From the NCBI GenBank assembly GCA_008632985.1, contig QPGO01000028.1:243598-307597 (forward strand): 64,000 nucleotides of DNA, given 5' to 3'. This document shows, piece by piece, positions 1-64,000 of the stretch; positions within the stretch are counted from its first letter, which is position 1, and each line of letters starts with the position of its first letter. Under the pieces are notes generated by a model. It did no database searches, was not told the origin of the DNA, and was given only the letters and a program-made list of their open reading frames with translations. This DNA is from Psammoneis japonica (Eukaryota). Made by a program: the position numbers and the translations under genes.

Positions 1-989
1 AAGAGTCCTCGTTTCCAAATGACATTCTCGGCAATTCGCTTTGCTTGATCAAGAAAACGTGATTCTTGGTAGAACTCAGATGCTTTTACCAAGAGCATGA
101 CATGCCCAGGCGCACCGTGACACCAGTGTACCAACCGATCTCCGCCATGGCTATCCACACTACTCATGAGATTTCCCGACTCAAAGCAGTGCTCACTCAA
201 ATCATCAATGGATTGGCGAATCAATTGACATATTGGAATGCTTAAATGGGCTTCCAAGAACTCATATTCTTCGGCTTGCAGGTACATCAAAGTGTGCAGA
301 ATGCCCACATGACCATGAGCAGCACCCAAGTAGATCTTGTTGTGCCACGTCCATAGCAAAGGCATCTTGCTGCCACATCGCTGCGCTTTTTCTCGCCCTT
401 GAGTCAAAATTGACGTGGCCAACTCAATGACTAGATTGCGGCCTATTGTAGAATCATGCAACTGCTCACGAAGAAACAGAGCAACCTGTAGTGCTCCGGC
501 TCGGCCGTACAAGACTTCGCATTCGTCGCCGGGCAAAGCGCTGCATTCTCTTGATAGAACATGGAGTAGCTGTGACACACTCTGCCGGGCTTCTTGTTGT
601 CTACCCAGCTCGAACTGCAAGGCACAAACCGCAGCCATTGCCCCAACCCATGGTCCCTCCAATAATGTGACGCGAAAATTCCTACTATCAGTTCTCCTCC
701 TTTCTTGGTAATCGACTGCCTCTTGAGCAACCGTCAAGGATTGCTCCAAAAGCTTCTTTGCTTCCACAGGGTTACTTGCTTTGATCACCTGAGCCATTCG
801 TAACCCAAGGTATACACGAGGCCCTAACCCACCGCAATACAATGTACCGAGAGAACCAGAGGATGATGTGTTGCGAACACATTTGTTCTGAAGATTTGTT
901 GCCATTCTCATAAGCTCTTCTTGACTCGGCAACTCCGCATCACTCGAGTCGGACAATGTATTTTGATAATAGCGTGAGGCAGACATCAT
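1..989 (-). CDS. LANCL: LanC-like protein (LANCL/GCR2 family), 3' end runs off the window
   Basis: Hand translation from ATG at 989 gives an open frame MMSASRYYQN...CEVLYGRAG...WHNKIYLGAAHGHVGIL...DRLVHWCHGAPG, all hallmark LanC-like motifs; absent from the ORF track because the stop lies outside the window. Confidence 0.93.
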   Translation of the reverse strand, partial: MMSASRYYQNTLSDSSDAELPSQEELMRMATNLQNKCVRNTSSSGSLGTLYCGGLGPRVYLGLRMAQVIKASNPVEAKKLLEQSLTVAQEAVDYQERRRTDSRNFRVTLLEGPWVGAMAAVCALQFELGRQQEARQSVSQLLHVLSRECSALPGDECEVLYGRAGALQVALFLREQLHDSTIGRNLVIELATSILTQGREKAQRCGSKMPLLWTWHNKIYLGAAHGHVGILHTLMYLQAEEYEFLEAHLSIPICQLIRQSIDDLSEHCFESGNLMSSVDSHGGDRLVHWCHGAPGHVMLLVKASEFYQESRFLDQAKRIAENVIWKRGL

Positions 990-1029
990 GTCCTAATGAC
1001 TGTGAAAAAAGGGATACCACACGTTAGAA

Positions 1030-2900
1030 AGTGCAGGGTGCGTGGCTCATTGAGTGTCAATAGTGTCATGGTCGATCGAGAATCGAGATGCACGGCAGCG
1101 GTTGGGGTTGAATGTGTCATTGAGCACCATGGCTGGTGCATGAGGAGTGGCACCTTCAACTGTGCCAACCAGTCGACCTCAATCACTGGTTGTGGCCATG
1201 TGAAGTTTGCAGGCAAGAATGGCATTTGTGGCTCTCCCCTTCCTCTGTGCCGGACATTGAGTTGGCTGGACCCTTTGATGTTCAGTCCTCTGGTTGTGAT
1301 GACAGATCTTGCCATGATCTGGTCATGGACTTGTGTGCTGGTGCAGATGAATGTCAGCTCAGTGCCAACCCCTGCGCCAATGTTGCAAACAGCTTGTGCC
1401 TGAATTAACCTGGAAGCTGTGAACGGGTGTGCAGCATCAGCTTTGAGGGTGATGGTGCACTCCACAGTGACACCATGGCAGAATGATTCATGATTGATGA
1501 GACCTGCATGACCTTCCCAACAGGCAGCACCAGCAAGGTGATGATGGTGAGCAGCTGTGACAAAACAGACCCTTTGTTTGATCCAGGTGCATTGGAGCAA
1601 GACAAGCCCCTGGTGACAGGTCTTTGAAAGCCCTGTCAGCTTTGCACACTCCATCTGCTGAACCATTTGTCTCTCTTGTCCTGAGCATTTCCCATTGGAT
1701 GCTTCAGACATGACTGGGCCTCCAAGCTGTGCTGAAAATGGGGTTCTGCCATCATGCACAAAGCACACCAGCATCAAGCAGGCCACATTGATGATGGTCA
1801 TCACCCAGTCAACCCTGATGATGAAAGGACTGGTTTTGATTGTGTCATCATTTTCTGCAATCAAACAAAGAAATGGAGGTGGCACTGGACTCTTTGTGCC
1901 ATCTTCCCTTGCGTCTTTTCCCGCACCAAAAACCTTCAGGACTGTGCCTTGAATCTTGTGAGGGATGACACCAGCTTGGTTGCCACAGATGAACACTGGC
2001 ATGCTCTCTGCAATGGCACAGAGAAGACATCATGAGGTTTGAAGAAGATGCCCTTTTGACCGCAACTCTGGCAAGGCAAAACTTCAGCCCACAAACTGCG
2101 AGCCTCGTCCCTGGGGCCATGACACCCTCATGGCTGCTGGTGCAAAATGCAACATTTGCAGTGCTCATTTTCATGGTGAGTGTGGTGGACATGACCACAC
2201 CAGTTTGGATTGTTGTCTGGCTTCAGCAGAGGATGCTGCCAGGCAGACAGAGAATTTTGGCAGCAGCAGTGAGACGTGATGTGAGAAAAGACAAGCTGTG
2301 CACACACCCTGGCACCCAGCCGCTGGTGTCACACAAGAAGCATGGCAGTGCAGTCAACCATCACATGACTTGCAAGGCGTTTGCATTTGGCACTCTTTTG
2401 GTTGGAAAGGAGGGTGTGGATGTGAGCTTGGCGGATGCATTGATGAAGCTGGTGACACAGGGGAGCAGTGGCGCGTTTGTTGTCGTGCACTTTCAGCCAT
2501 GCCCACATGTGCTTGGCCACCTGGCTCAATCTGGGTTTTGTGGTTTGTCTCTCACTGAGAGAGTGTCACTTGTGGATGAACAGGTGCCGCCATTGCAGTT
2601 TCTCGGGGCAACAGGTAAGAGCAAGTGACGGACGAACTTGGATGGTGTGGTCTGTCCCTGGTTTGCTGGCATCAGCTGCTGGCAGACCGGCAAAATGGAA
2701 CAGGGAACAGGGCAACTTGGCCTTGGTGACACTTCCCTGCAGCAGCTTGCAGTTTCACCTGTGCACTTAAAGTGCGACCATGTGACTCAGGAACTTGACA
2801 AAACAATGCCAAACTTGTTCCAAAGCAACACCATGGTGACACTCACACACGAGAAGCTTGCAATTGTTTCTCCTGGCGCCAAGCCATCCATGCCCGAAAA
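1030..2900 (+). pseudogene. Heavily degenerate gene-like sequence including a calcium-binding EGF-like module (approx. 1330-1460)
   Basis: DLCAGADECQLSANPCANVANSLCLN*PGSCERVCSISFEGDG matches the EGF_CA pattern with a stop; the region is almost TA-free and CG-poor. Confidence 0.45.
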
Positions 2901-2921
2901 AGAGGACAACCGACAAGCATC

Positions 2922-5485
2922 ATGCGTTTCTTCGCCTGGGCGATGACGACGTTCCTTGTCGCGTCGTCATGTCTCCTCTGTCACTGCTTTATTTGCCACG
3001 ACGGCATGGATGACAATTCTCCTGATCATCCATCTGTCAAGCATCATCAATTGGACAAGACGGCCAAAATAAATGCCGATCGAGCAGCCCTTGTCACGAC
3101 GGCGCTAGTGCGACCGCGAACACGCCACAAGGATGAATTGCCACGCGGACAAGCGGAAATGAATGTGCCGCAGTTCAGCATTGTGAAACACAGGCAGCTG
3201 GCCAAACGTTCAATGAAATTCGTCACCGGGTCTTCTCTCAAGCCAATCATGGAGAACATTTTTGCAAGCATTGGCTCTGCCTTTGCAATGGACGGAAAGC
3301 TCTATTTCGGTGCCACAAGAAAAAAACGTTTTGACCTGTGGGTGCATGACCCTTCAAAGGGCACCACTCGAATGCCAAAGGCCATCGAGAGCAAATCACC
3401 CCCTTGTGATTGGGCCCAAATTTGTGGAAGGCTCTATTTCCATGTGAGGGGTGATTTCAAATTGGGAGGTTCTCAGTGGGTGCACGACCCTGCAAGCGAC
3501 ACCACAGAGAAGATGTTCCATTGCGATGATTTTTATTCTTCGCTTGTTCCAGTGGAAGGAAAGCTGTTCTTCAAATTGTTGAGCACACGCAACAGGGACT
3601 GTGTGATGGTGCATGATCCGGCCAGTGGTGCAACACAAAGCGTGACATCTTTTAGTGGCAAATTGTTCTCTACGGGGCCTTTGACACCGATGGATGGAAA
3701 ATTGTGTGTCGCTCATGACGAGCTTTTTGTGATCGACGCAATGAGCGAGTCTACAACGAAGGTGAAGGAAAGTTGTCCTGGTCAGCATTGTGAAGTCTGT
3801 GCAAGTTCTTTGACACCAATTGATGGCAAGCTGTATTTTGGGATGTTGGATTACGCGGGAGGTGGATGCAAGCTTTGGGTTCATGACCCTGCGAGCAACA
3901 CAACTCAAATTGTGGGGGCACAAAGTCCGGTCGGACATGCGCTTGCAGACGGATTAACGCCAACGGATGGAAAGCTGTTTTTCACGGCTTGTGATGAAGT
4001 TCATGGCAGCGAGCTTTGGGTGCATGATCTGAAAAGAACCAATGCTCAAATGGTGGCTGACATTGACCCAGGTCAGGAGGGCTCAAATTCGAACAATGAG
4101 GGAAAAACACTCATGAATGGAAAGGTGCACTTCACAGCAAATGATGGAACACATGGACAAGAGCTTTGGGTGCATGACCCCATAAGTGACACAACCCGGC
4201 TCATGGAAGACATCACCCCTGGGAGTGGCAGCTCGTTTCCAAGATTCTTGAGACCAATGGATGGAAGGCTGCATTTCGTGACTGATCATGATGCGCATGG
4301 ACACAGGAGTTGGGTTCATGATCCCGCAAGCAACATCACTCAGATGCTCCACCCCGGTCCCATTTGCCCACTGGACAGAAAGTTGTGCTTTGCAGCTGGT
4401 GATTCCACCCACGGTGGTGAGCTTTGGGTGCACGACCCCACAAGTTGGGATTCTGAAATTTTTGCCGACATCAATCCACGCGGTTCATCGAACCCGCGTG
4501 ATTTTACCTCGATGAATGGAACGTTGTATTTCACTGCAGACGATGAAAATGGTCCACGACTTTGGGTGTGGGAAACCAATGTGGACACAGACACCGACGG
4601 GAACGGAGCACCTGATGCCACTGACAACTGCCGACTGGCTCACAATGCAAATCAGTCCGATGGCGACAGTGACGGGGTTGGCGATGCTTGCGACAACTGC
4701 CCCTCCATTCCGAATGCCGATCAATTCGATGGTGACAATGATGGTGTTGGCGATGAACATGACCTAAAATGGGGGAAGTCTCCAGCCAGCTGCTGGCTGA
4801 AGAATCTTGTGTAGAATTTGTACTGAATGAGTCTGTCAATCTGTGCGTTAGGGGGTTTTGATGAACGCTGGACAGACTCGTCGTATTCTGTGTACGTAAA
4901 AATTCTACTGGCAAAACCCACAAACGCACTGACGAGCAGACTTTTTTCAGCCAGCAGCTGGCTGGAGTCTTCCCCCAAAAAACTATTCGGCCGATGGGTG
5001 GAGTCAAAATTCGTGCATCACCGGGAAAAGACAATAACTTCACATGCCCTCCGCACTCCAAGTTGAAAAGGAAAGCATTCAGCATCACGGAAGGGAAGCC
5101 TCTCCAGCTCAAGATCAAGTTGAAGGACTGCAAGAATGAGTTGGTAACGAACAAGCTGGTGGAATTGGGAAATGAGCCAGAGCTGAGGCGCATCATGAAA
5201 GTTGCAGCGAATGGATCAGTGCAGGACACCGGATTTGGCGGTGGCAAAATGAAAGTTACCAAAAGGAATGATGGAAAATGGAAGTACAAGGTAGAGCACC
5301 CAAACGAGCTCGGGGGTGCCGGATGTTATGTGGCTGAATTCAAAATCCGTCTGCCCGGTGGGCGTGTGGTGCACGCGCACTCCCCGTTTCATCTAAAGTG
5401 GTTGAGAAGCATTGACAATGATGCCTGTGTTTTTGTAGACTCAGCGCGTTCTCTGTTGCAGTCCCATGTTCCAGCCTCCTTGTGA
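2922..5485 (+). pseudogene. Secreted ELWxxDGT-like beta-propeller repeat protein with thrombospondin type-3 Ca-binding repeats; interrupted by a MITE at 4771-4976 and partly hypermutated
   Basis: Signal peptide [13 protein letters not shown]; repeats GKLYF..HGxELWVHDP; [15 protein letters not shown] repeats; removing the 206-bp MITE puts ORF 4994-5485 in the same frame as ORF 2922-4814. Confidence 0.7.
4771..4976. mobile_element. 206-bp MITE with ~33-bp terminal inverted repeats
   Basis: GGGGGAAGTCTCCAGCCAGCTGCTGGCTGAAGAA ... TTTTCAGCCAGCAGCTGGCTGGAGTCTTCCCCC; second copy at 17111-17305; TSD not clear. Confidence 0.85.
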
Positions 5486-5853
5486 GCAATTTTTTCGCAT
5501 GAATGCGGAAAGAACCTGATTTGATTTACAAGTTTCTCCGGGAAAAGCCTAGAGTGGTCCGATCCATTCACACTCGACAAGGGAGTCGCGTGGAATGGAC
5601 TGAAAAACCTTGAACGCGAAATGTGACACGCTTCTGTCGCGGTAATACCCCCTATGGCCGTCTCCGCTCTCCTCGCTTGAACTCTCCCATATGTGGAGCG
5701 CGGTACCTACCTTCTGCTGAAGGACGCGGTTCAAGCAAGAAGTGGCAAAGAGGTGTATGGGTTAAAGGATATGAAACGGAGGTTTTCTTCTAATTTCGGC
5801 ATACCGGTAGTAATGTATGAGTATCCAAATTTTACAATGGTGTAATAGTCGCT

Positions 5854-7449
5854 TTACGCGCTATTTCCAACAACAGAAAAGGGAAGAGGCGGGTCGTTTT
5901 GTGGCGACTTGCAGAATTCAATGAATCGCCAGGCGTGTTGTGGCGGCAAGGCAAGGTACACACTCGTGTCACCATCTTGTGTTCGCGGCACCTCGACGAT
6001 TAGGTTCTGCGCAATTCCAGAGTACGCCATCATGGCGCTTGCCTTGACGGTTGCACCCATGGAGACGTCGAGCCACCTTGGTCCCCATGAATTGACAAAC
6101 GTACCCTTTCCTTGGAACGTGTCGAATGCAAGTGGCCAAATGTCAAATCGATTTCGCAAGCCAAGGTGACGCGCCGCTTCAAACCAATCCTTTGTCTTGG
6201 TAATGTCTTCTGGGTGCTCCAGGCCCCTTCTCAAACCGCGGTGAACCTCATGAGCAAACTTGACAAGGGACGGCAAGGTCCAAAATGCATCCACAGGCAA
6301 AGAAAGATTCTCACAATAATCAAAGGCGGCGTTTCCAAAGTAGTCCTTTGGGAAGCGGTCGATACGACCGCGGAGATTGCAAGCCACGTGCAGCTTGTGA
6401 TCTGGTGACGTCGTTTTGGCAGACGACGTCACGCGTTGCACCAAGAGTAATACCGCACAAACGACTTCAAAACGAGAAACCCACTCGCCCTCGGGGAGAG
6501 ATTTTGTAATGGAATCCTTGAGCTTGGCAATTTGGTCGCCGTCAAGGCGCAATTCCAAAACGCGCTGACGGCTCATGCACCAAATAGCGCCCGGCAGTAG
6601 CTTGAATAACGTCCGTATACTCAAAGGATTCACGTCATATCCCACGTCATTCTTGATTCTCTTGTACAGTTCCGTCGTATCTTTGGCGGGTCGCTGGGGT
6701 TGTGTAATTCGTTTTCCAAAGACTTTTGGCTCGACAAGGTTTGGTGGTAACCCTTGTGGTGACGTGTTTGTACAGAAATGGGACCAAACTTGAAGCACGT
6801 CTGCAATGCTGTGCCCGTCACCCAAACCGTGGGATATACCAATGGAAAGGTATGACACCTTTTCCGCTTTGAAAATCGTTAATCGAGCACGCATCATGGG
6901 ATCATGTATGCCTGGCTCTCCCGAAAAGCCCGCAGACGGAGCATCCAGTCCAGCCTCTTGCCACTCCTTTCTCGTGCTGGATCCATCCGGCAATTTCTTT
7001 GTTTCTCCTGTAGATCCACTGAGCACCATTCCATGCACTACTTCAAAGGGTATACCCGCGTTTGAATTATCCAATACTACTTCATACTGAAGCTTGTTTG
7101 TGCCTGTATCGATGCGCGCTCCCAAGGCTGGAATGTGAGTCAAGGTCCGCTCGAGACCCAACTGAACCTGTGTTTCATCCAAAACGGCATCAAATCGTAA
7201 ACAAAAGGGCAACCAGTGGCTGGACCGTGATAGCCACTCGTCCACTTCCGATAGAGGTTCTCGTAGCTCCTCCTTGTTGTTTTCGAGATTTGTTGCCTTG
7301 ACGATCGTTTTGGAAACGACCCACGTTGAAACTATGGGATCCGAAGGTTTTTTGATTTGTTCATGTTTTCGTTTCAGAATTGTCAGGACAATGGCCGTCC
7401 CTCCCACAACAACAGCGGCTGCGAACGCATGCCCTTTCTGCAACGTCAT
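5854..7449 (-). CDS. BAHD/transferase-family acyltransferase (HxxxD) with N-terminal membrane anchor
   Basis: 531-aa ORF with SHGLGDGHS (HxxxDG), NLRGR, YFGNA and a C-terminal DFGWG-like WLDVSMG. Confidence 0.85.
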   Translation of the reverse strand: MTLQKGHAFAAAVVVGGTAIVLTILKRKHEQIKKPSDPIVSTWVVSKTIVKATNLENNKEELREPLSEVDEWLSRSSHWLPFCLRFDAVLDETQVQLGLERTLTHIPALGARIDTGTNKLQYEVVLDNSNAGIPFEVVHGMVLSGSTGETKKLPDGSSTRKEWQEAGLDAPSAGFSGEPGIHDPMMRARLTIFKAEKVSYLSIGISHGLGDGHSIADVLQVWSHFCTNTSPQGLPPNLVEPKVFGKRITQPQRPAKDTTELYKRIKNDVGYDVNPLSIRTLFKLLPGAIWCMSRQRVLELRLDGDQIAKLKDSITKSLPEGEWVSRFEVVCAVLLLVQRVTSSAKTTSPDHKLHVACNLRGRIDRFPKDYFGNAAFDYCENLSLPVDAFWTLPSLVKFAHEVHRGLRRGLEHPEDITKTKDWFEAARHLGLRNRFDIWPLAFDTFQGKGTFVNSWGPRWLDVSMGATVKASAMMAYSGIAQNLIVEVPRTQDGDTSVYLALPPQHAWRFIEFCKSPQNDPPLPFSVVGNSA

Positions 7450-7983
7450 GATGATTTTCGCTGGCGCAACACAGAGACTTTATTCTCACACAAAAACGCA
7501 CAGCAGTTACAGTATTGTGACTCGGCTGTTTCTCCTCTTCTCTTTTTGTGTTTCCCTTGCACAAAACTCTGTTCTCTCTGTTATTGCTGTTGCGCAGCGT
7601 CGTATCGATCTTTTATCTTTTCGGGTATTTCGTGTTGGGTTTCTGTTTTGGGGCGTTGAAATCTTACCGTACGGGTGTACCAAGAAATCTTGCACAAATC
7701 CAAGCGAAGAGCAATGCGGGGTCTGTGCATGCGGTGGAGTGCATCTCGCTCAAGTCGAGTGGCATGGAATTGTGCAATAGCCAGTGGTTCTTTCTCCTCT
7801 TGGGTTGAGGAGGGGCATTTGGATAGAAACTATAGGGGCCCTACTGTCAATCAGGATTGCATAGCAAGAACGGTGTCCTAAGCATTGGCTCCTCCTTCTC
7901 GGCTTTTTTCCTAGTTTATTCAGGACAACAAAAACAATCAACTCGATGAACAGCGGTTGTATTAGCTCAGAAAAGAGTGATCG

Positions 7984-8754
7984 TTACACGTCATATTCAG
8001 TGACACAGGCAACGGCAACCGCCATAGATTCCCTAAGAACATGGTCCTGTTTGCATTTGTCGCACTCGCTACAATCTTCACTATTTGCAGCGTTCCATGC
8101 AAGGAGCTCCATAAAACTAGGTACAGAATCGTCCGTGTACAGGCCTCGGATGCCATCATTGCAACAAATTGCTTGATGAAATAGCATTGACATCTCAGAC
8201 TCTTCAAGCAGGCCCTCCACATTTAAGCCAGCCAGCATCAATAAGGTGTTTCGACTACCTACGCGAAGACGCAAGAAGAGAATGCTCACGCGCTTGGTTT
8301 CAGGCAGATCGAAACGGCATCCCAGACGGAATGCTCGAACACACTCATCAATTTCATTCTGTTTCGAACCATAGAAGGACTTGAGTACATTTCCTCCAGC
8401 TTTGGGTAATTGATTTTGAAACTTCGCCGGGTACACACCGTCGCATGCAATTTTGAGACTCTCGCTCCTCATCATGAGGCGCTCAAACCAAGACAATAGA
8501 GTGTGTACATTTTCAGTAGTAATCACAGGCTGAGCAACTCCAGCCTCGAGAAACTTTGACACAATTTTCCATTCGGATGGATCGTCATCGGGAAACTCTA
8601 CCCTCATTTCGTTCTTTTCCTTCATGTCGTGAGAGAACATCGCGTCAAAATACTCGCTCGCATGTCGAAGCTGGGAGCTGTTGTGCATGAACTCTTCGTC
8701 TCCCACAATGACAGTCACATCATTCGTCGTGTCCTGGCGATTCGTCATTGTCAT
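7984..8754 (-). CDS. BTB/POZ domain protein
   Basis: DVTVIVGDEEFMHNSSQLRHASEYFDAMFSHDMKE..RVEFPDDDP is a typical BTB N-terminus; first ATG at 8754; paralogous to 32731-34307. Confidence 0.85.
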   Translation of the reverse strand: MTMTNRQDTTNDVTVIVGDEEFMHNSSQLRHASEYFDAMFSHDMKEKNEMRVEFPDDDPSEWKIVSKFLEAGVAQPVITTENVHTLLSWFERLMMRSESLKIACDGVYPAKFQNQLPKAGGNVLKSFYGSKQNEIDECVRAFRLGCRFDLPETKRVSILFLRLRVGSRNTLLMLAGLNVEGLLEESEMSMLFHQAICCNDGIRGLYTDDSVPSFMELLAWNAANSEDCSECDKCKQDHVLRESMAVAVACVTEYDV

Positions 8755-8994
8755 GGCAAGCTCTGTGGTGGACCCAAAGTCCAAAAGAAACTGTCGCTAA
8801 GCACCGGCTAAATGCGCTCGTCGAAACCCGGTTTTGCGCTCATTTATGCGCTGAAACTGGCTACGTGTATTCTGCGTAGATACAGTATGGATAGATGACG
8901 TCACAGCCTCCTTCCAACCCTGCGCGCACTGTCTGCGCGCTGCCGCGAGCTTTCACAACCTTGACTGCGATCCCACGCGACATTCTTGAGATCT

Positions 8995-10407
8995 GGGACA
9001 CACGGCATTTTGTCGCATTTGGCGACATTTTCTTAAATGAATTGATGATTTGTCGCGAAAAGACGCGAATTGCGACAAAATGTCCGGGTTGGCGACAAAC
9101 GGGACAGAAACATTGTTTGGTTGGGTCACAAAATGATCAACGTCATTGTTTGCAACCAACCTGAACTTTGGCGATGTCGTTTCAACAAGTGGGGCAATTA
9201 ACAGAATTTGGCGATCGATGTCATTGACGAAAATTCATCCGACAAAATTTGTCGCATGACAAAATTTGTCGTGTCCGACAAATTTTGTCGACAAATTTTG
9301 TCGGCATGCAACACGACAAGACACGACAAGACACGACACGTCACGTCACGACACGACGACTCACGAACGAAACACCCACGCCCGCCACACACACCAACTG
9401 CTGACATCTCCGTTGACACTGCCCGCATGTCTCTTTTGCACGATGATGCAAAGCGACGATCATGCCGCTCTCGGCGGTCTCCATGCTCTCGTCAATGCCG
9501 GGACAACATCGCACGCTTCTACACAGTGCAACAGAATGTGCCGGCATGTGTTGCTGCACTGTGCCTTTTGTCAGTGCAACTGGGCACTTCTGAATGTTGG
9601 GGAGCATTGCGTTGTCGGCATGTCGCAAACGTCCGTCTGTCGGCGTTTGTCGGCGTTTGTTGGCGTTTGTCGGGGTTTGTCGGGGTTTGTCGGGTGCGAC
9701 AAAATTTGTCGCACATCCGACAAAATTTGTCGCATCCGATGGGTTCCAGTCCCAGGTGGGACTTTTTGTGACATTTGCCCCGTAGAATTCTGCGTGCGAG
9801 CTCTGCAGTTCGTACTCTGGTTGATGGACACATTTGTCTTCGACATAAAAAAAACGGCCAAGTTTGCAGTGCATCTGTCCCTGTTCGTGCTCAAAGTTTT
9901 GGACAATGCGCCTGCCCCACGCCATTCTTAAGACACTCGAGAATGGCGTAGAAGAAAAAAATGTTAAAAGTTGTTCAATGGACAGCCTGACAAATGCACT
10001 GTAAAATCATGCAAAATTTCGCCAAAATCACGCAGAAATGCACGTGCGCGACATACGACGCGATTCAAAAAACTGTCGATGTCACAGTTCAGCAGTGCGA
10101 GGTCCCACCTGGACCTGGAACGCGTCATCCGACAAAATTTGTCGCACCCAACAAAATTTGTCACACGCATGACAAAATCGCCAAAACATCAATCAACAAG
10201 TGCAGTCTTCGCCGAAAGTTAAATTCATCACATGGCACTGCAGTTGACACAACGTTTGTGTTTGGGACATGCCATCGCCAATTAAATGATGATTTTGTCT
10301 TGTTTGTCACCAATGGTTGAAATTTGTCTCAAAGGGCGTTTTTCACGACAAATCGTCCAATTCATTTGTGGGAATGTCGCAATTGGCGACAAAATGCCGT
10401 GTGTCCC
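8995..10407. mobile_element. Non-autonomous TIR DNA transposon with ~70-bp imperfect TIRs and many internal CGACAAAATTTGTCG near-palindromes
   Basis: GGGACACACGGCATTTTGTCGC at 8995 vs GCGACAAAATGCCGTGTGTCCC ending at 10407; internal (ACACG)n and (TGTCGGCGTT)n tracts; the MITE at 9738-10126 is nested inside. Confidence 0.75.
9738..10126 (+). mobile_element. ~390-bp MITE, copy A, 4-bp TSD ATCC
   Basis: Ends GATGGGTTCCAGTCCCAGGTGGGAC ... GTCCCACCTGGACCTGGAACGCGTC; ATCC at 9734-9737 and 10127-10130; homologous to 11131-11520. Confidence 0.85.
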
Positions 10408-10688
10408 TGCATGTTTGAATGACTGAACAGCAAGCACTGTCACTTGCTTGAGCAGGTGACAGCTGTGAATGCACTTCCTCCGGCAAGCGACAATTGTCCA
10501 CGAGGAAACACTGTGTCATTCTTTTTGGGCCGTACGATGCAGCACTGCTTCTGCACATTTTTTGGATGTGTGGTCAGAACGTGCACCGTCACAGCGTTCG
10601 CACAAATCGGCACAAAAACACACCACAATGACCAAAATGCCGCTGCTGCCGACACGACAACACGTTGCCGCTACCCTGACAGGCCTCC

Positions 10689-11119
10689 TGCAGCATGCTT
10701 CGCCACTGGACAACACGGCGAGACCGTGCACAAGCCTCTTGTACGTGGCAACGTAGCATTGTTAACACGCACCTGGGAAGCACGACCACAGGAGGGCGTG
10801 GCTCCAGGTCTTGGGCAATTCCAGAAGGATGCTGAGAGAGCATCCGTGTGAAGCACACTGGCCCGTCGTCTGGCCCATGATGGCAGCGTGATTCCACACG
10901 ATGACATCACTCGTGCATGGCGCGTGATGGCTTGATTCGCACGATCCATGATGCGAACGCACGATTGATTTGATGCGATCCAAATGCGAACGAACAGGGA
11001 TTTGGCAAGATTCCCTGTTCACACGATCCCACTTTCTCTGCTCTAAACTGGCTCACAATTTTTACAACGACAAAGTCGCAACACATCTTCTTTTCAGCGC
11101 CTGGTGCATGCATGGGGCA
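10689..11119 (+). repeat. 5' LTR
   Basis: Colinear with 15946-16376. Confidence 0.95.
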
Positions 11120-11130
11120 CAGCAACGTCA

Positions 11131-11520
11131 GACGCGTTCCAGGTCTAGGTGGGACCTCGCACTGCTGAACTGTGACATCGACAGTTTTTTGAATCACGTC
11201 GCATGTCGCGCACGTAGATTTCTACGTGATTTTTTCGATGTTTTGTGTCATTTTACGGTGCACTTGTTGAGCGATCCGTCCAACAACTTTTGACATTTTT
11301 TGTTACAGCGCGATTCTATGATGTCTTAAGAATCGCGTGGGGCAGGCGCATTTGCAAAAACGTTGAGTGGCAACAGGCATGGTTGCACCACAAACTTGGC
11401 CGTTTATTTGATGTTGAAGACAAATGCATCCATTGGTTAAATTCTCACACTGCGGAGCTCGCACATAGAATTCTACGGGCCCAATGTCACACGGAGTCCC
11501 ACCTGGGACTGGAACCCATC
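11131..11520 (-). mobile_element. ~390-bp MITE, copy B, 4-bp TSD GTCA, inserted 11 bp downstream of the 5' LTR
   Basis: Ends GACGCGTTCCAGG ... CTGGAACCCATC; GTCA at 11127-11130 and 11521-11524; reverse complement of 9738-10126. Confidence 0.85.
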
Positions 11521-11574
11521 GTCACTCCCGCACATTGTGCGAGGCAACGAAATCAGCAGAAATGAAACTACGAA

Positions 11575-12651
11575 ATGTTGGCAGGACCGACAAATCTCAA
11601 AACGACCATGAAGAAGCGGGTTGAGCCGCCGATTCCGTTCGCACGGCCGGAGAAGAAAGAGCTGCAGCAGGGCGAGCACCAGACGTTCAAACTACATAAC
11701 AACCCCACTGATCCAGACAGTCCAACGCACGAGATGGGCATTCCGCACCTTTCTGCGGCTGCATGCGAGACACTCCCAATCTTTCTGCGCAATGTGGATC
11801 GCGTGCATGAAGGACAAAACATGACGACCGGGCCAGCGAAATTTGCCCTCATGCGTGACCTGCTGCAGGGCGATGCTCTGACGTCATTTGATGATGCCGC
11901 TGACAAGCAGGCATCCCAAACCAATGCCACGCACGCAGCATGCGTCGCGAAGCTAAAGGAAAGCATCTTCCCACATGGGGCGGTGCTGTTGCAGAAGCGT
12001 CATTTGAGGCGCTTCATGCGCAAGCCCGCAGAGGTTTCTGCTCGTGACTGCATCGCGAGGGCTGTTGAAATTAACGGCCACATCTCTCAGTTTCCACCCG
12101 TGATGGAGGATGGAGAAGCACCGGCACCATCACCCAATGACGAACTGCGCGATGTGTTCGAGTGCGGTGGGCCGAATGCATGGCAGAAGTTCATGACGCT
12201 ACAGAATTTTGACCCGTTGGCGCACACTGTCGCCGAATTTGTGCAGTTCTGCGAGCGCATCGAGCAGGTCGAGCTTGCCGAAGGCAACCTGGACCAACAT
12301 GCCAAGGTTCCACGCAAGCGGGGACGTAGAACGGACAATCCTGAGTCATTGATCATGACCCAACGGAACACCCAGAAGTCGTGTGTGCCACACGGGACTA
12401 ACTGTGGACATCATGCGGAGGATTGCCGTCAGCTCAAGCACCACGTGAAACGTGTCAAGACTGGACATTCCAATGACGGAGGCAGCAAACCCAGCGCAAA
12501 ACCTCGGAATGAGGAAGACATCAATGCTCTCATCGGATCGAAGGTCGAGGAGTTCTTTGCCAACGCTCAGAAAAAGCGCAAGGCACGCGAGGAGGAGCTC
12601 AATCACTTCCGCGACCTCAACTTAAGTGGTTCCGAAGATTCGGACACCTGA
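11575..12651 (+). CDS. gag: Gypsy gag-like ORF (mutated)
   Basis: 358-aa ORF between the LTR and the protease; degenerate zinc-knuckle-like CVPHGTNCGHHAEDC; no Tyr residues left. Confidence 0.75.
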   Translation: MLAGPTNLKTTMKKRVEPPIPFARPEKKELQQGEHQTFKLHNNPTDPDSPTHEMGIPHLSAAACETLPIFLRNVDRVHEGQNMTTGPAKFALMRDLLQGDALTSFDDAADKQASQTNATHAACVAKLKESIFPHGAVLLQKRHLRRFMRKPAEVSARDCIARAVEINGHISQFPPVMEDGEAPAPSPNDELRDVFECGGPNAWQKFMTLQNFDPLAHTVAEFVQFCERIEQVELAEGNLDQHAKVPRKRGRRTDNPESLIMTQRNTQKSCVPHGTNCGHHAEDCRQLKHHVKRVKTGHSNDGGSKPSAKPRNEEDINALIGSKVEEFFANAQKKRKAREEELNHFRDLNLSGSEDSDT

Positions 12652-12783
12652 GAAGGGGGCCGACACGATGCAGGCAGTTTTGATGCACCAGATGAATGCA
12701 CAAATGAACAACTGAATTACCATCGTACACGTGTTGTAGGCCAATCCCGCAAACGGGTTAAAAAGACTCATCTTACTCCAATC

Positions 12784-15700
12784 TTGTTCACAGCTATGAA
12801 TGCTGAACATGGCAAGGGCAAGACTCAAACCATTAAGGCACTGCTAGATAGTGGCGCCAGCAGCACTCTACTCGACAGTCGATACTGTAAACGTCTGCGA
12901 AGCCATTCAACGGCTGAGACAAACTGGACTACGGTAGCATGCTCGTTCAGTACGTCTAACAACTGTACCGTTAAATTTTGGTTAACAGAATTATCCGAAA
13001 CTGCAGAACTTAAACACACCGTCCACGTACACAACGGAAAGTTGGGCAAGTACGATATGATTATTGGACGTGACATTCTGGAGACACAAGGCATTGACAT
13101 TGTCTTCTCTAAACAGATGATAGAGTGGCCATTGGTCAATGGAGAAGTACCAATGAGGCACGTAGATGCTACGGTAGAAACCTCCTTCTATCTTCAAGAT
13201 CCAGAAGACTTATCTTCGGAAACCGACCGGATTTCGCGTATTTTAGACGCTAAGTACGCGCCGGCCTGCCTCGAGGACATAACGCGAGGGACAATAGGAC
13301 TTTCTACAGTTCAACAAAACGACCTTTTGGCACTATTGAAACGCCATGAGTCCTTATTTGATGGGACATTAGGAGAATGGAAGGGAGAACCCTACCATAT
13401 CCAACTCAAGGAGGGTGTAGAACCATACCACGCTCGTCCGTATAAAGTGCCTCGTGCGTACGAAGCTACGCTACGTAAAGAAGTAGAACGCCTAGTGCGT
13501 ATCGGTGTTCTCAAACGCGTTAACCGATCCCAATGGGCAGCTCCATCATTTATCATACCGAAGAAAGATTTAACGGTACGCTTTATTAATGATTTCAGAG
13601 AGCTGAATAAACGGATCAAGCGATTGCCTTATACGATTCCTCATATCCAAGATGTGCCACTTAAGCTCGAAGGCTTTATGTGGGCTACATCGCTGGATTT
13701 AAACATGGGCCATTATCACATCCGATTGGATGCTGACAGCAAGAAGCTCTGCACGCTCATCTTCCCGTGGGGCAAGTGTGAGATGCAGGTGTTGCCCATG
13801 GGATTATGTATTCGCCAGACATTTTCCAAGAACGCATGTCAGGCTCATTTCAAGATCTGTCGTTCGTTCGAACGCACTTAGATGACCTTCTCGTCGTGAC
13901 GAAAGGCACCCATGAAGATCACCTCAACAAACTTGAAGAAGCTTCATTGAGGGTCCAGAAAGCAGGACCAAAAGTCAACGCAACTAAATCTCACTTCTGT
14001 CAAACCCAATTAGAATGCTTGGGTCATCTGGTCAACAGAGACGGAGTGCGACCAACACCCAATGAAGTCGACGCCATCAAGCGAATCGCGACCCCAGCCA
14101 ATGAATGCGACCTGCGCTCATTTGTTGGTGTGGTGAACTGCTGCCATGACACGTGGATTGGACGTTCTGAAGTCTTGGCTCCGCTGACACGACTCGCAAG
14201 CGAGACTGTCAAGTGGGAGTGGACGTCCGTTGAAGACGAGGCGTTCGAAACCGTTGAACGGGTGATGTCGGATGATGTTTTGTCATCACATCCTGATTTT
14301 AACAAACCTTTTGAGACACATGCCGATGCCTCTAAATGTCAATTGGGAGCAGTTGCATCCCAAGATGACAAACCCATTGCCTTTTACAGCAGAAAGCTTG
14401 ACAGTGGGCAATTAAATTGTGCAACAACGGAGAGAGAATTGCTCGCCATTGTGGAGACATTGAAAGAATTTCGAACGATTCTCCTTGGTCATCATGTGGT
14501 TGCACATGCTGATCATAAAAATCTTGCGCACAAAGCATTCAATGCCGAGTGCGTCATGCGCTGGTGGTCAACATGCGAAGAATGTGGTCCCGAATTACGC
14601 TGTGTTGAGGGCACCCATGACCTCATCGCTGACGCTCTCAGTTGCCTTCGACCAGCACCCAGCTTGCCTTCCGAGGCCAATCCGGATGTAAAAGACACTC
14701 CATCGAGTCGTCTTTTGCATGAAGCTTTTAATGCAGACACGCAAGATGAGGCATCTCTGCCTGTTGGCTTCAAGCGCATACAAAAAGCACAACAAAAGGA
14801 CAAGCGCCTGCTCTCACGAGCTGAGGACTCGTCCGACTGCTCCATTTGTGCGTGTCGTGGGGGAGGGTCATCACGACAGTTAATCTGTCATAAGGACAAA
14901 ATCGCAGTGCCACAGTCATTGCAGGTTCTGCTAACTGAATGGCGCCACGAGACACTGTGTCATCCAGGTGAGACACGTGCAGAAATGTCCACTGCCCAGC
15001 ACTTCTGCTGGCCTGGCATGAGGTCTACGGTGCATTCTACGTGCATTGAGTGCGATCGATGCCAGAAGACAAAACGCCGAACGCAGCGTTGTGGGAAGCT
15101 GCCAGAAAAGGTCGCAGAGATAATTCCATGGGAGACTCTGTGCACAGATGTGACAGGGCCACATAAAATTCAAAGACGCGGAAAGGACACTTTGCAATTG
15201 TGGGCAGTCACAATGATTGACCCAGCAACTGGGTGGTTCGAGATTGAAGAAGTGTCCATGAAACGCGCAGACGTCGCAGCAAACGTCGTGGAACAAACGT
15301 GGCTGTGCAGATGTCCGTGGCCAACCCAGGTGGTTTATGACCGTGGGACAGAATTTATGGCAGAATTTAGCCAGATGATTAAATGACTGTGGGATTTTGA
15401 AGAAACCCATGAGCAAACGGAATCCACAGGCGAATGCCACAGTGGAACGTGCACACCAGACACTTGGTGACATGGTGCGTTCCTTTTCAGTGCAGGGTGT
15501 GGAACTGGACGAAGATGACCCATGGAGTGGCATCCTCTCCGCAGCAGCCTTCGCCATTGGAGCTGCGGCACATGCGACCACGCATGCAAGTCCCACGCAA
15601 TTGGTCTTCGGACGCGATGCGGTTTTGTCTGTTGCCCATCGTGCCAAGTGGAAGCACATAGAAACCAGAAAGCAGAAGCTTGTCCACTTAAACAACAAGC

Positions 15701-15900
15701 GTGAAAATCAGAAACGCAAGGAGCATCAATGCACCGCAGGGCAATTGGTGCTTGTCAAACAGGAACAATCCTCTAAATGCGGTTCTGACAGCTGTGCAGG
15801 ACCCGCCAGAGTTGTCCGTGTGTGTGACAATGGCACGTTGCGCACCCAGAATGGAGCGCTGACAGATGCGCACAATCTGCGGCAGATTGCACCCTGTCAC
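12784..15900 (+). pseudogene. pol: Gypsy pol (aspartic protease, RT, RNase H, integrase) with frameshifts near 13810 and 15385
   Basis: LLDSGAS protease motif; WAAPSFIIPKK, DFRELNKRI, HLDDLL (RT); ADAS, YSRKL, ERELLAIVE (RNase H); HETLCHPG, C..CDRCQ, YDRGTEF, NPQANATVER (integrase). Confidence 0.92.
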
Positions 15901-15945
15901 CAGCAAGACATCCTGTCACTTGATGGCCCTGATCATGGGGGAGTG

Positions 15946-16376
15946 TGCAGCATGCCTCGCTGCTGGACAACACGGCGAGACCGTGCACAAGCCTCTTGTG
16001 CATGGCAATGCAGCATTGTCAACACGTGCCTGGGAAGCACGACCACAGGAGGGCGTGGCTCCAGGTCTCAGGCAATTCCAGAAGGATGCCAAGAGAGCAT
16101 CCGTGTGAAGCACACTAGCCCGTCGTCTGGCCCACGATGGTGGCGTGATTCCACATGATGACATCACTCGTGCATGGCGCATGATGGCTTGATTCGCACG
16201 ATCCACAACGCGAACGCACGATCGATTTGATGCGATCCAAATGCGAATGAATGGGGATTTGGCAAGATTCCCCATTCGCACGATCCCACTTTCTCTACTC
16301 TAAACTAGCTCATAATTTTTACAACGACAAAGTCGCAACACATCTTCTTTTCAGCGCCTGGTGCATGCATGGGGCA
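15946..16376 (+). repeat. 3' LTR
   Basis: Colinear with 10689-11119; preceded by the PPT. Confidence 0.95.
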
Positions 16377-17110
16377 CTCCAACTCATCAATCAACCCACA
16401 AGCGACCATGCATGGTGTTGAAACGATGTCATTTGGCCTGTTCTTGCGTCTGCATCATTGATGGAAGATCGTCTTTTTCGTTTGTACAGGGTTTTACGTG
16501 CTTTGGCTCGACGGCAATGGTGGAGCGGCTCTGCAAACAACAAAATCGGATTGAAGGTCCTGCATCATGGCACTTTCGATCTCAGGGGATGATGGATGAC
16601 CAGCACATGGTGCACTGTTGTTGAAATGAGTGGTTTTGGGCAGTCAGCGGCCAAATTCTTGCCGTCATTGTCGCGAAGCACGGCGTTCCACCACGACGTG
16701 AAGATCCATGTCGAAATTGAATCAGGTTATGAGCGCAAACATGATTGTGCAGAGGCAGCACTGCGCAATGCGGCCCAAAAAGAATGACACGGTGTTTCCC
16801 CGTGGACAATTGTCACTTGCCAGAGGAAGCATGCAGCAGTGAGTTTTGTGATGTGACTGTCACTTCTTGTCTCTAGAGAGGGCCAATTGCTTCTGTTGCA
16901 GTTGCAAGCTCCTCATCATGAGTGTGTTGCAACGTTCAGGTGTGATGCCACGTAGAATCCTGGCATGTTTCTACGCAGTGGCGCATTTTTGCGCATTTAG
17001 GGCTAGCGCAAAATGAGACCCAAAAACTCAAAAATGTGCACTGCGCATTTAGCCGGTCCTTGTGCTCCTCTCCACGTTTTGAGATCAGATCCATTTCGCT
17101 CGATTGACCT

Positions 17111-17305
17111 GGGGAAGTCCCCAGCCAGCGCTGTGCTGGCTGAAGAATCTTGTGTGGAATTTGCACTGAAAGAGTCTGTCAATCTGTGCATCAGGGGGTT
17201 TTGGTGAACGCTGGACAGACTCGACGTCTTTCGTGTGCATGAAAATTGCAGTGGCAAAACCACTGAACGCACTGACGAGCAGACTTTTTTCAGCCAGCAG
17301 CTGGC
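17111..17305. mobile_element. Degenerate second copy of the 4771-4976 MITE
   Basis: Colinear with 4771-4976; TA sites of copy 1 are replaced, mostly by TG/CA. Confidence 0.85.
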
Positions 17306-17699
17306 ACTGCGTGAAAGAGGGCCCCATGAAGCTGCAGGCCTGGTGCATTGTCTGCTCTTCGCTCGTCTACGAGACACACATGCCATGATTTGTGTGGAAG
17401 ACCTGCTCATCACCCAATTGCAAAAACAACGCGCGCTTTCTTTCTGATCACTGTCGTGCACTCCATCACGACGACGATGTGGTTCCCTCTCAACGGCATG
17501 TGGTTGGGAACGCCGTCAACACACACGTCGCAATCAACGACAGAAAAGAAAAGTGCAGCAAGTCAGCAGTGCAGTCAGCCAGCATTGTCCGAAACTGAAC
17601 TGCAAAGAGCGCGCCCACCGCAAGCAAAAACAAAGAACCCTGCAACCACAGGTAAAATGCACATTTTACACTCGACAGACGAGGATTGTGGGTTGTCCA

Positions 17700-18330
17700 T
17701 TGTCATCCACTTTGATGGCGGTTCTCGAGAAAATCCCAGTGTGTGCTTTCAAGAGCACTCAATGAGCATTCCTTTGATCTGAGCACACAGTGAATTGCTG
17801 CAATTGTTGTGCATCAGGCTTGGCTGAGCCGGGAGCAGAGGTGGCGGTGAAAGAAAGAGGCCAAGAAAATGAAAGAGGGAATGACAAAGAAAGAAAGACA
17901 CACATTCAAAAGTGCGAGCGATGAACAATGTTGCTGCATGTGAAGGATTGCTGTGTGGTTTGGATCATGCCCAGTCCATGTTGCGAGAGTGCTTCCAAAG
18001 AATGCTTCGCAAACCAATCGACCCCACCACCAGAGGGCAATCGGTGCATTTGCAAGTGTGTGGCGACTCAGATTTGTTGATTAAGAAGCTCAAGGGGACA
18101 CACAATGGCAAGAATGAAAACTCACTCCATTGCATGAACAGGCAATGTCATCATTTAGTCGGAGATTTGCAGAAAACTGCAAATGCCGTCGTTCAACACG
18201 TTTGCGGTGAAGACAATAAATCGCTGATGGCAAGTTTTTTCTGGGTTTCATGATGCATTCTTGGATCACACAGAATCTGAATGTTGCATGTCGCACTTGT
18301 TGCAGGGTTGGCCAATGAAGCCATGGACAG
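17700..18330 (+). pseudogene. Degenerate intron-containing RNase HI-like gene
   Basis: Fragments IHFDGGSRENP, NNVAACEGLLCGL, LQVCGDSDLLI, QHVCGEDNK and LANEAMD match RNase HI motifs (FDGxSRGNPG, NNxAEY, GDS, HVxRExN, ADxLAN). Confidence 0.75.
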
Positions 18331-21300
18331 CAGAAAGAGCTGGGCTGCTGCCATGGTGGAAAATGCTTGTTGAGAACATGTCGGCGATGCAGAAAAAGAC
18401 AAGCGGACTGGCGAAGTGTGAACTGCTCACCAGTTTAATTCTGCTGGACATGATTTTAGAAAAGAAATGATTTGGCACCGCTTGTTTGTTTCTGCTGCCA
18501 GTGTTGACAGGTCAAGTGCTGCATTTGTGTCATCTGGCCTCTCTGTCCATTTGCTGAGGCACGTGCACTCTTCGTCTTCAGAACCCCGTGGAACAACTGT
18601 CACCAGCGCTGCACTGCACATGTCACTTGTCTTTGTCGGACTGTGACTCTCCTCAATCTTCTTTCTGGGGTGCCATTCACATGCACCAAGAAATGACTTG
18701 TGGTCAATTTGCAAGAACTTGCTAAAGTGCAGTGCATCAGGGATGTTCTTTTCACTCCTTCCAGTGTGGCTTGTGAGCCAAAATGATTTCCCGGGGATAA
18801 AACCATCAAAGTTGCCTTCCCTGTCATTGAAGCATTCAACAAAGGAATCAACCTTGGCACAAACCTCCTGTGATGAGGTCTTGGGCACCTTTGCACTCTG
18901 TCGGCCGCAGCAGCAGCACACAGCAAAAATTGCGTGAGACAAGTGATGTCAAAACGGCTCATTAAATCAAAATTGGGAAGATGCATCGCATTGCAGATGT
19001 CTTCTGATGGGGATCACAGACACAATGATGCACCGATGCAGCCTCCCACATCAACATTGACGATGTCGCAACAGCAAATGCACCATGGTCGGGATCATTT
19101 TTTGTCACACAAAAAGCACGAGGAATTTGGATGGCAGACGAACATTGAAAAAAAAGATTCAGTCGAGTTGTTCCAGCCAAATGGTCACCCCCACGTAGAA
19201 GATTCACGCAGTGCTGGCTGGCTGGAGAGACGTCCCCCAGCTTCGGGCATTGCAAGAAATCTTTCACAGAGATCCAAGAAATGGCAAATGGTGACAGGGG
19301 GGGGGGGGCAGATGCGGGGCCCCCGCTGTTTTCCATTGATCATGCCATGCAGGCTCTTCATGACATGTTCATGCAGTGTGCAAACAAAGCAGCCCAAAAG
19401 CACAATCGTCCACGCACACTGTCGCGTCGCACAATTTTTACACATGAAAAACACACACAAACATGCTGCGGGGCCCCGCTGTGGGGATGGTGTCAGCTGC
19501 TTGCGTGTTTGATTTTTATTTTACAGGCGGCAAAAAGCAGTCATAGAGCACTCAGTGACGGAGCAAGGAAAAAACGCAAGGGCCAATCAATCGAATTGAT
19601 TGACATCAAGCAGATTGACTCAGCAAGGCAGCAAGCACAGCAATGTGCTGCCCAGTCACTGGCGGTGTTCACGAAAAAACAGCAGGCCACCAATGCAGCC
19701 AAACGCAAGAAAAAGGCAAGCTCTGCATGCACCAATTCCAAAAACCCGCCAGCTGCAAAAACAAAGCCACCCCTTGAGCCAGCGGAGCCAAGTGTCTTGT
19801 CTGCAATTTGCCTGCATTGGACACATTGAAGCACAACTTGTGTGCTGTGTCCATGCACACAACCTGCTTGTTGATGGATGGTGACCATGGAAGATTGTGC
19901 TGGGATTGCAGCAACGACTTGCAATGCCCAGAAATTAAAAACAGTTTGCAGTGCAATTGTCATGATCACAAAAGCCAGGATCATTTCCGGTTGTGTGAGA
20001 GGCAGTGGGAAGTTGAGGGTTCAGCATGCAAGAAAGACGGGTGCAACAACAGGTGGGAGAAAAATGACAAAAAGACAGCGTGGTTGTGCAACGGCAAGAA
20101 TCAAGGAAGCTGTGGGTTGGTTCACAGTGTGGGAGAATGCTTTGAGCAAGCTGTGCCAGCAGAAGGACGTGGCGGCCACAAATCCAGGTGCTGCAACTGA
20201 AGCAGGCAATGCAGGTCATTCTTCAGTTGGTGTGAAAGTGCTCTTTGTTAAGATGTGCCCTGACAGGGTGGCATTAAGCAGCAACAACAATCAAGGAAGA
20301 AATCAAAACACAAATGCAAAACAACAATTGGGGTCCACTGCAGAAAGCTGCGCAAGCATGCGGTGCGGCCACCAGAGTTTGCTGGGATGGAAATCTGCAG
20401 TGCCACTCTGATGATGACAGCCTTGTGAAGGAAGAAAGGTGGTGTGCTGAAATGGGGTGCATGAAGCAAGTGGTTGAGTGTGGCTGGTTGTTCTGTTGAT
20501 TGACAAATGCTGACACAGATGTGACATTGATGAGAACATTGGCAGGTTGCCATGATGACTCATGAGTGATGAGAATGTGTGCATGTGAGAGGTGTGCATG
20601 CAGGGGGTCATGCGGCATGCACTTCCTTGACATGCACAGAAAACCCCAACATGCACGCAAACCCCCCAACATGCAAGCAGCATGAAATCGTGAGACACAC
20701 ATGACAGGGGACACCCAACATGTCAATTTCACTCCCCCATCACGTCGTGCAACTTTGGTTGATCTTGTTTCTTGGGCAGAATGTTGCCTCCAATGACCCA
20801 CATCTCCTGTGGACATGCATGAAGATGAGACAGACATTGAGAATTGCTGGCTGTTGGAGACAACACAACTGAATTGCCTGGTGCTTGCAGACAAAAATTT
20901 CTGAAAATTTCAGGCAATTCCATCGGTGATGTGAGTGAGGCCACAGTCATCCTGCCACCAACTAAAAAGTCCAGGAATCACTTTTCCTGCTCAAAGAGGA
21001 AGCTGCTGGGTGGTGCAAGTCTCTTTGTGTGGCCCCAGTGCCAAGAACTGTGTTCCAGCTCACTTTTTGGTGTGCTGCAAATGGAGGGTGCCATGGTGGC
21101 ATGTCCATGGAAAACCAATGGGGCAACGCACTTTTCAAAAATCCAGTTCCCGTGCCAATCTGCACAAATTGGATGCATGTAGAATGTGCAGCAAAATTTG
21201 CAGCAATCAATTTGAACTCACTCTGACACACACAAACATCATGGCAATGATGCTGTGATGTCGGCGATGGCCACACACGACAACAACAGCCAACTGGGGG

Positions 21301-22551
21301 GTTCTGGTGCACCGAGATGACAACTGACATGATGACAAATGCAGTGAAAATGTCAGATGACAATGATGGAGTTGTTTTGGGAGCTGCTTGAGCGATTGGT
21401 GATGGTTGATTTTTGACACGCACAACTTGGTGCTGAAAACACTCACATTTTTCTGCCGCGGTGGGGCTGATGATTTTCACTTTTTGGGGAGTGCATTTGG
21501 AGTTTTCTCATTTGATTGCATTGACGAAGCACTGCATGAGCACGCGACAAGAGATTTTGACAAAAAGTTGGATTTGCAGTCATCATGGAGGATTGCCACG
21601 GGGTTTTTAGCACGGTGAAGCACAGAGGGACGATTTTTTCATGGATTTGCAAAAGATCCTGCATCCCATTGAATTTGCGTGCATGACATTGGTGGATCAA
21701 TGTATTTTTTACATGCAAGAAGCACAATGATGTTGACACACCCGACATGATGGACTTCCCATGTTGTTGTTGCGACAAGCAAAATGTTGTTGCATTCGGC
21801 TCGTAGAGTCCAGTGCCATTTCTGTGCACATGGCATCCACTGGAACCAGATTTTTGAAAGTGCGCAGCCCCATGACAACCAGTTTGCAGTGAAGTGGGAT
21901 CAGCTCATCAACATTGCCTGGAAGCATGCAAAAAGAACTTTTGTGCCACAATTTTGAAGGTGGCAACCAAACCAAAGCAAGGCAGAGAAGAGACAGCACC
22001 AGCTCAAAATTGGCAGACACAGCACAACAGCAGCAGTTTGTTGTTGAATCAACATGAACTGCCGCAGCTCCATCATGCTGATTCGAACAACACTTCTGCC
22101 TGCAAGCAAGTCGCACTGATTGTTTTGACAATTGACCCATGCAGTGACAAGCGGCACTGCCATCAACGACGTGGTGTTCCTCTGCATGACTCTGGTTGCT
22201 TGGGTTCTTCTTCTTCCTCCCTCCCCATTGTGCCACATGGCACCATTCATTCCTTCATTCCCACCCACAGCATTGCCCAAATTGGCATTTGTTCCGCCAT
22301 TCATGGCAGCAGCAACACCAATCTCTCCATTGTTTGCACTCTCAATGCTGCCATTTTCAACATGATTGAGGAGGACAGTCCCCCATCATGGCACTCCACA
22401 TTGTGTGACACTGTTGCTCACAGCATTGCTGCCTTGAGGAGGCAATGGGTCACACCATGGGCAAATTTTCCATTGTCCCGCGGCCAATCACCATGCCAAC
22501 ACCCATTCACCCTGTGCCTTGGGATGTGAAATGGCTGGAATTCCTGTGAAT

Positions 22552-23440
22552 GATGGGGACATGTTGTGTCACAGGGTCAGGAACAGTTTTTGGTCTGGCC
22601 AGGTGGAAGTGCCTGGTCTCATGCCTGTGATGACATGCCCAGATGCACAGACACCCAGATGGCCAAGACACTTGGGGGGTGCTGGTGTGACTCAAGCCCA
22701 AGCCCACTTTGGCATTCACACCAGAATGCACCATTGTCGCTGACAGATTTCCATTCCCTGACCAAAGAATGGTGTGATCTGTCAGCATTTATGATGCCAA
22801 TTTATCGCTGTTGCCATTTGCCATTTCCTCATTCATCGTGAAGGTTGGCTGCCAAAATTCAGTTCTTTTTCAATTTCTGTCACTCCCCATCAGAGTGACA
22901 CCTCATCCATCTCTTTCAAGTGGCTGGCTTCTGGCTTTGCTGTTGTGTGGACCCCAGAATCAACTCCAGTCACCACTTGTGCACTTGTGTGTGACTTGCT
23001 CTTGTTCTGCTCTCTGCACTTGAGCATTGATGATGTTGGCAAGTGGAGCTCCAGCCCAGACCTGGTGAAACACCTTGCTGCTGTCTACATGGCAGACAAG
23101 TCTCTTGGCAGAGACCATTGCAGGTGCCCCCATGAACAATGGGGACATGTGTTCCAGGGTCAGGAACAGTTTTTGGTCTGGCCAGGTGGAAGTGCCTGGT
23201 CTTGTGCCTGTGATGGCAAGCCCAGATGTGCAGATGCCCAGATGGCTGGCTCGGTTGGTGTGACTTAAGCCCAAGCCCACTTTGGCATTCACATCTGAGT
23301 GCGCCATTGTTGCCAACAGATTTCCATTCCCTGACCAAGGAATGGAGAGAGCTGCCAGCATTCATGTGCTGCCAATTTGTTGCTGTCACTGTTTGCTGTT
23401 CTCATTCATCATGAAGGTTGACTGCCAAAATTCAATTCTT
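22552..23440. repeat. Diverged direct duplication of ~310 bp (approx. 22552-22868 and 23139-23440)
   Basis: Shared CAGGGTCAGGAACAGTTTTTGGTCTGGCCAGGTGGAAGTGCCTGGTCT ... AGCCCAAGCCCACTTTGGCATTCACA ... CTGCCAAAATTCA. Confidence 0.85.
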
Positions 23441-24230
23441 CCTTGATTTCTGTCAAAGTGCACGTTGTGTTGGAGGGACTGTGGGAGTGCTGCTTCCCAC
23501 GTGAAAATCTGCATCTCTTGTTTTGACTCACAAGTGCCATCACAACGAGTCACGAGACACCCTGCACCACATGTGGTGACAAAATTTTTGACACCGACAC
23601 CACACTGAGGGCCGGCTAAATGTGCTCATCTGAAGCAGGTTTTGCACCCGTTCGTCGCGTGGTGAATCCCACAGAAATTCTTGAACAGGATTTTCCTGGG
23701 ACTCAAAACACCGACCGAGTGTGACTTGCAGGCAATGGATGACGATGATGCCCCTTCACAAGACCAACCCAGGAAAACATGCATCATTGAAAGATCATCT
23801 AAAGCAGATGTGGATTGATGAAGTCAAAGTGCAACTTCGACCATTGTGTCCGAAGATGTCATTGTCTAAAAACCGACGCGCAGCATTTTCCAATTTAGTG
23901 CAAACATGCATTTATCTTACAACATGAGGTTCAAAATTGCACTTTGACCCCCCAAACCATGTTCCCCTGCAAGTGCTTGTGACGGTTTGACTCTTCTTTC
24001 ATTGTGATGCTCGGCTTTTTGAGGAAGATGTGGACGATTGAAAATGTGGCTCGGCCAAGCTGAATCCCAGTAGAATTCGTACTGAAGTCTACGGCACACC
24101 AGAAATTGCGCGCGAACATTTGGCTAGTACCTTAAACCGCCGTCTTCCATTGAATTGATGATACAGTATTTGTTTGTTCTACGCTCTAATTGCAATACGG
24201 TAGACCTAGAATGCTTGGGTCAAGATCCAC

Positions 24231-25799
24231 CTATTCAGCAAGCTTGATCGTGCCAACATCATTCCCACGCATGTAGCACTGGCAGGACCTAAAACCATCA
24301 TTGAAGACTAGAGTGCAAAGATTGTTGTCCCTTTCGCTGGGCACCACACTACCTGCCCGACAGTCCACAACAAGCCATGCATCTGCCACTACTTCCTGGT
24401 ATTTGCCAGGAATACGATCGAGATGTTCCTTCCTTCCTCTTGCATCACGAAGCAGCTCCAAAGCCCACTTCCTTCCATTCTTGATGTAAAAATCCAACTC
24501 TCCAGTGACAACTTTTCCATCAATCATCGCTTCAGTGCCAAGCTCTGGAATGATTCGATACGATACAGGTAGTAAAGATGCAATTGCTTCATGGAAAAGC
24601 TGTTGGAACACCGCCTCTTTTGGACTTTGCAACACACCATCCTTTATTGGGCTTGCTACTCGGAGTCGCCCAGCCGAAATCCTTTCAGTGGCCCGAACAA
24701 TTAGATCATCTAGCGATTGAGGAACATCTGCATCGAATGCGGCTCGGGGGAATACCTTGTTGTAATAGAATCTCTCTGCAAAAGGACTCGTAAATCGTGC
24801 CGATTCTGTCAAGATCCCGGCCTTGATCAGCTTAGAAACGATATCACCAGGTTGGCGGTTTTCGTCTCCCGTGTTGTCTCCCATGTCAGCTTGATAGGCT
24901 TGGACAAGTGCATCCAAGATGACTTTGCGGGCTTCTTCATCTATCCTCCTCACGGGGTAACAACGATCCAGCTCATGAAATGGGGTATGCTCGATCAATT
25001 GCGACAAGGCATCATTTTCTGACAATGTATCACCCTTGCTTCGCCTGTCCACTGTTTCAGAGAGATAAACAATGCGATTCATCCCAATGGTAAATGCGGC
25101 AGCGGTGCCATTGGTAACATAATAGAGTCGCTCAAAATACTCGTTCCAATCTGGGTGCATGCAGCGACGTCGGTAAAGATTTCTAGCTTCTTCTTTTTCC
25201 AACCGCAAGTCGTTCAGACCAAGACGTTTCTCGTTTTTGAAACAGTATGGTGATTCACTTGCATTTGAAAGGTAGCATGTTGTAAAAACAACAACAATGA
25301 CTTTTGTCTCCCCGAATTCCTCCGAAACCAGGAGTTTACCTTTGGTAACATGTTCCCAGAATTCCAGATAGTTTGCACCGTAAAGTCTCTGTGCATCGTC
25401 GAAGAGAAGCCAGACTTCCGAACAGCCATGTGATTTTCCGCTCTAAGTAAACTCGTCAAGGGATACCCCAGTTTTCCGCGCAACGTAGTCAAACAAATCG
25501 GTGATCTTTCCAACTGACGCTGGCCTCAGATAATAGCCCCTTATCGGTTTGCTCGGTTTGCTATCATTTTCCTTTGCCAGTTTTCGTTGAATCAACTGTG
25601 ACAGAGCTGTTTTACCGGTTCCAGGGGGCGAGCCGACGACTAAGAAACGACTTTCCCTGGCATAATTAATTGCGTCGGAAACTAAACGTTCTCGATGAAT
25701 GTACGTTTCGGGTTCGTCTTTGTTGATACCATTCAAATCCCACGTTCGCCCTCTTCGTTCTTTCTTCCTTTGAGGGGAAGTGAAAGCTTGAACTGACAT
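24231..25799 (-). pseudogene. P-loop NTPase fused to a C-terminal PD-(D/E)xK nuclease-like domain (Crinkler/RHS-effector-like architecture); one in-frame TAG at 25443-25445
   Basis: Walker A GSPPGTGKT, Walker B WLLFDDAQ, C-terminal GELDFYI..WALELL; hand translation is in one frame from 25799 to 24231 except for the single TAG. Confidence 0.7.
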
Positions 25800-25865
25800 T
25801 GCTGACTCTGTCGAACCGGCCGATGATTTTTGGTTTTGTTTTGAACTCTCTCTACAGTGCCTTAA

Positions 25866-26258
25866 GGGGGGTCATCCCCGCGTTTATCCTAAAATTACCG
25901 TTGCATTTGAATAAGGTTTTTTATAGTGTTTATTTTTGAATACAAGAATTATTCATAGTCACACCCGATCGCGCACGAAAACGAGAACCATCAACACCGC
26001 GATCGAAGCACGACGATGATGACAATCATCGATATTTCTCAAAAACGTAGTTTGCCGTCTACCAACTTTTCATGTATATACAATCTTTGATACATAACAA
26101 ACATAAAATAAATGAGAGTTGGTAGACGGACCACCTCCGTTACAGACTTATGGCTTGTTGTTTTCACCACGGTGAAGCACGGTGAAATTCAAGAAAAATC
26201 ATGCAAAACACGAGCTATTCGGCCGAATTCGAGCTAAAAAAGTAGCAACCGACCACCC
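25866..26258. mobile_element. 393-bp non-autonomous element flanked by TTAA, with short TIRs and an internal 18-bp inverted repeat
   Basis: TTAA|GGGGGGTC ... GACCACCC|TTAA; CCGTCTACCAACTTTTCAT / ATGAGAGTTGGTAGACGG at approx. 26056-26129; AT-rich. Confidence 0.55.
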
Positions 26259-26479
26259 TTAAGCTCTCTAGCTAGAGAGACGGTAGCTCTAGCTTTACCG
26301 GTAGAGAGTAGACAGCCAGAGCGCTTCGAAAAAATTCTGTCCGTCTGTCCAACTGGGGCATTTTTTACGCACGATTTTGATGCCTGTCGATCGCTGCGCT
26401 GTCGCTGCCCGTCGCTGCCCGTCGTTGCCCGTTGCCCGTTGGGAGCAAAACGCACCCTCTAGTCTAATGGAATGATGGT

Positions 26480-27350
26480 GCTGTGCTCAGTGCCTTTGAG
26501 GGTGCAAATCCCCTTGTTTTGGTGCAAATCCCCTTGGTTTTTGGACGTGCATTTGCAAAAAGCAACAAAATGAAAAACACCCCAATCACACGTGTGACGC
26601 AATTGTGGAGAAAACATCCCAGTGCTTTCTGCGCTCACTGTGCAAACAACACGACAATGGCAGAAATGCCGTTCATTGAACACAATGGAGGTGGGGCATC
26701 AAGTGTCTTTTCTCATCACATCACTTGGTCATGTTTGAATGTGTGATTGAAACACAAGTCATTTTTGACACTTTTTGCACACATGTGTCTTAAAAACAAG
26801 GGGGTTTGAAGCCTCAAAAATCCAGCACCTTTTAAAAAACAGCCCAAAAAGTCAGCACCTTTGCTCATTTTTAGCACCTTTAAAAACGATTTAAAAATCC
26901 AGCACCTTTTAAAAAAAAAGAGCACCTTTGAACACCCTTGTTTTTCGCGTTTGTGTTGCAGAAAGCGACTGGAACAATCCATGTTTTTGCTGAATTGTGA
27001 ATCATTTGTGCAAAAAACAGCCATGAGTGTTTGTGCTCACCGTGCAAACCACACCATGACAATGGCACAAATGCCACTTGTTGAACACAATGGAGGTGCT
27101 CCAGCACCCAAGTCTCTTCATGAGTTTGTTGCAAACAATGCGTGGGACAATCTCATGAAGCGATTTTGATGATGGATCACCTCCATTGCATTCAACAAAT
27201 GGCATTTGTGCCATTGTCGTGGCATTGTTCCATTGGGTGCTGAGCACAGGCAATGCCTCAAAATTTGTTGGAATGCAAAAAGTTTTCAAGGTGCTGGAAA
27301 TTTGAAGGTGCTGATGTTTTCTTTTGAAGTGCTGATTTTTAAATGTGCCA
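26480..27350. repeat. Degenerate repeat complex with direct and inverted ~50-bp units and CAGCACCTT motifs, probably transposon termini
   Basis: GACAATGGCA(G/C)AAATGCC..TTGAACACAATGGAGGTG at ~26650 and ~27058, inverted at ~27178-27225; repeated AAATCCAGCACCTTT. Confidence 0.55.
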
Positions 27351-27362
27351 AGTGCAAATTCA

Positions 27363-28099
27363 TCATAGATTCCCCAAGAGCCAGCATGGTCCTGTTTGCA
27401 TTCATGGCACTTGCTGCAATCTTTGCCATTTGCAGCATTCTATGCAAGGGAAAAATGTCATCTCTGCAACAAATTGCTTGATGAAACAGCATTGACATCT
27501 CAGACTCTTCAAGCAGGCCCTCCACATTCAAGCCAGCCAGCATCAACAAGGTGCTTCGACTGCCTGTGTGAAGATGCAAGAAGAGAATGCTCACATGCTT
27601 GGTTTTGAGCAGATCAAAATGGCATCCAAGATGGAATGCTCAAAGGTGCTCATCAATTTCATTCTGTTTCGAACCATGGAAGGAAGTGAGCACATTTCCT
27701 CCAGCTTTGGGTGGTTGATTTTGAAACTTTGCCGGGTGCACGCCATTGCGCACAACTGTGTTGAGACTCTTGCTCCTCATCATGAGGCACTCAAACCAAG
27801 ACAATGGAGTGCACACATTTTCAGTGGCAATCACAGGCTGAGCAACTCCAGCCTTGAGAAACTTTGGCAAAATTTTGCATGCGGATGGATCGTCATCAGG
27901 AAACTCTGCCCTCATTTTGTTCTTTTCCTTCATGTCATGAGCAAACATCACATCAAAATGCTCACTTGCATGTCAAAGCTGGGAGCTGTTGTGCGTGAGC
28001 TCTTCATCTTCCACAATGACAGCAACATCAGTTGTTGTGTCTTGGCAATTTGTGGTTGTCATGGCAAGCTCTGTGGTGTCTCCAAAGTCCAAAAGAAAC
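27363..28099 (-). pseudogene. Hypermutated duplicate of the BTB gene at 7984-8790
   Basis: Colinear over ~700 bp with 8023-8791; differences dominated by TA>TG/CA and CG>TG/CA; one internal deletion. Confidence 0.92.
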
Positions 28100-29089
28100 A
28101 CACCGAAACAAAATGTCGTGCTCCTCTCCACGTTTTGTGATTGGACCCATTGCACATGACACATGACCCATTTCTGATTTTTGCACAAAAAAGTGCACAG
28201 CACGCACAGGAAAAAATGTGTGGCACAGCCAGGCCATGGTGGGTTGGTTTCTGTTCCCTCCATTGTCCACTGTTGCTGGTTTTTGTTTTTGAGACAAGGA
28301 AAGAGAAGAAGATGTCAGCCAGTGCAGATGACAGCAAGGAAAAGAAAGCAAACACAATGTTCGCCACATCTCATCAAGCACCAATCATCAACTCAATGGC
28401 AAAAGACAAGGCCAGTGAAACCTGCACAAAATCTGCAAACAGAAAAAGAGTGGGGCTCTTTTTGCTGAACAACTCCAATGTGGAAACAGACTTCTTGCCA
28501 AAAGGTGTGTGATGCTCTGGCATGTGAGTTGTCAGCAGCTTGTTGCAGTTTTGACAAAATGGAGCCTGCCAGTTGGAGGGCAACTCTGTGAAGTTGCAGG
28601 CTGGGTGGGAAAAGACAAAACCTGGGTTGCAGTGCACAATGCATGCAGCGCTGCAACTCTGCTCTCTGGCAGCTTCACAATGCATGAGCATGCCCATCAA
28701 AAAAAGTGCTCCCCCACGCACCCCTCCACATCCAGAAGCCCACCATTCACAGGCTTTGGCCTTTGTTTTGCTTTTGCTCAGAGTGATGTGGGGTGCTTGC
28801 AGTGGAGAGCATCTCTCTTGCATTGTGTGGCATGGAAATGCAGCTGTGGGTTCTTTCTGAATGATTTGCAAGGCTGTCAAGATGCAGAAGCTTCTGCTTG
28901 GAATGCGTGTTGCCATGCACAACGATGAGTCAATGAGCAATCATGATGTTGCAAACTCCACTGTTGAAGCATGCAAACATTCTCATGTCTCCCGACATGA
29001 ATTGAAAGCAAAAGTTCTGGCATGTGATGTGCAGATTGAAGATGCTCAACATTGTGTGGCACAAGGGACCCACTTCCACAAACAATTGG

Positions 29090-30082
29090 GCAATTGAGGT
29101 GCTCAAACCAAGACAACAAAATGCGTGCAATTTCAGTTGCAATCACCAGCTGAGCAACCCCAGCCTCAAGAAACTTCAACACATCACAAATTGCAGTTCA
29201 TTGTCATTTCAATAAAAAGAGAAGATGCCAGGCAATTGAGGGGCAGCTGTGACATTGCAGGCTGAACATAAAAAGATGAAACCTGGATTGCAACGCAATG
29301 CAGCAATGTGCCTCTGCCATCTGCTGGCAGCTGCATTTGAAGCAAAGACACTTGTGTCATTTCGAAATCACAAGTCACTCCTTTGATCCAAATCCCAGAG
29401 GAGATTCATCTGTGAGGTCTGATGCAACAAGCTCTGCCAAGCCAGGCACTTGCACAGCATCATCATCTGTGCAGTGAAGACAGATTCAATTGTTGTTGCA
29501 GCATGACAACAGAAAGAGTCTGGACATTTCAGACTCCTCACTCAGATGTTCTTCATTCAAGCTGGACAGGATTGGAAGGGCGGCTTGACTTCCAACATGA
29601 AGAATCAAAAATCTGATGCTTTCAAGCTTGGTTCTTGGCAAGTCAAAGTGGTGAGACAGGCAAAATGCATTGACACATTCTTCTGTTTCCATGGGAGATG
29701 ACTGAGGGAACAATTGCAAACAGCTTCCTTCCAGTTGCTGTGCAGCTGTGCAAACGTTTTTGGGTGTGCAGCATTGCATGTGGCTTTGAGGCTCTCACTC
29801 CTCATCATGAGCCATTCAAACCCTGAAAGCAGGATCTGAACATTGTCAGCAGCAATGATGGGCTGGGCGACTCCAATTTCAAGAAACTTGGAAACCATTT
29901 CCCGGGTCATTGTCCTCTGGAAATTCCACCCTCATTTTGCTCTTTTCCTTCACATCATGGGGAAACATTGCATCAAAGCACTCACTGGCATGTTGAAGCT
30001 GAGAGGCAGAATGCACAAACTCTTCCTTCCCCATGATGACAGCGACATCCTTTTCCATGTCTTGATGATTTGAGAATGACAT
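29090..30082 (-). pseudogene. Further degenerate BTB paralog (approx. 29400-30082) plus a short BTB fragment (approx. 29090-29185)
   Basis: KDVAVIMGKEEFVHSASQLQHASECFDAMF; KFLEIGVAQPII; KFLEAGVAQLVIATE. Confidence 0.8.
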
Positions 30083-32730
30083 GATTGCTTTGGCTCAGAA
30101 AAACAGAAGCACAAACTGTGTTGTGATGCAAAGTTTCAGCCAGTCTTCTCTCTTCTCTGTTGTGCAATGAACCGCTGTTGTGGGTTGCTGCAATTGAGGG
30201 TTTTCATTGGCTGGGGGAAACTGCCCAGTGCGCGTGTGAGGAGCTCACGTGCAACATCACCCAGTGGGGGGGGGGGACAGATGTGGAGCAAGGGTGGAAC
30301 TTGCTGGGTCATGTGGGCAGGAAAAAGGATGGGTTTTGGGTTGGGGTTGGCCAGTTGGGACTGCAGTTTGGCGGAGCATCAGTGCAGAGCAGAGCACGGA
30401 GTTTCATGGGTTTGGGGGTTTTGATGGATGCAACAACTGGTGCGTGCATGAGGAGAGCCAATGCGTGGGTGCCCTTCACCAAATGCACATCGGGTGGGTG
30501 GGAAGGAAGTGAAGCAATGCCAGCAGCACTCTCTTGCCCTGATGAACTGCTGTTCTTGTCACAGCCTCTTGTCATTGCAATGCCAAGAAGAGCTCCACCA
30601 GAGCTGAAAAAGTTTCAATTTTCCCAGCCTGCAACCCTCACCATGCTTGCTTGCATCTCCCCCTCTGGCTGGAAAGCCTGCTGCTGCAAATCTCCATCAC
30701 TCCAGTTGGATGTCAAGGTGAGCATTTCACAAATTCTTTGACAACATGCTGTCCACCAAGGTGTGCATTCAGATGTTTTGGTTTCAAGTGACCTTGTGGG
30801 CCTCATCCCTCCTGGTGCTCCCGGCAATGTGAAAAAATCGGCACCACTGAGCATTCTCTTCTTGAGGGGGAAGGGCACAGCATGGGCTCTGAGCAACAAT
30901 GGCACCAAAGTTGCACCCATCTTGTTGCCCATTTCTTTGTTTCAATCATGCCAATGACTCTCCTGGATTCGCCGGGGCCATCAAATTGCGGGTGGCTTTC
31001 CACAGACTGTGAGCAAGTGGGTCTTTGTCACCTGGCACACCTGGCTGCTGTCAAGGTCCTCCAAAGCTTTGGCACCACTGCCACCCTCTGGAGAGTCACC
31101 AGCCGATGATGCCACTCATTCATCACACAGGACATTGACACCCTTTGGCTAAAATGATCAAAGCCATCTGTTGCATTTGGCAGCTGGTTTTTAGGAACAA
31201 TGACTCCATTGTGTTGCAAACCCATGTTCAACAACAATCTTCTCTCTCACATGGAAGATGACAAGGCCACCAGCTGTGAGTGCATGCTCTTCTGTTGGGA
31301 CAAGGCCTTCCTGCCCATCAAAATTTTTGCACCATGTTGACAAGAGCATGCAGTGCTGCCTCAAGGCTTGTGCTCAATTTGCGCTGCGTGACAAGTTGGA
31401 AAACTCTTTTTTGCACACCTCGTGCCAGCAGCCACCATTGTGGGCACATTTGGAGCCTCTCCAGAAGAAAAACCTCAACAACCATGAGGGGCCACCAGCT
31501 GTGGAGCACCTTGGGGCCCCGACTTACTGCCACTGACAAAGAAAGCTGAGCAAATGCAGGGCCCTGTGTGGTGCAAAAATGCAGCATGATGCTGCATTGT
31601 TTAAAATGAAAGGCTTGCTGCACTTGCAATTCTTCACCGCTTTTCCACACCAATTTCCAAGCACTTCAATGACAAACAGAAGTCATCTTGCCAGATGAAC
31701 AATGGCCTCACAAAGCTCCCAGTTGTGGTGAGTTCTTCTTGCAAATTGTGCTGGCAAGATCCTTGCAATGATGTGGCAGAGAAATGGCAGTGATCACCCT
31801 GATTTCAATGTTCTGATCAACTTTTCATTTCAAATGCTTGAAAGACACCAGAGTTCCACTGTGGTGCACATGAATGCTCTCTAGTTTTGAGAAGGAGTTG
31901 GGTCATTTTTGCAGGCAGCTGATTGCACCTTTGGTGAGACCACAGTGTGCCTGCTGCACTTCAACAATCAACACATGGGTTCCAATGGGCAGCTGGACTT
32001 GACACTGAATGACCACATCTCTGCCACTTGCCATCACAGTGTCCTTGTGCTGAGCTCTTTGAGAAATGCTGCACACAACTGCAAAAGCAATGTCAAGCTT
32101 TAACAACAAGAATGACTTGCCATTTATTGCAGAGCTGTTTGGTGTGGAGGAGAAACAAGGTTTGGCTGATGCTGCTGTGGAATGGGTGTGTGCCATCTAA
32201 ACACATGAAGCATGCAGTGGGCAACCCATGAAAATTGAGGTTGCAACACCCAATGACAACATGTCACCACTCCACAACTCTTGTGACATTCAGAAAAGAT
32301 CTGTGATTTTGGCATGCTTGCTGCAATGGCCAAGCTTCATCAAGCATGTTCTCCCATTTCATCACAGTGGTTCCATGGATCAAGTTAGCTCTGACAACCT
32401 TTTGTGCATTTTGAAACGTGAACGAACCATGTTTCTTTGAAAGTTTCTGTTCCCCTTCCTCCATGGCACTGGGTGCTTGCACAAGCTGCTTCTTCAAAAC
32501 GTGACTTGTTGCTCATGTTTTGAGGTTGGCTTGAAGATAGCTTGTCCCACGTGCAAAAGCCAGTCATTAACGGCTTTTTTCCCTCTGTGGTTTAGTTTTT
32601 GTCGAGTTTCAGTTGTTCGTAATTCATTTTAAGACGCATGTAAAAACAGAAGCGGCGCGTCCTGCATGTGCTGTGCATGATCTGGATCTGGAAAGTGCTA
32701 ATGATAACCGAAATCTTACTACATTGGGTG

Positions 32731-34307
32731 TTACAATTGTGTTCCCTTGAAACTACGGAATGGCATGGTATTGAAAGCACTCACTGCATAATTCACGCAC
32801 TTCATGATATGAGGGAGATCTGATGCAACGAGCTCGGTGAACGTTGGGACAACATCGGCCATGTACAGGCAACGGAGATGGTCTCTCTCGCACAGAGCTT
32901 TGAGAAACAGCTTGGATAACTCAACTTCTCCAAGGATTCCTTCTGTATTTAGGCCGGAAAGAACTACCAACGCGGTTCGGCTTCCCAGGCGGTGGAGCAA
33001 TGACCGAATGCTTGCACGTTTGGTTCTTGACAAATCGAACCGACAAGCAAGAAGAAACGCGTTGATGCAATCGTCGATCTTTGTCTTTTCTGCATCGTAC
33101 CAGGCGTCCATACAAATTTTCGTACTGAACAAGCTAGGGTACACATCGTCGCAAGCCTTTTTGATGCTGTCATCCCTCATCATGAGACGCTCAAACCACG
33201 GTAAGAGGAAATGTACATTTTCCATGCTGATCATTGGCTGGACAATTCCTGCATCGAGAAACATGGACACATTTTCCCATTCCGATGGATCGTCCTCGGC
33301 AAACTCCACCCTCATTTCACTCCTCTCCTTCATGTTGTGGGAAAACATGGCGTCAAAGTACTCGCTGGCATATCGAAGCTGTGAACTGGAATGCCGAAAT
33401 TCTTGAGCACCCACAACAACGGTGACGTCCTTGTCCGTTTCTTGATGGCTTAAGGATGGCGCTGTTGGTCTAGCAAAAAAGGAAGAAATCGGAATCTGAC
33501 TGTAAAGCGACGCGAACACAGAACAGCCATGTGTGAGAAGAAAGGAATGTACACACGCAATGTCGTAATGTCCATTTTGCAGTACTTACCGAAAACCGGG
33601 ATGGCTGTGATCGCACGAGCTGCAGTCTACCCAGTTTTTTCTTTCATTTTCGGTCGCAACTCTAGCTCGGTGAAGCTAGGAACAGAATCGTTGGAGTACA
33701 GACCTTGGCGGCGGTCTCTTCTGCACATACCATTGAGAAACAACCTGGACAACTCCACCTCTTCTAGCATGCCTTGGGCACTCAAGCCCGTTAGAACTAC
33801 CAAGGTAGTTTGACTTCCAACACGACGGCGCAAGTATCGAACACACGCTGCCTTGGTTTTAGCAAGATCAAAACGAGCAGCAAGTCGGAATGCACGGATG
33901 CACTCGTCAATCGACCAATGACTCTTTCTGGAAAAGAATGGAGATCCTTCCTTTGGCTCTCCTTTTTGTTCTTGAAACCACGTTGGATACACATTGTCGC
34001 AACTAATCCTGAGACTATCACTCTTCACTTTGAGCCGGTCAAACCATGCCAACAGGAAATATACGTTGTCAGTATCAACTACCGGCTGGATTACCCCGGG
34101 CTCGAGAAACTTGGAAACAACCTCCCATTCATATGGCTTTTCTCCGGTAAACTTCACTCTCAATTCAGTCTTACCCGTGTCATTTGCAAACAATTCGTCA
34201 AAGAAATGGCTGCAATAACAAAGCAGCGAGCTTGAATGCATAAACTCCTTGTCTCCGACAATAACAGTGATATCCTTTGCCATGGCTTGACGATTCGGTG
34301 CTGCCAT
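32731..34307 (-). CDS. Probable single tandem-BTB gene (two BTB units, intron 33470-33589, apparent 2-bp insertion at 33661-33662); alternatively two adjacent BTB genes
   Basis: ORFs 33627-34343 and 32731-33519 are both BTB; the latter has no ATG ahead of its BTB domain; GTAAGT donor and TTTTGCTAG acceptor join them in frame once the extra GA is removed. Confidence 0.7.
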
Positions 34308-35199
34308 GGTGAATGCTTGTTGCAAGGGAAGTGGCTCCTGCAATAATGAAAATGCGAATCCCGTGGAAAGCGCAATATTTTTACGCTCCTGTAGGTTTGC
34401 GGCTAGTGTTTGGGTCGAGTGTCTTGCGTCGTCGTTTTCGGCGAGCAGGTTTCAAAACGAGTCATCGTTTCGCCACTCTCCATCAGCATATCACTTTCTC
34501 CAACAATTTCTTCTAAAAAAAAGTCCAACGTGAAGAAAGAACGTAATCACACGTGCTAGCAGCGCTCGAAGCGGTACGTATAATTCTGACATGAAGATAT
34601 GCGGATGGCAAACTCCAACACTTGAAACTGCTCACAAGACGACGATAGGCATTTCAAACATCGCACGTCCACCACGTTGCTGTGTAATCGCTCCACAACA
34701 ATCAAAGAAGAATGCGGCTCTGCCGTGGTATGCATCTGATTCTGATGACATTGTCATCGCGTCATGCATCGCAAGAACACGACTGAAAAATCGCGGGAAA
34801 CGATGACGGGCCGATGCCGATGTCGCCATGCATATGCGGAACAATTTTTTTGTCTCAACGAGCCCACCAAAATCAAACGGCGTTTAAATTGCGAAAATAG
34901 CAACCCTTGGAGAGTGCACTCCACATGTCATTGCTACGTTGTGGAGGAGAGGTGTTCGAGTTGTGTGTGACTCATGTCGTAACTCGGTTAACAATAAATC
35001 CAAGCAGTTTTCTAAAGAATATATGCCTGGCGATCCTCATTTCACCGCCTGTCAAACAAACTGAACGGAACATCGGAACGAGCAAAACGAATGTGGCGTT
35101 TTCGTGGTCTGCTGTGTAACAGGCGAAAAATCAATCTGAGCCCACAAAACACTTGAAACTTGCGTTCCGACGAATGGTTCGTTTTTGGCTAATCAAACG

Positions 35200-36557
35200 T
35201 TATCTAGTAGTTGCCGTGTTATCTCGAAAGCAAGCATCAAACACCAGCGTCACGGGGATTTTCTTTTTCCGTCGCAGCGACGATCCTGGTGCTGGGCTTG
35301 TCGTTGGCGTTCCTTGCAGGCGGATACAAACATGTCCAGGTGCGGAAATGCCGCTATCTCGCGGACTCCACTCGATAATGGGCGACAATGACTCTTGCTT
35401 GGGAAGCAAATGAGGCGGATACGCCATTCCTCGCAACAGTTCCACACTCCAATATCTAGGTGTATTGGGGGCAGCATCAGTAACACTGGTAGCAACAAAG
35501 TCATCATCATCCTCGCCGTCCACTGTAACTGACATGAGCGGCGGTGCTTGTTCTTTTCTCAAAACCATTCCCAAGTTGGTTGCTAGTCGATTCATGACGG
35601 TCATATACAATTCCATTTGCATTTCCCAATCGGGGTGATGGTCAGCGTCTGGAGGCCATTGTCGGGCTTTGTTGTCTCCTTTTTGAGATCGGATTCTTAC
35701 CCTAGAATAACGGTTCAAACTTGTGTGAGAAAAAAGGTTGCTTGTGGCTCACATAAACATTGATATACATACCAATTGAAGGACAAATCTCCGTGAAAGT
35801 TGGTAAAGGAGCACTCTGCCGCACTATTGTAATACGTCAGTAACGAGTCTGCCATGTTGATGTGGTCTTGCAGTAATTGCTTTGGGACGCCGTGTCCAAT
35901 CAAGGCATAGGGTTTCGGTGGATGTCGCTTCTTTTTGGGTGACAATTCCTTGCGCATCACATCCATGATTGCCTGGCGTCCGCGCAGCAACCGCCTCGCC
36001 GCATCGGCACCACTAATTGTTACGATTCCTCCGGGCATTGCCGATTTCTTGATATAATCTTTTGGATCCAACATGGCCGAGAAATTGACGGTAGAAAAGA
36101 CCTGAGTCATGGGGTAGCTACCTCCTCCGCCAAATCGATGGCTTTTTGCGTGGTAGAACGTTCGGGGAAGTGACGATACATCTCGTTGCGTATTCGATTC
36201 GGCCGGTCCACCTGGCACTAGGACTGGTACTTTGCTACTACTAGAACGACTTCCTGACTTTCTCGTCTTTTTATTGTTGGATCGCCTACTCGAGTAACGC
36301 TTGGTCGAGCCCACTGGCCTCTTATTGTTTTGTTTGGTCCTGCTCGTCTCATTCGAGTCGGCGACCAAAAGGCCGTCCTTGAAGGCTATTTTTGTCGCAG
36401 CATCGTCCGTCCCTCGTCCGGTGTCGGTGACTTGCGCTCGGCTGTTGCTTCCCGTGCTGAGAAACTGAACCGACGACAATGGCGCAACCACTGGACGACG
36501 CTGTAAAGTCGTCAAACACCTCCCAATGGACCCTGAACAACAAGTACGCGTAGCCAT
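35200..36557 (-). CDS. Hypothetical protein, two exons (intron 35702-35772), mitochondrial-transit-like N-terminus
   Basis: GTATG...TTCTAG intron joins ORFs 35715-36557 and 35200-35718 in frame (FNW|VRIRS). Confidence 0.75.
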
Positions 36558-37155
36558 GGTTGCGTTTCTGAACCAACTATTGTGCAGCGCAACACAGAAA
36601 AGACACGGTGTCTTTGTGCCGAACTTGGTTGTCAGAAGTCGGAACGTGAAGTGTACGGTGCACGTCCGTAGAATCGTACATACGTAGAATCTTCATACAA
36701 GTTTCTCGTACGTCACAAAGACGGACTCGTTCGACTGACTGCGCAGCGATTTTCAAACAGAGGCGAGATTGCAAAAGGTTTGAAGGTCTCCAGACAGCTC
36801 TAATTTTGCGACAATCTTTTACAATCCTACAATGGGAACTACCGTATTGTAAAACACACCCCACCCCCGACGAAATGATCTCATTCGTTTCATACAAGCA
36901 ACGCACAAGTTTGTTTCGAAAGGAGGATGCAGAACTGCACTGTATGCGGGGCTGCTACCATTCACCACTGTGCAATGGGTAGACATGCTGTGAAATCCTC
37001 AAAGACCAGAGTTTACCATAGAATAAAAAGAATCTTCCTTCAATCACATCTATAGTCAACCGGTTCTTACTTATGTTGCCATAACTTGGATAATCATCAA
37101 ATACTTAACACAAGGTGCTGTGTCAAATAGTTTGCTCCACGAAACAGCAGATTTT

Positions 37156-37570
37156 TTAAAGCTTCTTTTCTAGCTTTGCCAATCTCTTTTCCAATTCCCT
37201 TTGTTTTGCAAGCATTGCTTTATTGCCATCCTTGAGTTCCATGAATAAAAAGTACTGTGTGCCCAAAGCCGTCAGGCCTGCACCCACGACGAAGGATGTG
37301 AGTCGTTGCAACAAACCCGCACCGGCTTTTGGAGCTGCAGTAGTCGCTGGTTTGGAAACCTCGGAAGACATGAATCGAATCGAATTCTGTTCAAGTAAAA
37401 GATGGAGTTGAATGGAATGTGAGTGCGAGAGGGCGATGTGCACCTTACAACGTTGCATACGGCACAGGGCGGTACACGTCGGTGAAAAACGCTTGCTCAA
37501 GCAGTCACACAGAAATTCAGCTTACCGCAACCAAAGGCCGAGTGGTTCGAAAAGATAACGTAGAAATCAT
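37156..37570 (-). CDS. Small single-pass membrane/coiled-coil protein, two exons (intron 37387-37525), probably mitochondrial
   Basis: MISTLSFRTTRPLVA|NSIRFMSSEV...RLTSFVVGAGLTALG...ELEKRLAKLEKKL; GTAAG...ACAG intron. Confidence 0.75.
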
Positions 37571-38297
37571 GGTGATAAGAGCTGTGAAATGAACGTCACT
37601 ATCATGCAACAGCAGGCAGCAACAACAGCAAGATAAACAGCACCGCGTCGGCATGCGAATCGGACGGTCGGTTTTTTGGATCGCGCTCGATCTTTTGCCA
37701 CGTCATCATGCGAAGACCGATTAGATTCGATTTGTGCGTTTGTCCGCCAAAATTTTGAAATTTGAATTTTGCTCACGACTTAACGCCTAGTCAACAGGTT
37801 TGCCTTGCAGAAGGCGCTATTTCACAACCTTGTGAGTTTGTTGAAGATGCAGAGAGTTGTGATGTAGCTGCGTGTGCTGGAACGGCTGCAATGATCGGTA
37901 GTATAGGAGCTGCAATGTTGTCAAATCATGTGTGGATAATGAGAAGGGCGCAACGGTTGGAAACGGAAGTTGTGTGGGATATATATGTATCGTGCTTGTC
38001 AGTATTGACTCCAAACGAAAATGACTCATACAACGAATCTTCTAGTTCATCGGTCGGTAATGGTAGCTGCAACTGCGATTCTGTCTACGCAAAAATACAA
38101 TGCGTCACCATTGGACACGTAATTGCGACAGGCGGTCCTTGCAGCTTGAGCGGCTAACGAAGCATTTGGGAAACCACGAGATGCATACCTCATCTTCTAC
38201 ACTCTATCTTTCCAGAGCTAAAGCATAATATCCGCCCGAAGTGCCTTTTCTACCATGAATACCAATAAGCTAGAGAGGAAAGCATTATCATATCTTC

Positions 38298-39608
38298 CTA
38301 TTTCACTTTTTTCGCAGACTGAAAGGTCGGGCAGCGGGAGAGGTCAAGAGCATTGTGGGGTAGTTTCGAGAGTTCCAAATCCCACTCTTGGGTCGGCACT
38401 TGGTTACGTTCAAAAATACATATATGCATTTCGCAATGAATCGATTGCATGAGCGGCATGAGTGTTGGAAAACAGGGACCATTATCCGGAAACTGGGGGT
38501 CTCCACAATAGTGCAAATCGGCCATGATTTGAGGCAAGAACTGAGTCCGAAACTTGTTGGCTTCGGAAATGGGCTGAATGTCTTCAACAATCATTAATCC
38601 ACCCGGTTCAATACGAGGGAGCCAAAATAAGACGGACTGGGCCATGTGCCAATCCAAGTGTGCCCCATCGTCCACGACAATTTTGAGAGGTGGGCTATCG
38701 GTGCGATTCATTTCAGTCGTCCAAATGTGATTCAGCCAATTGATATTAGAAGCATCCCCACAATGCAAACGTTTGGCCTCGCGCAATTCCTTGTATCGAG
38801 GACTCTTAGCTGCAAAGTTTCCAAACGGCCATTTTCCCTCTTTTCGTGGTCCTTCGGGCAAGCAGGCGATTTCCATCGAGTGCAGTTCAGCTCGAGGTAG
38901 AAATTCTGTGTAAGCGTCAAAGCCTCTACCATTGTAGAAACCAATTTCCAAAAACTGAAAGGGCTCTGCATCGTCGGTAGAATACTTGCCGAGACGAGAT
39001 TGGTACATAGTATCGTAAAAGTGTCCTGCAGGTACGCATTCTTTTCGCTTGCATTCTGGACGAGTGCAATACATATCTTTCTTGTCTAATGAAACACCCT
39101 CGCACCGTTTCATAAGTTTGTGTGCCAGAACTTTGTCCGTGAGTGTTTTTGAAGCAATCTCCAAAAAGCTTCGCTCTACGCTACGTGCGGGTCGGCTGAC
39201 GGTTTTGCGGTCCTTGTCAATCGTTCCATCTTGATCAGCCTCTTCGTAAACATCGTCGGTCCCGTCGTCGTCAACGTCGTCAACGTCGTCGTCGCCACCA
39301 GTCATTGCTTTTCTTTCTTTCATATCAACCATTGCTCGTTTTGAGGGAGCAAGCTTTTTCGTGTCAGTCCCGTCGTCGCCACCAGTCATTGCTTTTTCTT
39401 CTTTCTTATCCACCATTGCTCGTTTTGGTGGAACAATCTTTTTTGTGTCCTCTAGAACTTGACGAAGGCGACTGCTCGTGTCGGTATCAGTGTGTTTTGA
39501 TTCAAATCTCACTACAACCATCACGTTCATGAGCATACTCATGATCAAAACAAGGACTAAAAGTTCTTGCCTTCGTTCATTCTTTGTTGTTCCCTGGTAG
39601 CTTGTCAT
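38298..39608 (-). CDS. Type II membrane protein with a class I SAM-dependent methyltransferase-like domain
   Basis: N-terminal TM segment, duplicated KRAMVD..KAMTGGDD linker, FLEIGFYNG, IVVDDGAH, PGGLMIVEDI. Confidence 0.8.
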   Translation of the reverse strand: MTSYQGTTKNERRQELLVLVLIMSMLMNVMVVVRFESKHTDTDTSSRLRQVLEDTKKIVPPKRAMVDKKEEKAMTGGDDGTDTKKLAPSKRAMVDMKERKAMTGGDDDVDDVDDDGTDDVYEEADQDGTIDKDRKTVSRPARSVERSFLEIASKTLTDKVLAHKLMKRCEGVSLDKKDMYCTRPECKRKECVPAGHFYDTMYQSRLGKYSTDDAEPFQFLEIGFYNGRGFDAYTEFLPRAELHSMEIACLPEGPRKEGKWPFGNFAAKSPRYKELREAKRLHCGDASNINWLNHIWTTEMNRTDSPPLKIVVDDGAHLDWHMAQSVLFWLPRIEPGGLMIVEDIQPISEANKFRTQFLPQIMADLHYCGDPQFPDNGPCFPTLMPLMQSIHCEMHICIFERNQVPTQEWDLELSKLPHNALDLSRCPTFQSAKKVK

Positions 39609-40261
39609 GATTCAATCGACAAAAGCAACAGGTCTGCTTGTTGTAATGGCAACAACTGCACTTCGTGGTGAACACGAACAAGGATTGTGCAAAACGACGC
39701 GAGTTTCACAACAACGCAAAACTTGATGGCGCGATCTTTGTTTGGAAGGGGGGGGCGGTGACAGCAGGTCATAGTCGTATGGCACTTCTATTTAACCGTA
39801 GCTGCGTAAATTTGAATATGTATGTGGGGGAGTGAGCTTGCGTCCCCTCGAAAAGAGGGATTACTCCAGTCCCGTCTTTTCAGTCGTGTTCGTGACTCGC
39901 TTTGTCTGCGTGTGAGTCCGCGCGCAAATGAAGAAAGGAAAGGAACGGAAAAAACCGTCAGCACGCACACAGCAGAACGCCGAATGCATCTTGGAATGCT
40001 GGTGCGCCCTGATTCCAAAATCTTCAATCTACAGTACATTCGATGTCTCGCCAGTCTACTGTAGAAAGCATCTGCCACACGAGAGAACTCACAATGAGCA
40101 TTGTTGCGTAAGGATGCGTCAAACTGGAAGGAATACTTTTGAAAGTAGTAGGGTTGGCCGCACTGCTCAATGTGTACGTATGGAGATAGCACCACTCGTG
40201 CTACAGTCCTACTAGAGTTTCATGGGCAAAGCTGCGCTCTACACAAACACTACAAAACGCA

Positions 40262-40984
40262 TTACGGACTAGTTCGCTTTCCGTAAAGCTTCACATCCAT
40301 GACCAAATCGGGCTGATAGGGTCGATTGGCGTTGCAATAAATGTTCTTGAAACGTTGGTAATACTCCCCTGCCGCGCCTTCTGAAGCGGGTGGAATGGGT
40401 CCAACGCCTTTTCCTTCTTGACAATCCTGATATTGTAATCCTGCAATCGGTTTGGCTAGACTCGTGTATCCCAGAGTTGAAGGAATAATGACGCGCCGAA
40501 TGCCACCTGGTTGCATGGGAGGCACCGAATCATCCCCAAGTATAGCTTGTTCCAACCCTGCAATGGTGGTTCCATCGCCCAGTGTCCAGCGATACGGAGC
40601 ATTGCTGTCTTTGGAACTGTAAATTTTGGATCCATATCGGGCTCCCGTTGTGGACATTACATAGTCAATCGCAACTGGTGATCCACGTTGAAGCGGTTGT
40701 CCACTTCCAGTCTTGTAATCCGCCCACTGTAATCCAGAGGGAGCCGTTGTAAAAACAAGATCCGGAGGCGGCGCTGGTGCTGCCGATGCCTCTTGTGGAT
40801 ACGACAACAAGAACAAGGATGGTGCTGCTCCGACAAGCAACGCAGATCGACGTGAAATAATACGAGGCGGATCACGGTGATCATGATGAAGCTGCAAAGC
40901 CATGCTTTGTGGAGCTAACGAAAGGAACATGAGCAGCAGGGAAATCATGGTTTTCATTCCGATTAATCTGCTCGGCGTCGCCAT
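40262..40984 (-). CDS. FKBP-type peptidyl-prolyl cis-trans isomerase, probably thylakoid lumen (start codon uncertain: 40984, 40957 or 40948)
   Basis: SGLQWADYKTGSG, IAGLEQAI..MQPGGIRRVIIPSTLGY; signal peptide plus twin-arginine SRRSALL...ASA. Confidence 0.9.
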   Translation of the reverse strand: MATPSRLIGMKTMISLLLMFLSLAPQSMALQLHHDHRDPPRIISRRSALLVGAAPSLFLLSYPQEASAAPAPPPDLVFTTAPSGLQWADYKTGSGQPLQRGSPVAIDYVMSTTGARYGSKIYSSKDSNAPYRWTLGDGTTIAGLEQAILGDDSVPPMQPGGIRRVIIPSTLGYTSLAKPIAGLQYQDCQEGKGVGPIPPASEGAAGEYYQRFKNIYCNANRPYQPDLVMDVKLYGKRTSP

Positions 40985-41480
40985 TGTCACAGCATGTACT
41001 TGCCCAAGGGCCTTGCCTTTCTCTTTTATGGCTCTTGTAGCTTGTTGGTTTTTGATTTTCAATATATTTTGTGCAAATTTTGTTTTGTCGTTGATGACGT
41101 CTTTTCTCCAATCAGGATTCTATCTTTCGCTTGCCAGCCCGAAATGCAGAAAATGATATATCTATATTCCCGAAGCTATCTCTATTTCGAACCGTTATTA
41201 AGTGCTACTTCTTATGGCTGTATGCAAATATATATTTGGGTGCAAATTTTAAAATTTTGAATTTTATCGAAAAAGATTCAACACGAATGCAAATGCTCAC
41301 AAGACTTGTCGTTGACACATCACAAAGCAAACAAACCACTCATTTTTCAGCCATCGGACCGATTGAACAGCTGGTGTGTGTTTGTGAATGCATTGCTTCT
41401 TTTCTGCTGTCGTGTCGTGCCTCTAACCGACCACGTCTTGCTCTTGTTCCTACCCTGCCTCAAAGCCGAACATAGTCACC

Positions 41481-42365
41481 ATGAAGTTCCTTGTCGCCGC
41501 CGTCCTTGCAGCTACTCTGGTTCTAGGAACAGTCGCTGGAGAGGAGAGTGTTCATAAGACCCGTCGCCTTGCCAAAGCCAGGCGTTACAAATCATCATCC
41601 ACAGCAGTAGGTAAGGGGAAAGGCGGCGAAAGCAGCTCCAAAGGCAAAGGCAGTAGCGAAAGCAGCTCCAAGGGAAAAGGCGGTAGCGAAAGCAGCTCCA
41701 AGGGAAAAGGCGGTAGCGAAAGCAGCTCCAAGGGAAAAGGTGGCGAAAGTAGCTCCAAGGGAAAAGGTGGCGAAAGCAGCTCCAAGGGAAAAGGCGGCGA
41801 AAGCAGCTCCAAAGGCAAAGGCGGCGAAAGCAGCTCCAAGAGCAAAGGAGGCTCCAGCAGCAAAAGCAAATCCAAGAGCAAAGGCAAAGGTGGCTCCAGT
41901 AGCAACGGCAAGCCCAAGCGCAAAGGCTGCAAGGTCGAAGACATTATTGGCAAGTTTGAATTCTCTTATGACTACACTACAATCGATGACAGTGATGGCA
42001 GTGTTGTAATTTACAAGGGCGAAAAGGCTCAGTTATCTTTCGAGGAAATCCACACGGACAACATCTTATTCATGAAATACTGCTTCTTGGGATCCTACTC
42101 CCGTGTCGGTCTTCTCGCACCCACATCCTTTGGATACGATGGCAAGATTAGCTTCAAGATGAATAGGTGGACAAACACATCAAAGCCCACGGCCACGACG
42201 GATATTCTTAATGACTATGCCTTTTTAGGAGAATATGACTGCAAAACGGAAAAGATGATTGTTTCTTATCAGTCATATTTTAATGGACAAGCATGGACCG
42301 GTGTGACTTACAAAGATGACCACCTTCCCCTACAAGCTGACGGTTGCCGCCATCCATATCCTTAG
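41481..42365 (+). CDS. Secreted Ser/Lys/Gly-repeat protein, silaffin/cingulin-like N-terminal half plus globular C-terminus
   Basis: Signal peptide MKFLVAAVLAATLV, RRL motif, ~8 tandem KGKGG(S)ESSS units (24-27 bp DNA repeats). Confidence 0.8.
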   Translation: MKFLVAAVLAATLVLGTVAGEESVHKTRRLAKARRYKSSSTAVGKGKGGESSSKGKGSSESSSKGKGGSESSSKGKGGSESSSKGKGGESSSKGKGGESSSKGKGGESSSKGKGGESSSKSKGGSSSKSKSKSKGKGGSSSNGKPKRKGCKVEDIIGKFEFSYDYTTIDDSDGSVVIYKGEKAQLSFEEIHTDNILFMKYCFLGSYSRVGLLAPTSFGYDGKISFKMNRWTNTSKPTATTDILNDYAFLGEYDCKTEKMIVSYQSYFNGQAWTGVTYKDDHLPLQADGCRHPYP

Positions 42366-42367
42366 TG

Positions 42368-42394
<27 letters not shown>
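42368..42394. repeat. (GA)n microsatellite
   Basis: Directly visible just after the stop codon. Confidence 0.95.
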
Positions 42395-42398
<4 letters not shown>

Positions 42399-42809
42399 TG
42401 TGGTGTGATTTTTGATTTATAGTGCGTTCTGCAGTAACGAAGTGTGAGTGAGTGACTACTACTAGTAGAGTGACGAAACAAATTTATAATATATAATATG
42501 AGAGTTTTGAAGAAATAATTGAATGTCACAGATTATGCCCAAGTATGAGTAGATAAGCATCAGTGTTGTCAGACCAACAATTTCTCCACCAAAGTCTGCA
42601 TTTCGCATCCAACATGAGCGGCCTCTCCTGTGTTTCTTTTTTAAAGGCCAAGGACACGCATGCGATCAACAATCGGAGAAACGAATTTAAGATAGAGTAC
42701 GATGCTTTGGCAAACACGAGAGTCGACATTTGCCGCTGAGCTTATGCAGTCTTATTGTTCAGGAGGATGAAGAATAGCAGCTCAAAGGAGAACGCGGAAC
42801 GTAGCCGCT

Positions 42810-45800
42810 TTATGCCGTGTGTATTAGCTTGGAACGAATACTTTTGATCCTTCGACCCTTTGTATCCAAAACCACTTCAATGTTGTCTGACTTCTGGGAG
42901 ATGCGCCAAGCTTTGCTTTGTTGCGGTGCCGCCGTTGTGCTGTTGCTCGGTTCTGGGGATGGGATTTCAATCGTCGTGTTTAGGGAAACAAACAACGTCT
43001 CTTTTCCACCCTGATACAAAATCATGACTTTCAATAGAGAGAATGCACTCCCTTTTTCACCGCAGCTTTTGGGCTGAGAAAATTTCCGACCACACTCAAC
43101 TTTGGGAACATGCCAGATATCAGCTGAGTTTGCTTTGTCCGGTATACTGTCTTGCCGGAACGTTTCAGCTTTGGCGTGATTGTCGCCAAGACAGGATCTG
43201 TTACGTGCTCATACTTAGCATCTTTGCTATCTTGATTCACATAGCCAGGGATGGCCAAAAGCTCTTCACGTTCGTAGTTTGAGGCGCCCAGATTTTGGTA
43301 ATCATTGCGCTTGCAATAGTTCAAAAGGTAATTTGGGGAAGGATTGAAGACATCGCAGTAGGCGGGAAACTGTTTCGTGAGGGCCAAATACGTGCAACAG
43401 GTGAAACGAGCGTTTACCGCTCCAACAGGATCGCTCAGTCCATTCATGAACGTGTTACCTCCGACAAAGAGGGCGTTGTTTTCGCACCCTGGAATGCATT
43501 TAACCGGCTCGTAACCCGGTGGCGTATTTTCCGCTCCCATTAAATCTGACCATTTTTCACATATTCTGGTCGAGTCACAGTTTGGTTCAAAATCGTTGCC
43601 GTCCCCAGACGGGTATTCATCGGTGGGATCAAAAAGAGAATGTGCTGCACGATTTGAATGAAATACGTTAGTACGGAAGCAAACGACACACGATCAACAG
43701 AGGCAGGCTTACGGCGAATAGGTATCTTACCAAGCTCGTGAACCAAAACAAATGAAGAGGCGGGGTGTGTTGACGCCGTGGCAATGTTTGCGTTTGTATA
43801 CCCAGCGCCGCCGTATGTGCTTGACTTGTGAAGGACGACACTCTGGAGATTCGAGCCCACGGGAAAGCACTTGCTGGCCAACGAATGAGTTCGGGTAACA
43901 TCACAGCTAAAGACGAGCAATGAAAGTAAAGAACGTCCCATGTAAGAAACATCGAGATGATTGGGCATTGGGCCATTCGTGTTTGTTGCGAATAAATCAA
44001 AACTCACCATAGAAGCCGATCGATTCCAGCGCAACCAATCTCACAAAACGATGAATCGAGCTTACGAGGGCTCACCATGAAAATGTTGAGGCTGTCGATC
44101 TCAGGTGCAAACATTTCATAATTCTGCATAAAGCGATAGGCCTGCTGAACCGTTGACCGCCATTCTTTACGACCGATCGAGTCAAACGCAGAAGCAACAA
44201 ACACGATATTTATCGCGTTCTTATGAAATGGAGTTCCGAATCTGTGCTTGATTGGGTAGCAATCAGACGTGGCCATGCAAACGCCGTTTCGACATGTCTG
44301 CGACATGCAATCGCTGCCATCTGAGCAAACCTCTCCAACCGCCCCTTGGCCAATTTCCGACGCATCGGAAGCCGCCATTTCCGTTGATTTGGTTGGCAGA
44401 AGAGTAGGCGCTTTGGTTGGCATCTTTGTTGGAACTTCTGTCGGTGTTGCCGAGTAGAGGGTCGGCGCTTCTGTTGGTGGTACTGTGGGCTTATCTGTCG
44501 GAAATACAGTTGGCGACGGAGTTGGCTTTGCCGTTGGTGGTGGCGTCGGTTGAATAGTTGGCAAGAGTGTTGGAACAGGTGTCGGTTGACGCGTCGGCAA
44601 GGATGTTGGTGGGGGCGTTGGTTGTAGTGTCGGTGATTGTGTTGGAATAGGCGTTATTGAATTATCTCGCCGCCACATGAATAGGAATGGCTGTAATTTA
44701 TTCATTGATTCACCTGTGTCTCTCGTCAACACGTCAACATTGCCCCACCTTTTCCTTTTTCCGTCCCAGGCTCAGAAAATGGCCTCTTGATCATTATTTT
44801 GAACTGACAGCATGATGCTGTCTCCTATAGGAGAGGCGTCAAGCATCATTGAATTGGGGTTATCACCCAGATCAGGTCCTATCAACTCATCAGACCAGCT
44901 CCCCGACCATGTTCTGTAGTGAAGATCATGGCTGTTGGTCGAATAGGTTGCCAGGGCTCTTCCGGATGTTGCCTCAAATGCAACTGCAACCCCAGGATAG
45001 TTTCGAACTGGAGTTCTTGAAGAAGCTGTTTTGATTGATCCCCATCTTTGTCCATCCCACAAACCCAGCCAAATGTCTTGACTAATAGTGGAAACGCCAA
45101 GCGCGATTTGATTGCTAGATGGATCAGGTCCAAGCGTGGTCCATATTATCCTCGATGAACCTTCTGGTGCCTCTGCCGACCCTTCCTTACTCCATGTTGA
45201 TGTAACCCCATCCCAGACTCGATAGAGTAGAGTGGCCGCTACGTCGACATACACCACCAGAGCTCTGCCACTCTTAGCCTCGTACGCAACCGACACATTC
45301 TCAAGCCAGCTGTTTTCACCGTTTCGCAAGTCGATGGCATTACTCCATGTGCTCCCATCCCACACAATGCTGTAGTCACTGCTTGATCTTGTACCGACCA
45401 CAAGTACCATTTCGTTGCTTTTTGGATTTGCTGCCAACTCCAAATGCGCATGCTCGCCGCCCACGGGAGCATTGACTTTAGATTCCGAGCTCCAGGTTTC
45501 CCCATCCCAAGTGCGGTACAAAACGCTGTCGTTCCCCTGACTACCGTCATGCCACATCACCATCAGATTTCCACTTTTAGACTCATACTTGAGTGCAAAA
45601 CTCCACCAGTATGAGCTTCTCGCCCTTCTTGTGAGAGGAGAAAATGGAAGGTCTCTCCAAACTCCTTCTGAGTACATTTGACCTGTAACAATTTCATCTT
45701 CAGTGACTCCGACAACAATCGCTTCATCACGAGTGGGTGAGGTAGCTCCCTGAATAATGCGCCATCTCCCACCTGAGCTTTCCAGACTCTCCGATTCAGT

Positions 45801-46091
45801 TGCAAAGTTGCGTCCATCATAAAGAGCACAGCGCGGCGGAGGATTCTTTTTCCCCGAGGTCGCCCAGATCGCAATTCCTTCTTCAATTGCTGTTCCTTGA
45901 GCTGCAACATGCAAAGCACACAATATGATGAGAAGTGCGGGAAATTCAATTATTGCCAGATGGAAAGCACGAGGAGAATGGTTGGCCATCATTGCATCAT
46001 TAGTTCTAGTGCTGAGAGTGTGGTTAGGTTCGTACCCGCGACGTCTTTGGTCATTGCGAGAGATTGTGCGTGCATTGTGAGCGAGAGTCAT
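42810..46091 (-). CDS. Multi-exon secreted protein: WDG-repeat propeller-like domain, Pro/Thr linker, M64-like zinc metallopeptidase; in-frame TGA at 44772-44774; 3' end uncertain (43031 or 42810)
   Basis: Introns 43907-44007 and 43645-43730 splice to give INIVFV..YGGAGY..VHELAHSLFDPTDEY (HExxH..DEY); ORFs 44772-46091 and 44004-44732 share a frame. Confidence 0.7.
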
Positions 46092-47937
46092 GGAGAAACA
46101 GTCATCGCATTAGGACATACCGGTACATCACGGTGGGACGGTGCGCGTGGTGAGGTATCTCATACGGGAGGCTACAGTAAAGCGCGCCTGATTGCTTGAT
46201 TGTATTGACAGAGTCCATCGCTCGTTTGTATGTCATTCGTTTGACACGTGCCAGCAGCCAGCAGCAGCAGCCAGCAGCGCAGGGCATCCATGAGTGTGCC
46301 AAGTCACCATCAGATGGGTCTCAACAATCAGAGATGATCTGCATTGCTGACCAGTGGGTGCCTTTTCTGAATCCTCACACAACCAGTTTAGTTCATTGCA
46401 TCTTTTATTTCAAATGTTTTTGGCCAGATCTTGTTTGTGTTTGCACCACTCTGTGCATGGGAGAAAGTCTCTTTCACAGCTGCACAGCTCTCTCTCTCTT
46501 CAGCTGTTGTTGCAGAACTCTGAGTGGCCCCTGCAACACGATGCAAGAACATTGATCCTGAAAATGCAATCAAAAACTTGCACCATTTTGCAGATGGCAG
46601 GAACTCAGGCCACTGCTTTCCTGCCATCAACTCTGTCCTCAAGAAAAAAGAAAATCCCCGCCCCAAGCAGGTCAAGCCTGGAGCAACTTTCTGCAAGTCA
46701 TTGTGCAAAACCACATTTGCTGCTCCCAAAGTGCACAAGAAGAAGCACTCATCAAGCAGTCAAAGCTGTCAGTGGACAGCAGCACACTGCACGGTTGTTG
46801 AGGTCATCTCGTGATGATGCGAAGCTCTCAACAAGCCAAGTGCTCAGGATCTTTGTTGCTGGGGTGTTTGCTGGCTGAAGTGATGTTGCTCTTCATCTGG
46901 TGCTGACTGTCAGCTCTCATCCAGTTTTGTGGACATGTGCCCAAAATGTTGTTTTTGAACACTTTGCGAGCTCTCCCACCTCAGAGCAGATGCCTGGCCC
47001 AGTGGAGCTTTTGTGTGGCACTGGCGCCTCTTTTTGCTTGGTGGTGGTGTGCAATCCTCCCCTGTGACTGCAAAGCTCTGGAGGCAACAATGAGAGACTT
47101 CTTTCTAAGCTTGAGAACTGCTTCAAATGCCCTTTTTTTTGCTCTTGCGCAATCTCCTTTGTGCCAGAGGTGGGCGGGGCTCTCTTTCTGCAGCAATTTT
47201 TTTTTTGCAGATCCAACATTTTCTGATCTGCTGGTGGACTCTTTTGTGGCTCTTCCTGGTCTGCCCCACCCAGCTCCTGCAAAGCACATGGGGACTGACC
47301 TTTTTTGTGTCATCTTGCACAACCACACCCCAGCACTGTTTTTTTCTTCATGACGAGAAAATGAGCCAACAAGAAACAAAACACAACAGCATGCTCATGT
47401 GCATGTTGCACACACACCCATGTTTGTTGTGTGCAGAACAATCAAAAACGATTTCAGCCAGGACAGCTACTGCGTGGCAAAATAAACAAAACATCATGTC
47501 GAGATGCATGGCCAAAAAAGAAACACAACAACGTGTCGAGACGACTCCTTGCGTTGTTGTTGTTGCGCAGCCAACATCATGTATTGCGCGCACCCATGAC
47601 GAACGACAGACACACATGTTTTGTAGTACGAGTACAAAGCATTTTTCACACAAGTAGTCTAGAAATAGTAGTAGTATACTATCATTCGTTTCTACTGTCA
47701 TGTCCTTATCATTTTTCTTTTAAGCTTGCCCAGTGAATTACAAAATTCATTGTTCAAGACACACATTATTGCAGTTGTTGTTTTGTGGGCCCTGGGTGTG
47801 TTGTGCACACCAAAGGACCACTATATATCATTATTATATTGTTGCGTGCGTGGGCCCAGGGTGTGTGTTGCACACCACGAGACCACTGTAATTGTATTGT
47901 AGTAATTCTTCATAGTATATTCTCCATTTCCCAACTC

Positions 47938-49796
47938 TCAACTCTGATTGGAAAAATCAAACGCCGCGGCAGCTCCGCCTCCTCCAAACGCAAAGGTATC
48001 CCCCTCGACTTGAGGCGCCAAATCCGACATTTCCTCCTCGTCCTCGACACCAAAGTACTGTTCCAAAATTTTAATGCATTTTTCGTAAATGTCATTGTTG
48101 GAATGCTGTTGCAATTCTTCAATCTTGGACAAGCCCTCGGCTTCGGCAATGTACGTCGCCATGACATTGTGGCCATTGACTTCTTCGGCTTGACCCACCT
48201 TGAGGATATTCTCCAATCCCTCCAAGGCAATTGTGACAATTTTGGAATCATTCACCGTCAACAAATCGCAAAGAGGCCGAATGCATCCCTGTTGCACCAA
48301 AAACTTGATTTGTTCGGGACTTCCGCCCGACGTGGCATTGGAAATGGCCCACGCCGCCTCCTTGCGAATATCAAATTCGGCATGGGCAAGCAATTGGATC
48401 AAGGGAGGAATGACATTGGCGGCAATGACGGCTTGGATCTGATCCTTGTTGCCCGCGGTAATGTTGGAAATCGTCCAACACGCCTCCTTGCGAATGCCCT
48501 TTTTGGGACTGCTCAAGAGCGCCAGCAGACACGGAAGGGCGTTTTGATTTATGATAAATTGCGTTTGCATATCATCGCCCGTGACAATATTGCCCACGGT
48601 CCGGAGCGCCGGTGTCTGAACCGCCGGAGACGGATTGAGCAAGAGCTCCACCAAACGACGGCAGACGCCCGCTTCAATGACGGCTTGAATCTTTTCATTC
48701 GGGCCATCACTCAAGTACGAGAGTGCCCAACAGGCATCCGTCAGTACTTCTTCGTCGGGACTAAAAATCAATTGTCCCAACGTCGGTAGAGCGGGCCGGA
48801 CCGCTTCAAAGTCGGGTTGGGGCTTGCCGCGACAAAAGTTCGACAGGGTCCACGTCGCATTGCGTAGCATAGACAGCTTGGAGTTTTGATGCAACTGTTG
48901 CAGCAGCGGATCCATGGCGCCACTCTGCAATACCAAATCACGACAGGGCGGAGAGTCGCCGGCAATGTTCCCCAGCGCCCAAACGGCTTGTTCCCGGACA
49001 TCGTCATTGGGACTGAGCAATAGGCGCACAAAAATGGGAACCGCCCCCACTTGCATGACAACCTTGGTGTGCTCGCTCGTGCCCGAGGCGATATTCGTCA
49101 AGGCCCACGCCGCTTCGAATTGAAGAGCGGGATTGTCGTCGCGTTGCAAAAACTCCACAAACCGCGGTACGACACCACTCTCAATGACTTCTTGAATGGG
49201 CGGGTTCTTTTCTATACTCAACAGTCGACGAAACTGCGTTGTGCATTCGGTTTGCGTCGCCACGTCATTGCCCATGACACCCTGCACCATGACGGGCAAT
49301 TGTTCCAACTTGGCCGTCGTGCTCGGACGACTACCAGTAGTCGTACTGGACGGAGACGATTCCATCATGCTGGCATACGTATCGGTACCACTCGCCATCA
49401 GCATACTGGCCGCTTCCATACCGGCAGGAGTCACTGGCTGAGACGCGGGCCGCATTTGACGGCGTTTCGCCATACGGGCATCCTTTTTCGTCTTGCGAAT
49501 CTGCAACGTCGTTTCCTCACGACGACGACGACCCTCTTCGGCATCCAGTGTCTTTTTATACGCCTTTTTGCGCTGTGAAAAAGAGAAAGAAAGAGAGAGA
49601 GTTAGCAAACAAAACAACGACATGAAAAAAGATTTCGCACCGTAGAAACGGTACTGGCTTCTACGTAACGACAGAAACACTGCAGCAACGGATTCACGAT
49701 TGATTCGTTGCAACCGCGTACTCAACAACAACAACAACCATTCGTGCAATGCAGGACATTACTTACGTCTTCTTCCTTTGTTCTACCGGCATACAT
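47938..49796 (-). CDS. KPNA: Importin subunit alpha, two exons (intron 49573-49766)
   Basis: [25 protein letters not shown] (IBB), ARM repeats [39 protein letters not shown]. Confidence 0.97.
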
Positions 49797-50107
49797 GGTG
49801 TAACGTGTGTAGTGGTAAGTGTAAAATCAATCAATCAATAACAACAGCAACAAACACAGCTGATTATGATTTTCCGTTGTTTTTGTTGTAGCGGTTGTGT
49901 GCGCCGGCGCTGCTCGGCTTTGTTCTGTGTACAGTTTGGTATTGGTTCTACATACGTACGCTGCAGGCATTCTATTACGTCGTACACCGCAAACGGCGGA
50001 TTTTGGAAGGAACGCGCGCGCGATGTTGTGCGCGATGCGACATGTGCTATAAAGCTTTGGCGCATGTGCTTTTTCTTGGTTCCCATCTTGCTTCTTGCTT
50101 GCTTGTT

Positions 50108-50689
50108 GCATGCATGTAGGCAAAAGGGTTTAGGGGGGAGCTGGGGCTCCCCAGTTTATTTTGTCTGATGAGATAGGTTATGAGCCACTAGGACATGCCA
50201 CGCACCACGTAAAGTGCCAGCTGGCACGAACCGCGACGAGCGCGTGGCGCTCATGCAATGCACGCCGGTGCACGCAAACCGCAATGAAGATGCCACAGAT
50301 TGCAAGAAGACACCATTGAACGAACATGCCATGGTGGAGGATGCACCTGCTGCAGACAAGTCTTTTCTCTCCTGAGGAACTTGTTCATGAGAGTCAGACA
50401 AGAGTTCTCAGACAAGATCGCGCTCTCTCTGTTTCTCTTTCACGCAACAAAAGGCCTGTCCAGGTGCCTGGCCAGCTGGAGCAGACTGCAGTTTAATGTG
50501 TGCAACAGATTGCATGATGATGGTTTAAAACCCACTGCAAGCAGGGCACAATCCCCGCCCTGCTCCAGGTTCAACAGGCAGGAGCATGACGGCGCATTCC
50601 AAAAACTGGGCCCCCGCTTTTTTTGCAGGGGGGACTCCCCTTTTTGTCGTGAAGTGCTCCCCCCCAAACCCTTTTGCCTGCATGCATGC
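50108..50689. mobile_element. Putative TIR element, ~34-bp inverted repeats
   Basis: GCATGCATGTAGGCAAAAGGGTTTAGGGGGGAGC (50108-50141) vs GCTCCCCCCCAAACCCTTTTGCCTGCATGCATGC (50656-50689). Confidence 0.6.
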
Positions 50690-52484
50690 TTGTTCAACAA
50701 AAAGTTCCCAGTGGCTCCAAACCCACAACATCACAAATTTGTTGTTTTCTTGTCACCCATCACTCTGTGCTTTTGTGGCTGCAACCTTGGCTTCTTCTGG
50801 GGATGACTGAGCTTTTTGCTTCTCTTGTTGTGTCCTCGGTGAAGAAAAAGAAGAGGAAGAACAAAACACAAGAACCCAGGCAGGCAGCCCAAAAGCCACC
50901 ACAAAGCCTGAAAGTTTGAAAAAAATCAAACAACAAAAAATGCTCCTGCTGTTGCATTTGTTGCACTTTTGTTGCACAAAACACCCACCTCTTTGTGCAG
51001 CCCGAGCAACAAGAAAATGGTGGCTCTTTGTTTTGTGAGAGCACACACACACACAACAGCGCCGCTGCGCCAAAAGTCCTTCTGCAACACAAGGTTCTTG
51101 TCATGGTGTGTGACGCAGCTCACTCTCAACATGAAACACCAATGGCTGAGTGGCGGTTGTGTGAAGATGGGAAAGCAACATTGTTCCACAATTTGAGTGT
51201 GAGTGTCCATGCAAAAGCTTGTTTGTGCCCACCAGGGATTTTGACTTTTGTTGAAACCCCCATGAGATGGGAACTTTTGCAGCAGCTGTGGGCATGTGCA
51301 CACACAGAAAGTCCAAAAGTGCCCCCCATTGATCAGCTGGTGCATTTTTGAAAAACATTGATGATTGCTGTTGTCATTTTGTGCTTTGATTGTGGTGCCT
51401 GGTGTTGACTTTTTTGTGCACGATTGGGTGCAAATGTGGGAGCGACTCCATGTTCAAAAATTGGTGCTTGCAAACAGCCTTGCTCAAATGCCAACCTGAC
51501 TTCAGGGTGACAAACATTGTGCAGGGGTGACCCCCCTCAAGCATGAGGTTTTGTGCAATGTGCAAGACTGAGTGCGCATGTGCAGATGGCAACATTGCAA
51601 AATGCAAAAATGCAGCACGCAAACAAAAGAAAGGCATTTGACTGCACAAAGCTTGAAGGGGAGAGTGGTGCCAGACACACCCCCAAACAGACAGAGGTGA
51701 GAGATTGAGCCCATGGATGTGCAGCTTGTCTCCCTTTTCAATTGACACACAGATGCTGCTGATCATCACATCTCCTGCACATGTGTTGTCAGCTGGCATG
51801 GTGCATTTGTCACAGAAATGAACTTGTGCAAAGCACCTTGGTCATCAACAACACTGCCTTTGTTGCAGCTGTCTCTGCAGCTGCACTGCGTTTCTCATTT
51901 CTTGGCCTGAAAAAAAGGAAAGGCAAATGAAAAAATGTGTCAGATGTGGTGGGCTTCTCCTCAGCTTGTGCTGCACTGCCCCACAGAGAGCATGGTCTTT
52001 GCCTTTGTTCCATCATTGTTGCGCCAGCTTCTTTGTCCTACAGCCATGCACTGCAAGACAAAAGGCAAGTGAAAATGCTGCTGCAGTGGGCAAAGTGGTT
52101 GTGGAGTCAAGTCAAGACATTGGCTGCAAACTCAACAGGCCCAGGGGGGGGGGTTGAGATTGGGCAGAAATGAAGCTGGTCTGGCGGTGTGCAAAATGCA
52201 CTGGCTGGCTCTGGGGGACAACACATGGGCAAGCTGCCAAACTTGTCAACTTCTTTGTGCATTTGTCCATGGGAATGCGCACTCCACTGCATGAACAACA
52301 AAAAAAATGCAACAAACAGACATTTCAGTGGTGCAAAGCTGTGCAGATTTTGTGTGACCGCCAACTTGAGAATGGACTTGTGAGGCCAAAACAATGTCTT
52401 GCACATTTGAAAATGTTTGAGTGCATTGACAAGTTCCCCACTGGAGAGTGAACAAAAACAAGCGGTTGCTCTTCATGTCATGGC

Positions 52485-52710
52485 AAGTGCAAAATCAATC
52501 AATCAAATGGTTGTTGTTGTGGCGGTTGTGCGTGCACTGTGCTGGCTCTGCTCGGCTTTGTTCTGTGTGCCGGTGCAGTTTGGCATTGGTTCTGCATGCA
52601 CTCCGTGCACAGCACAAGGACCACATGCAGTGTGCGGCACTCATGCCGGTGCCAAATGGAGGATTTTCAAGGAGGAACTTGCGCGATGTTGTGCATGATG
52701 AAACATGTGG
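52485..52710. repeat. Mutated duplicate of the importin-alpha upstream region (approx. 49815-50046)
   Basis: Shared AAAATCAATCAATCAA, CTGCTCGGCTTTGTTCTGTGT, CAGTTTGG(T/C)ATTGGTTCT, GCGCGATGTTGTGC. Confidence 0.75.
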
Positions 52711-52929
52711 AGATGGGTGGACTCTGCTCTCTCTCGCTCTGCTGCAGCAGCTGGAGCTGCAGCACCAGCTGGCAGCAGAGCAGCTGGAGGCCCTGCTCTC
52801 TATGTGCAGAGAGCAGCAGCAGAGCCAGCTCTGGAGCCAGAGCAGAGACCGTGCAGGACTCAAGAAGCAGATGATTGCAGGTGTCTGTGAGCACGCCATC
52901 TCCTTCTTGTGCACAAAAGAAAGTGCCAT

Positions 52930-53550
52930 CATCGTCACTCATGTGGACAACTCTGGCAGGACCTGCACAACAGCCAGCTCCACACCTTGTCTCTTCTGCT
53001 CTTGTTTGACAAGCAGTGCCAGGTGCCCCGTGTGGTGCATTGGCGCACTTCTTCCACCTTGCACTCTTGTGCTCTGTTGTCTTCTTGCAGGTGTGCTTCA
53101 ACTTGGCACAATGAACAAAATTGAGTCACACATCCAAAGACCAGCTGAGAGCAAGGGGATCACCCATGTGCAGTTGTGTGTGTCTCATGGCATGTGCAGC
53201 AAATGCTGCAGCCAAAGGGACACCACTTCATGCAGGTCCTCATCCAACTCCGCTGTGAGTTGTTGCTCAAAAAAGAGTGTGCTGCATTTCCAAGAACAAG
53301 CATCCAGTGTGCATTCCATGACAGCACCCAGCTTGTGTGGATTTTGTTTGCTTGCATGGGCTTCTGTTCAGGGCCCCAGTCAATTCAGATCATCTGGTGG
53401 AACTCTGTCACAAGTTCATTTCTGTGATTGCATGTGGCCTTGCTTGGCGCTGCAGGCACCTGCACAGCCAGGTTTGTTCCAAGATGTTTGCTGCAACACC
53501 TGCTTGTTTTGCAGACACTTCCATGGTCTTGAATTGCCCTGTTGTCAGGT
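52930..53550 (-). mobile_element. Highly degenerate Gypsy integrase remnant
   Basis: TGQFKTMEVSAKQAGVAANILEQTWLCRC aligns with TGWFEIEEVSMKRADVAANVVEQTWLCRC at ~15230-15310; AGPARVV also shared. Confidence 0.75.
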
Positions 53551-53952
53551 TCAAAAAATTGTCTCGTGTTTTGAATGTGCAGACACAAAACAATTCAAAA
53601 AAAGCACTGAACACACCAAAGAGAAGCACAGCTGCACAGGGCACAGTGTGACTGCATTTTTTTGCATTCCCGTGTCATTCTGTCTTTTTTGTTCCATGCA
53701 GGTGGCTGGCATTGTTGGCTCCAATGGGGATTCTGGCAATGTGGGTGCAGCTCCAGGTGCTGGTGCATTGCATCTGCCAAGATCCTGTTAGATGGCAGCA
53801 GCTTTGGAGGAGGGGAACTCTCTGTGACCACACAGGTCATCTCACAGGGCTCATCAATTGTCTCATTCTTAACTTCAACACATTGAATGCAAGGGATGTC
53901 AACATGGGTTTGGGTGCAGGGCTGCTCTTTGTGAGCAACCACAACTTTGGTT

Positions 53953-53985
<33 letters not shown>

Positions 53986-55725
53986 GTTGGTCCAGTGTTC
54001 AGATCTTGCACAACCTGGGAGTGATTTCATTGGCAGCAGCCACCAAAAATGACGTGAACAACTCTGCCATTGTTTCCACAGGAAATTTAAGATTTAAATC
54101 ATGCTGACAGCTGAAAGCCATGTGCAGTGCAACACAAACACCAGCAGCAGTCCCCAAACAACTGTTTTTGCTCCTGGGGCAGGCATTGAATTGAGTGCTC
54201 GTGGCAGCGACACTGCCGCGACACCGGCATCTGGGACCAGTGTAGCAGCTGGTTGTGCAGCACTTTTCATCAACTCAAAACTGGCCATCACACCATTTTG
54301 AGTCCAGACTCAGCCCAGCTGACAATCTTAGAAGCAACAGAGCCTCAAAAAATGCTTGCCTTTCCTTGAATCAACTGCTCACCCTGGAAAAAAGTTGAAG
54401 GCCAAAATCTCATGTTTCTTGATCAGCCATGTCAACCAAGACATTGAGTGTCAGGGAACAACTTGTGTTGCTGTTGGTGCTGTGCAATGCACACACAGTG
54501 CACAGCAGTGTGTGTCATTGGAAGCTGGCAATGTGTGAGATCAAGTGTTGTGAGGCAACACATGCACATTTCCCTTGATGCTCAATGCACTCAAGAATTG
54601 GCAATGACATGTGGATGATTTGAAGGAAGTTTGGTGTTTGTGATGCAGCTTGCACAGTCTTGCACTTTGTTTTCAACCCCAATGCACTCCATCCCTGAGC
54701 CTTCTCACTTTCACCTGCACTGCCATGCTGTGCATGGGAAATGGTCTCATCCCTGCTGTTCTTTTTGGGCCACATTCTTGGTCCATTTCATTGACTTGAA
54801 TGGGAGAAAGCACCTCTGCTGTTGATCACCCAGGTGGGAAATGCAGTCACAAGCCTTGTGATCTTATGGATTGCTTGTTGTGTGCTTGATTTTACAGTTG
54901 CTGCTCCAGCCACCATTGCGGTGATGCAAATGAACCTTGATCTGGAAGCAGGAGCCAAACAGTGGCAGCAAGGCCAGATGGAACATGCTTTGAAGCACAA
55001 GCAAGCGTTTTGGAAAATCCCACAGAAGATCACAGCTCTTGAGTGAGCACCACATTTGAAAAAAGGATGTTGAGCATTTCAAAGCACAAGTGAGCCTTTT
55101 GCCCAGGGAAGAGGGCAGTTCCTCTGAATGAGCGCCACATTTTGCATGCCGCTCACAAGGTTGCAAGAAGAGCAAGGATGCAGGGCCCTGTGGTGGCATT
55201 GGCATGTCATTGCACCTCAGAAAAAAGTAGTTTTGATTGATTTGTAGATTGAAGATTGCAAAACCGATCGTCATCGCATCGAATGCTACCTGCTCCTCTT
55301 CCATTGGGTGGACGGCACGCTTTCTTTGTTTTACTCGCAGCCGGCTCTCTCGAATAGCGCTGGACTGCTACCTGGTCGGCCATCGTGGTAGTGAACTATA
55401 TAAATTAGCGCACGTACTATGCGTCTCCTCCTGTTCACACGTCATTCTCGCATGTCACTAATCATGAAATCCTAGCTTGACCCGTTTGACAAGGAGCCGC
55501 AGGTGGAGCATCATCAAGCATCAAGACCTCGCCCCAATTCAGCAGCTTGTTCTTTCTCGTGCGGTCCTTTTGTGATCTGGCCCACTTTTTGAGAAGATTG
55601 GCCAATCGAGTTAGATAACAACATGGGTGCACTTCTTGTCTTTCAAGTGGGGACTGAATCCTACCAATAAAGCACTGTGCGTCGTATAAGGTGAGGTGCC
55701 ACCAGCGATGATGACATTCATTGGT

Positions 55726-56919
55726 CTACGGATATATTACCCTCTCGCCGCATATGGTTGACCTAGTGTCATTGCAAAAAAAGATGCATTCGCTGCAAAC
55801 TTCCAAATTTCCATCTCTCTGTGTCACGTACACATAATTGGTTTTGGGGTCTGCTCCTGACAGTACCCGAACCAGACCAACCATGACTGCCATGCTACTC
55901 GCTCTTGTGCCAACAAAAATGTCACTCTTGATGGCAATCATCATGTCACTCTCTACCGAAATTGAGGAATTGGTCATGTTGAACCGAGGGTCCAAAGCCG
56001 GGACGATCACTTGACGACCAATCTCTTCATCATTTTTGAGAGCACTCAGTATCTCGGGCCTCTGCATGTCACTGATCACGATGATTGGTATGCGCCCGAG
56101 CAGGCCCAATGAACGAAGGATATCTTTAATGTAGCTTGGTTTCATATCGCATTCATCTTTAGGCAGCTTGTCCCCGACACGCCAATAACATTCTCCCTCC
56201 AGCCATCGAGAATGAACCACCATGTACTTGCCCCGAAGATGCTCATCTTCCTTTGCATATGTAACATTGTCCAAATGTGCCTTGAGGAGGTTGAGCGTCT
56301 CAAAATTTCTTTTGGACGCATGGCGAAACAGCTGTCCCAGAATCAATCTTCTTCGTTTCTCAATGCGATCCACTGATGCTTTGCTCAGATGGTTTCTTGT
56401 GTAGTGATAAGTGGGGTGGACTGCAAGCTTGACGAGCCTTTTTTCTCCGGGCAGTTGATTGATTCGATCAAAATGAAGGATGGGGACCGTTTGTTCCAAC
56501 TTGAGATCCCAGTCTTCTGCTGTATTTTCGTCAAAGAAGAACTTTCTGAGCGTATCGTATGCCCAACCAGAAACCGCCACAGCGATAACGCAGTTGGAAC
56601 CGTCATTTGCAATGTCACCATGCTGATCAAAGGCCAAGTCGAGAGCGTGCAGAACTGTAATAAGATGGTTATTGGTCCGACCCCCATGGTTGTCCCATCC
56701 TAAGTGGTATATGGTCGTCGCAAGTGTCACGTTCAGTTTCGACATGGCATTATTATTTGAAGCATCGAACGTCTCATTGAACCATGAAAAACTAATTCTT
56801 GGTGCTTTACTTGTCGAATCGGATCGTAAGCTCGCGGGATGGAATTGACGGAGTGCAAAGGGACTTGTCAAGAAGAGCAGCAAAATTGGTAGGAGTCGCC
56901 TCTTTGGAGAAAACATCAT
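55726..56919 (-). CDS. Type II membrane glycosyltransferase-like protein (O-fucosyltransferase-like)
   Basis: N-terminal TM segment; GRTNNHL, VVHSRWLEG, VISD, SDIFVGTRASSM motifs typical of fucosyltransferase-like GT-B proteins. Confidence 0.7.
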   Translation of the reverse strand: MMFSPKRRLLPILLLFLTSPFALRQFHPASLRSDSTSKAPRISFSWFNETFDASNNNAMSKLNVTLATTIYHLGWDNHGGRTNNHLITVLHALDLAFDQHGDIANDGSNCVIAVAVSGWAYDTLRKFFFDENTAEDWDLKLEQTVPILHFDRINQLPGEKRLVKLAVHPTYHYTRNHLSKASVDRIEKRRRLILGQLFRHASKRNFETLNLLKAHLDNVTYAKEDEHLRGKYMVVHSRWLEGECYWRVGDKLPKDECDMKPSYIKDILRSLGLLGRIPIIVISDMQRPEILSALKNDEEIGRQVIVPALDPRFNMTNSSISVESDMMIAIKSDIFVGTRASSMAVMVGLVRVLSGADPKTNYVYVTQRDGNLEVCSECIFFCNDTRSTICGERVIYP

Positions 56920-57933
56920 GGTGAAGCTGAAGAGCACGACAACAGAGTCTCATCTCAGCGTCAATCATTGGCCTTCACCGGCACAGCATGCGCATGCTAC
57001 TCATGCTGAGCTACAGTGCAGTATGTACGGTACGGTATGTACAGTACTGTACTCTCTACATACTGTACAGTGTAGAGTGGCAATGCGGCAGGCAATCTTT
57101 CGTGCTGTGTGCGAGTGCTCATTGCACAAACATGCGTAGAAATTATGTATGTACGGCCGGTACCACTCCCAACTGGGAGGTCTGTAAGTGGTACGGAAGA
57201 AGACAGAGGTACGGTACCGTAGACCAGCACCAGCGAAAATAAAAATGCAGCATTAAAATGTCTGTCCGTCTACCCTCAGTGAATTTTAATTCTGCGAAAA
57301 ACAATGTGGACTTTGCTGCTAAACTGATCAGGCGCATTTTAACGCCAATCGTATCAGATGCCTGTTTGCGGCCCACATGTGGGCCGCAATTTTTTTCAAA
57401 ACTTCAACAAAAGAGACAATCGATAAACAGACCCCACAGCCGAATTCTCCACACCCGAAAACACAGGAATCGACACTTCAACCACTGTTGAAAACGACCC
57501 ACTGGCTGTTGTCATGGCCTCCAAAAAGTTCTTGCGTTTTCACGCAATTTTTCACTGATTTCTCCCTCCACCATGGTGGACCCTGTGGCTGCCCCCAGCA
57601 GCGAAGGATGTTCACTCCAGCAACCTCACACCTGACAACATCATCAGGGAAATGCTGGGTGTGTCAGAGAGCTGCTTGTGGCGGGAACAGACGTGCCTTT
57701 TTCACCAGTTCAAGACATGCTGCAAAACCCGGCATCACAGTCTGCAGCAGGAGCATCAACTGTTCCTGCATGTGTGCCCCCTCCAAGTCTTCCTGTGGAG
57801 CTGCCAGTGGCAAAGAGAGCTCAAGCATCACTCAGCTTTGCAAAGCATTGAAGGCAAGACAATGTGGGAAAAGAGGGAACATGAGTTTGCGTTGTTGTTA
57901 CAACAGTTGCTCACCATCACTGTTCTGTTGCCA

Positions 57934-58077
57934 TTCCAGCATGCTGCCATTGCTTGTCAGTGTCACTTGGAGCCAGTTTGTGTTGAGGCAACCAAATTGG
58001 AAGACAAGGTGGAAGCGGAGTGTGAGGAGGCATGGAACAAGGTCAAGAGTGCCGATGGCATCATTGTTCTTGGTGGC
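57934..58077 (+). pseudogene. Isolated CTP synthase-like fragment in degenerate DNA
   Basis: QHAAIACQCHLEPVCVEATKLED..ECEEAWNKVKSADGIIVLGG resembles the CTP synthase glutaminase segment (HA..A...L.I.WVEA..LE...Y..AW..L..ADGILVPGG). Confidence 0.6.
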
Positions 58078-59639
58078 CCATCATTGTTGCGTGAATGCCA
58101 AACCATCCCCGCCATGTTGGAGTGCAGTGCCATCCTGAGTTTTCAATCATGACACCTCTCACCTGGTCCGCCCTTTTTGGGTCTCGTTCAAGCGGCACTC
58201 TTGGAAAGCAACAAGAGCAATTGACGACTGTGTGTTGGTCTTTTGGGAAATGACAGAGTTTGAAGTTTGGCAGCAACATTGGGCTCAGCAGTGACATTGG
58301 GTTCATTGTTGTTTGGACTGTGTGACATCACTCTTCCAACATTGATTTTTCCTGTAAAAATGACAATGAGGCAAGCTTTGTTTTAAGAATTGTGGCCAAT
58401 TTGTGGCCCACATGTGGGGTCGCAAAAATTTGCAACAAGAATTTTGCAGCCCAGATGCACGCAAATGTTCTTGGAAGATCTTTTGACGACATCAATTGCC
58501 ACTGCCAGATTCATGCTTTGAATCATGCTTGATTGAAATGCTGCCATTTGCTGAAACATGCAAATGGGACTCACGTTTCAGCAGATTTTGCTGAAAATGA
58601 TGCAGCACGTTTCAGCAATTGCTGGGCGGGGCATGCCATGTTTCAGCAAAAGTTGCTGAAACATGCGTTTTGTTGAGACATGCCATGTTTCAGAAAAATC
58701 TGCTGAAACATGAGTCCTGTTTGAGCAACTCAACAGAAATCTTTTGAAAATGACCCATGGTGCATGACGCACAAATGTTGCTTGAGGACGTCCACAGAAT
58801 CTACATGTTTTTGTGCCAAAATTGTTGTCTTCTCAAAACTTTAGCAAAAAAGGACTTTGTTCACATTCATGAGGCAGACTTTCAGCTGATCACCAGTGTC
58901 AAGTGGTGGACCCTTGTGAATCATGTGGAGCACCATCACCTGTTTGATCCTGGCATCTGCAGCACTCATGCCTTCCTTTGTGCTCAAACTCCAGTGTTCT
59001 TGGAAGTTTTGATGTTGGAGACATCTGGAGCTTCTTGGAAGACGTCAATCACAAGTGAAGATGATCGCACATCTTGTTAAAATAGAATCCTCCTGGTCTT
59101 CATGGCAGTCATGTGTGTCAGTCTTGGAATGGATCCATTTGTGTCAGCAACAGCCACCATCTCTGCCACTCATCTTGTTTGGCACTGGCTGTTAACCCTT
59201 TTGGGCTTGTCAGAAACTTTGCATTCTCACAGTTCTGAGTCACCAATTTGTGGCACAGGTCAAGGCAGTGGCAACTCTCCCTTTCATTGGAACAACCTCT
59301 GCAGTCTCCTTTTTTGACATTTTTGATTCCAAAGCACATGGTGCATTCTTTGAATCTCCAGCTCAGACATTCAGAGGACAAATGAAGAACCCTACGAGCA
59401 GGAGGAGTCTCACGGCACACAAAAGATCCATGGTCTTGTTGCAGCCTGCATGCTCTTGTGATCACACACTGCACATCTCCTGTCTCTCTCTTCTGTTTGG
59501 TGTTTGTTAAAAGCAAAGAGGTGGGCTCAAAACATTCATGGCAAACATTTGTTTTGCTTGGTGGCAGTGAGAGCTTGATTTTGCATGGAGTTGAAACTTG
59601 TTGTGGTCCATGAGCAGGAGATGACAAGTGCATTGGAGG

Positions 59640-60735
59640 CTTCCCTTCACCCAGACATGACCAATTTCTGTTGAAACAACTCTCTTCATGCACGGTCCCA
59701 TTGCTTGTTTCATCAAGATGCCACCATCTGAAAGGTGCATTCATGTGTCAATGACCTCACTGCCTCCCGGCTTCCTGGACACCGGAGCAAAAGGCGAATT
59801 CTTGATGATGATCCCGCCCACCCACAGAGTGTCCACCATGGCCTCTGCCACCAGATGACAGTCAGGAATGTGTCCCAGTGCATCCATTGCAAGTGTGGCT
59901 CCCAGAGAAGCATCTCGTGGCAAAGGTGCTGTCTTGGGATCAAAGGACCAACCAGTGGCAGTGCTGTGTGGGCACAGAAAAGAAACAAGCTCATCAAAAC
60001 CTCACTTTTTGACCTGGAATTCAGCAAATGCATGTTCTGTCAGGCCAATGCCGAAACATTGCACATTGATGTTCCTGCTGGCCATCTCAATGACAACATT
60101 GCCAACCCTGCCAGAACAGTCCAAGACTGGTGAGTGCAAATTGTTGAGGCATTTCTGCACAATCAACGGCACTCCATGGCCAGCATTGGCAAAAAGGCAG
60201 TTGACAGATGCAGTGCAATGTCAGGTGAACTCAGAATTTGTTTGATGACTCCAAAAGGCATGCTCTCTTTCAAAATGAAATTGACCCTTGTGGCAAAGAT
60301 GAACATTGACTTCATCCAGTGAAAGTCCCGCAAATTCATGCAAGTCCTCACAAACATTGCAGCATGTTGGATTTTCACAAAAGTCCAGGTTTGGCAATTC
60401 TCCCTGGCCTCCTTGTCCAGTTGCATGAAACACATCACAGCACTCTGGTTGACAGACAATGATGCTGCTACCATGCTCTTGGTTGGCTGAGGAGGAGGAG
60501 GAGTTTGGGCATCAGCATCATCATTGGCTGGAGGACAATGACATGGCAGTGATGGCGATGGTGGTGAACAAGAAGAGGAGCACACTTCCCTTGAAACTGG
60601 TCCATTGTTCAACTCGGAAAGGCAAAAACCTGACATGACACCCACAGCCAAGCAAATCACCAGCAGAGTGGGGCAACTCATTTGAGCATGTTTTTTCTTT
60701 TCCGTTCCCACTTTCATCTTTCCAGTTGTTGTCAA
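59640..60735 (-). pseudogene. Degenerate type II membrane SAM-methyltransferase gene
   Basis: TM segment LLVICLAVGVMSGF; PVLDCSGRVGN (motif I-like), AMDALGHIPDCHLV..LWVGGIII; stops and frameshifts. Confidence 0.6.
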
Positions 60736-61099
60736 CGAAATGAGTTGTGTCCATGATGGCCAAAATCAACCACTCCAGACCTTCTGATGGGGCAAAAACA
60801 ATGCAAGGAAGTGCCACTCCTCTGCCACATGGCAAGTGCTGACAAACTCAAAACCCAAAACTGCTCAAGAAAAAAAGGTCTGCTTGCCGCCTGATTGCAC
60901 CGTCCACATGTTCACCAGGAGCCGGAAGTGAGCCATCCGCCCTTGATGCGGGGGCACCCTGTCATTGTTTTGACTGTCAAATGGTCATCAATTCATTCTT
61001 TGAAGGAATGCATTGGTGATGACAAGCATCCATCCATGGCGGCAGCATCCATCTGCATCCGCAACATGCACACTGCAGCATGGTGCATGGTGTTTCTCC

Positions 61100-61690
61100 A
61101 GTGGGGGTCTGTTGGAGAGCATGCAGGGTAAGAAGGTCTTGCAAAACTGGCCAGTGGGGCAAGAAGCAGTGATGGTGGGGTGGGCAGCAGCAGAGCCAGG
61201 CAGGCATTGGGAGACAGCAGCTTTGCCAAACAAGCATGTTGTTTGGCAGACAGGGCAGCTGGTTGCAGCGAGCAGGTCTGTTCTTGGAGAGGAGACAAGG
61301 AGAGCAGCAGTCTCAGTGAGCAGGTCTGTTGCAGAGCAGACAGGGAGAGCATTTTTGCTGAACAGGTCTGTTGGAAAGCAGACAGGGGGGAACCAGCCTT
61401 GCTGGGTGGGTCTGTTGGAGAACAGATGGAGCAAGCAGTCTCACTGAGTGGGGGCCCACTGGAGGGCAGACAGGGTGAGCAGCCTTGCCAAATGGGCCTG
61501 TTGAGTGTTGAAGAACAGATGCTGAAGAAAGCAGTCTCACTGAGTGGGTGTGTTGGAGAGCAGATGAGGCAACCAGCACAAGCCTTGCCAAGTGGATCCA
61601 TTGGAGAGCAGACTGGGCAAACAGCCTTGCCAAATGGGCCTGTTGGAGAGCAGACAGGGTGGCTGGTCTTGCTGAGCAAGTCTGTTTGAG
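61100..61690. repeat. Degenerate tandem array, ~40-bp unit with core GG(G)TCTGTTGGAGAGCAGA
   Basis: Core recurs more than ten times; minus-strand translation repeats CSPTDP/CSPTGP. Confidence 0.8.
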
Positions 61691-64000
61691 AGGAGAGCAG
61701 TGATGCTCAGTTCTTTGTCAATCAAGAGCCTTGGCACATCACCCAACTGGGCAAAGGACAAGCTGCAAGACATTTTGCTAAAGTGGCTGGGGCAAATGAT
61801 GCAAACTTGATGCAACAATCCTGCTTCACAATGGACATTGTGGATTCCAAGGATTGAAACTGCAACAGTTGGTGGCTGATGGAATGAAGTGCAGTTTTCA
61901 AATGTCTTTGCATTGGCATGATGCAGTTGTGCTGGAAACCTCCAAAACATTGATGATGATGATGTCCCATTTAAAAGCAAATGATGACCCCAACAGGCCA
62001 GCAGTGTGACAAAGCTCATGGATGATCTGAATTGTGCACCCGCTGTGCCAAATTGCAAAGGTGCAGCAGTGGCTGTCTGTTGAAGCAGCACCTCAATGTG
62101 TTGAAGGCAGAGCATTGTTGACATCTTGGCTGAAGGCAATGGCAAAGCATGGGGTGGGTCCATGCTTGTTTGGGAGTTGCCAGATCTGCCACCACCAAAC
62201 TGCAAAGGTGTGGCAGTGGATGGCTGTCTGGGCAGTGTCTCAACATGTCAGAGGTGGTGTTGGCACCATGGCTGAAGGCCAGGTCCTGGCATGGGGTGGG
62301 TCCCTGTGCCTTTGCCAGGTGGGCTTGTTGGAGAGCAAATGGTGCAACCAGCCTTCCTGAGTGCTGGGTCTGTTCACACCCACCTGCCCCTCTCCCACAT
62401 GTGCTCCATCCCTCTGCATCTCAACACATTGGGGGCACTCTTGATTGGTTTTTCCAACAAACTTTGATGCCAATGAGCATCTCATGGTTGCATGCAAGCC
62501 ACACCACTGCCATCCAAAATGATGCTGATTTTGCACAAATCTGGTTCGCGCAGCTGGCAGAAGCCAACATTCACACACCTTTCATTCATCTTGCTGCCAT
62601 GAGAATGTGCCTTGAAATCATTGGCACAACAGACAACTGTGTTCTTGAACAGTGCAGGTTGTGACATGTCTCAGTTTTGCTTCCTGGGAGTTTTTCACAG
62701 CAGTGCCTCACCTCCTGGGTGTGCAGGAAAGGTGCTCCTCCTCATCTGTCATCTTAGAGAGCTGTTTCCGATCCTTGCACCCAATCTCCTGTGCATGACA
62801 AGAGTGTCATTCACTGAGCAATGCTTTTGTCCTTTCTTTGAATGGTGGCAAAAAAGAACAATGCTCTTCGGGGCAAGTGTTTGTGCAAAATGCATGAGTC
62901 CACACCTTGCACTGCCAACATGCACTGTTGAACATGCACATTTCCAAGTTGCGTGCAACAAGCTGCAGTGCAGCACAATGGTGCATGATGATGCATGCTG
63001 CCGGTGTCTCACTTTGCAGCATGACCTCTCAACAATGCTTTCACCTGTTGCCCTGTTTCTTGTTTCCTTCTCAATGACAACATTGCGGTGCATCCCACAA
63101 GCTTGGTCCCATTGTGCATCAATGAGCTTTGTCCAAAAAATCTTGTCACTGGCAAGTTGGACAGTCAGCACATTGACAACAGAATGGAAGACAAAAACAT
63201 TTTTGACAACACCAAACACTTTTTAACTGACTGAGCCAGTCTGTGCTGCTCATCACATGATGGAGTGGCAAGTCCAATTTCACCATCAATCACCTCACCA
63301 TCACCGTTGTCTTCACCACCATCAACTGCACCTGTGTCAGAGTGCACTGCTTGCAACACCTCCTCTTGGACCACTTCTTTGGGTGCAGTGCCACCTGATT
63401 CTGAAGACTGAATCTTGGCTTTGAGCTTTGAAACTGAGTCATCATGCTTTTTGCTTTTGTCAGGATTGATCTCCACAATCACAAAATGATGTGGCACACA
63501 AGTCCTTTTTGCACAGTTTCCTGATGTCACCATTCTTCTCCTGCAATTTTGCCTTTGCAGCTGGAAGCAGCTCTTGCAGCTTGGCTCTCATTTCTTCTTT
63601 CTTGTTTGCATCTTCCAATCATTCCAGCCATTTGAATCATTCATCATGAGAAGCAAAAAACTTCAACCAGTTTGGCCTGTGTTCATGAGGCACACTCACA
63701 ATTCCACATTGACCCCCCATCATTCCAATCATGTTGAGACATTTTGCTGTCATTTTGACACTTTGTCCCATTGCTCCAGCATCTTTTTTACCTCTCTCAA
63801 TGTCACATCATTGGCAGCAAGGGCTGCAATCTTCTTTTGAGCATCACCCAAGTCTGCACCAAGATGTGCAGAAGGTTCACAAGATGCATTGCATCCATGC
63901 TTGGGATCTCAATGATGAAACTCAACATGCACAAAGAGATCTTTGCCTTTGACTCTTAATTTGTCTGGAACAAGCTGGAAATGTAAGAGGCCATGGTTTG

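Follow-up and report, generated by a model that had tools for sequence, protein, structure and literature searches.

RIP of ascomycete fungi, which depends on a RID/DNMT-type enzyme at a sexual stage, changes C to T, mainly at CpA, and thus creates TpA, and the outcome of APOBEC activity is C>T or G>A rather than A>G. Diatoms and chlorarachniophytes both belong to the SAR supergroup. The process closest to the one considered here is the TpA-restricted hypermutation of integrated viral DNA reported in 2026 for Bigelowiella natans (Mettrop et al., bioRxiv 10.64898/2026.01.13.699255). According to that preprint, 230 of the 231 mutations found in two integrated viral regions of mutation-accumulation lines were A>G or T>C, all of these on TpA; they arose de novo, in bursts and in some lines, and the viral targets were of NCLDV or virophage type. 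For diatoms, PMC9998398, which also names the SAR supergroup, describes DNMT4 enzymes that are relatives of RID, the RIP factor, and transposable elements that are CpG methylated via DNMT5a. The preliminary description of the locus analyzed here knew of no account of such a process in diatoms. The B. natans report means that the process as such is no longer undescribed; for diatoms we found no account of TpA>TpG/CpA hypermutation in the literature searched.

The window, by which we mean the whole 64,000-nucleotide stretch of Psammoneis japonica DNA analyzed, contains eight domains in which TA is nearly absent (Table 1). Called from sliding 1-kb windows together with a two-state segmentation that used every YpR step, they occupy 36.2 of 64 kb and hold 174 TA where the density of neighboring genes predicts about 1,418. 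This amounts to 4.8 TA per kb (174 in 36,173 bp) against 39.2 per kb in normal DNA (1,089 in 27,787 bp), in keeping with the initial observation of multikilobase domains nearly free of TA beside genes with normal TA. The share of TA among YpR steps is 1.9% in the depleted domains and 15.9% in DNA of normal composition (Fisher p = 7e-242), confirming that the depletion is real and far above chance. In sliding 1-kb windows of depleted DNA, observed/expected (o/e) ratios are 0.00 to 0.15 for TA and 1.5 to 2.1 for TG and CA. Domain edges are sharp to tens of bases; at one of them TA occurs at 8877, 8881, 8886, and 8892 and next only at 9034. The domain coordinates first proposed match this segmentation, except that a span given as 9000 to 32560 takes in two normal islands, 12718 to 14011 and 23867 to 26465.

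Table 1. Positions of domains, islands, and genetic elements in the window
Feature	Position	Strand	Remarks
TA-depleted domain	1064..4760		TA o/e 0.08, CG o/e 0.50
ELWxxDGT-repeat protein	2799..4811	+	671-aa open frame within depleted domain
Intact BTB-domain gene	7984..8784	-	TA normal; unmutated partner of pseudogene 27364-28099
TA-depleted domain, CpG normal	8896..11213		TA o/e 0.15, CG o/e 1.15; repeat fragments and 5' LTR inside
5' LTR of Ty3/gypsy element	10689..11126	+	92% identical to 15946-16383
TA-depleted domain, gag side of gypsy element	11476..12713		TA o/e 0.15, CG o/e 0.97
Normal-composition island	12718..14011		
Unmutated 1-kb block inside gypsy element	12718..13714	+	Protease and N-terminal RT; 72 TA, both edges sharp
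RT-RNase H-integrase frame, hypermutated	13782..15383	+	
TA-depleted domain	14016..23863		TA o/e 0.11, CG o/e 0.54; remainder of gypsy element and ~7 kb unrecognizable DNA at single-copy depth
3' LTR of Ty3/gypsy element	15946..16383	+	
Normal-composition island	23867..26465		Open frame 24231-25208 (-) inside
Domain depleted in TA and CpG	26468..32532		TA o/e 0.05, CG o/e 0.19
BTB pseudogene copy, hypermutated	27364..28099	-	
TA-depleted domain	46231..47580		TA o/e 0.06, CG o/e 0.27
TA-depleted domain	50215..55218		TA o/e 0.04, CG o/e 0.22
TA-depleted domain	57355..63999		TA o/e 0.04, CG o/e 0.17; continues past window end

What was lost as TA and CG is present as TG and CA. The total of YpR steps is constant, at 250.3 per kb in depleted and 245.9 per kb in normal DNA, and between normal and depleted DNA the gain in TG+CA (151.3 to 220.0 per kb) is the size of the drop in TA+CG (94.6 to 30.3). 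The direction of change can be read from a near-identical pair of BTB genes, of which the mutated copy is the only one within a depleted domain. At 18 of 20 TA sites of the intact gene the pseudogene has TG (10) or CA (8), and at 30 of 36 CG sites it has TG or CA. The frequency of A>G per A in this one gene pair, the source of all our context-specific rates including the comparison of ApA with TpA, was 46% in TpA (18/39) and 2 to 9% elsewhere (CpA, 11/119; ApA, 5/114; GpA, 2/114). Three earlier claims thus hold: that a TA in one aligned copy is TG or CA in the other on both strands (the LTR pair below agrees), that TA was the starting state (as also indicated by lost pol tyrosines), and that A>G is specific to TpA.

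As was also proposed, this is the reverse of RIP, since TpA is destroyed and TpG and CpA are created. Both are localized, context-dependent transition hypermutations of a genome-defense-like character that destroy mobile elements and gene duplicates, but RIP mutates both duplicates, whereas here the BTB copy at 8023 to 8791 is intact with normal TA while the one at 27364 to 28099 is saturated. With one member of the pair and two further BTB paralogues unaffected, targeting looks positional rather than homology induced on both copies, and "repeat-targeted," in the RIP sense, is a term we would not retain.

The two LTRs of the gypsy element record when the changes occurred. They differ by 35 substitutions, 32 at TA/CG<->TG/CA steps and 3 elsewhere, and at 8 sites one LTR carries TG and the other CA. 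Because the differences are almost confined to TA and CG sites and include these 8, the damage must have arisen in place, after insertion. The counts suggest about 25 ancestral TA per LTR, of which approximately 80% would have been lost independently in each, compared to approximately 16% of CpG, so that per-site TA loss in the LTRs would have been about ninefold faster than CpG loss, and earlier. Decay of 5-methylcytosine would account for the CG>TG/CA half of the changes but has no action on TpA, and between 8896 and 12713 TA o/e is 0.15 while CG o/e is about 1, as expected if, as first argued, TA loss is separate from CpG decay.

Could these domains simply have been TA poor from the outset, as foreign DNA, through UpA avoidance in RNA, or through GC-biased gene conversion? 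TA is underrepresented genome-wide (o/e about 0.55 in genes), and one depleted open frame, that of the ELWxxDGT-repeat protein, has mostly bacterial-type relatives. We nevertheless regard an origin in composition or selection as extremely improbable. Conversion rather than origin is what the mass balance, the polarity, and the divergence of the LTRs in place indicate, and for both the gypsy element and the mutated BTB gene they contradict such an origin; TA o/e values of 0.00 to 0.05 lie far under any UpA avoidance in the window's genes, and biased gene conversion is not TpA specific and is opposed by the concurrent CG>TG/CA change.

Protein-level damage in the gypsy element has the same signature. 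Compared with 60 relatives, the pol frame keeps 19/19 conserved Gly, 13/13 Asp, 7/7 His, and 1/15 Tyr columns, and the lost tyrosines are replaced mostly by His or Cys. A single TA>TG/CA reversal would restore 34 of the 74 conserved residues that have changed; a further 5 are CG>TG/CA changes, and another 5 reflect other single transitions. These 34 of 44 single-transition changes come from one pol frame, which with one gene pair and one LTR pair supplies all of our polarized counts. Every motif change initially listed is present: YLDD>HLDD (CAC at 13875; Tyr in 100% of relatives), GKYE>GKCE (TGT at 13777), GYYH>GHYH (CAT at 13711), and, judged by the consensus of relatives, NYTT>NCAT and VYTDH>AHADH in RNase H. 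Alignment with solved Ty3 structures likewise gives YLDD>HLDD and NY>NC, and Tyr makes up 0.3% of the gag frame in the depleted gag-side part (11476 to 12713). Under the genetic code TA>TG/CA turns no sense codon into a stop, so the damage is missense and frames stay open, unlike RIP, which makes stop codons; all Tyr and many Ile, Leu, Val, and Thr codons would be exposed to it.

Within the same element, the unmutated block retains conserved Tyr in three of four columns and has His in the other, at 13711 on its right edge; such a block is not expected from a uniform domain-wide process. None of 79 related metagenomic gypsy loci is TA depleted (TA o/e 0.55 to 1.06, median 0.75), which argues that hosts of this element lineage do not generally share the process. 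Related elements in other hosts have lost CpG without TA, L034 being an example (CG o/e 0.12, TA o/e 0.62).

Identifiable targets in the window are the Ty3/gypsy element, BTB pseudogene pieces, and the ELWxxDGT-repeat frame, with no viral DNA among them. The last of these contains 0.9% Y, 5.2% H, and 3.3% C, compared to 2.2, 1.9, and 0.3% in its relatives, a partial loss of Tyr to His or Cys. Retroelement domains are absent from about 25 kb of the depleted sequence, and of 133 open frames in the eight TA-depleted domains 132 lack a strong Pfam domain, which means that the unassigned part could be of viral origin, and no viral hallmark was found there.

To our knowledge, ADARs are restricted to animals. 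A-to-I editing of element transcripts by an ADAR- or ADAT-like enzyme, fixed by reverse transcription and inherited at insertion, would suit the ADAR preference for U 5' of the edited A (given in the discussion of the B. natans preprint), a retrotransposon as the clearest target, and the variation of other copies in the sequencing run at the same steps. Even so, editing at the RNA level seems very improbable. LTRs are identical at insertion, and these diverged in place, with 8 TG-versus-CA sites; the BTB duplicate, a DNA-level copy, shows changes on both strands (10 TG, 8 CA); the pol sense strand carries 20 A>G and 14 T>C changes without strand-coordinated runs; and the ~25 kb without a retroelement domain is depleted as well. 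Numbers of strand runs are close to expectation (10 versus 9.9 in BTB, 16 versus 17.5 in pol), i.e., symmetric and unclustered. ADAR and APOBEC3 systems resemble the present one as deaminase-driven hypermutation against repeats and viruses, but they act on RNA or a reverse transcription intermediate in strand-coordinated clusters, whereas resident DNA is altered here on both strands. Preinsertion, clustered editing of a transcript strand was rejected, as the LTR and BTB comparisons contradict it.

Flanking bases have a strong effect. Survivors per TA in normal DNA range from 45/45 for TTAA through 30/74 (CTAA), 26/143 (ATAA), 4/93 (GTAC), and 5/163 (ATAC) to 0/78 for ATAT; ATAT is erased, TTAA is spared, and RTAY is most sensitive. 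In somatic hypermutation, pol eta has a WA hotspot with an A>G outcome. A pol-eta-like Y-family enzyme that misincorporates G opposite T at WA during error-prone repair synthesis in heterochromatin, the first candidate named in the preliminary description, would explain A:T>G:C changes that are symmetric between strands, but it is improbable on three counts: WA covers ApA, where A>G is rare in the BTB pair (5/114 versus 18/39 for TpA); saturation of about 80 to 100% of sites with few collateral substitutions (3/35 in the LTRs) would be hard for polymerase errors to achieve; and TTAA immunity is no recognized trait of the pol-eta signature.

Chemistry on the thymine side, in which the T of TpA is modified or oxidized (5hmU or base-J-like) and mispairs with G to give T>C, is unlikely, if somewhat less so. 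Read from the opposite strand, T>C in R-T-A becomes A>G in T-A-Y, a distinction that sequence alone cannot make, and the flank effect reads equally well as a contiguous trinucleotide around T. The base pair altered relative to the sensitizing flank divides 25 versus 18 (p = 0.36). The sole experimental precedent, B. natans, is itself agnostic, and its authors, in the preprint, favor adenine deamination.

Some long-read basecallers miscall systematically at modified motifs, and these domains are probably modified DNA, so that TA miscalled as TG or CA during sequencing or assembly would be conceivable. k-mer contigs of a public run (~60x, word depth 57 to 72) match six unique TA-free stretches of 502 to 1,433 bases with 0 to 2 differences each, without half-and-half strand variants, and at the word depth of genes. 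This rules out a consensus or strand artifact, although the run may be the assembly's own and thus not an independent platform. Together with coherent protein-level damage and copy-specific differences between LTRs and paralogues, these matches leave an artifact with a negligible likelihood. Among 40 variant places listed in the run, 29 are TA/CG<->TG/CA, and 12 carry TA where the window copy has TG or CA. The unique depleted DNA in the pieces listed comes to 5,675 bases, in which the window differs from the run (X1) at 4 positions, all CpG or TpA steps; the genic contigs, over 2,569 bases, show no difference. These 4 positions are at most a hint of de novo change.

We therefore consider it likely that a locally targeted hypermutation of the DNA itself turns A:T into G:C at TpA steps in discrete chromosomal blocks, giving TpA>TpG on one strand and TpA>CpA on the other. 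The comparisons above establish its direction, sequence context, and strand symmetry, its action on DNA already in place, the mass balance, and its presence in reads, and importin-alpha identifies the host as a diatom. The strands are altered independently and site by site; the blocks comprise a retrotransposon, dead copies of genes, and degraded DNA, and the changes cease within tens of bases of neighboring genes. Flanks have a strong influence, RTAY being most sensitive and TTAA almost immune, and TpA conversion would run approximately 9 times faster per site than the methylated-CpG decay that follows in the same blocks. By analogy with the proposal for B. natans, the chemistry may be enzymatic deamination of adenine to hypoxanthine; the targeting cue is probably a silent chromatin state, and CpG loss is presumably passive 5mC deamination.

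As described in the preprint, the B. natans system shares with this one A>G and T>C on TpA yielding TpG and CpA, confinement to discrete regions (mutating there orders of magnitude faster than the remaining genome), and a long-term footprint in which CpA+TpG are gained as TpA is lost, in B. natans within clusters enriched for reverse transcriptase and transposase domains. The two differ in host, a diatom here and a rhizarian there, and in target, an LTR retrotransposon and dead host-type gene copies as opposed to viral DNA. TA o/e is 0.04 to 0.15 here, near saturation, versus 0.45 in the NCLDV region of the preprint, CpG decay is superimposed here, and the tetranucleotide effect (ATAT/TTAA) has no such term in the preprint's main text. 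De novo mutations were observed in B. natans, whereas the diatom offers a footprint read from sequence alone.

In large blocks of diatom junk DNA, nearly all TA steps have been rewritten to TG or CA. Targeted DNA editing of this kind has only just been described, in one unrelated alga, and the diatom would be a further host.

Multikilobase stretches of the window have observed/expected ratios (o/e) of 0.00-0.15 for TA and 1.5-2.1 for TG and CA in a 1-kb sliding scan, and the gene regions adjoining them have a TA o/e of about 0.5 and a CG o/e of about 1. Two-state segmentation on all 15,887 YpR steps (TA, TG, CA, and CG) called eight depleted domains, which together contain 174 TA in 36,173 bp, where about 1,418 would be expected at the density of normal DNA (1,089 TA in 27,787 bp). 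Of all YpR steps, TA accounts for 1.9% within the depleted domains and 15.9% in the remaining DNA (Fisher p = 7e-242), and total YpR steps per kb are equal in the two (250.3 and 245.9). Compared with normal DNA, TG+CA is up by 68.7 per kb and TA+CG down by 64.3 per kb, the balance that transitions of TA and CG to TG or CA would give, with equal TG and CA excesses across domains. Domain edges are sharp (TA occurs at 8877, 8881, 8886, and 8892, then not until 9034) and lie 100-500 bp away from the ends of neighboring open frames. Segmentation bore out the coordinates of the preliminary description, except that the span it drew from 9000 to 32560 includes normal islands at 12718-14011 and 23867-26465. 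TA loss is decoupled from, and ahead of, CpG loss; at 8896-12713 the CG o/e is about 1 yet that of TA is 0.15, and none of the eight segmented domains showed CpG loss without TA loss.

Features of the window, and contigs of the matching public sequencing run compared with it
Feature	Position	Strand	Basis or result
Depleted domain	1064-4760		Two-state segmentation
Depleted domain	8896-11213		Two-state segmentation
Depleted domain	11476-12713		Two-state segmentation
Depleted domain	14016-23863		Two-state segmentation
Depleted domain	26468-32532		Two-state segmentation
Depleted domain	46231-47580		Two-state segmentation
Depleted domain	50215-55218		Two-state segmentation
Depleted domain	57355-63999		Two-state segmentation
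ELWxxDGT-repeat open frame, 671 aa	2799-4811	+	Best relatives E = 4e-123, 30% identity
Intact BTB-domain gene	7984-8784	-	Normal TA
Ty3/gypsy element	about 10689-16383		LTR pair and pol domains
Run contig	17838-18777		1 difference
Run contig	19297-20729		2 differences
Run contig	21546-22601		0 differences
Run contig	23302-23944		0 differences
Run contig	26234-27334		1 difference
Run contig	27499-28000		0 differences

The direction of change can be read from the intact BTB gene and its pseudogene copy (27364-28099), 81.6% identical to it and situated within a depleted domain. At 20 aligned TA of the intact copy, the pseudogene has TG at 10, CA at 8, and GA at 1, and keeps a single TA; at 36 CG it has TG at 16 and CA at 14, with 5 kept. 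Counted per adenine on both strands, A>G change affected 18/39 in TpA, 11/119 in CpA, 5/114 in ApA, and 2/114 in GpA, and C>T change affected 30/72 in CpG and 3 to 6% in other contexts. TG and CA outcomes alternate randomly, without strand clustering (10 runs versus 9.9 expected in the BTB pair and 16 versus 17.5 in pol, the reverse transcriptase [RT]-RNase H-integrase frame of the gypsy element). The intact gene, near-identical to the pseudogene before mutation, is unmutated, as are two further paralogues; since only the pseudogene copy was hit, the process is positional rather than triggered on both repeat members. The preliminary description had proposed repeat-targeted conversion of TpA to TpG or CpA; its direction holds at 18/20 BTB sites, and the untouched intact partner lends no support to "repeat-targeted" in the sense of triggering on both copies. 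Fungal repeat-induced point mutation (RIP), by contrast, triggers on both members of a repeat, and the A:T>G:C process seen here is its mirror image; the opposite direction and the spared BTB copy led us to reject RIP. The local BTB family comprises three intact copies in normal DNA (the tabulated gene, 32731-33519, and 33627-34343) and, within one depleted domain, at least three mutated fragments (the pseudogene copy, 29095-29183, and 29785-30083).

The pol frame (13782-15383) carries the same change at the protein level. Against 60 of 120 retrieved relatives, Tyr predominates (at least 70% of sequences) at 18 columns, of which pol has Cys at 9, His at 5, Tyr at 1, and Arg at 1; the other two (Val and Ala) fall within the first six residues, ahead of the true frame. 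Conservation elsewhere is nearly complete (Gly 19/19, Asp 13/13, His 7/7, and Trp 10/11), and alignment to solved Ty3 structures gave YLDD>HLDD, LGY>LGH, NYY>NCC, and NY>NC. A second alignment found 74/291 conserved columns altered and conserved Tyr kept at 1/15; a single TA>TG/CA reversal restores 34 of the 74, a CG>TG/CA reversal 5, and another single transition 5, while 30 are not single transitions. Tyr content is 0.6% in pol, 0.3% in gag, 0.0% in the integrase C-terminal frame, and 2.9% in an unmutated block of the element, and the median among relatives is 4.1% (120 near relatives) or 3.5% (150 representatives). The "normal" frame at 12784-13881 was taken as a control for pol, but it offered only 60 conserved columns, bunched near the edge of the domain and in part not in frame, and the Tyr map was substituted. 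Other copies in the run have an extra base at 13808-13809; this copy is frameshifted there, so that its RT frame falls into two parts, 12784-13881 and 13782-15383. Conversion of TA to TG or CA never makes a stop from a sense codon and deletes TAA and TAG in every frame, which is why the ruined pol is still open and why, of 197 open frames of at least 100 aa, 133 lie mainly within depleted DNA.

Divergence of the LTR pair (10689-11126 and 15946-16383) shows where these changes arose. Of 35 differing positions, 33 are transitions, and 32 fall at 7 TA-versus-TG/CA sites, 9 CG-versus-TG/CA sites, and 8 TG-versus-CA sites (16 positions). The LTRs of an element are identical when inserted, so TG in one and CA in the other means that an ancestral TA or CG mutated independently in each. 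Nearly all eight such sites must have been TA, because the CpG counts (24 shared and 9 single) predict fewer than one double loss. By this reconstruction, the counts agree with an ancestral total of about 25 TA, of which each LTR lost about 80%, versus about 16% of CpG; per site, TA loss would be roughly ninefold CpG loss and would exceed the non-YpR background by two to three orders of magnitude. The element was therefore normal at insertion and was then mutated in place. Together with the mass balance of YpR steps, this in-place divergence rejects intrinsic composition, and together with the mutated BTB gene copy it rejects RNA editing. Biased gene conversion was also rejected, as it would lack TpA specificity and opposes the concurrent change of CG to TG/CA.

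One block of the element, 12718-13714, has 72 TA, normal composition, and sharp edges; the adjoining part to one side has 9 TA in 1,239 bp, and TA is sparse to the other side. Because both LTRs were mutated in place, the block most likely arose either when an undamaged copy later served as donor in gene conversion or when assembly or polishing produced a chimera in this high-copy family; it may also have been locally protected. Similar pairs at 9737-10126 and 11131-11521 (inverted, 81%) and at 4772-4962 and 17111-17305 (87%) were also observed. On either side of the full gypsy copy lie inverted fragments of the same or related elements, suggesting that insertions in this depleted block were nested or rearranged.

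Of the words sampled from 22001-32000, 96% occur in one public DNA run. Its k-mer contigs over unique TA-free stretches have a word depth of 57-72, like genic contigs (54-57), and the agreement with the window, at 0-2 differences per contig, rejects a sequencing or assembly artifact. Half-and-half variants or broken contigs, expected of strand-dependent miscalls at modified bases, were not seen in the run contigs. The run excludes a consensus artifact, although it may be the assembly's own source and hence is no second platform. All four differences (18191, 19426, 19523, and 26723) exchange CG or TA with TG/CA, and genic contigs had 0 in 2,569 bases; the four may be allelic or recent mutations. 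Over the gypsy region, summed depth reaches 12,000-88,000, equivalent to hundreds of copies; among 40 listed variant places of 243, other copies have TA where this copy has TG/CA at 12, the reverse at 4, and the CpG equivalents at 13. The segment 25343-26676 is normal in TA content, has summed contig depths of 1,200-5,600, and contains a CCCGTCGCTG-like short tandem (about 26390-26440), so some repeated short segments escape TA depletion.

Survival of TA in depleted DNA depends on its flanks. An additive half-site model fits most tetranucleotide classes when, on both strands, the 5' neighbor of T contributes about 2.0 as A, 1.7 as G, 1.05 as C, and 0.13 as T; the fit is poorer for CTAC, with a predicted ratio of 0.08. 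Among 66 polarized events, the hit base pair showed no significant preference relative to the sensitizing flank (25 versus 18, p = 0.36), and tetranucleotide product balances for the hit base pair are confounded by CpG decay and element composition. Adenine deamination is the mechanism we infer and favor; thymine-side chemistry would leave the same pattern in sequence, and we consider it quite improbable.

Surviving TA in depleted DNA relative to TA in normal DNA, by tetranucleotide
Tetranucleotide	Depleted/normal	Ratio
TTAA	45/45	1.00
CTAA	30/74	0.41
ATAA	26/143	0.18
CTAG	7/44	0.16
GTAA	22/144	0.15
CTAC	27/181	0.15
ATAG	8/109	0.07
GTAC	4/93	0.04
ATAC	5/163	0.03
ATAT	0/78	0.00

Identifiable content of depleted DNA consists of the gypsy element, BTB pseudogene pieces, and the ELWxxDGT-repeat frame, which is TA depleted with partial Tyr>His/Cys loss. 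Few relatives of this frame bear organism names, and those that do are all bacterial or metagenome bins. Its repeat motif LYF reads LCV, LHF, or LCF in several repeats, its start is signal peptide-like, and its tail is thrombospondin type 3-like. Pfam searches of the 133 open frames in depleted DNA gave strong matches to gypsy pol only, weak ones for the ELWxxDGT frame, and, at E up to 0.01, none for the remainder save two marginal cases (E 0.006-0.008); Rfam and tRNA scans of the window gave no matches. The best named matches of an importin-alpha frame (47938-49749) are all diatoms at 79-84% identity, including Cylindrotheca, Nitzschia, Pseudo-nitzschia, Fistulifera, and Thalassiosira, followed by plants at 52-67%. 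Genes of the window are long single exons; those of the rhizarian alga Bigelowiella natans are rich in introns. The window is accordingly assigned to a diatom, not to B. natans.

Beyond the window, 5/270 public pol relatives are nearly Tyr free, their conserved Tyr columns being mostly Cys or His (P0088, 19/24; P0127, 10/12; P0228, 12/14; P0244, 8/15; and P0254, 14/17), indicating the same footprint in other public assemblies. A single-protein scan for relatives in metagenome contigs found none, and an alignment scan found TA depletion in 0/79 metagenomic gypsy loci (TA o/e 0.55-1.06, median 0.75), which came from the best 80 of 406, a selection that may favor undamaged copies. Four of these loci (L034, L001, L022, and L021) have a CpG o/e of 0.12-0.24 with normal TA at 0.62-0.75. 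CpG decay of this gypsy lineage occurs in other hosts without TA loss. The Tyr-poor relatives and the undepleted loci together mean that the process exists elsewhere and is not general.

The closest known system is that of B. natans, for which a preprint reports that 231/302 mutations of mutation-accumulation lines fell within two integrated viral regions, 230 of the 231 being A>G or T>C and every one of the 230 at TpA, at rates about 1,000-fold over background and in some lines only (bioRxiv 10.64898/2026.01.13.699255). The same source describes 124 TpA-poor, CpA+TpG-rich clusters enriched in reverse transcriptase and transposase domains, a main target that is likewise single copy, and a proposed ADAT2-like adenine deaminase; its main text is silent on flanking, tri-, or tetranucleotide context. 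As far as that account goes, the window is alike in signature, localization, and footprint and unlike in host, targets, degree, superimposed CpG decay, and flank rule. For diatoms, a search outside subscription journals, including two diatom transposon papers, found no description of TpA>TpG/CpA hypermutation. According to PMC9998398, diatom transposable elements are methylated via DNMT5a, many diatoms carry RID-related DNMT4 enzymes of unknown function, and model diatoms are amenable to CRISPR gene knockout.

The TpA>TpG/CpA hypermutation recorded in the window is real and strong and acts at the DNA level, on diatom blocks defined by position, with CpG decay following it. A wider reading, which taken as a whole we regard as possible though doubtful, is that an old chromatin-guided DNA editor common to diatoms and chlorarachniophytes would act on duplex RTAY, turning A:T to G:C in silenced or invading DNA. 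Such an editor would provide a "missense-only" genome defense, in which tyrosine codons and TATA-like signals disappear and no stops are made, and it would operate upstream of CpG methylation decay and at a higher speed. It would be widespread in SAR algae, missed because annotation masks repeats, and its enzyme would be a natural base editor of adenine (or thymine), competent on double strands.

A natural enzyme editing A:T to G:C in chromatin would be of interest to the base-editing field, and the flank rule, with ATAT erased and TTAA spared, offers a concrete biochemical assay. The enzyme would become findable by comparing the gene content of algae with and without the footprint. In diatom genomes, the practical effect is that LTR-based dating and repeat detection are distorted and long false open frames arise. 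Targeted A:T>G:C hypermutation of resident DNA first became known through the 2026 preprint on one rhizarian alga (bioRxiv 10.64898/2026.01.13.699255); a diatom bearing this signature at saturation would establish the process as more than one species' curiosity and would add retrotransposons and dead genes to its targets, hitherto integrated viruses.

Follow-up and report, generated by a model that had tools for sequence, protein, structure and literature searches.

Post-integration loss of TpA and CpG in a retrotransposon and in non-genic DNA of the diatom Psammoneis japonica

We analyzed a 64,000-nucleotide stretch of the Psammoneis japonica genome (the window; assembly GCA_008632985.1, contig QPGO01000028.1, positions 243,598 to 307,597, forward strand), which contains a young but dead Ty3/gypsy LTR retrotransposon copy in a pennate diatom host. 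The two LTRs of this element differ almost exclusively at pyrimidine-purine (YR) steps, and the direction of change is from TA to TG or CA and from CG to TG or CA, opposite to fungal RIP. We establish here the pattern and its direction, along with its symmetry between strands, its timing after integration, its relative rate and the island structure of the spared DNA. We consider it probable that they result from a post-integration, two-arm hypermutation of silent non-genic DNA at TpA and CpG, with an inferred deamination chemistry.

The element and its flanks comprise the following features:

10685 to 10688, forward strand: target-site duplication, left copy CTCC
10689 to 11119, forward strand: 5' LTR of 431 bp with TG...CA ends, repeat family D4
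11566 to 12648, forward strand: gag-like open frame of 361 codons, with in-frame TGA at 11563 and 12649 on either side
12652 to 13881, forward strand: protease and start of the reverse transcriptase (RT), weak PF13975/PF00077/PF00078 matches
13782 to 15386, forward strand: C-terminal part of the RT, RNase H and integrase zinc finger (PF00078, PF17919/PF17917, PF17921)
15379 to 15945, forward strand: C-terminal part of the integrase in a third frame, Tyr 0.0%
15946 to 16376, forward strand: 3' LTR of 431 bp, aligning to the 5' LTR without gaps
16377 to 16380, forward strand: target-site duplication, right copy CTCC

The LTRs are genuine and belong to one bona fide insertion, as seen from their TG...CA ends, the CTCC on either side and an empty site, represented by one contig of a public sequencing run that joins 10684 to 16377 with four shared letters fitting either side of the joint. 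Direct LTRs with such ends, a short target-site duplication and the pol order PF13975/PF00077, PF00078, PF17919/PF17917, PF17921 along 12652-15386 place the element in Ty3/gypsy, with the protease matches and the RVT_1 match on the 12652-13878 piece lying under the Pfam gathering scores; the gag-like frame gave no Pfam hit. Coding capacity has been lost through the TGA stops at 11563 and 12649, the replacement of 23 of 25 conserved tyrosines and two frame breaks, one near 13808 (other copies have one extra letter at 13808/13809) and one near 15380 (some copies have two extra letters there), which is without effect on family membership. The LTRs, the PR-RT-RH-IN order and the diatom host are shared with the GyDi groups into which Maumus et al. 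placed diatom Ty3/gypsy elements in 2009 (PMC2806351, as far as drawn on here). In database comparisons, the best protein matches were unnamed metagenome sequences, with identities not exceeding 56%.

Given that both LTRs are copied from one template, the differences between them arose after integration. A preliminary description had counted about 25 differing sites, 24 of them at TA, CG, TG or CA steps, without indels and on a near-zero background. The alignment of 10689-11119 with 15946-16376, which compares the assembly bases of the sole LTR pair in the window (n = 1), has 431 gapless columns, of which 33 differ by 33 transitions, 0 transversions and 0 indels, and both counts coincide once each doublet is taken as one site. 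The class counts also proved exact: 9 sites are CG versus TG/CA, 7 are TA versus TG/CA and 8 are CA-versus-TG doublets (16 columns), leaving a single other difference (column 11, CCT versus CTT), the only non-YR transition. YR steps cover 240 of the 431 positions (55.7%) but hold 32 of the 33 differing columns (binomial P = 1.1e-7 for at least 32), and 33 transitions out of 33 would be improbable even if two thirds of all changes were transitions (P ~ 2e-6). Both strands are affected (18 C/T columns versus 15 A/G columns), as had been described. The two observations named beforehand as evidence against the pattern, many differences outside these steps and a strong strand asymmetry, are thus both absent, with 1 of 25 sites outside. 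Independent changes in each LTR after integration, likewise proposed earlier, agree with a single insertion that carries a 4-bp duplication and an empty-site contig.

The direction of change had been left open in the preliminary description. To polarize the differences, we fitted the 120 YR steps of the LTR pair by likelihood under two models with equal numbers of parameters. The model in which TG/CA is the sink reached a log likelihood of -149.74, compared to -157.35 for CpG decay combined with TG/CA->TA, a gain of 7.6 log units, and its expected class counts (1.3/8.4/24.0/9.1/7.3/70.0) closely follow the observed ones (2/7/24/9/8/70). The fitted loss per LTR was 0.76 for TA (about 0.6-0.88) and 0.16 for CG, with a background near zero. 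The CA-versus-TG double sites number 8, against 7.3 expected under the sink model and 2.6 under a CpG-only two-hit model with TA creation, so that they most likely trace back mainly to TA, not CG, in the ancestor. TA is the source and not the product, showing that the process is not a RIP-like CA->TA change.

Protein comparisons point in the same direction, using homologues that are at most 55-56% identical to the element. At 17 columns with Tyr in at least 70% of 60 homologues, the element has Y once, C nine times, H five times, and R and A once each, while control residues in the same set were largely kept (F 12/14, W 10/11, H 6/6, D 12/12, G 17/17). With 40 longer homologues, 25 conserved pol Tyr (TAY) columns outside an untouched patch described below read Y at 2, C (TGY) at 14, H (CAY) at 6 and other residues at 3. 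One-step replacements at conserved columns number 84, divided into 49 T>C changes at TpA, 5 C>T changes at CpG, 9 further transitions and 21 transversions, the last probably reflecting family divergence. Composition follows suit: the gag-like frame has 0.3% Tyr, and the residues encoded by 13782-15386 include 0.6% Tyr and 4.7% Cys. We also compared the element with other copies of its family, for which 40 of about 1,500 variant positions were listed, 20 of them with at least 88% of other copies differing; among these 20, we found 6 CG->TG/CA, 5 TA->TG/CA, 3 other transitions and 4 transversions. The remaining 2 of the 20 are CA->TA and represent one shared LTR column, a contrary case at column 375 (11063 = 16320), where the element has TA and all other copies have CA. 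Only 1 of the 33 differing LTR columns (column 190) is polarized directly among the listed positions.

A control outside transposons is provided by a BTB-domain gene and its decayed paralogue, the former serving as the reference state:

7984 to 8796, reverse strand: open-frame copy of a BTB-domain gene, normal in composition (23 TA and 39 CG in 8023-8791)
27364 to 28099, reverse strand: decayed BTB paralogue with 2 TA and 8 CG

Out of 19 aligned TA steps, the paralogue kept 1, while 10 became TG and 8 became CA; out of 37 aligned CG steps, it kept 5, with 16 becoming TG and 14 CA. TG and CA were themselves mostly kept (42/45 and 61/74). The CG changes are transitions and symmetric across strands, as expected for CpG decay of the 5-methylcytosine (5mC) type.

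In the explanation we favor, a dominant arm would act at the self-complementary TA step, converting TpA to TpG or CpA by an A:T to G:C transition, and an arm about 8-fold slower per site would convert CpG to TpG or CpA, both acting context-specifically on both DNA strands of the integrated element. Since TG/CA is the sink, G+C content stays near 50%; TAA and TAG stops would never be created and existing ones would be removed. By analogy with the chlorarachniophyte Bigelowiella natans, the TpA arm may consist of enzymatic adenine deamination in DNA at 5'-TA, producing inosine that is read as G, and the CpG arm would be ordinary deamination of 5-methylcytosine at methylated CpG, with the methylation of the affected DNA presumed from other diatoms. 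Both deaminations would act on the same silenced compartment. A Pfam scan of 21 ORFs of the window (4 + 17) retrieved no deaminase.

The self-complementarity of TA makes A>G on one strand indistinguishable from T>C on the other, and the LTR, BTB, protein and strand data fit both equally well. The TpA arm might therefore involve a modified thymine, such as 5-hydroxymethyluracil or an adduct resembling base J, which pairs wrongly with G or is misrepaired, giving T>C without adenine deamination. In dinoflagellates, another SAR lineage, hydroxymethyluracil occurs preferentially at TpA and TpC, which lends this route some plausibility. However, we did not see the corresponding effect at TpC: 52 of 70 TC steps were kept in the BTB paralogue, and 13 of the 18 changes were TC->TT, a side effect of TCG->TTG. 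We consider a modified thymine rather unlikely.

The same signature extends over much of the window, whose overall observed/expected (o/e) ratios are 0.30 for TA, 0.66 for CG and 1.52 for TG and CA. In 22 of the 64 1-kb bins, TA o/e is below 0.2 and more than 85% of the YR steps are TG/CA, and CG depletion tracks TA depletion (Spearman 0.78, 64 bins). Saturated blocks, given without strand, a gene island and a patch inside the element stand out:

12701 to 13700, forward strand: untouched patch, o/e of TA 0.95, CG 1.13, TG 0.99 and CA 1.00, GC 0.454
20001 to 24000: saturated block, TA o/e 0.06-0.08, CG o/e 0.27-0.32, 0 differences in run contigs
27001 to 32000: saturated block, TG/CA making up 93-96% of YR steps per 1-kb bin
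47501 to 50250, reverse strand: gene island of normal composition with an intronless importin-alpha ORF (47938-49758)
50251 to 55000: saturated block, beginning ~500 bp upstream of the importin ORF
58001 to 64000: saturated block, TA o/e 0.03-0.06, CG o/e 0.08-0.25, TG/CA 91-97% of YR steps

Depletion is strongest in 28001-32000 (TA o/e 0.01-0.04, CG o/e 0.16-0.17). Over 32 2-kb bins, neither TG nor CA is consistently in excess of the other; the lowest uncorrected P values (0.014 and 0.042) both belong to element bins, and none survive correction for 32 tests. Genes appear as sharp-edged islands of normal composition, including a few hundred base pairs of flank where checked, at the importin gene. 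Here, TA per 250 bp drops from 9-19 to 0-2 on both sides and the island ends within one 250-bp bin. Similarly, the borders of the patch in the element are sharp (~12700 and ~13700), its Tyr content is 3.0% (frame 12802-13602), and it kept 38 of 42 conserved protein columns, compared to 313 of 433 outside. The ratios between the remainder of the element and the patch (0.22/0.95 = 0.23 for TA, 0.90/1.13 = 0.80 for CG) agree with 1-0.76 and 1-0.16 from the LTR fit.

These spared regions bear on whether any targeting is needed, since TA and CG could be hypermutable genome-wide and purifying selection alone could preserve the genic ones, in line with the coincidence of untouched stretches with ORFs bearing Pfam domains. 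Yet the importin island extends ~440 and ~490 bp into its non-coding flanks, where TA is normal or high (15-19 per 250 bp), genes have a CpG o/e of 1.0-1.2 although synonymous CpG should decay, and the 1-kb patch lies untouched inside a dead element. We judge selection without targeting to be improbable, slightly more so than a modified thymine. Under two-arm hypermutation, the same process would have run to saturation in the decayed gene copy and the intergenic DNA and spared transcription units, suggesting that silent non-genic chromatin, and not repeats as such, is what it targets or is restricted to. The patch that escaped both arms counts against this explanation too, as a uniform process would not predict it.

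Taking the non-YR positions of this LTR pair as background, we obtained relative rates, not rates per generation: TA per dinucleotide changes at ~1245-fold the per-site background, with a lower bound of 263, and CpG at ~149-fold, with a lower bound of 31. Sequence support came from the public run, whose contigs reproduce single-copy saturated stretches of 643-2502 bp with 0-2 differences in each. Each such stretch is covered by a single contig at a word depth of 57-72, which does not equal copy number; 27499-30000 or more, for example, is single copy in the run, on one contig with 0 differences. These single-contig stretches may nonetheless descend from repeats too old to be recognized. A technical source of the pattern would be base-calling or polishing that errs systematically at modified bases, given that the run is of unrecorded library type and probably the window's own source sample, so that its contigs are not independent support, that it contains 52% of the element's sampled 31-mers, and that the untouched patch could reflect over-polishing towards the family majority. 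Such an artifact is very improbable in our view, since run contigs at this depth reproduce the saturated stretches, codon changes (Tyr to Cys/His) and the paralogue comparison show a coherent pattern, and errors would not respect gene borders.

In ascomycetes, RIP converts CpA/TpG to TpA and drives AT-richness and stop codons. Like the process described here, it is a DNA-level, post-integration, both-strand, transition-only and dinucleotide-specific process that kills transposon copies, and diatoms carry DNMT4 enzymes of unknown function related to fungal RID (PMC9998398, in the parts drawn on here). RIP or another C-to-T process, with the CA-versus-TG doublets stemming from very hot CpG in both LTRs, would account for the one shared CA->TA column. 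Nevertheless, we find it hardly credible: besides its poorer likelihood and the conversion of conserved Tyr to Cys or His, TpA/ApT is 0.03-0.05 and (CpA+TpG)/(ApC+GpT) 2.1-2.2 in the saturated blocks, the inverse of RIP. The LTRs have corresponding values of 0.18 and 1.65-1.91, so the excess of TpA that RIP leaves is found in neither, contradicting this reading. TpA is destroyed here, G+C remains near 50%, and TAA/TAG vanish, with 102 TGA, 4 TAA and 2 TAG in the three forward frames of 28001-32000. A dependence on duplication is not evident, single-contig stretches being saturated, although these may be old repeats.

Equally hard to sustain is ADAR- or APOBEC-like editing of retrotransposon RNA or cDNA before integration, already discounted in the preliminary description: the preference of ADAR for U before the edited A, mentioned in the Discussion of the B. 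natans preprint (10.64898/2026.01.13.699255, in part), would yield sense-strand TA->TG, but TA has gone to CA as well as to TG (14 Tyr->Cys and 6 Tyr->His, besides the strand balance of the LTRs), a non-transposon pseudogene and intergenic DNA are equally affected, and strand-biased changes common to both LTRs were not found, so that editing is contradicted for the LTR differences.

Among the sources drawn on here, each in part, the closest known case and sole precedent is the TpA-only hypermutation of integrated giant-virus and virophage DNA in B. natans (TpA->TpG/CpA; Mettrop et al. 2026, bioRxiv 10.64898/2026.01.13.699255), for which measurements covered de novo events and episodic activity, a rate of ~6e-7 per site per generation, about 1000-fold over background, was reported, and an ADAT2-like DNA adenine deaminase was proposed. 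There, changes are almost exclusively A>G/T>C, all at TpA, giving TpG or CpA by strand, as we found from homologues, paralogue and likelihood. Both cases also share a local rate orders of magnitude above background, silent DNA (foreign in B. natans) as the target with ordinary genes spared, and TpA depletion with CpA/TpG enrichment both in clustered 1-kb windows and in ORFs for reverse transcriptases and transposases. They differ in the host (a rhizarian there, a diatom of the Stramenopiles here), in the targets (viral integrants there; an LTR retrotransposon, a gene-family pseudogene and whole intergenic blocks here, with all non-genic DNA seen affected), in the extent of depletion (TA o/e 0.45 in the NCLDV region versus 0.01-0.08) and in the evidence (mutation in real time versus a footprint alone). 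Furthermore, CpG decay accompanies TpA loss here, whereas the term "CpG" is absent from the text of that preprint as drawn on here. This second arm has the exact signature and compartment of 5mC deamination at methylated CpG of silenced transposons, known from LTR elements of Phaeodactylum tricornutum (PMC2806351, PMC9998398, in part), as seen in the 9 single and some of the double LTR hits and in 30 of 37 pseudogene sites, but 5mC deamination leaves the faster TA arm unexplained. A mutation-accumulation study of P. tricornutum reported a GC->AT bias, and the term TpA is absent from the portion of its text drawn on here (PMC6604790). Our literature search found nothing comparable for diatoms.

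If the diatom footprint holds, TpA hypermutation is not a curiosity of one alga, and its SAR-wide distribution, enzyme and targeting become testable in a group with genetic tools. More speculatively, the two arms could form a chromatin-targeted DNA-editing defense, deaminating adenine in TpA and (methyl)cytosine in CpG everywhere outside active transcription units, with an ancient machinery shared with Bigelowiella as an inherited SAR-wide immunity. If true, this would be a mirror image of RIP, disabling transposons and pseudogenes by missense changes with base composition kept and stops removed; as such mutagenesis is GC-neutral and creates no new TAA/TAG, it would carry other costs and other benefits than RIP does in fungi. 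Practical consequences follow as well. An LTR divergence of 7.7% with essentially zero background change is useless as a clock here, and the disappearance of TAA and TAG lets long spurious ORFs fill saturated DNA, misleading gene prediction. Codon-usage and CpG o/e methylation proxies will likewise mislead in such genomes. Finally, in a contig from a related diatom, CpG-poor bins keep a normal TA content (o/e 0.66-0.74), so the two arms are separable, and they may be unrelated.

Alignment of the two long terminal repeats (LTRs) of the Ty3/gypsy retrotransposon copy at 10689-16376 (5' LTR, 10689-11119; 3' LTR, 15946-16376) was gapless over 431 columns, of which 33 differ. All 33 are transitions (18 C/T and 15 A/G columns), with no transversions or indels, and all except column 11 fall within pyrimidine-purine (YR) steps, which make up 55.7% of the LTR (32 of 33 inside; P = 1.1e-7). 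Nine columns set CG against TG or CA, seven set TA against TG or CA, and 16 form eight adjacent CA/TG doublets. Counting each doublet once, we recovered the roughly 25 sites that a preliminary description had found by eye, 24 of them in the TA/CG/TG/CA class and none an indel. The near-zero background claimed there was also borne out (a single transition outside YR steps and no transversions over 2 x 431 sites), as was the occurrence of changes on both strands, with 18 C/T versus 15 A/G columns and a 10:8 ratio of TA-to-TG over TA-to-CA changes in a pseudogene of the window. The LTR observation is confirmed in all particulars, and the reasoning built on it holds.

Between its LTRs the element carries, in order, matches to protease, reverse transcriptase, RNase H, and an integrase zinc finger, which is the Ty3/gypsy layout, and the copy is dead, its coding frames broken near 13808 and 15380 and stopped by in-frame TGA codons at 11563 and 12649. 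Its LTRs end in TG...CA, CTCC adjoins both ends of the element, and one contig from a public sequencing run joins 10684 to 16377 with four letters common to both sides, representing the empty target site. The CTCC flanks together with this contig indicate that both LTRs stem from one insertion and were identical at that time. Summed word depth over the element in a public run was ∼200 to 1,400 times that of neighboring bins, which, as a depth rather than a copy number, fits an abundant family. No RNA run was listed among the public sequencing runs containing the element, and a metagenome search with its pol protein found no related elements. A self-BLAST of the window (25 repeat pairs) yielded no second LTR pair; older repeat pairs in the window also have transversions, e.g., 81 transitions and 15 transversions in a pair of BTB-domain sequences.

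The element itself lies within another repeat. Its leader region recurs just upstream in inverted orientation at 81% identity (9737-10126, inverted, versus 11131-11521), and an 84-bp segment of one flank is repeated, inverted, in the other (10474-10557 versus 16746-16829, inverted). The upstream flank (10001-10667) has a summed word depth of 25,820 in public run X1, against ∼65 to 170 in low-depth bins, again a depth and not a copy number. The LTR and leader, up to ∼11520, show 4 to 6 times the summed depth of the remaining element, with a divergence point of many contigs at 11517-11520, which suggests a shorter non-autonomous relative.

Two models with equal numbers of parameters were fitted to the 120 YR steps of the LTR pair. 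A sink model, with decay of both TA and CG to TG/CA, reached a log likelihood of -149.74, with the following observed (and expected) counts: TA/TA, 2 (1.3); TA/x, 7 (8.4); CG/CG, 24 (24.0); CG/x, 9 (9.1); CA/TG, 8 (7.3); and same sink, 70 (70.0). A model of CpG decay with TA creation reached -157.35 and expects 2.6 CA/TG sites. The fitted loss per LTR is 0.76 (roughly 0.6 to 0.88) for TA and 0.16 for CG, an 8.3-fold difference in rate, and the inferred state at insertion is about 23 TA and 34 CG. Under this fit most CA/TG sites, described at first as independent hits at one site, are TA steps struck in both LTRs, on opposite strands.

We also polarized the changes against pol homologs, whose identity to the element is at most 55 to 56%. 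Seventeen columns carry Tyr (TAY) in at least 70% of 60 homologs; in the element, nine of them read Cys (TGY), five His (CAY), and one each Tyr, Arg, and Ala. Residues used as controls are retained (Phe, 12/14; Trp, 10/11; His, 6/6; Asp, 12/12; Gly, 17/17). With a second set of 40 longer homologs, for which the three frames of the element were read through with X at the breaks, the 25 Tyr columns outside an internal patch of normal composition (12701-13700) contain 2 Tyr, 14 Cys, 6 His, and 3 other residues. One base change suffices to explain 84 replaced conserved columns: 49 by T>C at TpA (either strand), 5 by C>T at CpG, 9 by other transitions, and 21 by transversions. A further 31 columns require two changes, and 9 are ambiguous. 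Given the low identity of the homologs, the 21 transversions probably reflect ordinary divergence between families.

As a non-transposon control, we compared an open-frame BTB-domain gene (8023-8791) with its decayed copy (27364-28099). The decayed copy keeps 1 of 19 aligned TA, the others having become TG (10) or CA (8), and 5 of 37 aligned CG, with 16 now TG and 14 CA, against 42 of 45 TG and 61 of 74 CA kept. Polarization of this pair with an outgroup assigned 21 losses of CpG and 8 of TpA to the lineage of the decayed copy, along with six “T>C at TpG” changes that are probably mispolarized, and the direct gene-versus-copy table is cleaner. Finally, we considered the 20 positions at which at least 88% of the other family copies differ from the window, among 40 listed of ∼1,500 variant rows. 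The window carries a CG-to-TG/CA product at six, a TA-to-TG/CA product at five, another transition at three, and a transversion at four. The other two, both CA to TA, are one LTR column common to both LTRs, so this change predates insertion. Polarizing the LTR differences with the family, as had been proposed, succeeded among these listed rows for column 190 alone of the 33 (CG to TG, in the 5' LTR).

The process thus acts on DNA after integration, through strand-symmetric transitions at TA and CG that have TG/CA as their sink and are fast relative to background. Relative to the LTR background, rates per dinucleotide are about 1,245-fold higher for TA and about 149-fold higher for CpG (lower bounds, 263 and 31, respectively). 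We found no consistent skew between TG and CA counts over 32 2-kb bins; the lowest uncorrected P values, 0.014 and 0.042, both came from element bins, and none was significant after correction for 32 tests. Tyr-to-Cys and Tyr-to-His replacements stand at 14:6 in the element, and overall the hypermutation has no strand bias. The fast arm would arise by deamination of adenine at 5'-TA in silenced DNA and the slow arm by deamination of 5-methylcytosine, also in silenced DNA. A TpA arm that proceeds via a modified thymine, with no adenine deamination, would be compatible with the sequence since TA is self-complementary, but we regard this route as unlikely and favor adenine deamination.

The process spares transcription units and one internal patch of the element. 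In this patch, all four YR dinucleotides are at ∼1.0 of expectation, Tyr content is normal, and the edges are sharp; the observed/expected (o/e) ratios are 0.95 for TA and 1.13 for CG, versus 0.22 and 0.90 in the internal region outside it, where about three quarters of TA have been lost. The outside/inside ratios (TA, 0.23; CG, 0.80) agree with the 1 - 0.76 and 1 - 0.16 expected from the LTR fit, and the interior damage is therefore compatible with a wholly post-insertion origin. A short contig from public run X2 (13393-13555) differs from the window at 3 of 163 letters, versus 6 to 10% elsewhere in the element. The patch could stem from protection, from later gene conversion by a pristine copy, or from over-polishing of the assembly.

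Across the whole window, o/e ratios are 0.30 for TA, 0.66 for CG, and 1.52 each for TG and CA, and TA and CG depletion are correlated (Spearman 0.78, 64 bins); this joint depletion with TG/CA excess indicates that TG/CA acts as a sink. In saturated blocks, i.e., those nearly free of TA and CG (such as 20-24, 27-32, 50-55, and 58-64 kb), TA o/e is 0.01 to 0.08, CG o/e is 0.08 to 0.32, and TG or CA accounts for 88 to 97% of YR steps per 1-kb bin. Of the 64 1-kb bins, 22 combine a TA o/e under 0.2 with a TG/CA share of YR steps above 85%. The saturated sequence is complex, not low-complexity, and its G+C content is 0.46 to 0.50, as expected if losses from CG to TG/CA balance gains from TA to TG/CA. 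Public-run contigs with word depths of 57 to 72 match saturated stretches with 0 to 2 differences over 643 to 2,502 bp; errors in the window's consensus therefore do not account for the composition, although this run, whose library type is unrecorded, may derive from the very sample that was assembled. In 21 kb of saturated DNA (1001-3000, 20001-24000, 27001-32000, 51001-55000, and 58001-64000), 63 TA survive, 17 of them in TTAA, compared with roughly 7% by our rough estimate from base composition; possible causes of this excess are a preference of the process for certain flanks and recent back-mutation.

Changes from TA to TG/CA create no stop codon (TAA and TAG become TGA, CAA, CAG, or TGG), and CGA to TGA alone makes one. 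Both in-frame stops of the element are TGA, and the three forward frames of 28001-32000 together contain 102 TGA, 4 TAA, and 2 TAG. Long ORFs are abundant in saturated DNA because mutation has removed TAA and TAG, and those without a family match are best explained as spurious and are a pitfall for predicting genes in this genome. ORFs of at least 170 amino acids without a Pfam match occur in TA/CG-free DNA, e.g., at 52430-53791 (+) and 986-2029 (-).

Untouched stretches of the window map to genes (importin, BAHD-type transferase, BTB, FKBP, methyltransferase, and others), and its gene parts are intron-poor. A local BTB/POZ-domain family has three open-frame copies and at least three decayed fragments in a saturated block.

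Genes and decayed gene copies of the window
3-992 (-), LanC-like, single uninterrupted ORF
5854-7479 (-), BAHD-type acyltransferase, single uninterrupted ORF
7984-8796, 32731-33585, and 33627-34451 (-), BTB/POZ copies with open frames
27364-28099, 29095-29183, and 29785-30083, decayed BTB/POZ fragments in saturated block
38298-39611 (-), Methyltransf_24 (match below the Pfam gathering score), single uninterrupted ORF
40262-41119 (-), FKBP, single uninterrupted ORF
47938-49758 (-), importin-alpha, single uninterrupted ORF

The importin-alpha ORF is intronless, with 606 codons. Its best named matches are from the pennate diatoms Nitzschia inconspicua (83%), Cylindrotheca closterium (82%), and Fistulifera solaris (79%); the top match overall is 84%, with no identical protein in the database. 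We assign the window to the nuclear genome of a raphid pennate diatom; an initially suspected dinoflagellate origin, with 5-methylcytosine plus hydroxymethyluracil, was rejected on account of these matches. The flanks of the ORF keep normal composition for about 440 bp on one side and 490 bp on the other, and at the island's edges TA drops from 9 to 19 to 0 to 2 per 250 bp within one bin. Codon selection alone might be thought to keep TA and CG in genes, but it would leave unexplained the normal TA in these non-coding flanks, the CpG o/e of 1.0 to 1.2 inside genes, and the untouched patch within a dead element, and we give it slightly less credence still than the modified-thymine route. On these grounds we interpret the hypermutation as restricted to a silent compartment, and we infer that it is guided by chromatin.

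A comparable process has been described in a preprint on mutation-accumulation lines of Bigelowiella natans (Mettrop et al., bioRxiv 10.64898/2026.01.13.699255). There, two regions of integrated viral DNA received 231 of 302 nuclear substitutions; with one exception these were A>G or T>C, and all such changes lay at TpA, yielding TpG or CpA. The hypermutation was seen in some lines only, clusters poor in TpA and rich in CpA+TpG were enriched in reverse transcriptase and transposase domains, and an ADAT2-like adenine deaminase was proposed as the agent. The preprint mentions neither diatoms nor CpG, whereas the diatom case pairs the TpA arm with CpG decay. Our literature searches turned up no account of TpA depletion or hypermutation in a diatom, and as far as they reach, this is the second known case of TpA-directed hypermutation and the first in diatoms; what is new relative to B. 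natans is its coupling with CpG decay and its saturation outside genes. Fungal repeat-induced point mutation (RIP), which produces TpA, is the reverse of the diatom process, where TpA is destroyed and TG/CA is the sink, and it is ruled out both by the likelihoods and by the RIP indices (TpA/ApT, 0.03 to 0.05; [CpA+TpG]/[ApC+GpT], 2.1 to 2.2). LTR elements of the model diatom P. tricornutum are CpG-methylated (PMC2806351), and diatom DNMT4 enzymes, related to fungal RID, are without known function (PMC9998398).

We also fetched 80 metagenome importin loci, left out 45 shorter than 5 kb, and analyzed the remaining 35. The TA/CG depletion signature appeared in 0 of 425 1-kb bins of these gene-rich contigs from mixed taxa, which is weak evidence on its spread. 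What stands out is the TpA arm, which, judging from surveyed contigs that are gene rich and of mixed origin, is not a general feature of diatoms. In bins 5 to 9 of L006, the closest long relative (82% importin identity), lies a 5-kb block poor in CpG, with a CpG o/e of 0.13 to 0.54 and a TA o/e of 0.33 to 0.74. Its two most CpG-poor bins keep a TA o/e of 0.66 to 0.74, i.e., CpG decay without saturating TpA decay, showing that the CpG arm is ordinary and separable from the TpA arm.
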